A stretch of 64,000 nucleotides of DNA from Chiloscyllium plagiosum. Lineage: Eukaryota. Position numbers and translations under genes: made by a program. The DNA lies in NCBI RefSeq assembly GCF_004010195.1, contig NC_057720.1:19559380-19623379 (forward strand), read 5' to 3'. Shown here in pieces: positions 1-64,000 of this stretch. The notes beneath the pieces were generated by a model that searched no databases, was not told the DNA's origin, and worked only from the letters and a program-made list of their open reading frames with translations. How positions within the stretch are numbered: the first letter of the stretch is position 1; the number at the start of each line of letters is the position of its first letter.

Positions 1-2350
1 TCCTGTCTGAAGGCTTCCCATTTTCCAACCGACTCTTTACCTGCGAACATCTGCCCCAATCAGAATTTGAAAGTTCTTGCCTAATACCATCAAAATTGGC
101 CTTTCCCCAATTTAGAACTTCAACTTTTAGATCTGGTCTATCCTTTTCCATCATTATTTTAAATCTAATAGAATTATGGTCGCTGGCCCCAAAGTGCTCC
201 CCCACTGACATCTCAGTCACCTGCCCTGCCTTATTTCCCAAGAGTAAGTTAAGTTTTTCACCTTCTCTAGTAGGTACATCCACATACTGAATCAGAAAAT
301 TGTTTTGTACACACTTAACAAGCTCCAACAATCACCTCCCCGCTTCTTACAGCAGCCTGGGGTACATTTCATCAGGCCCTGAGAATTTATGCACCTGTAT
401 GCTTGTTAAAGCATTTGATAGCTCCTCCTTATTAATCTTAACATGTTCTAGAATCTCACCATCTCAACTGACACCCCTGGCTAAGTGTCTTTCTCCTTTG
501 CAAATACAGATAAGAAGTATTGATTTAAGAAGTCACCCACATTGACTCCAAGCACAGGTTACCTCTACGGTTGCTAATAAATCCTACTCTTTTCCTAATA
601 ATCATCTTCTTCTTAATATATTTATAAAAAGCCTTGTGGCTTTCGTTGATTCCATCCTTCAGATATTTTGTGGCCCCTCTTTTCCCTCCTATTTTTTTTT
701 AACAACCCCCTGCAATCTCTGTACATTTGAAGGACCTCCCCTGTTTTAGTGCAGTGTACTTGATATTTTCTTTTTATCAAACTCACAATATCCCTTCACA
801 TCTAGGGTTCTCTGGACTTGCTGCCCTTACTCTTCATTCTTAGAGTAACATGTTGGCCCTGAATTCTCATTACACTACTCTTTTTTTAAAAGACCCCCAC
901 TTACCAAATGTAGACTTACCTGCAGTAGCTGCTCCCAGTTTCATTTGATAAATCCCACTTAATGATATGGAAATTGGCCTTGCCCCAGTTTTGACATTTA
1001 AATTCTGCACTATACTTATCCCTTTCCATATGACTTTGAAACTTGCAGTTATGGTCACTATCTCCAAAATGACACCCTATTGAAACTTCAACCACTTATC
1101 TTAGAATCCCTAGTGTGGAAACAGGCCATTTGGCCCAAGTCCACACTGACCCTTTGAAGAGTAACCCACCCAAACCCATTCCCCATATCCTATTACTCTA
1201 CATTTACCCCTGACTAATACACCTAATTGAAACATCCCTGAACAATATGGGCAATTTAGCATTGCCAATTCACCTGATCTTTAGACGGTGGGAGGAAACA
1301 CACACAGATGTGGGGAGAATATATAAACTCCATACAGTTACCTGAGGCTGGAATTGAACATGGACCCCTGCCGCTGTAAGCCAGCAGTGCTAACCATTGA
1401 GCCACTGTGCTGCACTCAGCTGGCTTCATCGTAGGATTAGGTCTAGCACTGCTCCATCTGTAGTGAGACTATCTTTGTGTTGGCACAAAAAGTTCATCTG
1501 GATGCACTTAAAAAATTCCACCCCATTTAATCCTTTCACACAAAGATGATCCCAATTAATATTAATGAAGTTGAAATCCTGTTTCTATAACCGTGTTTCT
1601 CTCACATCTTTCAATGATTTGCCAACGTATCTGCTCCGCTATCTGCCTCAGACTGTGGTACAATCCTAACAAGGTAATCACCCCATTTTTTATTTCTAAG
1701 TGATACTCAGAATGCCTCATTTGAAGACCCTCTAGGATGGCCTCCCTCACTACTTCAGTGATGGTTTCCTTTATCATTAATGTAATGCCCCTACCTCTGC
1801 GCCATCATTCCAGCTATTATGCTTGAAACCTCCATACTCTGTATGTTGAGCTGCCAGTCCTGTCCTTCCTTCAGCTTTGATTGTGACTGCAACAATATCA
1901 TATTCCCACACGCTGATCAACTCTATAAAATCATCCACCTTGTCAGTCAAGGTCCCTGCAGTAAAATAGATGTAATTTATTGTTCTAGACTACCCAGGTG
2001 CCTTATCATGCCCATATCTCCTCAGTCTATCCGAGCATTCCTTCTATATCTGACTGGAGCTTGCTCTCAACTATACATCTACTCTGTGTCCCACCAACCC
2101 CCGGCAGATCAGTTTTAAAACCTCCTCAACAGCATTAATAAATACCAGCAACACCACTGGTTCCAGTGCTAATATAGGTTCCACCTACCCCAGAAACTGT
2201 CCCGAGGATCCAAACATCTACAGCTCTTCCTCCTCCTCCCTTTAGCCACAGGTTCATCTGACTTATCTTCCTAGACATATACTCAATGGCACATGGCACT
2301 GAAAGTAATCTGGAGATTACAACCTTAGTAAACTACTTACAATCGAGTTC
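1..2350 (-). mobile_element. CR1 LINE ORF2 fragments (young 1-319, older 320-2350, interrupted by a SINE)
   Basis: 1-319 is near-identical to 54150-54460 (APE endonuclease region); older part keeps DWQLNI..GGGITLM-like and LDLIL motifs. Confidence 0.8.
1101..1413 (-). mobile_element. HE1-type V-SINE inserted in CR1
   Basis: gtggaaacaggcc tail; gcagtgctaaccattgagccac head. Confidence 0.85.
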
Positions 2351-3547
2351 TCTTATCAGTAGAGCTCTCCCAGCCTGTTTCCTCCACTGCTGTGCACTGG
2401 AGCCACCATTGAGCGCTCCCCCCCCCCACCCCCCGGCTAAGTGTCTTTCTCTTTTGCAAATAGAGATGAGAAGTATTCATTTAAGACATCACCCACATCC
2501 ATTGGCTCCAAGCATAGGCTGACCCTACATGTTTGAGAAAGGAATGACACAGGGATCCCTGTGGTTTGAAGCCTTTAAAAGGAATGTATTTTCTAAAATA
2601 CAGTGCTGCTCTTTGGCAAAGGAACATTTGAGACATTGAGCATTCTTATTTTGTCTAAACTTATTGATATCAATACTTTCATGACTATACTGTATACATC
2701 TTTATTTGTATTTTTCAAAATTGGATTTTCTCTGCAAGGAAGTGGATACATCACTCCGCAGAAAGGAATGGATCCTCTATTTCATAAATATGTATCAATT
2801 ACGGTATGGAACAGAAAGAAAATGTACAAAACATTGCTTTAACCCTCAATGTTCTGTATCCTTAAACAAATTTGGTTTACTCTAGTTAACTTGATATGTT
2901 TTGCTCAAAAAACAATGAAATAATCCAACAGGATGAATGAAGTAATGCTAATAAATCAAGAGGCTAGTTAAACAAGTCCACACATTTGAATTAAGAGTAA
3001 ATTGAAGACCATAATGAATCTTCCTTGCTCGAAGGTTGCAACTTGATAACATTGTCATTTTTATTTTGCTTGTATAACATAAGTACAAGCATGAGAGAAA
3101 TAAAGCATAAACCTTTCTTCATGAATGATCAGAGAAATTAAGAGCCCACTTGGTGAAACTTGTGGGTACATCATTTCTTCTAGTGGGTGAGTTCTCATTT
3201 AGTTAAAACTAGACATAATTCAGTATATAAATTACAAAGTATTTCCCATCATAGCCTTAGAAACATCACATTTCACCTTTATGAATTTCAGAGGGTGCAT
3301 CATATAGTATAATAAACAAGCTTTAATTCAAGGTGGGCATAGTATTAATTCAAGCCCAATTCTATAAGGCATTCCTTATTAGCTCAAAAACTGCAATTGC
3401 CTGTCTCACAGACAAAGTTCAGGGTTACAGTATGTAAATATTGCAAAGAATCCCATTCTTGCATTCAATATCTAATGAACACAATGTTTGTCATTCTTAT
3501 GAAATGATAAATAACTATGATTTAATTAAAACAACAAACTGTTTAAA

Positions 3548-3553
3548 TTTATT
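3548..3553 (-). terminator. Candidate DNTTIP2 polyadenylation signal AATAAA
   Basis: tttatt on + strand about 480 nt past the stop; other candidates near 3060 and 2701. Confidence 0.4.
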
Positions 3554-4029
3554 GCCTTATTGAAGGTGAAATATCTTTCATTGTATTTATCTCAGCACAG
3601 CTGAACAGTTCTTTTATCCCCTAAACTGTATTTAGTCAAACAAGGTAATTTGCATTTATGAATAGGGGAGGGCAAGGAAGTTAGTAGCACTTTTTCACTT
3701 CTTAAATACATTAGTTGTGACTCTGGGAAAGACTTAAGAATATGGACAAGAGACGCAGGAAAGATGTGAAAAATATTGATTTTAAACAGGGAGTGTTACT
3801 GACCCAGAACTCTAAGCCTAAGGGGCTGTGGAAGTAGAGTTGAAAAATGATTTCAATAGGAAGCAGACAGGTCCTTGAAGGAAATTGATTTTCAGGACCA
3901 TGAGAATGGAGTTGACTGGGTTGCTCAAAGCACTGACTTGCTGAGTCAAACAATCTTCTTCTGTGCTGTTACAACGAGAAACTAGAATATTATCCAGAAC
4001 AAGGTACTTTGTCAGTCTTGCTTCAGAAT

Positions 4030-4123
4030 TTAATTCTTAAACTTTTTCTTCTTGCGATTCTTTTTGCCTGCAGCAAGAGCTGTTTTTTCTGCAATGATCT
4101 GCTGATACTTTCTCTTGTTATAC
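4030..4123 (-). CDS. DNTTIP2: DNTTIP2 last coding exon
   Basis: tttcag acceptor; YNKRKYQQIIAEKTALAAGKKNRKKKKFKN*; TAA at 4032-4030; total CDS 1404 nt. Confidence 0.95.
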
Positions 4124-5084
4124 CTGAAACAAGGCAAACACACACTTTGCAATCATTTTTACTAGCAATACAGTTGATAAAAATACTACATTCATAAGTA
4201 AACTGGTTATCCAGTTACTTAAGACTTATTAAAGCATTATAAATACACAATAGTGACATAATATTACATATATTTTTAAAAGTATGTTAATGCGACTGTT
4301 CAGATAATATAAAGCATATAACAATTGCAGCCAGGAGTACATGACGATTCAAGGTTTGTTGACTCCGACCAACTAGAAATCAGACTGGCATATTATAGTA
4401 ACCAAAACATTTTAAATTTGACTCCCCTTTGGACGACATAATGGGTATTTAAAGTGACATCTATGCTTTAAACACAAACACAGGAGACTGTAAGAAACCC
4501 CCACACAGTTTTACAGCATAATTAACATTATTTTGTAGCTGATTCATAGTTAACATAGCAACCATTTCAAATGTAATCAGTACACAGCTGTGAAAGCCTG
4601 CATTACAATCCCCAGGAAGGACTCAGAGGCAGCTACGACAAAGAGAGCTCTCAGTTCAAGGGAAAGGCTTGCATCAGCAATCAACCAGCGTCCTGAGCCA
4701 ATACAGTCCAGACAATCTGTAAGTGCCACTAGCTGGGACAATGGCCAGGAAGCATGTCCCCTCATCACAACTTGCCAGGAAGTGTGACCCCCGAACCGTG
4801 TCTTGCCAGGAATCGTGGGCAGATTTTTGACACTTTGGGAAATATGATCAGGACTGCGACACTCAGACATCAAGGCAACTGGCAACCAGCGAGAATGAAA
4901 GAGTCTGCAGAGGAATACAGACAGGCTAAATGAGGGGCAGTTCATTTAAATAGTCATTGGATAGGAATATGGGCAAGAATGGAATAGCATAGGTTAGATG
5001 GGCTTCAGATTCGCAGGTCAGCACAACATCGAGGGCCGAAGGGCCTGTACTGCGCTGTAATGTTCTATGTTCTCCTTTCTAAAA

Positions 5085-5700
5085 AAGGAGCAAGTTTTGC
5101 TAAAAATATACATGGCACTAGTCAGATCACAAGAGAAATATTGTGAACAATTTTGGGAAAAATATTTTGGCATTGGAGGCAGTCCAGGAAAGATTTACTA
5201 GACTGATACCAGGCATACAGGGAATGTCTTATGAGAAAAGGTTGAGTTTGTACTCATTGGAAGTTACAAAGATCCAAGTCAACCATATTAAAATACACAA
5301 GATCGTTAGGGACTTGACAGGGCAGATACCAGGAGGTTGTTTCCATTGTTGTAGAGTCTACAAACAGAAGGTATAATCTCAGATTAACCTTCAACGAGTA
5401 AGGCAAAAGATGAGGAAGAATTTCCTCTCTCAGAAGACAGTGAACCTGTGAATTCTTTTTACTATAGAGGGCCACTAAGGTTAGGCATTTAAACGGGCAT
5501 TAGATAGGCATATGGAGGATAGTGGGTTAGTGTAGGTTAAGTGGGCTTGGATCGGCGCAACATCGAGGGCCACAGGGCCTGTAATGCGCTGTATTTTTCT
5601 ATGCTCTATGTTCTATATATTCAAGGCAGAAACAGTCAGATTTTTAACCAGTAAATGAATCAAAGGTTTATGGGGAGAAAGCAAGGAAGTAGAGCTGAGG
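5085..5700 (+). mobile_element. CR1 3' fragments (extra tails at about 4965-5073 and 5484-5614)
   Basis: LEAVQERFTRLIPGIQGMSYEKRL; gagggcc..gggcctgta..tctatgttcta tails. Confidence 0.8.
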
Positions 5701-5796
5701 ATTAAAATTATTTTCAAAATTGGCTAACATGTCACTAACCTAGTCAGTTTATCTTTGAATGTTACTAACATACTTACTAAGGATTTACATAAATAC

Positions 5797-6025
5797 ACAA
5801 AAACAGAAAGTGCTGGAAAAGCTCAACAGGTGTGGCAGCATCTGTGGAGAGAAATCAAAGTTAACTTTTCAAGTCCAGTGACCTTTCTCCAGAACAGTTC
5901 TGAGGAAGAGTCACTGGACCCAAAATGTTAACTCTGATTTCTCTCCATAGGTGTTGCTAGACTTGCTGAGCTTTTCCAGCAGTTTCTGTTTTTGTTTCTG
6001 ATTTCCAGCATCCACAGTTCTTTTG
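5797..6025. mobile_element. Family C palindromic short repeat (related copies about 6615-6715, 10866-10990, 14720-14950, 31370-31500, 37200-37315, 59356-59625, 62270-62385)
   Basis: Inverted arms of about 95 bp (aaaacagaaagtgctggaaaagctc..gaac / gttc..gagcttttccagcagtttctgtttt). Confidence 0.75.
5897..5933 (+). ncRNA. Decayed minimal hammerhead motif, family C
   Basis: GUU-CUGAGGA-A-GAGUC(ACUG)GACCC-[G>A]AAAUGUU-AAC; other copies keep GAAACGTTAAC (59541-59551). Confidence 0.55.
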
Positions 6026-7002
6026 GCTCTTATTTACATATGTATTTTGTCCATATGAACTTTCTGAAGATAGTTGATTAGGTTCCACATCAAAAAAATT
6101 ATTTGTAAAACTGTAAGTGCACAGAACTATAAGAAACTTTGTAATATCGATTAGTAATTTGTTGGGAGCTCAGAGTCAAAAACAAAAGCTCCTCAACTCC
6201 AGGGATGTTGTTCCCCAGGGATCTGCAGCAGATATACTAATGAAAAGGCTGAGTGGAGCTTCTCTCTCCAATCTTGCCAATGACACTAACTTAGGACGCA
6301 CTTTAAATACTTGTGGATTGGAACAGAAATTTACAAAGGGACAGAATTTTGTTTGCTCATTTGTCTAATGTGTAATGGAATTCAATGTGGGGAAGTACGA
6401 TGCCTTGAGCTCAGGATCTAAAAGGCAATTTGCATATTTTCTTTACAATGAATATTAATGGTATAATAATTTTAATACTTTGGTGGAACAGGGAAATTTA
6501 GATGTCCACATACAAGAAACGATAAATACTAGTACCTAGGTAGGTAAGAAGGTTCATTGAATGTTGGCCTTTATCACAAGAGGATTGAAATTTGAAAGTG
6601 AGGAAGTACCTCATTCTGATAGAAGGTCATCAACCTGAAACATTAACTCGGTTTCTCCATCCACAAATGCTGCTCGACCTGGTTAGTATTCTAGCATTTC
6701 TGTCTTATTTTCAGAGTTCGTAACATTACCCAAGGAAGATGGCACAGAAACCAGACCATTTGTCACAACTATTCATTGAAGCTGGTGTTCATTTTTGCTT
6801 ATTTAAAATTTAATCTTTATAACCCTCTATTCCCATCTCATTTGCACGCTTGTCTAGCTTCCCTCTAAATGTTCCTATGCTCTTCATTTTAATCACATCT
6901 GGTCACAATGATTTCCACATTCTCACGACCTCACTCTGGGTAAAGAGGTCATTTCTGGATTCCCTATTTGATACTGTGATGGCTATCTTGGGTCATATTA
7001 AT

Positions 7003-7288
7003 GCTGCCTGGTCTGTTGCGCTTTTCCAGCACCACACTTTTCAACTCTGGTCTCCAGCATCTGCAGTCCTCACTTTCTCCTAATTGATCTTAACCTACTG
7101 CGAATCCTCTTGCAAGGAAGCCTACCTTGAAGAAGCTCTCCTCCTCCCTCTACAAGGATCTCAGTGAGTCCCCCTCTCACTGCACACCCAGGTCATCTCC
7201 TCTGCCGGATGCTGCCTGGCCTGCTGCGCTTTTCCAGCACCACACTTTTCAACTCTGATCTCCAGCATCTGCAGTCCTCACTTTCTCC
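7003..7288 (+). mobile_element. Partial tandem of family B PLE termini, 10-bp TSD
   Basis: Two copies of the gctgcctg..ctcactttctcc terminus about 125 bp apart; TCATATTAAT at 6993-7002 and 7289-7298. Confidence 0.75.
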
Positions 7289-7447
7289 TCATATTAATTT
7301 TAATCATGCTTTTCCCATAAGAGGAAATTTCTCTGCATATCCATTCCACCAAAACCATTCACAATTTCAAAGACCTCTAACTGGGCAACTTGTTTCAAGA
7401 GAGAAGGCTGAAAAACCTCCTGGTCCTATGCAAACAAAAAGGCATAC

Positions 7448-7557
7448 CGTCGGAATTCCGCATCTGCCAGAAGCTCCTCCACCATTGTTCGTTTTCTTTC
7501 TTTCTTCGGAACACGAGAATGATAGAAGTCTACTGGATTGTCCAGAATTGTACCAAC
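7448..7557 (-). CDS. DNTTIP2: DNTTIP2 exon 6 (Fcf2 domain)
   Basis: VGTILDNPVDFYHSRVPKKERKRTMVEELLADAEFR; tgtag/GTATGC sites; 110 nt. Confidence 0.97.
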
Positions 7558-8808
7558 CTACAAAAAAAGATAGATGAGTGTAATATTACCCTGAAGACTA
7601 AGTTTAAAGAAGTTATATTGAAATGAAGCCTGCATGAATTAATAGCATCTAGAAATATGTTGGAACTCTTTGATGAAGAGTATCAACACAAGATTTAATT
7701 TTTTCGTGTTGCATTTTTCTAATATAAAGTTGGTTTTGATTGATCTCAGCTTTGTTTTCCGCTACTTCTACCACCGTGGGGAGGATAAAGGAATAATTTC
7801 AGAGATTGCTCTCCACAATTAGCAGCACAGGTAGAAACTGGACAACCGGTTAAGGGGATAACATGTATGTTGCTCATATTGAGGATTTAACAGAGGGTCA
7901 GGGAAACTATTGCGTCTAGTTGAGGAGTCTTCGATTTAAAATGAGGACGATATGGTAAGTTTCACAAAATCTCTTTTTACAGATGTTTTTGGACTTGGAA
8001 ATACTTTGTCACACCATGAGCTTGAGACAGGGACCATTGAAAGGCCAGGTAAAGACTGTGGAAATATCACTATCGATTCTGGATGATCTTCATATCCGAG
8101 CAAACTTTTCAGAATAGTCACTAGCTAATTAACAGATGCAGAAAGCTATGACTAACTTTCTCCTCCTCTCTAGACTAGAAATTCTGATAGCAATTATAAT
8201 GTTGGCACAGTGCTAAATTAGACCATTTTACCCAATAAGGATCCAAGCTCAAATCCGTCTGGTGCCTGCAGCTCAGCTCCAGTCTCTGGAGATAGCTTTA
8301 CCCTAAGGCAACACGATATCAAATTTGAAACCTTGATTATAATTTCCTACATTGCAGCTAATATTGTAATTACAGCCCTCATTTTCGGCATAATCAGTTG
8401 TTTCTGAACAGTGTGGGACTCTTTGCTTCAGTGCCCAGCATTAATGTTGACACTGTTTATGCACTGTAGGTAATCTCAGGCTCAATGTCCAGTATCATTG
8501 GTTCAAGCTATTCCTCTCTGTATTGCATGCTTACAAATAGACTCATCCTCAAAGAGATAACTGATGCAAAACTAACTTTGCCTCCTAGTGTACTGTCTTC
8601 TCAAACTGAGTCAGTGGGTAGAATGATAATCACGTATAGCTACAGAGCTTCCACCATGCTTAATGGTTTAGACGTCTGAGTACTTTGATATATTTTGCAA
8701 AAGCAACTTTAATAATTGCTATATATTACAAGCTGGCTTTATTACTGATAAAGCTAGAAGTTCCAAATGCATCACATTATATAGCTGTCCTTACCAGCTA
8801 ATACATAC

Positions 8809-8973
8809 CTGGAAGTATTTAGGGAAGCCTTCACGGTCATTTTTCTTGTAGAAACGCTTGGGGTTGATTGCTGCCCTCATTTTTAGTGCCTTCAGGTCAT
8901 TCTTCAATTCGTCAGTTATTTCAGGAGCTTTCATATTGTACCAGCCATCGCCTGCTGTCTTTGCACGTTCTAC
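8809..8973 (-). CDS. DNTTIP2: DNTTIP2 exon 5 (Fcf2 domain)
   Basis: VERAKTAGDGWYNMKAPEITDELKNDLKALKMRAAINPKRFYKKNDREGFPKYFQ, the Fcf2 pre-rRNA processing domain signature; tttag/GTATGT sites; 165 nt. Confidence 0.97.
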
Positions 8974-9281
8974 CTAAAGGAACAAAAGAAAGATTGAAAT
9001 AAAGACAGGCTATTAAAGGCATAGCAATCTACAGAGATTCGTTTGCATTAATTTGAAGTTTCGATTTTTATTTTAAATCAACCTGTTCACAGATGCTATT
9101 GCACACAGCTGGAGCAGGTGGGACTTGAACCTAGGCCTCCTGGTTCAGAGGTATGGATACTATCATTTCACCACTCAGAAGTTTAAGCTTGTTCCTAAAT
9201 ACAGTGATATTATCAGACAGAGACAGAATGAACAAACGATTGCTACATGTTAATTACTAACGCCACAGACTCCGTACCTAC

Positions 9282-9377
9282 CCTGCGTTTTTTCTTCAGT
9301 TGACGGGTGGACTCTTTTAAAAGTGGAACACTATCTTGTTTTTCAAATTCTGGTGTCAGGATGGTATTTGCCAACAG
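9282..9377 (-). CDS. DNTTIP2: DNTTIP2 exon 4
   Basis: ccttag|LLANTILTPEFEKQDSVPLLKESTRQLKKKRR|gtaggt; 96 nt, phase 0. Confidence 0.95.
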
Positions 9378-9727
9378 CTAAGGAACAGAAATATCAATTT
9401 TAAAATAATTCATGCAGAAAATGCTATCATTTATTTGAATATCAAACACATTATGGCATTACTATGCTCTAATTGCTACTCCAGCCAAAAGCTGGCATGT
9501 TCCCTAGTGCATATCTTAATGTCCAGTTTAGACAGATACAGAACATTTAAAGAGAAAAGTAAATTATTCCCTCTCCTCTCCTGAAAGTTCCAGAGACTAT
9601 TCCCTATGGTTCAACCTCCTCTTGTACTTTGTTAAAATGATTTGGAGATGCCGGTGTTGGACTAGGGTGTACAAAGTTAAAAATCACACAACACCAGGTT
9701 GTAGTCCAACAGGTTTAATTGGAAGCA

Positions 9728-9762
9728 CACAAGCTTTCGGAGCAATGCTCCTTCATCAGGTG
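9728..9762 (-). ncRNA. Minimal hammerhead motif, PLE family A (intact, sense to DNTTIP2)
   Basis: CAC-CUGAUGA-A-GGAGC(AUU)GCUCC-GAA-AGCU-U^GUG. Confidence 0.75.
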
Positions 9763-10191
9763 ATAGTGGATGGCTCCATCGTAACACAGAATTTATAGCA
9801 AAAATTTACAGTGTGATGTAACTGAAATTATACATTGAAAAATTGATTGTCTGTTAAGCCTTTCATCTGTTAGAATACAGTGATAGGTTCACTTCTTTCA
9901 TGTGTAAATCACAAAACCTTTTTTTAAAAAGTTGCATTCTCGGGTTAGCTGTTAACAATGGTGATAGCTAGACAACATATTGTTTAGCTATCACATTGTT
10001 AACAGCTAACCTGAGAATGCAACTTTTTAAAAAAAGGTTTTGTGATTTACACATGAAAGAAGTGAAACTATCACTGTATTCTAACAGATGAAAGGCTTAA
10101 CAGACAATCAATTCTTCAATGTATAATTTCAGTTACATCACACTGCAAATCTTTGCTATAAATTCTGTGTTACGATCGAGCCCCCCACAAT

Positions 10192-10226
10192 CACCTGATG
10201 AAGGAGCGTCGCTCCGAAAGCTAGTG
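10192..10226 (+). ncRNA. Minimal type-I hammerhead ribozyme motif, PLE family A (intact)
   Basis: CAC-CUGAUGA-A-GGAGC(GUC)GCUCC-GAA-AGCU-A^GUG; stem I CAC/GUG, 5-bp stem II, palindromic AGCU as stem III. Confidence 0.8.
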
Positions 10227-11499
10227 TGCTTCCAATTAAACCTGTTGGACTATAATAGCCCCCGTGTACTCTGTCTATGCCATGATGTTTAGATTGATTC
10301 TAATCTAAAAAGTGAGATAACAGAGTTTTACATCAATTCATGCAGTTTTTGAGCTCAGAGTTCTACATGAATGTTTGCAGTTTTTGAGCAAAGTGCAATG
10401 TAACTCTGCAAGTACAAATTCACCCCACAAAATATATGTGTGCATGTGGGTCTTTGTCTGTCTGTGTGTGTCTGTCTGTCTGGGGTGGTGGTTGTGAGTG
10501 TGTGGGGGAATTAAGCCTAATTCTGACCACGCATCTTTCGAATAAAAGACACCAAGTGGTAAGAGGGTAAATACCCGAAATGAATCATACTAATAAGAAA
10601 TTGATATTAGCCAATTCCTCTTAGTCTCACTGTACCCCTATAAGTTTATTTATTGTTAACATGCTCAAACCACCTCTCCGTTATGTATAATAACCCTGGC
10701 ACAACGACTGAAATTAATTCACTTCATTTAGCTGGTGTCAAAACCTCAAAGTTGATGCCATTTCTGTCTTGGCTTCAAACAATGGTTAGAATTGATGAAC
10801 CAAGTTTTCCAACAAAGGTAAAAATATCGAAAGCATGCTGACTGACCTAAAAGTAACATACACAGACAGTGCTGGAGAAAAACATGTCTAGTAGCATCTG
10901 TTGAAAGAAAAACAGAGATTACGTTTCAAGTTATGTCACCCTTCATTAGAACATTGTAAACGAAGGGTCACTTGACTTGAAACATTAACTTGTAAAAATT
11001 CCGTCTCGGGACGTGGGAATTGTTGACAGAGTCAGCGTTTACTGTTTATCCCCAATTGTACAGCCTTTTTGACAAAACGTGACTTGTTATAGGTAGTGAT
11101 TTCCAGGTTGTTATCACTTGCTGTGTAAAAAAATGTTCTTGTGCACATTCCAGCTACATCTCATGCCCAAATCCTTAAATCTAGGCTCCCTCGCCTTGTA
11201 CCATCAGCTAATGTAAACACCCTTTCCTGGTCTACCTTATCTAAAACCTACCAGAATTTTCCAAATTTTCAATCTCCTCTCAATTTCCTTTGTCCAAGAA
11301 GAACAACCCAGTTTCTCCAATGTAAGCCCATAGCTAAAATACCTCAACCTTGGAACCATTCTGGTATATCTCCTCTTCATTCTCTCAAGAACCTCATATT
11401 CATTCTAAATTTTGGGGATTAGAAGTCTAGTTGGGATGGAACCAGAGCTTTCTGAATGCTTTATTACTCAATGCCTCTATTTAATCTGACAGTACTGAA

Positions 11500-11985
11500 G
11501 AAGTTTGATAGTATCATTAGGTTGGTTCCGGAGTTGAGAGGGTTGGCTTATGAGGAGAGATTGAGTAGACTGGGACTATAGGAATTTAGAAGAATGAAAG
11601 GGGATCTTATAGAAACATAAAAAATATGAAGGGAATAGATAAATATAGAAGGAGGGAGGTTGTTTCCACTGATGGAAGGGGGCATAGCCTCAACATAAGG
11701 AGGGAGCAGCTTTAGGACTGAGTTAAGGAGGAACTTCTTCATCCAGAGTTGTGAATCTGTGGAATTCCCTGACAAGTGAAGCAGTTGAGGCTACTTTGTA
11801 AAATTTTTTAAGGCTAAGATTGATAAATATTTGAGCAATAAGTGTATTAGGGGCGATAGTGAGCAGGCGGGTAAGTGGAGCTGAGTTCATGAAAAGATCA
11901 GCCATGATTTTATTGAATGACAGAGTAGGCTCGACAGGCCAGATGGCCTACTCCTGCTCCTATTTCTTGTGATCTTATGTTGCAT
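11500..11985 (+). mobile_element. CR1 3' end
   Basis: GLAYEERLSRLGL, NFFIQ..NLWNSL-like segment, cctactcctgctcctattt tail. Confidence 0.8.
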
Positions 11986-13116
11986 TCTTATGTTCTATCC
12001 AAGATAAAGCAGCCTGCTTGGCTGGCACCCTAACCTTCACTCTCTCCACCACTGAAACGCAATGACAACATGTGCAGCACCTGAAAGATGCAGTTCAACA
12101 ACTCACCAAGGGTCATAGAGATGTACAGCACAGAAGCAGACCCCTTGGTCCAACTTGTCCATGCCGACCATATATCCCAACCCAGTATCTTCCAAACACA
12201 CAACTGTTTCACAAGTAGTACATAGTCAGCAGATACATGGGAACTCTGCCATCTGCAAAGCTCTCTCCAAGCCACTTGTGATCCTGATTTGCAAATATAA
12301 TGGTGTTCCTTAATTGTTGTTGGTTCAAATTCCCTGAAAACTTCTTCCCTAACAACACAGTGGACATCCCACACCACATGGTCTGCAACAAATCAAGACA
12401 GCAGCACCTTCTCAAGGGCAGTTAGGGGTGGGAAATAAATTCAAGCAATGTTCACATCCCATGAATGACTAAAACAAAAATTAAACAGGCATAAATACAT
12501 ATCCTCTGTCAACCATATTCTCAACATGTCCTGCCACCTTTAAAGGTCTGAGCGTATGTACATACACTCCGAGGTCCTCTGCCTCCATACTCTTCAGAAC
12601 TCTGGCATCAAGCCTTTACTGCCTTACCCTATACCTTCTACCAGTATCATCTTTGTGCACAACATTAGTGAATCATATGAAGGAAAAGAAAAAGACAGAG
12701 GGTGGTGGTGGAGGGCTGCTTTTCAGACTGGAGGCCTGTGACCAGCGGTGTACCACAAGGATCGGAGCTGGTCCACCACTTTTTGTCATTTACATAAATG
12801 ATTTGGATGTGAAGATTCTGTACATTTTGTGTAATTACCTTAAATCATTAGTTCAAATTACTCTAAACACCAGTGACAAAACCTGAAGCCATCAAAATAC
12901 TTCATAATGGTGTTGCACAGGCCAAAAGGCTCTCTGCAGCCACAGACCGTGGTCAAAAAGAGAGTCTATGCAAAATTACATTGCCCCTGCTTGCTCAGTT
13001 TGACACAGCAAAAATGAAAAATTACAAACGCCTGACTTCCTGACGCTGCACTGCCCATAGTGAGTTAATATTAAACCAAGGATGGGATACAGCTCAGAAA
13101 GCACCCAGCATCTTAC

Positions 13117-13255
13117 CTCATCACTTTCCTTTTGCTCCTTTAATTTTTTAAAAGCTTTTGCCTTAGGGCCCTGTTTTTCAGGATCGAAGTTTATGTACAG
13201 ACCACCTAGTTCTGTCAGATTAAGTCCTGGATCAATTTTGTTTGACAATTTGATT
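13117..13255 (-). CDS. DNTTIP2: DNTTIP2 exon 3
   Basis: ttcag acceptor; IKLSNKIDPGLNLTELGGLYINFD matches the DNTTIP2 IDPGL..LGGLYINF motif; donor GAG|GTAAGA; 139 nt restores phase 0. Confidence 0.95.
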
Positions 13256-15411
13256 CTGAAATATAAAAGAAATTAAACAAGTTCACCAACTTATTCATTA
13301 GAAGCTCAGCTGCAAAAGTTAAATAATTCAAACAGAAAATTTGGGCTGAATAGAATGGACTAGTATTGAAGAATAAGGTAATCTTTCACCTGACGAAAGC
13401 TTGTGATTTCAAATAAACCTGTTGGACAATAACCTGGTGTCATGTGACTTCTGACTTTAGTCCACCCCAGTCTAACACTGGCATCTCCACATCTTTAATA
13501 TATCTAACCTAACCTAACCTACACAGGACTACAGCCACTCGCGGTAACGTATTCCACAGATTCACGAACCTCAGAAGAAATTCCTTCTCTTCTCTGACTT
13601 GGACAGATGACTGCTTAATCTAAGATTACACCCTCTGGTCCTGGACTCTCCCACAAGACAAAACCATAGGATGTAAGAACAGGAGTAGGCCATTTGGCCC
13701 ACTGAGTGTGCTCTGCATAAATGAGGGCAGGGCTGATCTGATAATCCTCAACTCCTTGATAGTCTAGTGATGTTATCTCTAGACTATTAATCCAGAGCCT
13801 CAAACAATGTTCTGGAAACCCAGTTTCAAATCCCACCATGAAGGTTTGAATTCAATAAAGATCTAGAATTAAAAATCTAACTGCAATACTGTTGTTGATT
13901 ATCCAGAAAAACAATTCACCATCTGGTTCACTAAAGTCCTTTAGGAAAGAAGCTTTTACCTTTCCTTTGGCTGGCCTACATGTGATTCCAGAACCACAGT
14001 AATGGTGTTGACACTTAACTGTCCTCTGGACACTTAGAGATGGGAAATAATTGTAAGCCTGACCAGTGCCACTCACATCCTGCGAATTTTTTAAAATCAC
14101 CATAATCCTTGACCACCTTACTGATTAAAAAGCCCTGCCTTTAATATACAACCTCTCAGCATCTAATCTGTCAAGTTTCCTAAGAATCTGATGTTTCAAT
14201 AAGATCGCCTCTCATGATGCATTCAAGACTGTGATGGAATACTCTCTGTGGATTCACAGAGACACTGAAGAAGCTTGACACCATTCAACCTGCTTTGGAA
14301 TTTACTTCCTCCAGCACAAACACATCTGAACCATCTAGAAAGACAAGGGCACCATCACCTGCAGATGCCCCTCCAAGTCACTCACCATCCTGATATGGAA
14401 CAATATTGCTGACCTTCAATATTGTAAAACCAAAATTCCAGAATCCCCTTCCAGCAGCACTGTGGAGGTACTCTGTACCATGTAGACCACAGCGATTCAA
14501 GAAGGCAGCTCATCATCACCAACTCTCAGGTAATTAGGGATGAGCTACAAATGTTGCAGCAGTGCCCAATCCCACTGAAGAATTTTCAAAAATATTAGTG
14601 AATGTAGAAGTATTGCCTCTTCCATACCACTGAGCATTTAGAATGAGTTCACTCATACTTTCTCTGGCTGTGGTGCCTATGTCACCCTTTCCTTGTATAT
14701 TCAATTGTCTTGTCAATGTAACAAAAGCATAAATTGCTGGAAAAACTCAGCAGGTCTGGCAGCATCTATGGATGTTTAACGTTTCAGGTCCAGTTATGAA
14801 GCAGAGTTAACGTTTCAGGTCCAGTTATGAAGGGCCACTAGACTTGAAATGTTAACTCTGCTTTCTCTCCACAGATGCTTGCCAGACCTGTTGAGATTTT
14901 CCAGCAACTTCTGCTTTTGTTTCTGATTTATAGCGTCTGCAATTCTTTAAATTTTTCTCGTCATGTGATGTGTTTCCTTCACGTCTGCCATAAACAGCAC
15001 CTTCCATACCACTATCACCTCAAAAGGACAAAAGCAGCAGATACATTGAGACACTGGCCCCTGCAAATTCCCCTTTAAACCACTCATCACAACCTTGGAA
15101 TTATGTTGCCATTCCATCACTGTTGCTGGGTCAAAATCCTGGAACTCCCTCCCTCCCTAACAATGTGGTAGATGTACTTAAACCAAATTGACCGCAGGGA
15201 TTGAAGACAGAAGCTAATCAATTTCAATTAAGGATGTGCAATAATTGCTGGTCCAGTCACTGAAGCCCACATCCTGAGTGAATAAAATAAAACTAAACTA
15301 TTGACTCTGTTTCTCTCCCCATATGCTATCTGTTCTGCCAAGTATCTCCACCATGGATTGCTTTGAGAAAGTACTTTACAAATGAGTTTGCAAAACTACT
15401 GCTTTACTTAC

Positions 15412-16169
15412 AAATTAGAATTTTTCTTCAAAGTATCACTGTGTTCATCTTCATCAAAAAAGTCATCATCGTCTTCCTCTGACTTCCCGTCTCTGTCACC
15501 AGCGTCGTCCCCACTTTCAACACTCCCCTCCTTTTCGTCCCCACTTTCACCACTCCCCTCCTTTTCTTCATTCAAGTCCAAGTAATATTGTGTATCCTGA
15601 TCTGCTCCTGGTCGTTTGTCAATCATAAACAGGTTGCTACCCGTCGCCAAGGGGCTTCCTGCTGTGTCAGGTACAAAGGCAGAGGGTTCAGATGAAACAT
15701 TAGGTTTGGATGTAACATTTATACTGGATTCTTCCAAAAACGTTCCAGTGCCACCATCCTCCAAAGTGTCTTTGTCTTCATCGCTGCTAAGCTGCAAACT
15801 GATAATGGGCGGAGTTGCACTTCGGGTTTTATTATTTAAATTTTTCTCTGTATCCTCCTGTTCCTCAACATTTGCCTCTTCATCAATCAGGTTAATTTCA
15901 TACACTTCTGTTTTGCTTGGCTTGTCCGCTCCAGTTTCTGCATTATTTTCTCCAATGGTCCTTTCTGAACATTGGTCATTTACTTCCAACTTATCACTAC
16001 ATTCTGTTGGCTGCTCTGGACAAGGCTGCGATGCAGTTTCAATGATCTGTTTCTCTCCAACATTTTCTTGTACTTCAGATTGAGATTCCGTAACTTCGCT
16101 CAGAGGTTCAACTCTACTGCGCCTTGTCTTTCTTTGGCTGGCCGGTGTTCTTGATCTAGATTTTGCCTC
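15412..16169 (-). CDS. DNTTIP2: DNTTIP2 exon 2 (acidic low-complexity region)
   Basis: Acceptor tttag|GAG; open frame including ORF 15408..15989 (LFMIDKRPG..YYLD..acidic tract); donor TT|GTAAGT; 758 nt, ends phase 2. Confidence 0.9.
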
Positions 16170-17868
16170 CTAAATAAAAAAGACAGACATAAATATGTTT
16201 ATTAACTTTTACAGGAAAGCTGACAGTTGATTTATTGTAAACATTCTTCGGTAATAATTTTCATTTGCACTATTTCGGGAACCTTTCTTCATTATACACA
16301 TTTTTGCATCTTGCCGGAGACACCATGTTTGCATGTGATTGAGCTGAATAATGAGACTTGCTCCTAAATCTGAAAGTGTAATTGCTGAAACTGTTATTGT
16401 TGGGTTGTAAGAGCCAGATTATTGATCAGGAAACTGAGAAGCGAAAAACGTCAACTAACAAAATGGTCAAACCTCTCAGAACGGAATGACCAGAAAGCTG
16501 TTTGCAGAACAAGAACATCATGCCATTCACATGAGGGATTCGTGCCTTTATGGCACTAATTCAATTAGCATTTGGGGAGGGCAAACAAGGCAAGGAAAAA
16601 CCTTAAAAATGGTGGGATAATGAGAAGTGTAACTAGAGGGCAACTTGGCTTGCATCCACAGATCCTGAAGGAAGCAGGTCAGTTAGATCAGCAGATTAAG
16701 GAGGCATGTGGGATACTTACACTTATTAGCCACACCACAGAATATAAGAGCAGGTAGGTTATGTTAGAACTGCATAAGACATGAATTAGCATGCAGCGAG
16801 AATACAGTTCTGATCGCATTATAGGAAGGATGTAATCACACACGAATGATACAGTGGAGGTTTACAAGGAATATGCCAGGGTTGGAAAGTTTTTAGCTAT
16901 GAGGGTAGACCAGTTGTTTTCTGTGGAATACAGGAGGTTGAGGGAAAATTTAATTGAGCTGTACAAAATTAGGAGGGGCCTGAATAGAATGAATAGTTTC
17001 TCTTAGCAGAGAAGTCAGCAACCAGAATGTATAAGCTTAAAGTGATCAGTGTCTTCCCTCACTAAAGAGGGAAATTAATTAGTAGAAGTGTAACTCTTCT
17101 TCAATTCATGACCCTTGCTTTGTGCGGCAGTTGGCTTAGTGTTTAGTGGGCAATTACCAGGCAAGGTTATACATCTGTGGGTTGACAGTTGGGTGGCCAT
17201 GTTCTGAAACAATTATTGCAACATTAGGTACAGAGTGTAATAACTTTTCATCTGCCCAACATGGCGTCTGGTCTTCATGGAAATGATACAGTGTGTAATA
17301 GTGAGGGTTTCATTATAAAGGCATGAAAAAATATCGGTAAGTAAAATCAAGAAAAACCTGAGTTTTTTTTAATAAATACATAAACAGCAAGAGTTAACTG
17401 AAGAAAGAGTCCAGCCTATTGCAGACCCAAAGAGTGATGAGATGGAAAACATTGAGAGGATTTTTAAACAATACCTTGCATCTGTTTTCAAAAAGAGAGG
17501 GATAATGAAGACCTAGAAATTCAGAAGTGTGAAATATTGGATGGAGTTACTATAAGACTTGGCCGTTCACCTCACTATTGGGAGCCCCAGGATTTAGACT
17601 GGGGTGAATGGACTCTGGCTTTAGAGCATGGGAGGGTAAGGGAATCTCCCGGTTAGGAGATTTATTCGAGGGAGAGGTCTTGATATCTTTCAACCAATTA
17701 AGTCAGAAATACAGGATTCCTAATAGGGACCTTTTCCAATACTTCTAGGTTAGGGATCATATACAGGCACAAAATATTAAAATGTAAACACTTCGACTCA
17801 TACAAACATCTGGCAACCATTACTGTTTGCTGGATGTAGGTTTGCTCACTGAGCTGGAAGGCACATTT

Positions 17869-17903
17869 TCAGATGTTTCATCACTAGGTAACATCTTCAG
17901 TGA
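17869..17903 (-). ncRNA. Minimal hammerhead motif, PLE family D (near intact)
   Basis: UCA-CUGAAGA-U-GUUAC(CUA)GUGAU-GAAACAUC^UGA; a decayed mirror copy sits at about 18411-18451 (+). Confidence 0.6.
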
Positions 17904-18169
17904 GCCTCAAATAAAGTACTGGCGGTGTAGCCTGCTTTCTATTTATATGTTTGGGTTTCCTTGGGGTGGTGATGTCATTTCCTGTAGTGACATCATTTCC
18001 TGCAGTGATGTCATTTCGTGTTCTTTTTCTCAGGGTGGTAAATGGGATCTAAGGTTAATTGTGTTTGTTGATGGAGTTCCGGTTGGATTGCCAAGCTTTT
18101 AGGAATTCTCGTGCGTGTCTCCTTTTGGCTTGTCCTAGGATAGGTGTGTTGTCCCAAAGTGGTCAGGTA

Positions 18170-18340
18170 GGCAAAAGTGAGGACTGCAGATGCTGGCAAT
18201 CAGAGTCTAGATTAGAGTGGTGCTGGAAAAGCACAACAGGTCAGGCAGCATCTGAGGAGCAGGAAAATCGACATCTCAGGCAAAAGCCCTTCATCAGTGA
18301 GCAAACCTGCTGTGCTTTTCCAGCACCACTCTAATCTAGA
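18170..18340. mobile_element. Family B short palindromic repeat nested inside the family D PLE
   Basis: ggcaaaagtgaggactgcagatgctgg terminus, decayed hammerhead, inverted ttttccagcaccactctaatctaga. Confidence 0.7.
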
Positions 18341-18959
18341 CCCAGTCAAAGTGGTGTCCTTCCTCATCTGTAAGTAAGGATGCTACACCACCAGTGCTTC
18401 ATTTGGAGGCTCACTGAAGATGTTACGTAGTATGGTGACAAAATGTATGAAAATGAACCTTACAGCTCAGTGAGCAAACCTACATCCAGGACCTCAACCT
18501 GAGCTACAAATCTTCTCAAAATTCATTACTGTTTGCTTCCAGCATCTGAGCCAATTTTTTTATCTAACTTACTGCTTTGTCTTAGCTCCCATGGGCTTTC
18601 ACTTTCAGGACTGGTCTGTCATATCAGACCTTATCAAAACCTTCGCCAAAATTCATTTGGATTACATCAAATTCATTAATCACATTGACAATTTTCTTCC
18701 ACTCAGGTGTTGAGATGACCGAGGTGACTAAACAGCTGGTCACTGGTGAGGCAGGTGGTGTAGAATTTGGGGGGTGGGGGGGGAAAGAGAGTGCAATGCT
18801 GGGATTTTCCCACACTTCTCCTCCTGTTTGTGCTTGACTTCTATCTGGGTTTGTCAAAGATAGTCGAAACAGTTGGCCCCTTCATTGATGTATCTTCTGT
18901 AACACAGGCAGTTTTGGGGTGAATGAATGATACTCATAAGTTGGTGAGATAATTGCTGT

Positions 18960-19800
18960 TTTTTTTAAAAAGAGTCTTTGAGTCCTTTTTCTTGCCTTCT
19001 TTGTACCTTGTTGCTGTACTGATATTCAGAACAGAGAGCCTGTTTTTGGGAGTATTATGTTAGATTATATTGCCAGACTAACTTAGCAACCAGTGTGTTT
19101 ACTGAGGTTGCTGGCCTGAGAAACATCACTGATATTGCAGTGTCTTTCCTGCCAGTGGGTTTGCAGCATTCTGCAGAGGTATTGCTGGTAATATTTCTCA
19201 AGGGATTTGAGGTGTTTGCTGTACATTGCCTGTCGCTGATGGAGGGCTGGTAACTCTACTGCCTTGAAGATCATGAGCTTGGTATCAGTTTTCAGCCTTT
19301 GTTACCAAACACACTGTTAGTCAGATTGTCTCCTGTGTGCAACTTCTGACCATGTGGAATTTAATTGATTTCTATTCTCACTGAGAGGAATGGGAATTAA
19401 CACACATTGTCTAGTGGCTTGGTGTGGATCTTGTTAGCTGTGGTACATGGTGGATCTTTATTTTCTGCATATTTAATCTAAGGATATTTTATCTAAGGCT
19501 CATTCTCTCATATGTCTCAGTGAGTGACTGGTTGATGGTTTGGAGCTTGACCTGGGTGCGTGCTCCTACAAGTGCAGCCTGCATACCACAGCTTGACAAT
19601 GGCATGCTTTTGGTTCTGGACTTGATGTGATGCAGGTTGAACAGTTTTCTGTTTGCTTTGTAGCTTAGCAGCACACCTGTGGGTAGCTTCATGAATATGG
19701 GACAGAAGAGAATCTTGTCTGATCCTAATTACTGGACGAGGCAATGAGCAGAACAGTGTCCAAATTGAATTCCATTTGCCAATGTGTGGCATGATAATGA
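18960..19800 (-). mobile_element. RTE-clade LINE relic (other pieces about 45135-45200 and 45560-45850)
   Basis: LPTGVLLSYKANRKLFNL and LEKYYQQYLCRMLQTHWQ motifs typical of RTE/BovB-like ORF2. Confidence 0.7.
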
Positions 19801-20564
19801 ATGCTGTTGGTAAATGTTAACATAATAAGAGAATACACAGTGAATGACTGACTGGGTACTAAGGAGGATCGAGAAACAGAGCAATCTTGGAGTACACATT
19901 CACAAATTCCAGAAAGTGGTAAGGAAAGAATATGTAATACTCTCCTTTATTAGCAAAAGCACAGAAGAGGAACTGGGAGGTTACACTAGAATTGTACAAA
20001 CCATTGACTAGACCACCAGTAGAGCATTGCACGCACTTCTAATCACTGCATTTGAGGAAACATATGAATGTACTACAGCAGTAAAGAATTCAAAAGGATA
20101 TTGCCTGAACTACAGTTTTATTTACAAGAAAAACTTCATAAATTCAGGTTTATTCCTTGGAAACAGAGGTGATTGAACAGAATGTGATGTAGGTGTGTTA
20201 TACTGGAGGAGCTGGCAAATTATAAATGTAGTTTATGAAAGAAGTGGAGGTGTGCACCAGCATGAATGTTTTACGATAGATAGGAAAGTGTTGTGAAGGA
20301 ACAAGGAGATTGCAGATAGATAGATATAGTAGGTTAGGTGAGTGGACAAAAAATTGGGAGATGGAGTTTAATTTTGAAAAAATATAAAGTTGTTCACTTT
20401 GGCAAGAAGAATAATAAAGCAAAGTATTAGTTCAATAAAAATCAACTGCAAAATTCCAAGGTGCTGAGGGTTACAGATGTTCTAATGCCCGAGGCACAAA
20501 ATATTAAAATGTAGATCGAGCAAAATATACATGATTCTGAACAGGCCTGACCAAGGTGGATGTG

Positions 20565-20960
20565 AAGGTAGCAGCCAAGGAGCAGGAAAATTGACGTTCC
20601 GGGCAAAAGCCCTTCATCAGGAATACAGGCAGAGTGCCTAAAGGGCAGAGAGATAAATGAGAGGAGGGTAGGGGCAGTGAGAAAGTAGCATAGAATACAA
20701 TAGGTGAATGGGGTTGGGGATGAAGGTGATTGGTCAGGGAGGAGGGTGGGGGAAGGTAGCAAAGAGTACAATGGGTGGATGGGATGAAGGTGATAGGTCA
20801 GAGAGGAGGGTGGAGTGGATAGGTGGAAAGGAAGATAGGCAGGTAGAACAAGTCATGGGGACAGTGCTGAGCTGGAAGTTTGGAACCGGGGTGAGGTGGG
20901 GGAAAGGAAAATGAGGAAACTGGTGAAGTCCACATTGACGCCCTGGGGTTGAAGTGTTTA
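20565..20960 (-). mobile_element. Family B PLE 3' fragment
   Basis: Purine-rich + strand, homologous to 23897-24241 in reverse; hammerhead with GAAA>GGAA at 20590-20621. Confidence 0.75.
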
Positions 20961-21579
20961 AACATTAGGGGATGTCCTTTCAGGACAGAGACAAGGAGAT
21001 TTTTTTTCTCTCTTGCTCACTGGATTGTATGACTTTGGAACACTCAAGAGGCAGGGTCATTGAACATTTTAAGGCCAAGGTAGATGGATTCTTGTTAGAG
21101 AAGGGAATCAAAGGTTATGGGTGGGTAGACCGAAATGTGGTAATCAAAACACAAATCAACCATTATTTAATTGAATGGCCATCTCCTGCTCCTAATTCAT
21201 ATTTCATGCTGATTGGGACACAATGGAACAAATGGCCTCCATTCCATGCTATACATTCCTATGATTCTAGAGTTTCTCTCATCTGTACTAGTCCTATACA
21301 GCATGTTTTGTTTCCATTTGCATTAAACATTTTAGCTACCACTTTGGTTCCAAGCCTGTTACTTCTATGATTTTTCTATCCCATCAGGCTTTCCTTTCCT
21401 CCAAATTCAATCCTTAGTCCAACGTCCATGAATGTTATGCTTCTACCAACCTTTAACTCTAAATCCACAGTATGCTCGATGCTTCTCAAGGAAATTTTAG
21501 CATCCTCTTCTTTCCACCAGGGTGGTAGAGATGGAAGGGAAGGTGGAGGGAGAGGGAGAGACAGATACTTGGCAACTCT

Positions 21580-22255
21580 GACGCAACGCTGGACCAGTGG
21601 GTCAATTAGCATCCCAAAGTGGAGTTGCAGGTAGTTGGGATGGTAAAGAAGGCATTGATACGTTTGTCTTCACTGGTCAGTGCATTGAGTATTTGAGTTG
21701 GAATGTCATGTTGCCACTATACAGGACATTGGTGAGATCTCTTTTAGAATACTGTGTTCATTTCTGATCTCCCTGCTATAGGAAAGATGTTGTGAAACTT
21801 GAAACCAGAAAAGATTTACAAGGATGGAGGGTTTGAGTTATAGGGAGAGACTGAATAGACTGGGGCTATTTCTCCTGGAGTGTTGGGGGCTGAGGAGATG
21901 ACCTTATAGAGGTTTATAAAATCATGAGGCATGGATAGAGTGAACACCCAAGATCTTTTACCCAGGGTATGGGAGTACAAAAGTAGAGGGCAGAGGTTTA
22001 AGGTGACAGGGGAAATAGTTTAATAAGATTGGAGGGGTAGCTTTTTCTCACACAGGGTGGTACATGTTGGAATAAGCTGCCAGAGGAAGTGTGGAGGCAT
22101 AATTTACAACATTTAAGAGGCAGCTGGATGGGAGGATTTAGAGGGATATGGGCCAAATGCTAGCAAATGGGACTAGGTCAGTTTAGGAGATCTGGTTGGT
22201 GTGCATAAGTTAGACTGAAGGATCTGTTTCCGTGCTTTGTATCTGTCTGACTCGA
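21580..22255 (+). mobile_element. CR1 LINE 3' end
   Basis: LYRTLVRSLLEYCVHF-like segment; CR1 3' tail. Confidence 0.85.
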
Positions 22256-22994
22256 TATCCCTTTAAAAAAATACTGTTCACTTGCAAACACCCCCATATT
22301 GTCATCCACAGTGGCCAAAGAGTGGACGATTACACTTGTAAGCTGTTGCTGGCTTGGACTGAACAAGACTCAGATGGCAACAGCTCAGTTTGGATCAAAT
22401 CCTTCTTGGATAACTACATCTTCCACCAACTGTCTTGGCTCTCCTTGCCACTGGCTCACACGTCTCTTTCTCTGTCCTAATCCTCTTGTCCTGAGGGTTT
22501 TCCAACCCTCTCACCCCTTTCCTTTAAAATTCTCGAATAAAGTCCTCCACCGTTTTTGACCTTTCAGCATCTGCATTGCGTGTTTCCAGGAGACAGTGAG
22601 GACTGCAGATGCTGGAGATCAGAGTCGTGTGTGTGTGTGTGTTGCTGGCAGCATCCGAGGAGCCTGACCTACTGTGCTTTTCCAGCAACACACTCTCAAC
22701 ATTGTGTTTCCATACCCCTGAACTCTCTCATCATTTGCTCTAACTTCCTGATGCTGCGTCCTTCCAGCCTCCTGCTCGTCTACCTTGGATTCCAGCATCT
22801 GCTGTTATTTGTGTGTGTGTGTGTGTCTCAGGCTGTGGATGAGGGACAGAGGGCCCCTCGCCTCAGTCTCTGACCAGACCTTCTCCCCCCCCACGTGCCC
22901 CAAGGATGAGACGCTTTAACCCCATTCCCGGCTCCACCGTCCCTGTCCTCTCAGCCACCCCCACCCCGAGCTCTCCCCCTCGGGAGAAGGTTAC

Positions 22995-23036
22995 CTTCCC
23001 GGTCACGGTGCGCCGTCCACTCCTGGTCTGCACCAT
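22995..23036 (-). CDS. DNTTIP2: DNTTIP2 coding exon 1 (MVQTRSGRRTVTGK)
   Basis: ATG at 23036 in a CpG-rich island; MVxTRS N-terminus resembles vertebrate DNTTIP2; donor AAG|GTAACC; 42 nt, phase 0 matches exon 2. Confidence 0.85.
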
Positions 23037-23220
23037 GCCGCCGTCCCTGCGCGCACCACTTCCGCCCGGTGCTCCACTGAGACCTTCCCCCGGGCACTTC
23101 CGCCCGGTGTTGCCTCGAACCGGCCACCACCGCCTTCGCATCGCACTGAGACCAAACAGACAGTCCGCACTTCCTCAGCAGACCAGCCCAGCCCAGAGAG
23201 GATGAGCAGCGTTCACAGAT
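23037..23220 (-). promoter_or_regulatory. DNTTIP2 CpG-island promoter/5'UTR with ETS (GABP-type) motifs
   Basis: CpG-rich; CACTTCCG at 23057 and 23095 (each followed by CCCGGTG), CACTTCCT at 23168. Confidence 0.65.
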
Positions 23221-23569
23221 GTAAATTATATATAATTCCTGACTTTGGTTGCTAAGAGTTACATGCTCAGCAATGTTTCAGACCTCTCCATTCAATAGTA
23301 CATCATTCTCCAGGCCCCACTGCCGCTCTCTGTATGAATATTGGCTTCAGCCTCTGCAAAAAGGTGGTACAGACCTAGACTGGCACTTCTCTCCTGCAGA
23401 CGTATTGATTTGACGCAGTCTCCATCCTTTCTTGGATCAAATTTGTAACAATTTGGTTTTTACCCTTCGATTTTTATTGGTGTAAAATTTATCAGTGCAA
23501 CACAGTAATAATCTAGGTGATGGGGTCAATTTCAGGTCTGCTGCTTAAACCCATCTTGTTACAATGGCC

Positions 23570-24815
23570 TAGGCATTCATCAGGTGGGGTTATGGAAGGA
23601 AATGGCAGAGGAGTGAAACAAATATATTGCTTCACTTTTTTTAAAAACAGTGTAAGATACTACAAACATTCCATTAATATTAAAGATGATGGGGAGGAAT
23701 TAAGTACCATCACCAAAGAAGTGGTATGAGAAAAAACTAATGAGGCTAAAGGCAGAACCGTCCCTTGGCTCAGATGGCTTGCATCTGAAGACTTTAAAAA
23801 AAAGGCAGCTGCTGAGATGACGGATGAATTGGTTGTAATTTTCCAAAAATCCTTTGATTCCGCAGAAGTTCCAGAGGACTACAAAACTACTAATACTTCA
23901 CTAGTTTCCTCATTTCCCCTCCCCCATCTTACTCCAGTTCCAACCTTCCAGCTCAGCACTGCCAATCTCCCTTCCCATGTATCCACTCCAACCTCCTCTC
24001 TGACCTATCACCTTCACCCCATCCCCATTCCCCTCTTGTACTCTTTGCTACCTTCTCCCCAGCACCACCCCCCACATATTTCTCTCCACCCTGGACGCTC
24101 CTTGCCTCTATTCCTGATGAAGGGCTTTTGCCCAAAACATAAGATTTTCCTGCTCCTCTGATGCCACCTGACCTGCTGTGCTTTTCCAGCACCACTCTAA
24201 TCTATACTCTGGTTTCCAGCATCTGCAGTCCTCACTTTGCCCTACTAATACGACACCCCTATTCAAAAAAGGAGACAAAAACAAGTCTTTGGCTGAACTA
24301 TAGTTAGGCTTAACTGTAAGCCAGAGTGGAGAGAGAGGAACAAGTAGATGAATTGTATTTGGACTTCGAGCTGTTCAACAAGACCTCTCTCAAAATGTTA
24401 TGAGCCCACAATGTTTGAGCTGGTATATTTGCATCACAGATAACTGGCTCATGGACAGGAAACAGCAAGTAGGTAATAAGGGGTTCTTTTACAGGTTGGC
24501 AACCTGTAACCAGTGGGATTCCACAGGGATCAGTGCAGGGGCCACAACTACTTACTACATATATATTGATGACTTGGAAGAAGTGAACCTACTGTAGCCA
24601 AATTTATAGATTACACTGAAAGAGGTGGAAAGGCAGATTGCGAAAGAGATACAAACAATTAAGAGAGAGACATTGATAGATTAAATAATTTGGCAAATGG
24701 AATATAGTGTGGGGAAAATGTGAAGAGGTTCATTTTGAAAGGGAGAACAGAATATTATTTAAATGGAGAAAAATTACAAAAGGTTGCAGGATAGTGGGAC
24801 TTGGGCTACTTGTGT
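23570..24815 (+). mobile_element. Decayed CR1 ORF2 fragment (host of two PLE insertions)
   Basis: IFQKSFDSAEVPEDYK, NWLMDRKQQV, IYIDDL, GKCEEVHF. Confidence 0.8.
23897..24241 (+). mobile_element. Family B PLE 3' end inserted in CR1, 10-bp TSD
   Basis: CTACTAATAC at 23887-23896 and 24242-24251 interrupts CR1 EDYKTTNTTPLFKKG; pyrimidine-rich 3' region plus decayed hammerhead. Confidence 0.8.
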
Positions 24816-24819
24816 ATAC

Positions 24820-25576
24820 ACCTTGGGTTCATGTCACACTACAGGTGACCCCCACTACACAATACACTCTCACAAAGGACACATACGCACACTCTCTCAG
24901 ACACACACACTTTCTTCTTCACAAGCTTATACTCCATCACACTCTACCAAACACACATATGCAAACAAACTCACTCACTTTCCCCATCACATGCAGACAG
25001 ACACACACACACAGTTTAGGGGTTGAATTTGCATTTGCAGATACATTCTATTTTGTTCAAAAAGCACACAATCTGCAGGCAGGCAGATATTTTATAAATT
25101 CCTACTTTGGAAGTAGAACTAGTCTGACCCAAGATTGGGATACAGATAGACTCTAACCTCACACCTTTAATGCATTACCTGAGCTGTGATGTCACTTATT
25201 TTATAAACCTTAAATTATCTCGAATGCGACTTGAAAGAAGTTCTGGGATTTACAAAGTCTGCAATCCACCCTAAAAGATGAAGACTTAACAGCAATCTGG
25301 GTTTGTTCAATACATTGTATCGGTTGCATGACACTGATTTTGCTATAAATTCTGTCTTATGATCAAATTTGTAACAATTTGCTTTTTACCCTTCGATTTT
25401 TATTGGTGTAAAATTTATCAGTGCAACACAGTAATAATCTAGGTGATGGGGTCAATTTCAGGTCTGCTGATTAAACCCTACTCCACAGCCACCTGATGAA
25501 GAAGCAGCACTCCAAAAGCTAGTACTTCCAAATAAACCTGAGAGACTATAATCTGGTGTTGTCTGATTTTTAACTA
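24820..25576 (+). mobile_element. Family A PLE-type repeat inserted in a CR1 relic
   Basis: (CA)-rich segment, then gctataaattctgt..cacctgatgaag..aagctagt..aaacctg terminus; CR1 sequence resumes after about 25580. Confidence 0.6.
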
Positions 25577-27437
25577 TGAAACACAAAGCTAGCACAGAGG
25601 TACATCAGGTAATTACGAAGGCTAATAGAATATTGGCTCTTATTTCAAGAGGTTTGGAATACAAGAGAAATTCTTTTTGACATTAACTTTTTCAGAATTT
25701 TTAATCTGCTCCTCAGTCAAGAACCTTGAGCATATTTTGAAGTTCTGTCTGTATCTGTTATATAAGTTTGAAACAAACGAACAATCAAGTCATGTCTTCG
25801 TGGATTTACTGACCCAACAAGAGATGTCTATTTATAATTTCAAACTTGAGTCTTCACCCAATTTAACTGTACAGAACTTTACCAGTGAAGAAATAGGGAA
25901 AAGCAATTTGTTTTAGATTCCACAGGAAGCCTTAGACAAAATAGCAGTGTGTCATGTTGAAATATTTTGCAAAACAACATGAAGAGCGTAAATTTCAGAT
26001 GGCTCAAGTACAGATGATTAAGTATTATTTATCCAATTGTAAAGCCTGCTTGACAATCTCCACATCAAACAACTGAAAACCCCACTTGTTAATCTGTCAA
26101 AGAACACACCCTTCAGATCAGTGTGTGCAACACTGCAGATCAGCAGCAAGCATACAAAGGTTCCTTTTAAAAATGACAGTTTCTGAACATAATACAAAAC
26201 ATAGCATCAGAGGTATTTAGATCACAATTTTAATGTGCAAATCACCTCAAATCCATTACATAGCCAAGTAAACAAAATATAACATTTCATCATAAATTCA
26301 CTATTTCCAGATATGTATAATTTCATTAGAACTACTATACATTCAAGCTTATACAGTACTTCAGCCTAAACATGTTAAGCACAAAGTTGATAGTTTAAAA
26401 AAACCAATAAGTTATGGCCAAACGTGGCTCCAAGTTACAATTTCAATCAACATTTGTGAAGGATAATGCTCCAGAGTGGCATCCCCATGATTTATGGTCA
26501 AGACCTTCTTCAAGAACAGCCAGTAGATGAAGATGTAGGATGAATATTATTTTGTGGTTTAATTAAATGGATTTTTCTTCAAAAGCCCCTGCTCACCAAA
26601 TTCACATACTCTCATGCATACAGAATGACAGTGTATTATAATGTCACCATTCCACCAAAATCAAGTGGACAGCAGCACTGCACTTAACCCAACAAAAAGG
26701 AGCCCTCAGAGAATCCCTTGATGTAACTGTTCTGTCCTACTCTGTGTAGCACTTGATAACTAACTTTGCTCTGTTCTCCACCGCTTCATTATGTTCACCT
26801 CAACAAACCTAGACAGGAAACTCCAAATATCAAATGACTGCTACGTGGCAGGGAATGTTTTGTGATGGCATGTTCCCACGTTCTAAAGCAATATGACGTC
26901 TTAATTTTTAAAATTAAACAAACATTAGTAATGCATTGGCATTTGTTAAATACACAAAGAGTTGACAATTTGCTGAAAACCAACAAGACTGTGCTGTTGT
27001 TATTCTGTGGGCTTATTTCAGCAGGGTCCACTTGCTATTCTCTACATGCCACTGATATTCAACTTCAAACACAAATCTCTTCATGGCTGATCTGGAGTGT
27101 GTGGAAAATGACAGGCTGGTGGGAGGAAGTTGGAAATGTTCACTCCATCACAAATATCAGTAACTGTACATCAAGCCTTTCTTGACACACAGCAGCAAAT
27201 CTTCAAAAAATTATTTTCTTAAAACATTAACTTTAAATTTCATAATGTTAGACAATGTAGCATCAATTCAGTACCTGGGAAAATTATTTCAATGACAACT
27301 ATTTGCAAATGGGAAAGGTTTAGCTGCATAAGTAAAAATGACTTTGGCATTTGCCAAACATATGTAACCTACCAAGGAATGAGCCAGAAGCTTACCCAGA
27401 TAAGTTGTGGACCACAAATGTGCATCTGTTTAAGATT

Positions 27438-27443
27438 TTTATT
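27438..27443 (-). terminator. Candidate proximal GCLM polyadenylation signal AATAAA
   Basis: tttatt on + strand about 375 nt after the stop; distal ATTAAA candidate at 26229-26234. Confidence 0.35.
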
Positions 27444-27816
27444 AGTTGTTAGTGTCTTTTGAACAAGTATGCATATCTTGTTCCCCCAAAAAATGAACTA
27501 AAAGTAATTGCAAATCTTCAATACATACATCTTTAAACCAAAAATACCTAAAGAAAAAAAATTTAACAGAACAGCCAGTTAAATCAACAGGTGTAAATAG
27601 TGCAGTCCGCAAAACACAATCGGATTTTACAATGCAATCTTTTCAAATCAGAAGTTACATCTTTCTTAAATTCATCTTGGACCCAGTAATAAATCAAAAA
27701 AGATCAAAAGGCATTTGGTCAGTAGTGCAGTTTCTAAGATTTCTTCCTTTTGCATATCATACATAAATTCCTTTATAAAAGTGCTATTCCAATCAGCTGG
27801 TCTCTCAAAGATGATC

Positions 27817-27986
27817 CTAATATCGAATTCTTTTCGCGTATACCAGGTAGCCCTTTGATTTAATAATTCCTCTGCTTTTAACAATTACTGAATAGCGCAG
27901 AACCCACTTTGTTATCCATTCATACGCCAGATTGTCTTGAATGCTGGCTATCACAGCTTCTTGGAAACTTAACATGGGTATCAGTT
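27817..27986 (-). CDS. GCLM: GCLM last coding exon
   Basis: Acceptor tttccttAAG; (E)LIPMLSFQEA..WVLRYSVIVKSRGIIKSKGYLVYAKRIRY*; TAG at 27819-27817; total CDS 831 nt. Confidence 0.95.
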
Positions 27987-28646
27987 CTTAAGGAAAAGAG
28001 AAATGGGACATTTACTAAAAATTTTTTTGTAAAACTTAAAAAGCATTGCAAACAACTCAACTTCCAAATAATTAAATCACGACATTTCAAAGTAACGTGG
28101 TGGCTTACATTACTTATGTAGCAATTGCCCTTGAGAAAGTGGTGAGTATTGTGCATAGCAATATTCCATAAATAGGATGCAGTAAATAAATGATGAAGTA
28201 TTTTTTCGTGGTTTTGCTGGGACGTCAGGAAAACTGAATTCTTTCTTTGCAGCATGCATTTTGAAATGCACCTGAATTATTAGAACATGCAATCCAACAC
28301 CATATCTGAAAGGGGATTTTTCCAATATTCTCTGGTGAGAATATTCTCTCACAATTCCTGCTTAAAACATCTTGATGCTAGCTTAGAAAAGATCTGGGTT
28401 CAGCTGTGGTGCTCCTAACACTGAAATGCTCTACCGAGACAGTATGCAGCTCACGTGATTATTTAGTCAAATCTAGAGAATACCAGAAGAAAGATATCCC
28501 TCTAGAATTAACAACCACAGAACAGAACAGGAGAAGCACCAGTGGAGAGAGAAACTATGCAGCAGAACTCCACACTTCAAGGGCAAGCTACAACCAGTCC
28601 CCATTTCTCTCAATTTATTACAAAGATTCTTATACACCCATCTCAC

Positions 28647-28761
28647 CTTTAGGGTCACTGTGAGTCAGTAACTGTATGTCATATTCTTTAGCAAAGGCAG
28701 TAAGCTCTGGTGGCATCACACAACAGGAAGCTAAATTTACCTGGTTGCTGCTAGGTTTTAC
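28647..28761 (-). CDS. GCLM: GCLM exon 6
   Basis: tatag|VKPSSNQVNLASCCVMPPELTAFAKEYDIQLLTHSDPK|gtgaga; 115 nt. Confidence 0.97.
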
Positions 28762-29720
28762 CTATACATGGAGGTAAAAAATGAACATTAGATAAACACA
28801 TTGACAATTTATATTTCAGTGCACTAAACTATTTGCCAATGAATTGCATTGACTATAATTAGTAATCAAAACCAAAATATAATCTAAATATAGCAGTAAA
28901 GATCAGAAAACAGGAGTATGAATACAGCATTTATAAGTAACTGAAGAACAAATGGGTAATATTTTTGTACGATCTCTACTCTCCCCCTTCTGAAGGGTGG
29001 AGCAATTCCAAACCATTTCTTGTTAGGAAGTGTCACTCTCCAGCATGAGCCCAATGAATTAGAAGTTTTTCATTTGGAGGTATCATGGGCAAGTTTGATC
29101 TTATCTATGAACACATCTTCCAGCACAAGGTATTGGATAGCTATCCAGAAGCAGAACGAATCTTGGCCACTTTTCCCTCCTGCTCTATGGTCTCAGGACA
29201 CTGAGGTCAATGGCAGCTCATTCACTGGTATCCCAATTTTTTAAAAAATCAATATGCTCACTCAGATTAAGGGTTAAACCAGGGAGAATTGAGCTAAGCT
29301 GAGATATTTCCAGCAGGGATCACTGGATAGAAAACAAGGATGAGGAAACATGACTAGTTTCCCTAATTCAACACAGTGCATTCACTTTGTACAATTTTAA
29401 TGTCAAGCACAATCATAAAAGCAGGAAGAACACAGCCAGAGGGTTGTTTCTAATAATCAAATCAGTTACAATTAAAAAAACAACCAATCTATATTAGCTT
29501 TCATGCATACAAACATATGAATGAAGAGGCCTTTCAACCCCTCGAGCCTGCTCAATTATTTGACATTGTCATTCACATCTATACCCAGAACCAATATTCA
29601 CTAATTTTTCCTTGTTGTGCATGACCTTGCACAGCGCAGCACATTCCAAATTGCTTATGGCTGCACATCCAATCAGGGTAAAGGAACAGAACTTTATCTG
29701 AGAATATCTCAACCTATTAC

Positions 29721-29923
29721 CTGAGCCCACTGATAGAGTTGCTCTAAAAGTACTTTATCCAAATCAGATGTACCAATTGCTACAATGCTTTGACTTTGAA
29801 CAAGAGTTTCCAGTTCCTCCCAATATGGCTGCAGGTGAGAGAGAGAAAGGCTAGTGCCATCTTCAAGTGGAGGTGGAGCAATAATCACAGAGTCCAGCTG
29901 TGAAACTGCAAGTGCCGAACAAG
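29721..29923 (-). CDS. GCLM: GCLM exon 5
   Basis: (A)CSALAVSQLDSVIIAPPP...WEELE..IVAIGTSDLDKVLLEQLYQWAQ; 203 nt; donor GTAATA. Confidence 0.97.
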
Positions 29924-30905
29924 CTGCATTAAATACAAAATTCAGGTTACTCCTTCGCATAACTTAAATCTTCAATGTTAATTAGTACCTTTTTCTACCA
30001 CTTAAAAGCTGATTACTTAAAAAAATGCAGCGTTTGAGAAACATTTTAATAGAATAAACATTGAGGAAATGTGTTTTATTTATAAATAACTTTAAACTAG
30101 CACTAGTCCCTGGACAGGGAATAAGATCCCAATGTCAAGATGCTGCAAGCTTTGACAATAGTAGAAAATAAAACTACAGGACACTTAACATTTCCCTGTA
30201 TATTTGCAGTTTAGCAGAGCCGAATGAAAATGTAATAATATTAGACACTTTTTACATTTGGGCGGTCTTTTGGAAATGCAATAAAAACTAACTACTATAT
30301 ATATATCTTTACGGCATTAAATATAATATTTTTCAAGAGACTGACCCTGATGTATTTTCTATTGTGCAAACACTATGGTCACTCATTCATTAAAAGTCAC
30401 GTTTACCCTGAATTTTAGGAAAACTAGCGGATTCAAATAGAAGGCATGGGAACTGAGTGGCTGATTGGTAAGCTGGTAAGTGAAATTGTGCATATGAACA
30501 CAAGGCTAATTTAGAATTAACTTCTAAACAAGAAGGGATTGCAAACCACGAGAAACCAAGAAAATCACAGTCAAGCTGTTCACAAAAAAGACAACTATGA
30601 CAAATGAATATTACAGGAACAAATAAACCATTTATAAATACATAGAAATTAATCAGTCCAAGAGCTTGCTAGCCTTGTCCTTGTAATCTGCTAACATAAT
30701 ATATTAGGAATTAACCATGTCTGTTACAATATTACCTATTAGCAGTGTCGCCATCCTAAAAGAGATTGATTCCGTCCTTCAATAAAATTTTTCAAAAGAC
30801 CCTATATATGAGGCAACTCCTCAATTAGACAAATTGTTTACATTTACTCCCAGGCTCAGTATCAAATTGTTATTTATAGAAAATGCACTCAGACTATGTA
30901 GTGAT

Positions 30906-31126
30906 TGTAACAAGATGAGCCAGGTGGCCCTCAGAATATGAATTCCCTGATTGGACCATGTTAACAGCCCCAATTAGGGAGCCCTCACTAACAGATCTAA
31001 ACAGGAGTGTCAGAGGTTCTGTTGACAGAGCTGGTTCTGAGGAAGCCAGACCTGTGTCAAGTACTACGCACAAGTAAATAAAGGGTGATTTGGTGACAGA
31101 ATACCAGCCTCTGTGGAATTATTTCA
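30906..31126 (+). mobile_element. Probable solo LTR of about 220 bp
   Basis: TG..CA ends, CCAAT-like and TATA-like boxes, AATAAA at about 31077; TSD not clean. Confidence 0.5.
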
Positions 31127-31785
31127 GACTATATTAATGACTTAAGGATACCAAAAAACAAATTATTTGGAATGACCTCAGCATCAACACAACCATTTGG
31201 GATTTGAATACTCCTGTGCTAGGTTTAGTGGCTACACTAAACACAAAAACACCTATATTTGCAACTGGTAACAGTACTGAACTAATACAGAATAATATTA
31301 CAGACAAAATGTCAAAGACAAATATTTAAACACTACAATCACCTCATTTTAATAAACGTAAATTAACACAGAACAAATACTACAGGTGCTGGAAATTTGA
31401 AATAAAACTGAAAATGCTGGAAAAACTCAGATCTGCCAACATCTAAGTTTTTGTTTCTGTTGAAAAGTCAGCAACCTGAAATATTATCTAATTGTCTTTC
31501 CAATACCACTGTACCATCAATGCTTACCTTATGTAATCTACCCTGTCAAGTTTCAATAAACAGACAAATTCCCTCAAAAAATTACAGATAGACCATGAGA
31601 AATCAAAATGGGCATGAAAATCCCCACCTTTATTCTATCATCTTCAATTTTGATGTAAAGCAGTCGATTTGTGTTAAACTGCACAGTGTTCAAGGCCAAG
31701 TACAGCATGCAGGTCCAGCACTCAGATGTGTGAGAATCATTGAGCATGAAATTTCATTACCTCATTGCTGGGACAGACTCTGCTA

Positions 31786-32012
31786 GGTAAAAACGAGGAC
31801 TGCAAATGCTGGAAACCCGAGTCTGAATTAGAGTGGTGCTGGAAAAGCACAGCAGGTCAGGCAGCATCCAAGAAGCAGAAAAATCAACGTTGCGGGCAAA
31901 AAGCTCTTCATCAGTGTTCCTGATGAAGGGCTTTTTGCCCGAAACATCGATTTCTCTGCTCCTTGAATGCTGCCTGACCTGCTGTGCTTTCCCAGCACCA
32001 CTCTAATTCAGA
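31786..32012. mobile_element. Family B non-autonomous palindromic element
   Basis: Inverted arms about 31823-31914 and 31920-32012; hammerhead core CTGATGAAGGGC..GCCCGAAAC at 31920-31946. Confidence 0.8.
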
Positions 32013-33169
32013 CACTGCTCGTTGAGGCAATTGGAACTGGCTGCTTTAGTCTTCAAATTTCATTTTTTGTGGGGAGGGGTCCTTGTATTGTTGTATCATC
32101 TATTCAAAAGCAGGTTGTGTTAGATGGTGTACGGTTAGATTCTCTTCTCATTGCTAGTTGAATAACTCCCTTCACTTTGATCTTTGGAAGCTGCAGGAGA
32201 GAGCTACGTGTTAACAAAGCAAGTCTTGAGCTTCTGGGAAGCTATGCAGCAGACATGGTGCAGGTTGTCTTACATGTTACAACACTGGGACACGTTGCCA
32301 GAGATGTTGCTTCAACTATTTCTGAAATACTCATTGCAGTTTCACAGCATTCTTCTGATGCTAGTTGAATCGGTACTCAAAGACAGTTCAGCATGTTAAT
32401 GCTTTCTATGGCCGCAGGAACCTTGTACAAGGTCAAAGAAAACTACTACACGAAGAACGTATGTTAAACTTGCAGATTTGGTGACACACTATTCCAAATA
32501 GAATGACTAACTATTGGCACAACATGACTCTTCATTTCACTTGGGGGTGCAGCATCCCAAAAATAGAATATCTGGTCAATTTCCGCTCGTGGGAGCTTTT
32601 CAATCATAAATTGGCATCACAGTTAGAAAACGGAGAAAAGAGCCCCTGGAAACCATAAAGCTACACTTAAAAATAGACGCATTCAAGTTTAACCATTTTT
32701 CTTTCCCACAAAGAGCATTTTTTAAAAAAAACTCCTGAACTGATGTTAAACCAAAATGGTTATTCAAGAGGTTATATGTTTATTATTTTAAAAGATATTC
32801 CTTCACAGCAATAGATTTAGGCCATGGGGTATATGTCTGTGTCATGTAATCAATTATTCACATTGAAATAGCCATGGCAAGTTTTCATATTACTTTAAAA
32901 GAAGTAAAATTCAATCTGGAGATTGGCCAACAGAACAACGAAAGCTGCTCTCAGCCCACATGCTTATGAGTAATCCCATCTACAGCAAAAAGTTATTGCC
33001 TAAAAGCATAACTAATAGCATCAAGCATGGCATATGGATAAATACTCACTGAATAACATTGCAGCTCATTAGATTATCTCTAAATAACTGAAGATGCATT
33101 TAAAATGAATGCACATATAATAAAGTATGAAGAGCAAACCAAAAACAAAACCTCAGTTTTAGCATTTAC

Positions 33170-33226
33170 CTTTTTTCACAGCATCCTTGATGCCCGAGGA
33201 GTCAGGGTCACTGAGAAAAAGCTTTG
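33170..33226 (-). CDS. GCLM: GCLM exon 4
   Basis: tgcag|(A)KLFLSDPDSSGIKDAVKK|gtaaat; 57 nt, phase 1 to 1. Confidence 0.9.
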
Positions 33227-33850
33227 CTGCATATAGAAAATATTGAGAGAGACTGACTGACGTGAACAGATAAATAAAAAAGTTATTAGAAAACTTAAGT
33301 TTACAAAAGCTTCGGAGGTAACAAATTAAAGTACTAAAAGTACCTCAGCAGCAAAACAGTAAAGAACTTGATTAAAAATATTTTAATTGCAAACAATATT
33401 ATATAGATCACAGCTTCTTTGTCAAGAACCTGAACATGTAATAGTTTTTCATGTTCTACTTTTGCTACAGATGAAACTGTTTGGGGCACCGGAAGTCAGA
33501 ATCTATTAATAATTGCAAATTCGGACAAGCAAACTACATTTTTGCTGTGAAGGTAACGGAGTGCTCAATGTTATTGAAAAGAACAAATAACACAATTATA
33601 CCCTCGGTATTAAAAAAACTCAATGAAATGAAGAACAGAGGTTCAAGGATGTAGGTACTATTGAAAGCTGCAAACCATGAAATGGAAGAGTATTGAATCA
33701 GAGGTATTGCGTGTTAAAGCAATGAAGTGATGATGAATCTGTTGATATATTGATTTGGGCACTTAAGTAATCAGTTCATAGAAACAGATTCACTCGATGA
33801 TCATCAAAATATAGCTTATAAGGACACTTGAAAACCTAGAACTGCATTAT

Positions 33851-34173
33851 TTAGATTAGATTAGATTAGATTAGATTAGAGTGTGGAAACAGGCCCTTCG
33901 GCCCAACAAGTCCACACCGACCCGCTGAAGTGCAACCCACCCATACTCCTACAGTTACCCCTTACCTAACACTACGGGCAATTTAGCATGGCCAATTCAC
34001 CTGACCTGCACATTTTTGGACTGTGGGAGGAAACCAGAGCACCCGGAGGAAACCCACGCAGACACAGGGAGAACGTGCAAACTCCACACAGTCAGTCGCC
34101 TGAGGCGGGAATTGAACCTGGGTCTCAGGCGCTGTGAGGCAGCAGTGCTAACCACTGTGCCACCGTGCCGCCC
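33851..34173 (-). mobile_element. HE1-type tRNA-derived V-SINE, full length
   Basis: A box TGGCACAGTGG, B box GGTTCAATTCC, V-domain TGTGTGGAGTTTGCACGTTCTCC..GGGTTTCCTCCGGGTGCTC, (TCTAA)n tail. Confidence 0.9.
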
Positions 34174-35025
34174 AGTGATGTTGCAAGTGAATCAAAATCA
34201 AGAGTTAAAAAATTATGATAAAGCTTAAGTAAATACTTTGAATAAAAAGTTACTACCTGTCAGCAAATTAGTAATGAGGAATACAAGTTTAGGATTAACA
34301 CTGGAAGGGTAATTAATGTTTCTGCCTCAGCCAGATGTTCCCATTCCACAGCTTGTTAGACACAGAGAATCCAGCGAATGGTGTAGACAAGCCAAAGTGT
34401 ATCTATGCCAGTCCCAACCTGGTTAAATGGAGAGGTTTAGCAAGAGGTTGGGCATTCAGCTGTAAAATCACCCACCAAAGCCAAAAAAAGATGGTTAATA
34501 TGTAGGGTGACCAACTGGCCTTGCAGTGACCACATGAAACATGAGAAAAGGCAAACAGAGAAAGGAAGCACCGAGATCTAGGAGATGTTGTGTATTTCTC
34601 TCAAATTGCACAGATCATATCATTCTATTCAACAACAATATACTCATATTTATGTTCCATGCAAGTCTCATTCCACCAGCTCTGTCAGTACACCCGATTG
34701 TTCCTTTCTCCCTCACGTTACTCTGACTTCCCCTTTAATGAATGAATAGTTTCAGAGTATGAATACATCAGAATTGAAATAAATAGTCATTGTTGAAGTT
34801 GCTCCCTCAGTGATTCCTTGTGTTTATATTATCTAATAAATCTGGCAGGCTCAGCCATACCACTCTTTTATTAAGATGGAACAGTCCAGTGAAAGAAAAT
34901 CAAACTGAGGAGGGAGGAGCAGGTCAGAAATGAGCACATGAGAGAGTGCAACAAGGCAAGATCACGGAGGGAATGAAGTGCAATTAATCGGTCAACGAAA
35001 TGATGCAATCTGACCCCAACCTATC

Positions 35026-35347
35026 ATTAGATTAGATTCCCTACAGCATGGAACAGCTCCTTCAGCCCAACAAGTCCACACCGACCCTCCAAAAAGCAAC
35101 TCACCCAGACCCATTCCCCTACATTTACCCCTGACTAATGTACCTAACACTATGGGCAATTTAGCACGGTCAATTCACCTGACCTGCACATCTTTGGATG
35201 GTTGGAAGAAACCGGAGCACCCGGAGGAAACCTAAGAAGACACGGGGAGAATGTGCAAACTCCACACAGACAGTCACCCAAGGTGGGAATCAAACCCAGG
35301 TCCATGGCACTGAGAGGCAGCAGTGCTAACCACTGAGCCGCCATGCC
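35026..35347 (-). mobile_element. HE1-type V-SINE
   Basis: A/B boxes, V-domain, CR1-like tail. Confidence 0.88.
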
Positions 35348-35871
35348 AGCCAGCTTAATTCCAGTTTAACCATAATATCTTTGGGGCTGTTGTGTGACAT
35401 GCTCTGAAGAGATGGGTTACTGTTTTAATATGCAAATGAGGCTGCAACCTTTTCATCTAAATGGAAGTCAAATCTATTGACTATGGGTTGAATTTCCCAG
35501 GACTTGAGATACCTAAAGGTAGGACGCAGCTGCTAGATCAAATATGTAAAGGCTTTCTCAGCACTGTTCAGAATTCAGCTTGCCTCCCCTTGAGACCCCC
35601 AAACGTTGCACCAGTTCCCAATATTCCCACAATCTCTTTCAGATCAAGCACTGCTCACTGATTTTCATCCTTCTTGATGACTGGGGAAGTTTCAGCAGCT
35701 GCCTTATATTGCAGACTTTACCACCTGGCAGCCTCTTAGATCAAGTTGGCTGTGGGGCAAGAAACAGAATTTTAAAAATTTCAAATGTTGAATTCAGCAG
35801 GATCTTCGCATTCCAAAACACTGACGTGTGCTTCTCAAACCTCCCTTAAATATTGGACTCTGCTTCATTAC

Positions 35872-35956
35872 CTGACACTTTTACTTCCTCTCTTTCCTCC
35901 GGACTTATCGAGTCCACATCCTGAGTTATGGTACATTCTAGAGTAGCAGGTGGTTC
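35872..35956 (-). CDS. GCLM: GCLM exon 3
   Basis: tgcag|EPPATLECTITQDVDSISPEEREEVKVS|gtaatg; 85 nt, phase 1. Confidence 0.95.
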
Positions 35957-37869
35957 CTGCAACAAATCAAAAAGGGAGAGATTGAAGTTGCAATATTGGA
36001 CACACCCAGGAAATAACGTTGCTGCTGATGCAACGATATATCGACTAAAGATGATAAACTGCCCAAAGTCCTTACAATCTTTTCCTGGAACAGGTGAAGG
36101 ACACACATTGCAGCTACTTACACAAGGACATAGATATCTACATAAATATGCACTTTTACATCTCCTACAATGTCAAGGGGAACGATACAGTGCCAGGTAA
36201 TTTAAAAATGAGCCATAGCCTACAGAAGGACCATTCTTTCTCTATGAGAGAGAACTGATTACTTAATTTGAGGGGTACCATTCCGCGTGAAGCATGGAGC
36301 AAAAAAGATATTCCCCCATGAACTATCACAATTGGCATCAGTGTTACTCTGCACCATATTCTTACCATCAAAGCAACTGAGTGGACCCATCTCAGGTTCA
36401 CCGTTCATGCTTGGATCAAAGATGCTGTTTTTTAAATGTAAGCTGACAGGTCATGCAGCATCATGACAGATATTAACTTTTTAGAGTTTTCACTTCAACA
36501 TGGTCCATTTATAGCAAGAAATTCAACTTGATTTAAGCAGTTGCACTCAGCGAGCAATAACCACTAAATTTTACACAAATTGACTTTTTGAAAATGAGCA
36601 GAATCTATACGTACAAACATGAAATGAAATCAGTGCAGCAGTATTTTGCATGCATATATTCAACTGCATGGATATAATCCATCTTAATCAGAGCAGTGGA
36701 ACAAATGCCCATTACAAATTGAAGTTTGTCAGGTTCTGTGATAATCACTCCCATAAATACATGTCCATTTTACATCTGTATGATTTGAATAACATTTTCC
36801 TGGATCTATTTTTTCCACAAAAGAACACTGGAGGGATGAAGGTGATGACTCAAGCTTAACACCGGAAAAGGTGAGCCAGTCCCTGAGTCACATTGAACCA
36901 AAGCTTGAAACAAGTCCTGTTTCAGTAAAAGCTATCTTTGCAGAATGGTACAAAACAAAGAACACAGCACATTTGGCACTATGCCACTGATTCACCACAG
37001 CAAAGGTACACAGCATTGTGCATGTACAATATGCATCACAAATACTCATCAAGGATCCTCCAAAAACAATGTTTACTGACTAGAATAAGAGCAACAGGCA
37101 CATGGGAACAGCACCACTAAAATGATCCCTTCAAGTTACACACCAACCTGAAGTAGAAACTTAGTACTTCCATATTTTGCTTTTTATAAATGTGAAGTAA
37201 AAACAGGAAATGCTATAAATGCTCAGCAAACCTGGTAGCGTCTGTGGAGAGAAAATCAGAGTTAATGTTTCATGTCTGTGATCTTTCATCACATTTCTCT
37301 CTCCACTGTGCTAATAGGCCTTTTTTTTTAAAAAGAATTTTACTCAAGTTTTTTCATTATGATTGGCTTAAAATCCTGGAACATTTTCCCCAACAGTACT
37401 CCGGACAGCTGGAACTCAACTGCACAGACTGCAATGTTTCAAGAATTTGGATAGGACAATTAGGGAATGACAATGAATACTGACCTTGCCAGCAAACAAT
37501 AAAAGAAATTCCTGGAGCAAGTTGTCTTACTGGACATCAATATTCTCCAGTTGTGTCTTACGTATTTCCAACCTAAATCCATTTAAAGTTTAGATAACAG
37601 CTCTGCATGCCACATGAATGAAGTAGCAAGTTACCAATTTTACACAGAACATACCACTTGCATCAGGTTTGACGAGCAAAAATGAAGGGGGAAACAACTT
37701 CAAGACAAAAGTGCTAAACAAAAATCACTGTAGCAATCCACCTATCAACTCTGATTTTAACACAAGACTGTAACTCAGTGAACATTTCTTCAGGCAATTC
37801 ACAAATAAAGATGCTAAAGCATGCAAAGCATCAACAATGGAAAATAATCCACAACCATTGCAACATATT

Positions 37870-40062
37870 AATAAGTTAAACTGCATTTATTTAAATGCAA
37901 AGGGCCTAACAGAGAAGGCAGATGAACTCAGGGCATGGTTAGGAACATGGGACTGGGATATCATAGCAATTACGGAAGGAATGTGCAGGGATACAAATGC
38001 TACAGGAAGGATAGAAAGGGAGGCAAGAGAGGAGGGGGAGCGGCATTTTTGAAAAGGGATAGCATTACAGCTGTGCTGAGGGAGGATTTTCTCGGAAATA
38101 CATCCAGGGAAGTTATTTGGGTGGAACTGAGAAATAAGAAAGGGATGATCACCTTATTGGGATTGTATTATAAACCCCCAATAGTCAGAGGGAAACTGAG
38201 AAACAAACTTGTAAGGAGATCACAGCTATCTGTAAGAATTATAGGGTAGTTATGGTAGGGGATTTTAACTTTCCAAACATCGACTGGAATGGAGAGGAAT
38301 TTAAGTGCGTACAAGACAATTTTCTGATTCAGTATGTGGATGCACCTACTAGAGAAGGTGCAAAATTTGACCTACTCTTGGGAAATAAGGCAGCGCAAGT
38401 GACTGAGGTAGTCTCCAATTTAGAACTTCAACTTTTAGATCTGGTCTATCCTTTTCCATCACTTTGGGGCCAGCGACCATAATTCTATTTGTTCTAAAAC
38501 AGTGATGGAAAAGGATAGACCAGATCTAAAAGTTGAAGTTCTAAATTGGAGAGAGCCCAATTTTGACTGTATTAGGCAAGAACTTTCGAAAGCTGATTGG
38601 AGGCAGATGTTCGCAGGTAAAGGGACGGCTGGAAAATGGGAAGCCTTCAGAAATGAGATACCAAGAATCCAGAGAAAGTATATTCCTGTCAGGATGAAAC
38701 GGAAGGCTGGTAGGAATACGGAATGCTGGATGACTAAAGAAATTGAGGTGAAAAATGTGTTGCTGGAAAAGCGCAGCAGGTCAGGCAGCATCCAAGGAGC
38801 AGGAGAATCGACGTTTCGGGCATAAGCCCTTCTTCANNNNNNNNNNNNNNNNNNNNNNNNNNNNNNNNNNNNNNNNNNNNNNNNNNNNNNNNNNNNNNNN
38901 NNNNNNNNNNNNNNNNNNNNNNNNNNNNNNNNNNNNNNNNNNNNNNNNNNNNNNNNNNNNNNNNNNNNNNNNNNNNNNNNNNNNNNNNNNNNNNNNNNNN
39001 NNNNNNNNNNNNNNNNNNNNNNNNNNNNNNNNNNNNNNNNNNNNNNNNNNNNNNNNNNNNNNNNNNNNNNNNNNNNNNNNNNNNNNNNNNNNNNNNNNNN
39101 NNNNNNNNNNNNNNNNNNNNNNNNNNNNNNNNNNNNNNNNNNNNNNNNNNNNNNNNNNNNNNNNNNNNNNNNNNNNNNNNNNNNNNNNNNNNNNNNNNNN
39201 NNNNNNNNNNNNNNNNNNNNNNNNNNNNNNNNNNNNNNNNNNNNNNNNNNNNNNNNNNNNNNNNNNNNNNNNNNNNNNNNNNNNNNNNNNNNNNNNNNNN
39301 NNNNNNNNNNNNNNNNNNNNNNNNNNNNNNNNNNNNNNNNNNNNNNNNNNNNNNNNNNNNNNNNNNNNNNNNNNNNNNNNNNNNNNNNNNNNNNNNNNNN
39401 NNNNNNNNNNNNNNNNNNNNNNNNNNNNNNNNNNNNNNNNNNNNNNNNNNNNNNNNNNNNNNNNNNNNNNNNNNNNNNNNNNNNNNNNNNNNNNNNNNNN
39501 NNNNNNNNNNNNNNNNNNNNNNNNNNNNNNNNNNNNNNNNNNNNNNNNNNNNNNNNNNNNNNNNNNNNNNNNNNNNNNNNNNNNNNNNNNNNNNNNNNNN
39601 NNNNNNNNNNNNNNNNNNNNNNNNNNNNNNNNNNNNNNNNNNNNNNNNNNNNNNNNNNNNNNNNNNNNNNNNNNNNNNNNNNNNNNNNNNNNNNNNNNNN
39701 NNNNNNNNNNNNNNNNNNNNNNNNNNNNNNNNNNNNNNNNNNNNNNNNNNNNNNNNNNNNNNNNNNNNNNNNNNNNNNNNNNNNNNNNNNNNNNNNNNNN
39801 NNNNNNNNNNNNNNNNNNNNNNNNNNNNNNNNNNNTTCACGCAGATGGTGGTACGTGTATGGAATGAGCTGCCAGAGGATGTGCTGGAGGCTGGTACAAT
39901 TGCAACATTTAAGAGGCATTTGGATGGGTATATGAATAGGAAGGGTTTGGAGGGATATGGGCCGGGTGCTGGCAGGTGGGACTAGATTGGGTTGGGATAT
40001 CTGGTCAGCATGGACGGGTTGGACCGAAGGATCTGTTTCCATGTTGTACGTCTCTATGACTC
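37870..40062 (+). mobile_element. CR1 LINE spanning the gap (endonuclease region left, 3' tail right); family B insertion begins about 38746
   Basis: NCIYLNAKGLTEKADELRAW, MVGDFNFPNIDW; tail ggaccgaagg..tctatgactcta. Confidence 0.85.
38837..39835. other. Assembly gap (999 N)
   Basis: Run of N. Confidence 1.
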
Positions 40063-42514
40063 TACTTGGATATAAATACCAGTGCATTAATTATTCAATG
40101 CATGGGCGAACAATTGGAATATAGCAGAACATAGGAATTAAAAGCTACTACATTCAGAATTTCAGGCAGCTCAAGACTGAATAAAAGTGGCCGCAGGTCC
40201 CCACCACAAAGGAAACAAAAAAACAAATTTAAAAATCAGGCTTCCTCTACCATTCAATATCTGATTTTAAAAAGTTCTGAATAGGACGAGCAACAGTAGC
40301 CTCTTTTGCAACAAGTGAACAACCCCAAGACTTGTTTTTCAGACTGCAATAAGCAGAGGATCTAGACTTGCATAGATTTACAAATATACTTCTACCTGCT
40401 GCCTGATTGTCACAGACGAAGAGTTTTGGAAGGAATGTATAGTGATGGCACCTGGCAGGGAAGATTACATCAGAATTGTACATCAGAACACTAAGATTTC
40501 TAATAGTTTGTAACCTGATAACACCTCCAACTTCCTCAGTAATGCACTGGAATGTCAGCCTTGATCTGGATTGAAACTTTCAACAACTTCCTGACAGAGG
40601 CAGGTGCTACCAACTTAGCCACTGCTGACAAGTCAGGATCTGCGTCTTCTGCTGGTTTACTGAAATCATGGTCTTCATCACAATTATTACGATCAATTGG
40701 TCAATTGCAGAGACAGCTGATCTCACTGCATGCCTGTGTTTCCATGCTATGCACACATCAATCACCACATGGCTTCCACTTCCAGAAGCCACATACTTTA
40801 AATTATTTTTCAGTTTGATTCAGATGAACTATTGTTGCAGAGTAAAGTAAATTTTGCAGCATCAATGCAAACAAACTTGAAATATATTTGGAACTCATGC
40901 AAAGCCAGTATGTTACAGATTAGAAACATAGGAGGCTAGTCAGCCCATCATGTCCACGTGAACTTGCTGCAAAAGCATCTCAGCAAGTCTGTTCTGCTCT
41001 CGACCTACAGGATGTTCTCTTCAGTTGTTTATCTAATAGATCCATGAAGGGCAAAGAGTTAGAGAACACTGCTGAGCCCCACATCCAATACCTGACTAAA
41101 GAAAGCCAACACTATGTTTCCCAAGCTGTAACCATCCCTGCACAACTGAAATCAGCCAGCAACATTCAATGTTATAGAGCTGTAATTCCAGACTGACGTT
41201 GCAACAACCATACTTGGCACAAGTGCAGATTTTGCTGAACTGGTCCTGATTTTCCCTCTTTTGTCAATTACCACAGTCAAATCCACCTGCTAGCGTTAGT
41301 AAATACATTTATGGAGCTTTCATGCAACGAAAGTTAAGATAGTAAACTTAATTTAGAACAGAGCCCTTTTATTTAAATCTTTACTCAATGAATTCAATAC
41401 TACAAATGGTGAATTAACCTCACATCAACACAGGGCATTAAGTCAAGAGAAGGTCCTGCAAAGATCTTTAAAACTGATGCTTAAAATGATCACTCTTCTT
41501 AAATGAAGGAATGAAGTGTTTAAGTGAGCTGACAGACAATGTTGCTCAACTTTGGATTTCTTACAACGTGAAAAAAAAAGAATAAATTGAACTGTAACCA
41601 GCAGGGAAAGGACTAACTTAGCACATATGCCCCCATCCTTTGAATGCATTCCAAATGAAATTGAATGTAGTCCTACCAATCAAAAAAAAATGCTTCAACA
41701 CTTCAGAATCTGGTCAGAATGCTAGAAAAGAAATCAGACAATAGAATGGCCCTATCCAGAAACTATACGTCAATGCCTGAAGAGGTTTACCGAAGAATTA
41801 GACGCAATGGAACAAATTGTCACATTTGCCTCAAATACAATCCTTCGAGTAGATATCGATTGGATGGCTACCAAATATACTTGCCATATGAGTTACAAAG
41901 TAGTGGAGTTGATAAGGAGGTAATTAATATTCAAAGTTATACTGAACTGAATGTCCGATTTGTGGGAAGCTCATAAACGAAGAAAAATATTCACTCCTAT
42001 CGTTGTGCACTTTTAAAATGAAGGCTTCCTTTGACATCAAATTTCTCTTGAAACAACAGTCTCCCAAGTGAATTCAACAAAGGCTAAGCATCACACTTGC
42101 CTCCTGAATACCTATTTGATCAGCTGTACATGTCTCAAACTTCAAAGAACTGGCAGATAATGTGCAGTCACAGGTGTCACATAAATTTGGTGAGTAGAGG
42201 ACTAAGTGAATAATTATATATGCATGATTTTAGATTTATATAAGCTGTATAAAAATAAACACTTCATTCTGTTTTCTTTGCAGTAGATTGACTTGCACTT
42301 GAATTCAAAAGTGATCTTGTGTTTAAAGAGGTTGGAGACTACTGATCTGACAAATCCCAAGTGCTACATCTTTGAAGCAGGTAAATGACCATGAGTGGAT
42401 CAAACTGGATTGTCCCTTCAAAATGCATATACACACACCCCGACTGGTTTTCTTTTGTGTTGGATCATGTTCTGCAAGACGTTGTTTCACTGACTACCTC
42501 TTCTCCAAAGCAGG

Positions 42515-43095
42515 TGAGAACTTGGAGTATAGGAGTTGGAATGTCATGTTGTGGGCTATACAGGAAACTGGTAAGGCCACTTTTGGAATACTGTGTACAA
42601 TTCTGGTCACCCTTCTATAAGATAGGTGTCGTTAAACTTGAGAGGGTGCAGACAAGATTTGTAAGTACGTTGCTGGGACTAGAGAGTTTGAGTCATAGGG
42701 AGTGATTGAACAGGCTGGGGCTATATTCCCTGGAGTATCAGTGTCTGAGGGGTAACCTTGTAGACATTTATAAAATCATGAGGGAAATAGGGTGAATAGC
42801 AAAGGATTTTCTTCCCCCAACAAAGAGTCATCCAAAACTAGCAGGCATAGGTTTAAGGTGAGAGGGGAAAGGTTTAAAAGGGAGCTAAGGGGTATTTTGT
42901 TTTCTCAGAGGGTAGTGCATGCATGGAATGAGCTACCAGAGGAATTGGTGGAAACTGGTGCAATTACAACATTTAAGACATAATAGAGGTGTATAGGCCA
43001 AATGCTGGCGAATGGGACTAGGTCAGATTGGGATATCTGGTAGGCATTGTCGAGATGGAGTGAAGGGTCTGTTTCCACTCTGTATGACTCTATGA
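42515..43095 (+). mobile_element. CR1 LINE 3' end just inside GCLM intron 2
   Basis: LYRKLVRPLLEYCVQFWSP; FSQRVVHAWNELP; tail tatgactctatga. Confidence 0.9.
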
Positions 43096-43136
43096 CCCCG
43101 TCAGTACCAGCTATTATAAAGTCACGGCTCACTCAC

Positions 43137-43202
43137 CTTTAGCAGCTCGGGGCTGACCTGAGAGCACCATTTCTCCAGAGTCTCCCGAATACAATCCTGT
43201 AA
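43137..43202 (-). CDS. GCLM: GCLM exon 2
   Basis: tgcag|LQDCIRETLEKWCSQVSPELLK|gtgagt; 66 nt. Confidence 0.95.
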
Positions 43203-43322
43203 CTGCAAAAGACACAGAGAGAGAGAGAGAGAAGGGCAGTGAGTGCGGCTCAGGGCCTGCCAGGAGCTCTGACAGCAGCGCAGACCCCAGAGGGATACCC
43301 GCCACGACCTAAGGTACTTCAC

Positions 43323-43457
43323 CTCCTCGCTCGGCGAGGTTGGACATTTCTTCTTTAGCCGGCTCCAGTTGACGATGTTGCCGGTGTGAATGGAGACAGC
43401 TGAGGCCTGAGCGAATAGCTGCTTGCCGCCCTCCATCTGCATTCCACAGCCCGACAT
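43323..43457 (-). CDS. GCLM: GCLM exon 1 (glutamate-cysteine ligase modifier subunit)
   Basis: gccATG at 43457; ..SIHTGNIVNWSRLKKKCPTSPSEE matches the GCLM TGNLLNWGRLRKKCP..SEE motif; donor GAG|GTGAAG; 135 nt. Confidence 0.95.
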
Positions 43458-44095
43458 GGCGGAGACCACCGACCGGACCGGCACGAACCGCCTCTACCGG
43501 CCCCGCCCCTCAACAACGTCATCGAAGCACCGCCCTCAGTTGACGTCACGGACCCCGCCCCCACACCGAAAGTCACCCGGCCGCCATTACCCAAACGTCA
43601 TCCAGGCTCAGGACCCGCCCCCTCCCCGGGGATTCCTCCGCCCCGCCAGTCCCTGAAAGACGCACCCTGGCCCCGCCCTTTCAGAGCGTCACCGTCGACC
43701 CCGCCCCTACACTTCATGTCTGCTTCTCAGTCTCGCTCACACCCACACGTCATTTCTCCACGAACGTCAACCCGCCCGCCTCTACCCCGAACGTTGTCCC
43801 GTCCTTCCTCCCCCAAAACGTCCCCTCCCTGAATGCCAGCCCCTGTAAGTCACCGCCCATCAATAGGTTCCGCTCCTGAACGTAACCCTATCTACGTCAT
43901 CACGCTACCCGATCAAGACCACGCCCCCTTACGTGACATCACGTCTGCGTCCTCAGTGCGGCCCCTCGCTCTGGCTCCGCCCCTTCATTTCCAGCTCGGG
44001 GCTGCTTCCACTAGCCACGCCCCTGAACAAAACGTCCCGCCCAAAGCCGCTAATCCCCGCCTACCGTCAGAGTTCCCGCCCCCAGCACAGAGCTT
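43458..44095 (-). promoter_or_regulatory. GCLM CpG-island promoter with many GC boxes and CRE/half-CRE sites
   Basis: CpG-dense; CCCCGCCC at 43501, 43553, 43671, 43699; perfect CRE TGACGTCA at 43541-43548; repeated ACGTCA half-sites. Confidence 0.8.
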
Positions 44096-44270
44096 CAGTG
44101 CAAACCTGTTGGACTATAACTTGGTGTGTGATTTTTAACTTTGTACACCCCAGCCCAACACCGGCATCTCCAAATCATGACTGCTATACACTGATACTCT
44201 CCTCCATCTTCAATACAGTACCCCAACTCGTTGGGAAACTGTTTAACTTCAACTGTCGCCTCTATTCCAA

Positions 44271-44537
44271 AGAGAAAGTGAGGTCTGCAGATGCTGGAGA
44301 TCAGAGCTGAAAATGTGTTGCTGGAAAAAGCGCAGCAGGTCAGACAGCATCCAAGGAGCATAACATGTCAAAATTTCAGATGATCTTGGTTTTGGACTAG
44401 CGCAGCAGGTCAGGCAGCATCCAAGGAGCAGGAGAATCGACGTTTCGGGCAAGAGCCCTTCTCCTGCTCCTTGGATGCTGTCTGACCTGCTGCGCTAGTC
44501 CAAAACCAAGATCATCTGAAATTTTGACATGTTATGC
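44271..44537. mobile_element. Family B element with fold-back capture of non-element DNA
   Basis: agagaaagtgagg terminus; 79-bp inverted arms 44358-44436 and 44459-44537. Confidence 0.75.
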
Positions 44538-44784
44538 AGACTGTAACTGTAGATGTTCAGAGTTTGAGACTGAGCTCCAAATCGTCACTGTTATGTTTAG
44601 AGAATGGGCCTTAGGCCAAACATCCAGCTCCCACTGCACAATACCTCCCTGGATCCTCAAGATCCACAGTGAGTCTCTCTACAACATGAACTTACTCTTA
44701 CATTGATAGCACCATTAGCCATTGTCCTGCCCAGCTGCTTTTAGGCCATAAACTGGGATGAGGCAAGGCACTAACTTTTTTTTA

Positions 44785-45113
44785 AGATTCCCTATAGCGT
44801 GGAAACAGGCCCTTCGGCCCAACAAGTCCACACCAACCCTCCGAACAGTAACCCACTCAGTCTCATTTCCCTCTGACAAATGCACCTAACATTACGGGCA
44901 ATTTATCATGGCCAATTCACCTAACCTGCACATCTTTGGGCTGTGGGAGGAAACCGGAGCACCCGGAGAAAACCCACGCATTCGTGGGGAGAATGTGCAA
45001 ACCACACAGACATTTGCCCAAGACGGGAATTGAACCCGTCCCTGGCGCTGTGAGGCAGCAGGGCTAATCACTAAGTCACCGTGCCGCCCCCCCACTGAGC
45101 CACCGTGCCACCC
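44785..45113 (-). mobile_element. HE1-type V-SINE
   Basis: As above; duplicated 5' head at 45070-45113. Confidence 0.85.
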
Positions 45114-46569
45114 ACTGTTGTAACATGAAGCCTTCCGCTGGTGTGTGGCTAATCTACAGGCCGAGCAGAAACTGTTCAGCCTGCGTCACCTCGAATCCTG
45201 CCACGGCAAATGGTAGAATTTGAATTTAATAAGAAAGAATATATGGAATTAAGAACCCACTCTTGACCATAAAACCATTATTGATTGTCAGAAAAATGAA
45301 TCTGGCTCACCAAAGTCCTTGACGGAAAGAAATCACAGTTCATTCTGGAAAGAAATTACCATCTTTACCTGGCCTGGCTCACATGTGACTCCAAAGCAAT
45401 GTTGTTGACTGTCAACTACCCTCTGGGCAACTAGGGATGGGCAATGAATACCCTCATCCTGTGAATGAATTTTAAAAACGCTGAGACTCACTAACCCTGT
45501 CCTTCTAATCAGCCTGCTCCAAAACATACTTCAGGAGCCTTTTGTCAGTAAAGGCAGACATCAATAATGTAATTCAATTGCGCCTTCAATGTGCCTAAAC
45601 AATAGAGTTTTAAGTGACAAACGCTTCAAACCTGATAAGTTCAAGGTCTACACAACAGTAGTGTTACCTGCCCCCTCGGGGGACATGGACAATGTACAGC
45701 AAACAATGGAAAGAACTGGAAAACACCCAAGAAGCATCAAACTCACCCACCGCTTCAAACCCCACCTGCGTCACCTGTAGCAGGGTGTGCGGATCCAGCA
45801 TTGGACTGTTCCGTCACCTCTCGTTGCATAATTCAGGAGTGGACACAAGTGATGCTCTATCTCAGAGACTGGTACGTTAGCATTGGCAGCAGATCCTTAA
45901 TTAACACAGCTAATTCCCTGTCCTAGTGACAGTTTAATATCCCTGTTCTGGTTTTGGAGAACATTTCATGTGACCTGCAGTGTTTGTAGTCACCTTCCAA
46001 AATCACCCTGGCAGATTGTTAGGTCATTAAGGAGCAGCTTTAATGTAACATAAGCTTTCACAGGATTCTTGGACCTATTGGTAGAAATAGTAGAGCAAAG
46101 GTTGTTCCAAGATACTGATAGAATAACATCTCTGTGCAGATTAATCTACTGTGCCATAAATCATGTTGCCAGCTTAATGACATTTACATGGTTATGTTTC
46201 ATGATGGTGTGCAGAACAACTGAAGGCAGCTTATGTCCAACTTGGTAACAAACCTTGGCTCTCTTAAGGCTATATGACTTTGAAGTGACCTAAAACATTA
46301 ATACTCAAATGAAATCCAGAACATCTAGGGACCAAAATAATCCAACAAATTGTGAATGATTGTTTCATTATCTGTTTATGTGGTATAAGGAGATGAGTGT
46401 TAGAGAAAGAGGTTGAAAGGCCTCTGATTTTGGCCCTTTTTATGGTCGTGTTAAAACTTGTAAGAAGATAAAGATCTGTTATTTTACAGCACATCATATT
46501 AAACAAAACAACTACACATTTTATTGATGCAATCATACTCATCCAACTTATAAATGAGAATCTGTGTAG

Positions 46570-46791
46570 GAGAAAGTAAGGACTTCAGATGCTGGAGATC
46601 AGAGTCGAGAATGTGGTGCTAGAAAGGCGCAGCAGGTCAGGTGGCATCTGAGGAGCAGGAGAATCGACATTTCGGGCATAAGCCTTTCATCACAAATGAC
46701 TGATGAAGGACTTATGCTCAAAACATCGATTCTCCTGCTCCTTGGATGCTGCCTGACCTGCTGTGTGTTTTCAGCACCACACTCTCAACAA
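46570..46791. mobile_element. Family B non-autonomous palindromic element, 13-bp TSD
   Basis: Inverted arms of about 85 bp with a decayed hammerhead in each; AGAATCTGTGTAG at 46557-46569 and 46792-46804. Confidence 0.8.
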
Positions 46792-47609
46792 AGAATCTGT
46801 GTAGCCTATTTCCTACTTCGTACCAGTGACAAAACTCTACCTTGCTCCTTGCTGCTGCTGCTGAATTCCTCATCCATGCCTTTATTGCCTCTGGACCAAG
46901 TTATTCCAATGCACTTCTGGCAGGGCTCCCACATTTTTGCCTTCATATGTTTAACACCATGTAACCTCTGCTATCATTCAAATAAGTACAATGCCCTGTT
47001 CACCCATCCCATCTGTTCCTGATAATTTCCTGTTCATCCATCAAGCCTATTCTCAATGACTTACTAGAAATCCTGTTTAAGCAAATATCGATTTTTAAAT
47101 TCTCATTCTTGTTTTCAATCTCTTAATGGCTTCACCCCTCCCTATCTCTGCATACCCTAAAGCCTTCAATCCAACACAATATCTGTAATCTTCCATTTCT
47201 GATTTCTTCATTCTCAATTTTAATCTTTCTAATGCTACAGGCTGCACCTACACTTGTCAAGTCCCTAGTTTCTGGAAATCCGTCCCCAATTATCTCCAAC
47301 TTTTTCTATATGAGTTTTCCTCCTTTCATATTCTCTTTAGAACCCTTCAACCAAACTTGGGGCTATCTCTCCAAGTATTACTTTATGTGGTTTGATGGCC
47401 AAGTTTTGTTTGATAACTCAGTTGTGAAGTGTATTGGGGTGTTTCACCATGTTGAAGATGCTATATGAATACAAGTTGTTTATTGATTAGCCAATTAGAA
47501 TCCCAGATTGAATATTCAATTCTAATGTTATCAAGTAAACTTGCACTTGAGAAGTGGGTCAATTATCAATGTTGCTGCGACATTAATGTAAGCTGACACT
47601 TACATAGAA

Positions 47610-48185
47610 TCAGAGTATCATAGAATCCCTACAGTGTGGAAACAGGCCCTTCAGCCCAATTAGTCTACACCAACCCTCCAAAGAGTAACCCACCAGGACC
47701 CATTCCCCTACCCTATTATCCTATATTTACCTCCAACTCATGCACCTTACACATCCCTGAACACCATGGGCAATTTAGCATGGCTAATTCATCTAATTGC
47801 ACATCTTTGGATGTTCTCATGAAATTTGGGCGATACAGTGGCTCAGTGGTCAGCACAGTGCCAGGCACCCAGGTTCAATTCCAGCCTCGGGTGACTGTTT
47901 ATGTGGAGTTTGCACATTCTCCCCATGTATGCATGGGTTTCCTCGAGGTGCTCAGGTTTCCTCCCACGATTCACTGTCGGGATTCTATTCTATTGTAAAA
48001 GTCGAAAGATATGCAAGTTAGGTGAATTGGCATGCTAAATTGCTCATAGTGATCAAGGATATGTAAGTTTGCCATGAGGAATTCAGGGTTAGGAGAATGG
48101 GTCTAGGTGAGATGATCTTTGGAGGGTTGGTGTGGACTTGTTGGACCAAATGGCCTGTTTCCACACTGTAGGGATTCTATTCTAT
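47610..48185. mobile_element. Two HE1-type SINEs in inverted orientation (3' half minus 47610-47810; full plus 47828-48185)
   Basis: Complementary tails at both outer ends; V-domain at 47895-47965. Confidence 0.8.
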
Positions 48186-48743
48186 CATGTTTAAAGAATT
48201 TCCTACACATTATAATTTGAGTGGACCCTTGTAGAAAAATGTTTAGTTATAGACATAGACATAGAACATTACAGTGCAGTACAGGCCCTTCGGCCCTCGA
48301 TGTTGCGCCGACCTGTCATATCAATCTGAAATCCATCTAACCTACACTATTCCATGTACGTGCATATGCTTGTCCAATGATGACTTAAACGTACTTAGAG
48401 TTGGCGAATCTACTACCATTGCAAGGCAAAGCATTCCATACTCTTACTATTCTCTGAGTAAAGAAACTGCCTCTGACATCTATCCTATATCTATCACCCC
48501 TCAATTTAAAGCTATGCCCCCTCGTGCTCGCCATCATTATACTTGGAAAAAGGCTCTCCCTGTCCACCCTATCCAGCCCTCTGATTAACTTCTATGTCTC
48601 TATTAAGTCACCTCTCAACCTTCTCTCTATCAAAAACAGCCTCAAGTCCCTCAGCCTTTCCTTGTAAGACCTTCCCTGCAAACAGGCAACATCCTAGTAA
48701 ATCTCCTCTGCACCCTTTCCAAAGCTTCCACATCCTTCTTATA

Positions 48744-49545
48744 GGAGAAAGTGAGGACTGCAGATGCTGGAGATCAGAGCTGAAAAATGTGTTGCTGGAA
48801 AAGCACAGCAGGTCAGGCAGCATCCAAGGAGCAGGAATCGACGTTTCAGGCATAAGCCCTTCTTCAGGAATGAGGAGGGTGTGCCAAGCAGGCTAAGATA
48901 AAAAGTAGGGAGGAGGGACCTGGGGGAGGGGCGTTGGGAATGCGATAGGTGGTAGGATGTTGGAGTTAAAGTGTTCAGCCACGGGGCAGTTGGGTTGGTT
49001 GGTCCGGTTGGTGGGATGGTAGGTGAGGACCAGTGGGGTTCTGTCCTGGTGGTGATTGGAAGGGTGGGGCTCAAGGGTGGAGGAGCGGGAAGTGGAGGAG
49101 ATGCGGTGGAGAGCATCGTCAACCACGTCTGAGGGGAAATTGCGGTCTTTGATGAAGGAGACCATCTGGGTTGTTCGGTATTGGAATTGGTCCTCCTGGG
49201 AGCAGATGCGGCAGAGGCGAAGGAATTGGGAATATGGGATGGCGTTTTTACAGGGGGCAGGGTGGGAGGAAGTGTAATCTAGGTAGCCGTGGGAGTCGGT
49301 CGGTTAATAGTGAATGTCCGTGTTGAGTCGGTCGCCTGAGATAGAAATGGAGAGGTCTAGGAAGGGGAGGGAGGAGTCTGAGATGGTCCAGGTAAATTTG
49401 GGGTCGGAGTGGAAGGTGTTAGTAAAGTGGATGAACTGTTCAACCTCCTTGTGGGAGCACGTGGTAGCGCCGATACAGTCATTGATGTAGTGGAGGAAAA
49501 GATGGGGAGTGGTGCCAGTGTAGCTGCGGAAGATGGACTGTTCAA
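48744..49545 (-). mobile_element. Internally deleted Penelope-like element (family B) nested in CR1, 15-bp TSD
   Basis: RT motif FLHYINDCIG, DRTPLVLTYHP, PVAEHFN, hammerhead end; CACATCCTTCTTATA at 48729-48743 and 49546-49560. Confidence 0.85.
48836..48871 (-). ncRNA. Minimal hammerhead motif, PLE family B (core intact)
   Basis: AUUC-CUGAAGA-A-GGGC(UUAU)GCCU-GAA-ACGU-C^GAUU; stem I is weak, with one U.U mismatch. Confidence 0.7.
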
Positions 49546-52069
49546 CACATCCTTCTTATAATGCGGTGACCAGAGCTGTATACAATACTCCAAGGGCGGC
49601 TATGCCAAAGTTTTGTACAGCTGCAGCATAACCTCATGGTCCCGGAACTCGATCCCTCTATTAATAAAAGCTAAAACACTGTATGCCTTCTTGACAACCC
49701 TATCAACCTGAGTGGCAACTTTCAAGGATCTGTGTACATGGACACTGAGGTCTCTCCGCTCATCTACACTACCAAGAATCCTACCTTTAGCCCAGTACTT
49801 TGCATTCCGGTTACTCCAACCAAAGTGAATCACCTCACACTTGTCTGCATTAAACTCCATTTGCCACCTCTCAGCCCAGCTCTGCAGCTTATCTATGTCT
49901 CTCTGTAACCTACAACATCCTTCATCACTAGCCACAACTCCACCGATCTTAGTGTTGTCTGCAAATTTACTAACCCACCCTTCTACGCCCTCATCCAGGT
50001 CTTTATAAAAATGACGAAGAACAGTGGACCCAACCCCGACCTTTGTGGTACACCACTGGTAACCGGACTCCAGGATGAACATTTCCCATCAACCACCACT
50101 CTGTCTTCTTTCGGCAAGCCAGTTACTGATCCAAACTGCTATATCTCCCACAATCCCATTCCTCCACATTTTGTACAATAGCCTACTGTGGGGAATCTTA
50201 TCGAACGCCTTGCTGAAATCCATATACACCACATCAACCGGTTTACTCTCATCTACCTGTTTGGTCACCTTCTCAAAGAATTCAATAAGGTTTGTGAGGC
50301 ACAACCTACCCTTCACAAACCGTGCTGACTATCCCTAATCAAATGATTCTGTTCTAGATGATTATAAATCCTATCTCTTATAACCTTTTCCAACACTTTA
50401 CCAACAACTGAAGTTAGGCTCACTGGTCTATAAATACCGGGGTTGTCTCTACACCCCTTCTTGAACAGGGGAACCACATTTGCTATCCTCCAGTCTTCTG
50501 GCACTATTCCTGTAGACAATGACGATTTAAAGATCAATGCCAAAGGCTCGGCAATCTCCTCCCTGGCTTCCCAGAGATTCCTAGGATAAATCCCATCCGG
50601 CCCAGGATTTCTAATACCTCTTCCTTGTGAACCTCAATCCCATCCAGTCTAGTAGCCTGTATCTCAGTATATTCTCCTCGACAACATTGTCGTTTTCTAG
50701 AGTGAATACTGTCGAAAAATATTCATTTAGTGCTTCCCCTCTCTCCTCTGACTCCACACACAACTTCCCACTACTATCCTTGATTGGCCCTAATCTTACT
50801 CTTGTCATTCTTTTATTTCTTAAATACCTATAGAAAGCCTTAGGGTTTACCCTGATCCTATCCGCCAACAACTTCTCATGTCTCCTCCTGGCTCTTCTGA
50901 GCTCGTTCTTTAGGTCTTTCCTGGCTACCTTGTAACCCTCAACTGAGCCTTCACATCTCATCTTAACATAAGCCTTCTTCCTCCTCTTGACCAGAGATTC
51001 CACTTCCTTCGTAAACCACGGCTCCTGTGCTCTACAGCTTCCTCCTTGCCTGACAGGTACATACTTATCAAGGACACACAGGAACTTTTCCTTGAATAAG
51101 CTCCACATTTCAAATGTGCCCATCCCCTGCAGTTTCCTTCCCCATCCTATGCTTCCTAAATCTTGCCTAATCGCATCGTAATTGCCTTTCCCCCAGCTGT
51201 AACTCTTGCCCAGTGGTATACACCTATCCCTTTCTATCACTAAAGTAAACATATACAGAATTGTGATCACTATCACCAAAGTGCTCACCTATTTCCAAGT
51301 CTAACACCTGGCCGGGCTCATTACCTAGTACCAAATCTAATGTGTCTTCACCCCTTGTTGGCCTGTCTACATACTGTGTCAGGAAGCTCCCCTGCACACA
51401 CTGGACAAAAATGACCCTTCTATAGTACTCGTACTATAGTGTTCCCAGTCTGTTTTGTGTTTGTAACATATCACTCAGGATAACATCTTTTTTAAAGTCT
51501 TCTATACTTTTAAAAGGAGTTTAAAAGTCTTTCGTAAGACCATAAGATATCGAAGCGTTTGCTAGGATCCTAGAAACATCAGGCTAATGTTCCAGGGATA
51601 TGGGTTTGAATTCTGCCATGGCACATGGTTAAATCTGAATTCGATAATTATCTGAAATTTCGACAAAATAGCTAGCCAAATGATGACCATGCAACCACTG
51701 TTGATTGTCATAAAACCCATCTGGTTCACCATCATCATTTATTGAAGGAAACTGCCATTCTTACCTGGTCTAGCCTACATGTAACTCTTAACTGCAAGAA
51801 AGAGTTAATCAATGCCCGCATCCCATGAATAAAATAAATAAAAATAAGTATAAATGAGAAAGATCATCCTGTCCCAATTTAGCTAATCTAGCTAGGGAAA
51901 AAAATCACTCCCCACCATTGCCCCATCAAGTTTTGTCTCAGACAATATTCCAGCACAGAAACAGACCCTTCGATCCAATCAGTCCATGCTGAACATAATC
52001 CCAAACTAAACTAGTCCCATCTGCCTGCTCCTAGCGAAATCCCTCCAAACCTTTCCTAATCATCTACTT

Positions 52070-55000
52070 AGAATCATAGAGTCAAAGAGATGTACACGAC
52101 GGAAACAAACCCTTCAGTCCAACTCATCCATGATGACCAGATATCCCAACCCAATCTAGTCCCACCTGCCAGCACCCGGCCCATATCTGTCCAAACCCTT
52201 CCTATTCATCTACCCATCCAGATGCCTTTTAAATGTTGCAATTGTACTAGCCTCCACCACTTCCTCTGTCAGCTCATTCCATACACGTACCACCCTCTGA
52301 GTGAAAATGTTGCCTCTAGGTCTCTTTTATATCTTTCCCCTCTCACCTATGCCCTCTAGTTCTGGATTCCCCAACCCCAGGGGAAAAAAACCCTTTGTCT
52401 ATTTATCCTATCCATGCTCCTCATGATTTTATAAACCTCTGTAAGGTCACCCCTGAATCTCCGACACTCCAGGGAAAACAGCCCCAGCCTATTCAGCCTC
52501 TCCCATAGCTCAAATCCTCCAACCTTCGCAACATCCTTGTAAACCTTTTCTGAACCCTTTCAAGTTTCACAACATCTTTCCGATAGGAAGGCGACTAGAA
52601 TTGCTCGCAATATTCCAACAGTAGCCTAACCAATGTCCTGTACAGCTGCAACAAGACCTCCCAACCCCTGTACTCAATACTCTGACCAATAAAGGAAAGC
52701 ATACCAAACACCTTCTTCACTATCCTATCTACCTGCAACTTCACTTTCAAGGAGCTATGAACGTGCACTCCAAGGTCTTTTTGTTCAGCAACACTCTCTA
52801 GGACTTTACCATTAAGTGTATAAGTCCTGCTAAGATTTGCTTTCCCAAAATGCAGCACCACACATTTATCTGAATTAAACTCCATCTGCCACTTCTTGGC
52901 CCATTGGTCCATCTGATCAAGATCCCGTTCTAATCTGAGGTAACCCTCTTCACTGTCCACTACATCTCCAAATTTGGTGTCATCTACAAACTTACTAACT
53001 ATACCTCTTATGCTCACATCCAAATCATTTATATAAATGTTGAAAAGTAATGGACCCAGCACCGATCCTTATGGCACTCCACTGGTCACAGGCCTCCAGT
53101 CTGAAAATCAACCCTCCACCACCACCCTCTATCTTCTACCTTTGAACCAGTTCTGTATCCAAATGGCGAGTTCTCCTTGCATTCCATGAGATCTAACCTT
53201 GCTCACCAGTCTCCCATGGGAAACTTTGTAGAATGCCTTACTGAACTCCATATAGATCACATCTACTGCTCTGCCCTCATCAATTCTCTTTGTTACTTCT
53301 TCAAAAAACTCAATCAAGTTTGTGAGACATGATTTCCCACGCATAAGCCCTGTTGACTATCTCTAATCAGTCCTTGCCTTTCCAAATACATGTACATTCT
53401 GTCCCTCAGGATTCCCTCCACCAATTTGCCCACCACTGACATCAGGCTCACTGGTCTGTAGTTCCCTGGCTTATCTTTACCACCTTCTTAAACAGTGGCA
53501 CCACGTTAGCCAACCTCCAGTCTTCCGGCACCTTATCTGTGACTATTGATGATATAAATATATCAGTAAGAGGCCCAGCAATCACTTCCCTTGCTTCCCA
53601 CAGAGTTCTGATCAGGTCCGAGGGATTTATCCACTTTTATGCATTTCAAGACATCCAGCACTTCCTTCTCTGTAATATGGACATTTTTCAAAATGTTATC
53701 ATCTATTTCCCTGCATTCTATATCTTCCATGTCCTTTTCCACAGTAAATACTGATGCAAAATACTCATTTAGTATCTGCTCCATCTCCTGCGGCTCCACA
53801 CAAAGGCTGCCTTGCTGATCTTTGAGGGGCCCTATTCTCTCCCTCATTACCCTTTTGTCCTTACTGTATTTGTAAAGCCCCTTTGGATTCTCCTTAATTC
53901 TATTTGTCAAAGCTATTTCATGTGCTCTTTTCGCCCTCCTGATTTCTCTCTTAAGTATAAGCCTACTGCCTTTATACTCTTCAAAGGATTCACTCAGTCC
54001 ATCCTGTCTATACCTGACATATGCTTCCTTCTTTTTCTTAACCAAACCCTCAATTTCCTTCGTCATCAGCATTCCCTGTACCTACCAGCATTTCCTTTCA
54101 CCCTAACAGGAATATACTTTCCCTTGACTGTTGTTACCTCATTTCGGAAGGCTTCCCATTTTCCAGCTGTCCCTTTACCCTGCGAACATCTGTGCCCAAT
54201 CAGCTTTTGAAAGTTCTTGCCTAATACCGTCAAAATTGGCCTCTCTCCAATTTAGAACTTCAACTTTTAGATCTGGTCTATCCTTTTCCAATACTATTTT
54301 AAAACTAATAGAATTATGGTCACTAGCCCCAAAGTGCTCCCCCACTGACACCTCAGTCACCTGCTCTGCCTTATTTCCCAAGAGTAAGTCAAGTTTTGCA
54401 CCTTCTCTAGTAGGTACATCCGCGTACTGAATCAGAAAATTTTCTTGTACACACTTAACAAATTCCTCTCCATCTAAACCCATAACGCTATGGCAGTCCC
54501 AGTCTATGTTTGGAAAGTTAAATTCCCCTACCATAACCACCCTATTATTCTTACAGATAACTGAGATCTCCTTACAAATTTGCTTCTCAATTTTCCTCTG
54601 ACTATTAGTGGGTCTATAATACAATCCCAATAAGGTGATCATCTCTTTCTTATTTCTCAGTTCCACCCAAATAACTTACCTGGATATATTTCCTGGAATA
54701 TCCTCCCTAAGTACAGTTGTAATGCTATCCCTTATCAAAAATGGTACTCCCTCTCCTCTCTTGCTTCCATTTCTGTCCTTCCTGTCATATCTGTATCCTG
54801 GAACATTAAGCTGCCAGTCCTGTCCATCCCTGAGCCACGTTTCTGTAATTGCTATGGTATCCAATCCCATGTTCCTAACCATGCCCTAAGTTAATCTGCC
54901 TTCTCTGTTAGGCCTCTTGCATTGAAATACTGGTAAATGCAGTTTAATTTATCAGTCCTACCTTGTTCTCTGCTTTGTCCCTGCCTGCCCTGACTTATTT

Positions 55001-55360
55001 GACTTGCCTTTGTTCTCAACTGTACCAGTCTCAGATTGAAATCTTTCCTCACTATCTCCCTGGGTCCCACCCTACCAGATAACTAGTTTAAATCCTCCCG
55101 AGCAGCTCTAGCAAATCTCCCTGCCAGTATATTAGCCCCCTTGCAATTTAGGTGCAATCCGTCCTTCTTGTACAGGTCACGTCTACCCCAAAACAGCTTC
55201 CAATGATCCAAAAGTGTGAATCCTTCTCCTGTACACCAACCCCTCAGCCATGCATTCATCTGCTCTATCCTCCTGTACTTGCCCTCATTATCTTGTAGCA
55301 TCGGGAGTAATCCAATATTACTACTCTCAAGGACCTCCTTTTTAAATTCCTGCCTACTTA
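52070..55360 (-). mobile_element. CR1 LINE: ORF1 esterase C-terminus, most of ORF2 and 3' tail
   Basis: SGNH-type DGLHLN/NAWLRGWC; endonuclease IAITETWL, GEFNFPNIDW, SDHN; RT LGPLLFNIYINDL..SKFVDDTK; several frameshifts. Confidence 0.95.
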
Positions 55361-56229
55361 GAAAAGTGTCTTTTATATATTGTAACTGTGCCCACATCCA
55401 CTACTGATTGAGGAAGTTCATTCTACATGCAAAGCACCATACTTTGAATTAATCTGAGGTTTACATCCTTCAATACCCTACCTGAAAGGCTATGTGAAGA
55501 GGTTCTTCCTCATATTATTCCTCATACGTTATACATTTCTCAGTTTCACCTTGTTTTAATGTTATGTCTTATGCTTAAATTATCTTCACTTTCCTCATCA
55601 AGAACCTCTATGATTTAACCTTCAAGGAAAGGATTCTGGTTTCTCCAATCTTTAGTCTTCACTCGGTTTTTGAATACCTGACATGAATCTTCTAGGTCTT
55701 TTCAGTGCATCTCTACAACTTGATAGTTTCTCTGCCACTTTGGGGATCAAAATTGAATATAATACTGAAAATGGAGTCTCACCAAAGCACAATTACAATT
55801 TAACTTGCTTCTCCTCATTGGTTGCTGATGGAGCAATATCATTTAATACTCTGTTTAAAGTGTTTTGCATACTCGTGCAGAAATCTGAGATGCTCAGTGC
55901 CACATTTATGATTGCATCAGAAATATTTCATCTCCATTACTGTGGAACTCAAGTATAGCAAGTACAAATAGATAATTATATACAAATACTTTGCATAGTT
56001 TAGTATTTAGAATATAACAACTTGTAATATTGGATGAACAACCAAAGTTATTTGCTCCATCTAAGTAACATTGTGTGAAAGGAATATGATTTTCAATCTG
56101 GTCCTTCTCAATAGCTTAAGCAATAAAATATCATATTCAGGCAGGATACAGGGTTAGAAGTTAGCAGGTGACTTGGGGGAACTACAACTGTGGGTCAGAA
56201 GTTAGGAATATGTCAACGAGTAGCTCACC

Positions 56230-56786
56230 TTCTGACGGTCTGAAGCCTGTCCACCATCTACAAGGCATGAGGCAAGACTGTGATGGAACGTTCCCTAATT
56301 TTCCAAATGAGTGTTGCTTCAAAATGCTTGAAGAGCTTGATACCATCCAGAATAAAGCAGCCCGCTTGATTGGCATCACATCTGAAAGCATCCACTCCTT
56401 CCACCACTGATGCTCAGGAGCAGCAATGTGTACAATCTACAAGATACACTGCAGAAATTCTCCAAAGGTTCTGAGACAGCACCTTGCAAATCCATGACCA
56501 GTTCCATCGAGAAGGACAAAGGCACAGACACATGGAAACATCTCCACCTGCAAGTTCCCCTCCAAGTCACTCATCATCCTGACTTGGAAATATATCACTG
56601 TTCCAGTAGTGTCACTGGGTCAAAATCAAGGAATTTCCTCCTAAAACACATTAAACCTATAGCATGTGGACTGCAGCGGTTCAAGAAGGCAGATCATCAC
56701 TACCTTCTCAAAGGCAGCAAAAGGCAGGCAATTAAAAGGCAGGCCCAGTTAGCGATGCCCACGTCCCATGAGTGAATAAAAAAAAA
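56230..56786 (+). mobile_element. Second CR1/L2-group LINE 3' end (related copies about 12000-12480, 14215-14590, 14960-15290, 36950-37160)
   Basis: ELDTIQNKAARLIG..SIHSFHH..VYNLQ; tail caagaaggcag..ttctcaa..gatgcccacgtcccatgagtgaataaaaa. Confidence 0.7.
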
Positions 56787-57689
56787 TGTTGGAACCATTG
56801 TGAAGGTCAGTCTGAAAGTAGGAGTATGAGCTAACTGTTTGCTCTCCCATATTTATCTCCCTATTGTGCAAGGAGGAGGGAAGGGAAACTATTCCATTCA
56901 TCTACAGATCGATGGTGACATTTTATCTATGGCACATGCTTGGGCTAATGACTTAATGAACGTGCATAATATTGTCACAGTTGCAGTTTAAACATATGAT
57001 GATATAAACAAATGACACCTGGCAGCACATTTACCAACCCCAGGAAGACCCAATTAAAAACGCAGATGTTTTTCTGTCTCCCTGAGTAAACTACAGTTTG
57101 ATTTTAATGTGGTTATAACCTACGTGAGGTCTGTATAGCCTGCAGCTGAAAAGGGAGACAAAGGAAGAAAGGATGAAAAAAAGAGATAAAGAGGAGAGAA
57201 GTAAAAGAAAGAAAAAAGGACAGCAGGAGAGGGAGAAAGAAAGAAATACATTTAAAGTAGTTTTTAAGACCATCAGATATCTTTTACCGTATTAAGCCAA
57301 ATAAGTTTTTGTGAAGTATTGCTGAAACAAACATTTTGAGAAAGCTTTTCATCTTGCACTCGTTAGGATAATTCACAAGAAATCCCAAAGTAAAGGAAAA
57401 ATAACATTGATCCTGGCCAACGAAGCAGAAAATGGCCAACGCCAATTTCGTAGCATTGAAACAGGTGCAGTATTCACTTCTGAAAGCAATGCTGTGGTTG
57501 ATCAGAGGCAATCTGCCTTGTTTAATGTTTAAACAACAGTCAACAGTTTTCTGTCAGTCATCATTAACTGGTGCATTTTCCACAGTAACATCTCAATGAA
57601 TCAGAGTCCACCTACCAACCAATCAGCACTCTCCTCTAAGGCAGTATAAATGTTATTTTCCCTTTACTTTGGTGAATTATAATGAGTAA

Positions 57690-58808
57690 GTGGGGTAGCC
57701 ATGGGTACATGCTTGGGACCCAGCTATGCCTGTCTCTTCACTGGGTACATGGAACAGTCCCTCTTCTGCAACCATGTCCCACCTTTTTCTCCGCTACTTT
57801 AATGACTGTATTGGCACCACCTCTTGCTCCCATGAGGAGGTTGAACAGTTAATCAACTTCACCAGCACTTTCCCCCCTAGCCTCAAATTCACATGGACCA
57901 TCTCGGACATCTCCCTCCTGTTCCTGGACCTCTCCGGCGACCGACTCAACACAGACATCTATTTCAAACTACCAACTCCCATAGCTATCTGAACTCCACT
58001 TCCTCCCAGCCCCAGTCCTGTAAAAGTGCAATCCCTTACTCCCAATTCCTATGCTTCTGCCGTATCTACTCCAAGGAGGAGTAATTCCACTCCAAGACAT
58101 CCCAGACACCCTCCTATTTCAAGCAATTTCCCCTCCCACGGGATTAACAATCCCCCCCATCGAATCTCCTCCACTTCCCACACCTCTGCCCTCCAATGCG
58201 ACTCCCCAACAAGCAAGGATAGAACCCCCCTCCCACACTCCTCACATGCCATCCCATGAATCTTCAGATATAGCACATTATTCTTCACCATTTTTGCCAC
58301 CTATATTCAGACCCCACCACCAAAAATATATTTCCCTCCCACCCTTATCTGCATTCTGCAGAGGTCATACCTTCCACGACTCCCTCATTAGGTCAATGCT
58401 CCCACCAACCCAATCAGCTGGCACTTTCCCCTGCTGCCACACGAGGTGCAAAATCTGTGCTGACACCTTCCCCCTCACCTCCATCCAAAGCCTCAAATGA
58501 TTGTTTCAAATCCAGTAGTGATTTTCCTGCACATCTTCCCACCTCATTTCCTGCATCCATTGCTCTCGATGTAGTCTTCCCTACATCGGGGAGACAGAGT
58601 GCCAACTTGTAAAAGGGTTCAGGGAACATCTCTGGGACACACGCACCAAACAACCCCATCACCCTGTGGCTGACCACTTCAACTTCCTCTCACATTCCCC
58701 TAAGGACATGGAAATCCTGGGCCTCCTCCACCGCCAAATCGAAACCACCCACCAACTGGAGGAAGAACGCCTCATCTTCCGTCTCGGGACCCAAAATCAC
58801 ACAGCATC
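57690..58808 (+). mobile_element. Decayed Penelope-like element ORF (RT plus GIY-YIG endonuclease)
   Basis: GVAMGTCLGPSYA, LFLRYFNDCIG, LKFTWTIS, CCHTRCKIC, CSRCSLPYIGET..FREHL, VADHFN; frameshifted. Confidence 0.85.
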
Positions 58809-59205
58809 CTGGGGAGTAAACCGACCCCTTGGAGCTACACAGTTGCTATTGGAACTAACCAATGGAAAGAACCCGTTCCTACCACTTGCCCCAGGACGTG
58901 GAGTAATGGGAATCGAAGACGGCGCTAAATTCCCGTGGAGTCATTGAGACGTTGGTGTTGGAGAGGGGGGGGGGGGGGGGGAGACACTCCCATTCTTGGT
59001 CACATTTCGGTCTTAGCTCCACCCTTGGATAGAGTTTCCCAGAGCCCAAAGGGGAGATGGCTGAGCGTCCGCTCCACTGCCAAACAGCTCCAGCCTTGCT
59101 GAGCCTCTGAACTGCTGTAACAGCATCGGAGCTGCTCCTGTGAAGCTGCACAGTGTGTACACCCGGAGGGAAATCCGGCGCTGACACTCGCTATCTCTTG
59201 CAGCA

Positions 59206-59229
59206 ATGAGCCGGGCCACTTTCTTCGAG
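59206..59229 (+). CDS. Probable first coding micro-exon (MSRATFFE), possibly of a TECR-family trans-2,3-enoyl-CoA reductase
   Basis: CpG-rich zone about 58900-59350; gcaATG context; strong donor GAG|GTAAGA, phase 0; resembles the short TECR exon 1 (MKHYE|VEILD); no downstream exon recognised in the window. Confidence 0.45.
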
Positions 59230-59267
59230 GTAAGAGGATAACGGAGGGGCAAAACGTCAAACCGGTA

Positions 59268-59516
59268 AGACTGCAAACAGACCTGCACCCAGAGGACCTC
59301 CGCTCATAACCCATGTAAAGGGCGATCCTGCTGAGGCAAAAAAAAACCCCACTAGAAGTTGCTGGAAAAGCTCAGCAGGTCTGGCAGCACCAGACTGCAA
59401 ACAGACCTGCACCCAGAGGACCTCCGCTCATAACCCATGTAAAGGGCGATCCTGCTGAGGCAAAAAAAAACCCCCACTAGAAGTTGCTGGAAAAGCTCAG
59501 CAGGTCTGGCAGCACC
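59268..59516 (+). repeat. Tandem duplication, 124/125-bp unit
   Basis: 59268-59391 and 59392-59516 are identical except one extra C in a homopolymer. Confidence 0.95.
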
Positions 59517-60084
59517 TGTGCAGAGTTACGATTTCGGGACGAAACGTTAACTTTGATTTCGCTTCACAGATGCTGCCAGACCTGCGGAGCTTTTCCAGCA
59601 ACCTTTCCCCCCTGATTTACAGCATTCGTTCGATTTTTATCTATTGCTGAGGAATCGGTTTTCATGGTGTGTCTGAAAGTAGTCAGCGGTGTATCTTGGT
59701 GCTCTGCCGGACTCCAGCGAGAATCATTTGCCCCTCTACTGCAGGGCATAGGCGTGCAAAAAGTCAAAATATGGTGAGCCTCTGAACTGCTTGGAGCGTG
59801 GTCGGTGTTTTACGCCTTCAGTGAACTGCAATTGCTCGTGCTGTTACAGTACTTGGTGTCAATATTCGTGTGTAAGTAAGTGTAGATGCAGCACTCCTGG
59901 TTCTCACTCATTCTGAATTGCACTGAAAACTCTTGGGATAGGACGAGGTTGGAACTGGATAATGGTAGGTGTTAGATTGTGTTGTTAACAGGAGAGATGC
60001 ACCCGTACCGGATGTTCGCAAACGTCAAGGGGATTCATTGGTTTTTCACTGCACCGTGAGACTCCCAGGATATTGGGAAGCAAG

Positions 60085-61620
60085 CATTACAGCAAAAGAA
60101 TTGAGAGCTGGAGGATGCCACAGGCCCCTCCAGCTTGCTTAGCCATTCAATACAATCATGAGTGATCAGATTGTAACCTCAAATCCCCTTTCCTGTCTCT
60201 CTCCATAATCTTCCACTCCCCTACAATTCCAAAATCCTTAAATTTATCCGTAAATATATCCAGTGACGGGGCTTCCACTGCTTTCCATGGGTAGAAAATT
60301 CCAAAATATCACCACCCTCTAAGTAGATATGCTCGTTTTCTTAAAAGGTTCTAGATTTCCCCCTTGGTTCTAGATTTTCCCATGAGGGATAATATCCTCT
60401 CAATATTTACTCTGTCAAGCCCTATCTGAACCTTATTTGGTCCAGCTGCTTGAATCATGGAATGGCTACAGCAGAGTAGGAGGCCATTTGGTCCATCATA
60501 TTTGTGTCATCTCTCTGGAAGTGCAATTCATCCATTGCCCCTCCTTCATAGTCTTGTACATTTATTTCACTTTAGATAATGATCCACATTCTCAGATGGT
60601 GGATCCCAAATCCTAATCACTTGCTGCTTAAGGTACTAAGAGTCATAGTCATAGTCGTGGAAGTCTACAGCACAGAGAAAGGCCCATTGTGTCCATGCCT
60701 GTCTGAAACACCCACCTAACTATTGTAATATCATTTTCCAACACTTGGCCCATAACTTCTTATGCCTTGGCCTCACAAGTGCACATCTAAATACCTTCTG
60801 AAATGTTATGGAGGTTTCTGCCTCTATCACAGTTACAGGGAGTGAATTCCAGATTCCACCACCGTCTGGATGAAAAGATTTTCCTCACATCACCATTAAA
60901 CCCTTGGCTCCTCTTGTTCCTCAAGTTGCTTTTGATTCTTTCGCCATCATCGGTTCATGACCTTTCTGTGAGTAACAAGTTTCTCCCCATTTGCTCTGTC
61001 TAGACTCCACATGATTTTGAAACTCTCTACCAAATTCCCTCTGCTCCAATCTCTCTTTATGGACAACAACCCAATCTTTCCAATCTATCCGTGTAGCTGA
61101 AGTTCCTGATAACTGGAGACATCGCTTGAATTTTTTTTTGCATCCCTTAACTGCCTTCACAGCTTTTCATGTCAAAGTCTGATGCTTAGAACTGGACACA
61201 AAACACCAGGTGAGGCTGAACCAAGATTTTAAACAGGTTTATCACACTTCTTTGTTTTTGTAATCTGTACTCTTATTTATAAAGTCCAGGATCCAGTTTA
61301 ATTGATCAACCACTTTCTCAGCTTTGCATACTACCTAAATGACTTGTGCACATATCACTGCAGGACCCTCTGCATTTGCACCTCCTTTAGAATTGTATCT
61401 TCCTATCAGAATGAATCATTTCAGACATCATTCTTCATTTTTCTAAATTCCATTGATTATACGCCCAACCTGATCGACTTTAACACGTAAGACAATCCAT
61501 TCATTCCATGAATCTGTGAACTTGCTATGAACTACCGCCAATGCAAATAAAACTCTCTTTAAATAAGGAGTCCAAAACTGTACACAGAACTGCATTTTAA
61601 CTGTCAGCAAAACCTTCAAG
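60085..61620 (-). mobile_element. Cluster of old CR1 3' fragments
   Basis: Several CR1 tails plus FCVQFWTPYLKR motif (ORF 61443..61661). Confidence 0.65.
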
Positions 61621-61779
61621 ATTGAATTACAGTGTTTAACTCTCATTTGGACTTCAGACAAAATATGTAATTAATTCCAATTGCTATCTCCCATATCCTG
61701 ATTCTACAAACAAAATATGCGTAGTTTTGTAAAATGTATTGACGAGTGTGCATTTTTAGTCAATTACATAAATTGGCAG

Positions 61780-62098
61780 GGGATGGCCCAGTGGGATTAT
61801 CACTTGACCTGATATTCCACTAGACCTATTAATGTTCTGGGGATCTGGGTACAAATCACACTATAGCAGTTAGAGGAATTTAAATTCAGCAAAAATCTGG
61901 GATTAAAAGTCTCCTGATGATCATGAAAACTATTACTAATTGTTGGGGAAAAACCCATTCATCGGTTCACAATGTCTATTAGGCAAGGAAACTGTCATTC
62001 TTACCTGGTCTGGCCTATGTGAGACATTAGAATCTCTGGGCAATGAGTGCTGGCCTTGCCAGCAATGCCCACATCCTGTGAATAAATGAAAAAAAAAA
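61780..62098 (+). mobile_element. Second SINE family (copies about 13760-14095, 45200-45480, 51560-51850 on +; 62600-63290 on -)
   Basis: tRNA-like head (cagtgg..ggt.caaatc), shared body ggttcac..aggaaactg..cttacctggtctggcct, tail gcccacatcctgtgaataaatgaaaa. Confidence 0.7.
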
Positions 62099-62817
62099 CA
62101 CTTATTGACACTGGTGGATTGTAAAGTTGATGGTTTATAAATTAATAATATCTCACATGTGAACGAAATCTAAAACTCTGTTATGATGGAATTCCCATCA
62201 CCTTCACCACATGAGTTTAAGAAGTTTAGCACCTTTGTTCTAAAATAAACAATTTTGTCTTAGACGAGTGAAAATGAAAAATGCTGGAAATAGAGTCATA
62301 GAGTCATAGAGGTGTGACAGTGGGTCAGGCAACATCCATGGAGAGAACAAGTTAACGTTTTGAGTCTAGATGACTCTTCACCAGATCAATTAGATAATCT
62401 ATATTTTTCCATAATTTATGAAACCATCAATGAAATTACTCCTTAACCTGCCAAGCAAGCAGACCAGGGATACAACTGAATATCATGATGTCTCTTGTTG
62501 TACTTCAACATTACAAAATGGAATCCAAGAATCATTTTATTCTTTTTAGGCCAAAGTGGGTGACCTCAAATTCATCTAAATTAAAATTTACAATGTACAG
62601 ATATTTTCTTCTTTATTCTTTCATGGGATTTGGACATCACTGGCACCACCCCCATTTACTGCTCAATCCTTAGTTCTCTTGAATTGGTGACCTGCTAGGC
62701 CATTTCAGAGGGCAGTTAAGAAACAACTACATTCCTGCAGATCTGGTGTCACATGGAGGCCAAAGTAGTTAATGTGGCAGATTTCCTTCCCTAAAGGGAT
62801 TGCTGACAGTCTCAGTA

Positions 62818-63133
62818 ATTAGATTAGATTACTTACAGTGTGGAAACAGGCCCTTCGACCCAACAAGTCCACACCGACCCACCGAAGCGCAACCCACCCA
62901 GACCCATTCCCCTACATTTACACCTTCACCTAACACTACGGGCAATTTAGCATGGCCAATTTACCTAACCTGCACATCTTTGGACTGTGGGAGGAAACCG
63001 GAGCACCCAAAGGAAACCCACGCAGACACGGGGAGAATGTGCAAACACCATACAGTCGCCTGAGGCGGGAATTGAACCCGGGTCTCTGGCGCTGTGAGGC
63101 AGCAGTGCTAACCACTGTACCACCGTGCCGCCC
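62818..63133 (-). mobile_element. HE1-type V-SINE nested in another SINE
   Basis: Near-identical to 33851-34173; host SINE sequence lies on both sides (62600-62817, 63134-63290). Confidence 0.9.
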
Positions 63134-63294
63134 ACAAATGGTGACTGTGAAACTAGCTTTCAATTCCAGATTTTATCCATTAGTTTAAACCCCAGAAGTT
63201 GGCATGGTGGAATTTGAGCCCATGTCTCCAGAACATTAACCTGGGTCTCTGGGTTATTATTCCAATGAAATTTTTATCACACCATTGTCTTCCC

Positions 63295-64000
63295 TACTCA
63301 GCTGCTTCTGCATTACCTTCTAATGTAGGCACAGCATCAGTACATGAGATGATGGCTACAAGTGTTAGATCAAATGACAAGGTTTCCTTCTCATCAAATT
63401 TTGATTTCTGTTGGACCAAATCTTATATCACGTCTTCATCAGTTGGCAGTTCTTGATTAAAGCAAAAAATGCATACTTACACCATCTGCAGCTTGTAAAT
63501 CAGGAAAAGAATAGTGGGGTGATGGAGACGCAGGATTTGAGAACACGGGTTAGAATGAAGATGTTGCTATCTTCCATAGTTTCTGCTCCATCACTGGTCG
63601 CCAGTCTGGCTGCTCCAATAATGGAGGGAACTGTCTCCTGTGTTGGCATGACAACATACAACCTTCAGGTATCACTGCCTCCAGTTTTATAGGACACTTT
63701 TCTGTGAGAGACGGAGAGAAAAGTCTGTCAATCAGTTTGCAATATGTTTGTGTGATGTATTCATCATATTTGAGTATATATCAGTGCAGGTAAACTGAGC
63801 AGTGCTGAGTGTATGGAAATGAAATGATGCTGTGACTGTGAGGTATGAGCCATGCTTGATGGAGAATATTGGTAAATGAGTGAAAGGGATATGCTGAATG
63901 GAGCAGTGCATGAGGATAATAATTCGTTCACAAACCTTAACCATTCATGTGAGTCACTAAACATCTTCCTGCAGTATGTTCAGGTCCTTGATGCCAGAAT
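63295..64000 (-). pseudogene. Decayed intron-containing Myb/SANT-type gene of a PIF/Harbinger transposon
   Basis: Minus strand SRT*TYCRKMFSD(L)T..VK|gt, pyrimidine-rich acceptor tctctcacag at about 63702, KTGG..TQETVPSIIG..DGAETMED, LSFDLTL; stops and frameshifts. Confidence 0.55.

Follow-up and report, generated by a model that had tools for sequence, protein, structure and literature searches.

Minimal hammerhead ribozymes (min-HHRs) of Penelope-like elements (PLEs) were described in 2014 (Cervera and De la Pena, PMC4209133), with thousands of dispersed copies per genome and several consensus families in other vertebrates. The motifs analysed here belong to four repeat families, A to D, in 64,000 nucleotides of Chiloscyllium plagiosum DNA (the window). 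An earlier note on this DNA overstated them as a discovery, since the class is not new. Indeed, the motifs share with the described PLE ribozymes a core-only type-I fold with one additional nucleotide separating position 9 from 10.1, a G10.1-C11.1 pair, a palindromic 15.2-16.2 segment, per-genome consensus families with compensatory changes, and an occurrence mostly as solo copies or opposite-strand pairs, with few in full PLEs. Stems I and II are of 2-4 and 4-6 bp here, against 4-5 and 7-8 bp in Schistosoma. The scale also differs: 71,291 exact motifs were counted here, compared with about 9,000 descriptor hits in Xenopus tropicalis and 4,000 in the coelacanth (PMC4209133), obtained with different methods. 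No shark terms occurred in the one supplementary file of that paper that was searched.

Three other systems are close. In the Anolis carolinensis Poseidon element PAc, as described by Frangieh et al. 2024 (PMC11167929), the hammerhead lies near the ORF start, reverse transcription initiates inside the RNA at two positions that set the tail, and insertion proceeds from uncut RNA, as appears to be the case here; HHR mutations left PAc insertion in vitro unaffected. The PAc ORF, however, starts at stem II, whereas in family A the tail precedes the ATG, which lies about 92 nt below the cut site. Endonuclease-bearing (EN+) PLEs, as portrayed in sections of Craig et al. 2021 (10.1101/2021.04.23.441226) and Arkhipova et al. 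2013 (PMC3846280), have in common with our copies 5' truncation, an adjacent inverted 5'-truncated copy, an optional 30-40-bp tail and palindromes at inverted junctions, and a TATA box with an initiator-like motif was noted in the pLTR of Adineta Pen2a; truncation is variable in these accounts, whereas here it is focused at a family-specific point ~30 nt below a TATA-like box. Finally, non-LTR animal retrozymes, as summarised in a preprint (bioRxiv 10.64898/2026.07.22.740005), are likewise pLTR-derived, carry a type-I hammerhead and include a chondrichthyan host, but they form head-to-tail tandem units, whereas the window copies are solo or head-to-head.

A census of the window (63,001 non-N bases) returned 38 family matches, of which 23 span the hammerhead and only 3 of these 23 retain core, stems and palindrome together. 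A strict descriptor accepted five window copies, three with an intact palindrome, and four more in 197,696 blind bases; this total of nine in 261 kb compares with none in each of 60 dinucleotide shuffles. Searches of a reversed database gave no match for any of the four family profiles. The following loci were recognised:

10192..10226, + strand: fully intact family A min-HHR (stem I 3 bp, CUGAUGA, extra A, stem II 5 bp, GAA, AGCU, H = A10223), with TATAAA at 10157-10162 and AATTAAA at 10234-10240.
9637..10502, mixed strands: family A PLE 3'-end insertion in a DNTTIP2 intron (exon map); a (-) copy at 9637-9982, carrying the full tail and the HHR 9728-9762, stands head-to-head with a (+) copy at 9973-10255, followed by an inverted upstream piece at 10259-10502.
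48744..49545, - strand: 5'-truncated, internally deleted family B PLE with RT/thumb remnant 48995-49552, HHR 48836-48871 and tail, lying within a LINE-like RT repeat and bounded by a target-site duplication of 15 bp (48729-48743, 49546-49560).
17830..18520, mixed strands: family D (Poseidon-like) 3' end on (-), with a GIY-YIG C-terminal remnant at 17938-18216 and the damaged HHR 17869-17903, and an inverted D copy at 18373-18520(+); a family B insertion at 18168-18341, with a 9-bp duplication, splits the locus.
5797..6025, mixed strands: family C head-to-head mini-unit with its joint at 5896, where both hammerheads, now decayed, have their 5' edge; a candidate duplication of 9 bp lies at 5783-5791 / 6032-6040.
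31784..32013, mixed strands: family B head-to-head mini-unit (HHRs 31914-, 31920+), stem III or core decayed.
46567..46791, mixed strands: decayed family B head-to-head mini-unit (HHRs 46693-, 46700+), 13-bp duplication 46557-46569 / 46792-46804.
38745..38836, - strand: family B end that keeps stems II/III intact; an assembly gap has removed its 5' side.
14713..14948, mixed strands: inverted/duplicated mini-units of family C that have lost the 5' box of the hammerhead.
10856..10991, mixed strands: old, decayed family C inverted pair.
20566..20958, - strand: family B 3' end, ORF end and decayed HHR 20620-.
23895..24244, + strand: family B 3' end, decayed HHR 24114+ and tail.
25271..25578, + strand: an older end of family A whose HHR, at 25493, has decayed.
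44272..44537, mixed strands: rearranged family B ends, 5' box lost.
57716..58833, + strand: broken PLE RT-linker-GIY-YIG remnant, a relative of the family B protein, without attached hammerhead end.
59353..59625, mixed strands: family C fragments, 3' half of an HHR at 59541.
6615..62387, both strands: decayed C-type ends at 6615-6702(+), 37203-37292(-) and 62318-62387(-), plus 3'-only remnants.

The earlier note had proposed a very large multi-family system, and this was borne out genome-wide: the 71,291 intact motifs were exact matches to four patterns (12,186 to that of family A) with none in controls, and remnants would number roughly 0.5-0.85 million by extrapolation. It had also predicted that ordinary repeat annotation would miss this system. 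Rfam returned no hammerhead family among nine matches at E <= 10, and the ORF remnants of the elements are recognisable through protein similarity. The dispersed copies, including those of the window, have most likely undergone neutral decay, largely by CpG loss, and are inert.

Individual motifs were then compared with their earlier description. The family A copy at 10192-10226(+) matched exactly. Its counterpart at 9728-9762(-) is present, with the cut position occupied by U instead of A, which is still an allowed NUH. The family B copy at 48836-48871(-) is also present, but its stem I is not a full 4-bp helix: AUUC/GAUU gives 2 bp, a U·U and an A-U, and the third pair is U·U in 82/105 copies of B, which outnumbers the other families. 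Helix I has 3 bp in A and D and 4 bp in C, and is fully paired in subfamilies B3/B5. The B copy at 38806-38836 is cut by the N gap, and the copy at 31920(+) has a stem III decayed to ACAU. The rebuilt family C form has 386 exact genomic matches, but no intact C copy exists in the window (5900+ reads AAAA/AUGU, 10961 lacks the CUGA box and 59541 is a 3' half only). The family D copy at 17869-17903(-) carries a 5-nt deletion in stem-loop II as well as ACAU; the ACGU proposed as its original stem III was found in 636 exact matches genome-wide.

The core CUGANGA ... GAAA ... UH is retained in 89 A, 124 B, 53 C and 56 D copies counted per column, all pre-filtered for near-intact boxes. As noted before, an extra nucleotide follows A9: A in 88/89 A, 122/124 B and 51/53 C copies, U in 50/56 D copies. 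G10.1-C11.1 is G-C or G-U in 79/79 A, 103/105 B, 26/27 C and 40/43 D copies among rows with at least three of four stem II pairs. The palindrome at 15.2-16.2, without helix III or loop 3, is AGCU in A and ACGU in B, C and D, where CpG decay is symmetric. B has ACGT 66, ATGT 23+3 and ACAT 16+4 among 124 copies, and outside the biased search D kept ACGT in 9/17. The reported stem covariation was recovered between subfamilies, with 15 both-side changes in 56 cells and 94.6% paired in 10 hand-picked, well-paired representatives, A rows left out; seven such B/C representatives alone gave 7/56 and 92.9%. Controls gave 0/500 shuffles, and slid controls were at most 50% paired.

As a monomer, the hammerhead was not the minimum-energy fold in six of the seven copies evaluated (ensemble probability 0.00-0.02; 0.33 for B3), and plain folds of 51-56-nt stretches were weakly better than shuffles (z +0.8 to -2.3). 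Work on PLEs elsewhere has established that the ribozyme cuts weakly, either as a dimer through its 4-nt palindrome or helped by the element's protein. The 4-bp palindrome self-duplex was computed at -3.1 to -4.5 kcal/mol. Dimer cleavage of min-HHRs is attributed to Lunse et al. 2016 in PMC6765202. Testing 10185-10235 as a natural dimer, as had been proposed, does not fit the locus: its partner, 9728-9762, lies on the other strand, and the two pair into a 557-nt hairpin of -441.7 kcal/mol.

The assignment of the motifs to the minimal type-I hammerheads of PLEs, with stem III palindromic, was upheld by the position of all four families downstream of PLE RT/GIY-YIG coding sequence. Hammerheads follow the ORF ends at L130, L154 and L155 (A), L158 and L161 (B) and L168 (D), and in family C they follow endonuclease remnants at L094, L107 and L108. 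A single ORF with RT, C-terminal GIY-YIG endonuclease and a CCHH motif was found, family C having broken endonuclease remnants only. The L155 protein matched Pfam RVT_1 above the cut-off (E 7.5e-08); GIY-YIG in L158, L167 and L168 (D) scored just under the curated cut-off (E 1.6e-04 to 3.2e-03). The closest relatives are shark proteins (72-92% identity), and the remnant at 48744..49545 is 70% identical to the L158 protein over 187 aa.

The four families had been called unrelated, which does not hold: the 3' flanks of B and C alone are 67-68% identical (z about 9; every other between-family pair z <= 1.2), and all four are PLE ends. A and B proteins are 30% identical over 373 aa, and identities across the three lineages range from 24 to 37%. 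On these alignments B and C form a single lineage, and the PLE ORFs whose ends are A, B and D are homologous. The RT-EN linker zinc finger, CX2-5CXXC, which according to an excerpt of 10.1101/2021.04.23.441226 defines Neptune/Nematis and whose absence marks Poseidon, is present in A (L155) and B (L158, L161) and absent in D (L167, L168). We thus tentatively name three lineages by this motif, A and B/C of Neptune/Nematis type and D of Poseidon type.

The copy ends were informative. In family A, 45/113 3' ends fall at +81..+89 and 43/113 at +120..+122, a two-step tail, and two peaks likewise occur in B1, B2, C and D. In short copies the start lies some 30 nt below a TATA(-like) box and moves with the box from family to family, to about -5 in B/C, -9 in A and -15 in D. 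In samples unbiased upstream, 5' ends were found at -14..-3 in 22/42 A copies (TATA at -38), at -8..-1 in 19/38 B copies (with a non-canonical box, TTTATC/CTTATC), at -11..-2 in 17/20 C copies (TATA at -33, from few long copies: one reference, four in another listing) and at -22..-12 in 10/41 D copies, with 0 at -11..0 (TATA at -48; two of the ten, L220 and L223, are internal deletions). The difference between D and B/C is significant (Fisher p 1e-07). Ends within 2 nt of the cut site numbered 6/280, a count that takes in loci picked because they span the hammerhead and that misses some of the very short copies, against 34/112 in B and 43/100 in C at -6..-2. The 5' start thus tracks the promoter box and not the cut site; therefore the ribozyme probably sits at the transcript 5' end and the sampled copies derive from uncut RNA. 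Polyadenylation of family A RNA takes place some 30 nt below the cut site; molecule starts or ends did not pile up in the 3'-biased RNA library.

All together, these results argue, with a probability of about 0.85, that the motifs are min-HHRs in the pLTR of endonuclease-bearing PLEs and that the stubs come from pLTR-promoter transcripts reverse-transcribed from the tail to the 5' end. The pLTR would carry a promoter that starts transcription some 30 nt below the box, at a point just 5' of the hammerhead; reverse transcription would then yield 90-135-bp stubs of hammerhead plus tail, which make up about half of the intact copies in A and B, most in C and a fifth in D. Fold-back at the transcript 5' end may generate the head-to-head palindromes, and selection on active master elements may maintain the fold through compensatory changes between subfamilies. 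Direct pLTR-ORF-pLTR was found at one locus of family A only (L155), with the ATG directly after the tail and a decayed upstream hammerhead. It is doubtful, if conceivable, that the pLTR is a true U3-R-U5 repeat in which a TATA box, a start just 5' of the hammerhead, a poly(A) site, seen for family A, and, past it, the RT start sites follow one another. The jump that this requires is conjectural because read-through tandem transcripts explain long copies equally, and B, C and D lack a poly(A) signal.

The pile-up of 5' ends could instead reflect RT stalling or template switching at the hammerhead, or a 3' splice site at the helix I edge, which we hold possible but rather improbable. In B and C the pile-up is at the stem I edge and family C has CAG at -5..-3; passages of earlier reports describe an intron ending at helix I, as found in Drosophila virilis Penelope (PMC4209133), whose promoter is given as internal and TATA-less (PMC2377424), and antisense-template self-priming, proposed in PMC3846280 and favoured there and in 10.1101/2021.04.23.441226, would account for the palindromes. 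However, the D ends lie 12-22 nt upstream and follow the TATA box, not the ribozyme; an AG is missing from the boundary in A and B, and the stubs share no upstream exon sequence.

Catalytic boxes, G10.1-C11.1, palindrome and an allowed cut triplet are kept across three lineages, and the Anolis Poseidon hammerhead, in the assays outlined in PMC11167929, cleaves only with protein, core mutants being inactive. This makes it unlikely that the motif is conserved here as a protein-binding or promoter-proximal RNA element that rarely or never cleaves, although stem I is weak in family B, copies derive from uncut RNA and polyadenylated family A RNA spans the cut site. Moreover, 8/9 Xenopus retrozyme dimers are listed as uncleaved in vitro (bioRxiv 10.64898/2026.07.22.740005), and PLE clades without HHR are said to proliferate well (10.1101/2021.04.23.441226).

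Autonomous-style SINE or retrozyme families, spreading through hammerhead-cut circular RNA, would account for short units in huge numbers, several flanked by target-site duplications, for the pLTR-derived retrozymes that the preprint places in one chondrichthyan genome (bioRxiv 10.64898/2026.07.22.740005) and for a few same-strand pairs genome-wide, such as family D at G000:C1:95529268 and 95529655 (L224). We consider this very unlikely: the stubs have no promoter box upstream of their own start and share their 3' tail ends with long copies, close pairs are mostly head-to-head, the window holds no hammerhead-bearing head-to-tail array, and units neither begin nor end at the cut site, as a cut monomer (though not a religated circle) would require. 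Chance matches, rejected by the 60 empty shuffles, or ribozymes domesticated at DNTTIP2 can practically be dismissed: A 9759(-) and D 17900(-) are sense-oriented in its introns, but the former is trapped in a hairpin, the latter is damaged, the perfect copy at 10192 is antisense, and two exact matches occur in the window where genome-wide density predicts 1.3 intact copies per 63 kb.

With intact copies numbering at least 71,000 and remnants about 0.5-0.85 million, this genome offers unusual statistical power on the role of the PLE hammerhead, and the same copy numbers bear on how the PLE terminal repeat is regenerated. The family-by-family match between promoter and 5' end, and the use of a poly(A) site that lies after the ribozyme but before the RT start sites, yield specific and cheap predictions; the U3-R-U5 reading, if true, would explain how PLEs restore their terminal repeat. 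Host transcripts, too, may be shaped by the many head-to-head hairpins and poly(A) signals.

The hammerhead motifs quoted in an earlier note on this DNA are present in the window where it placed them. Of the copies it named, that of family A at 10192-10226 (+) is a complete minimal hammerhead, whereas the others are less perfect than claimed. Stem I of family B carries a U·U mismatch in 82/105 copies, no intact family C copy occurs in the window, and in the window copy of family D 5 nt are deleted and the palindrome is broken. With one profile per family, each drawn from 36-45 genomic copies, 38 matches were obtained in the window, 23 of them across the hammerhead, and none in a reversed database. 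Under a strict descriptor, 5 window copies passed (3 with an intact palindrome), as did 4 copies in 197,696 blind bases, against 0 in each of 60 shuffles. An Rfam scan of the window returned no hammerhead family; its miRNA-like matches were discarded as being the inverted repeats. Outside the four named families, more hammerhead subfamilies, whose stems differ in sequence and which are related to B/C, to D or to A, were seen at L064:2900-2936 (-), L185:9469-9551 (-), L177:7114-7157 (+) and L020:2694-2732 (+), loci elsewhere in the genome.

All four families represent 3' ends of Penelope-like elements (PLEs), and the window motifs belong to a kind already known (for further comparison, see the available parts of PMC2377424, PMC3846280 and PMC6155905). 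The element protein has its nearest relatives among shark proteins. At three family A loci (L130, L154, L155), the coding sequence runs from RT through a CxxxxCxxC linker to a GIY-YIG-type end, and the hammerhead lies some 0.7 kb downstream; in L155, a decayed hammerhead with tail is followed in the same direction by an ATG and ORF and then by an intact hammerhead. Family B (L158, L161) has the same RT-linker-GIY-YIG architecture, and its window copy at 48744-49545 still has RT sequence and is flanked by a target duplication of 15 bp. Family D (L167, L168) is without the linker, and an EN remnant adjoins its window copy; in family C, broken EN remnants are related to those of B (L094, L107, L108). 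Judged by the linker alone, the clade criterion in the accessible part of Craig et al. (10.1101/2021.04.23.441226), A and B/C would be of Neptune/Nematis type and D of Poseidon type. In every family the 3' ends form two peaks separated by 30-40 nt, the PLE tail. The families had been called unrelated, which fails for B and C: their 3' flanks share 67-68% identity (z about 9), while the other between-family pairs show no DNA relatedness (z <= 1.2). Overall, the earlier observation was confirmed in part and its interpretation supported in part. Pfam searches of window ORF fragments matched no family in the PLE fragments, only LINE-type RT/endonuclease. Other features of the window are as follows.

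1112-1423, 33851-35376, 44784-45118, 47621-48184 and 62820-63162: copies of a further dispersed repeat family, some of them adjoining (TTAGA)n
15411-16169 (-): exon 100% identical to a Chiloscyllium plagiosum protein named DNTTIP2 by its source
22843-23205 and 43122-44310: GC-rich, the former overlapping the first DNTTIP2 coding exon
37980-43098 and 49600-54807: many LINE-type RT/endonuclease remnants
38837-39835: assembly gap of 999 bases, interrupting a young B copy
57716-58833 (+): older PLE ORF remnant, broken, without an attached hammerhead end

Seven DNTTIP2 exons lie on the minus strand of the window, from 23141 down to 4066, and the introns hold many PLE ends. One intron contains inverted arms of 262 nt, 95% complementary, at 9699-10255; the exon at 9377 lies about 260 nt downstream of them. 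The copy in the intron-sense orientation bears the A-family poly(A) signal, and the pair is a possible source of dsRNA or intronic polyadenylation.

The 5' ends of the copies cluster just upstream of the hammerhead. Counting from C3 of the core, among copies unselected for upstream sequence, 15/38 ends of A, 57/122 of B, 24/62 of C and 2/14 of D fell in the -10 to +4 bin. A further sample took the first-listed pattern matches, which removes selection, from 40 A, 40 B, 20 C and 40 D regions, all on scaffolds C1 or C2. Ends are extended by chance, usually by 0-1 nt and at times by as many as 13, and those downstream of -3, -1, -2 and 0 lie outside what the patterns can match. Transcription typically starts about 30 nt downstream of a TATA box, and the TATA or TATA-like boxes of the pseudo-LTR (pLTR) predict starts close to the median ends; TCATTC/TCAGTT we take to be initiator-like.

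Promoter boxes and 5' ends by family (box; box + 30; median end; clustered ends)
A: -38; -8; -9; 22/42 at -14 to -3
B: -35/-37, non-canonical; -5; -5; 19/38 usable at -8 to -1 (3 dropped for N)
C: -33; -3; -5; 17/20 at -11 to -2
D: -48; -18; -15; 10/41 at -22 to -12 (2 of these 10 being internal deletions), 0 at -11 to 0

The rival explanation, a stall at the ribozyme, is opposed by family D: its shift argues for a 5' end set by the promoter. A peak at the predicted cleavage site after H17 was sought and not found, with 6/280 ends at most 2 nt from it, in a count where some loci were chosen for spanning the hammerhead and very short copies are under-detected. A "tandem" class among D copies proved an artefact and was counted with the long copies. 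Three head-to-head A pairs on C1 share an identical 9-nt gap between patterns (12299810-12299888, 19156307-19156385 and 19332921-19332999); in one of them, L285, the ends lie at -7 and -6.

Family A is represented in RNA; contigs X1 and X8, whose RNA origin is a guess, were left out of the evidence. X23 is a poly(A) single-cell, 3'-biased run under a related species label, of which about 2% was read and 3,498 reads were placed on L155. Depth was sense-biased across the 3' pLTR and very low on the ORF. At L155:5229-5232, 845 reads had loose poly(A) ends, 387 at +57 and 458 at +60, 15-20 nt below AATTAAA and where the genomic sequence is not A-rich; molecule starts and ends did not pile up in this 3'-biased run. 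The polyadenylated RNAs span the cut site uncut, and cut products would be missed for being too short, which means that X23 yields no cleavage rate. These RNAs may stem from host transcription through any one of numerous copies. Genomic A copies have 3' ends at +85 or +122, beyond the poly(A) site, and a poly(A) tail therefore did not prime them. The (+) A copy ending at 10255 breaks off at +60, which coincides with the RNA poly(A) site; with 1/113 A 3' ends there, this is probably chance.

Alongside the observed PLE origin, conserved fold, tail, clustered 5' ends and, in A, used poly(A) site, a cycle may be proposed in which transcripts would start directly 5' of the hammerhead and the stubs (short hammerhead-plus-tail copies) would be cDNA made from the tail back to that 5' end. 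Head-to-head pairs might arise by fold-back, and tandem RNA made by read-through, or a jump inside the repeated region, might yield the long copies. In the available text of PMC11167929, PLE reverse transcription starts internally at the tail, and hammerhead cleavage is protein-assisted and dispensable for insertion in vitro; the accessible parts of PMC4209133 and PMC6765202 report low dimer activity. The close pairs in the window lie on opposite strands and are predicted to form long hairpins; they thus cannot make an active dimer and are most likely inert. At L224 (G000:C1:95529100-95529900), two intact D hammerheads lie 387 bp apart on the same strand, a natural dimer candidate.

The covariation claimed for the fold is seen between subfamilies, whose stems change on both sides: stem I pair 3 is G-C, C-G or U-A, and pair 1 is A-U, C-G or U-A. 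Among 10 representatives of B, C and D, both-side changes occupied 15/56 cells with 94.6% paired (7/56 and 92.9% in the homologous B/C group alone), figures that are descriptive and not probabilities because the rows were picked for good pairing and are mutually related. This level was reached in 0/500 shuffles, and slid registers gave at most 50% paired; three A rows, mis-registered in the 13-row alignment, were left out of the counts. Within families, decay proceeds through single changes, mainly CpG loss, symmetric on ACGT, a pattern in favour of ACGT being the ancestral form in B and C; the ACGT form of D has 636 exact genomic occurrences. Energy folding did not single out the hammerhead and is not counted as support, and RNAcofold cannot represent the dimer.

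In this 3.56-Gb genome, exact matches to intact patterns number 12,186 (A), 58,083 (B), 386 (C) and 636 (D), with none for reversed-pattern controls. Thirty-five fixed-coordinate stretches (341,200 non-N bases) held 84 matches, 65 across the hammerhead, extrapolating to about 0.51-0.85 million remnants genome-wide (Poisson limits only, large scaffolds only); window density is about 2x that of this sample. By a different method, PMC4209133, in its available part, gives about 9,000 in Xenopus tropicalis and about 4,000 in coelacanth; the chondrichthyan tables of bioRxiv 10.64898/2026.07.22.740005, a source seen in part, may bear on copy numbers. A literature search found nothing on shark PLE hammerheads, nor on 5' ends at TATA+30 or strong-stop transfer in PLEs; most subscription journals and bioRxiv supplements lay outside its scope, and absence is unproven. 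With more than 12,000 intact copies, the poly(A) site of the A-family pLTR may give host genes alternative 3' ends.
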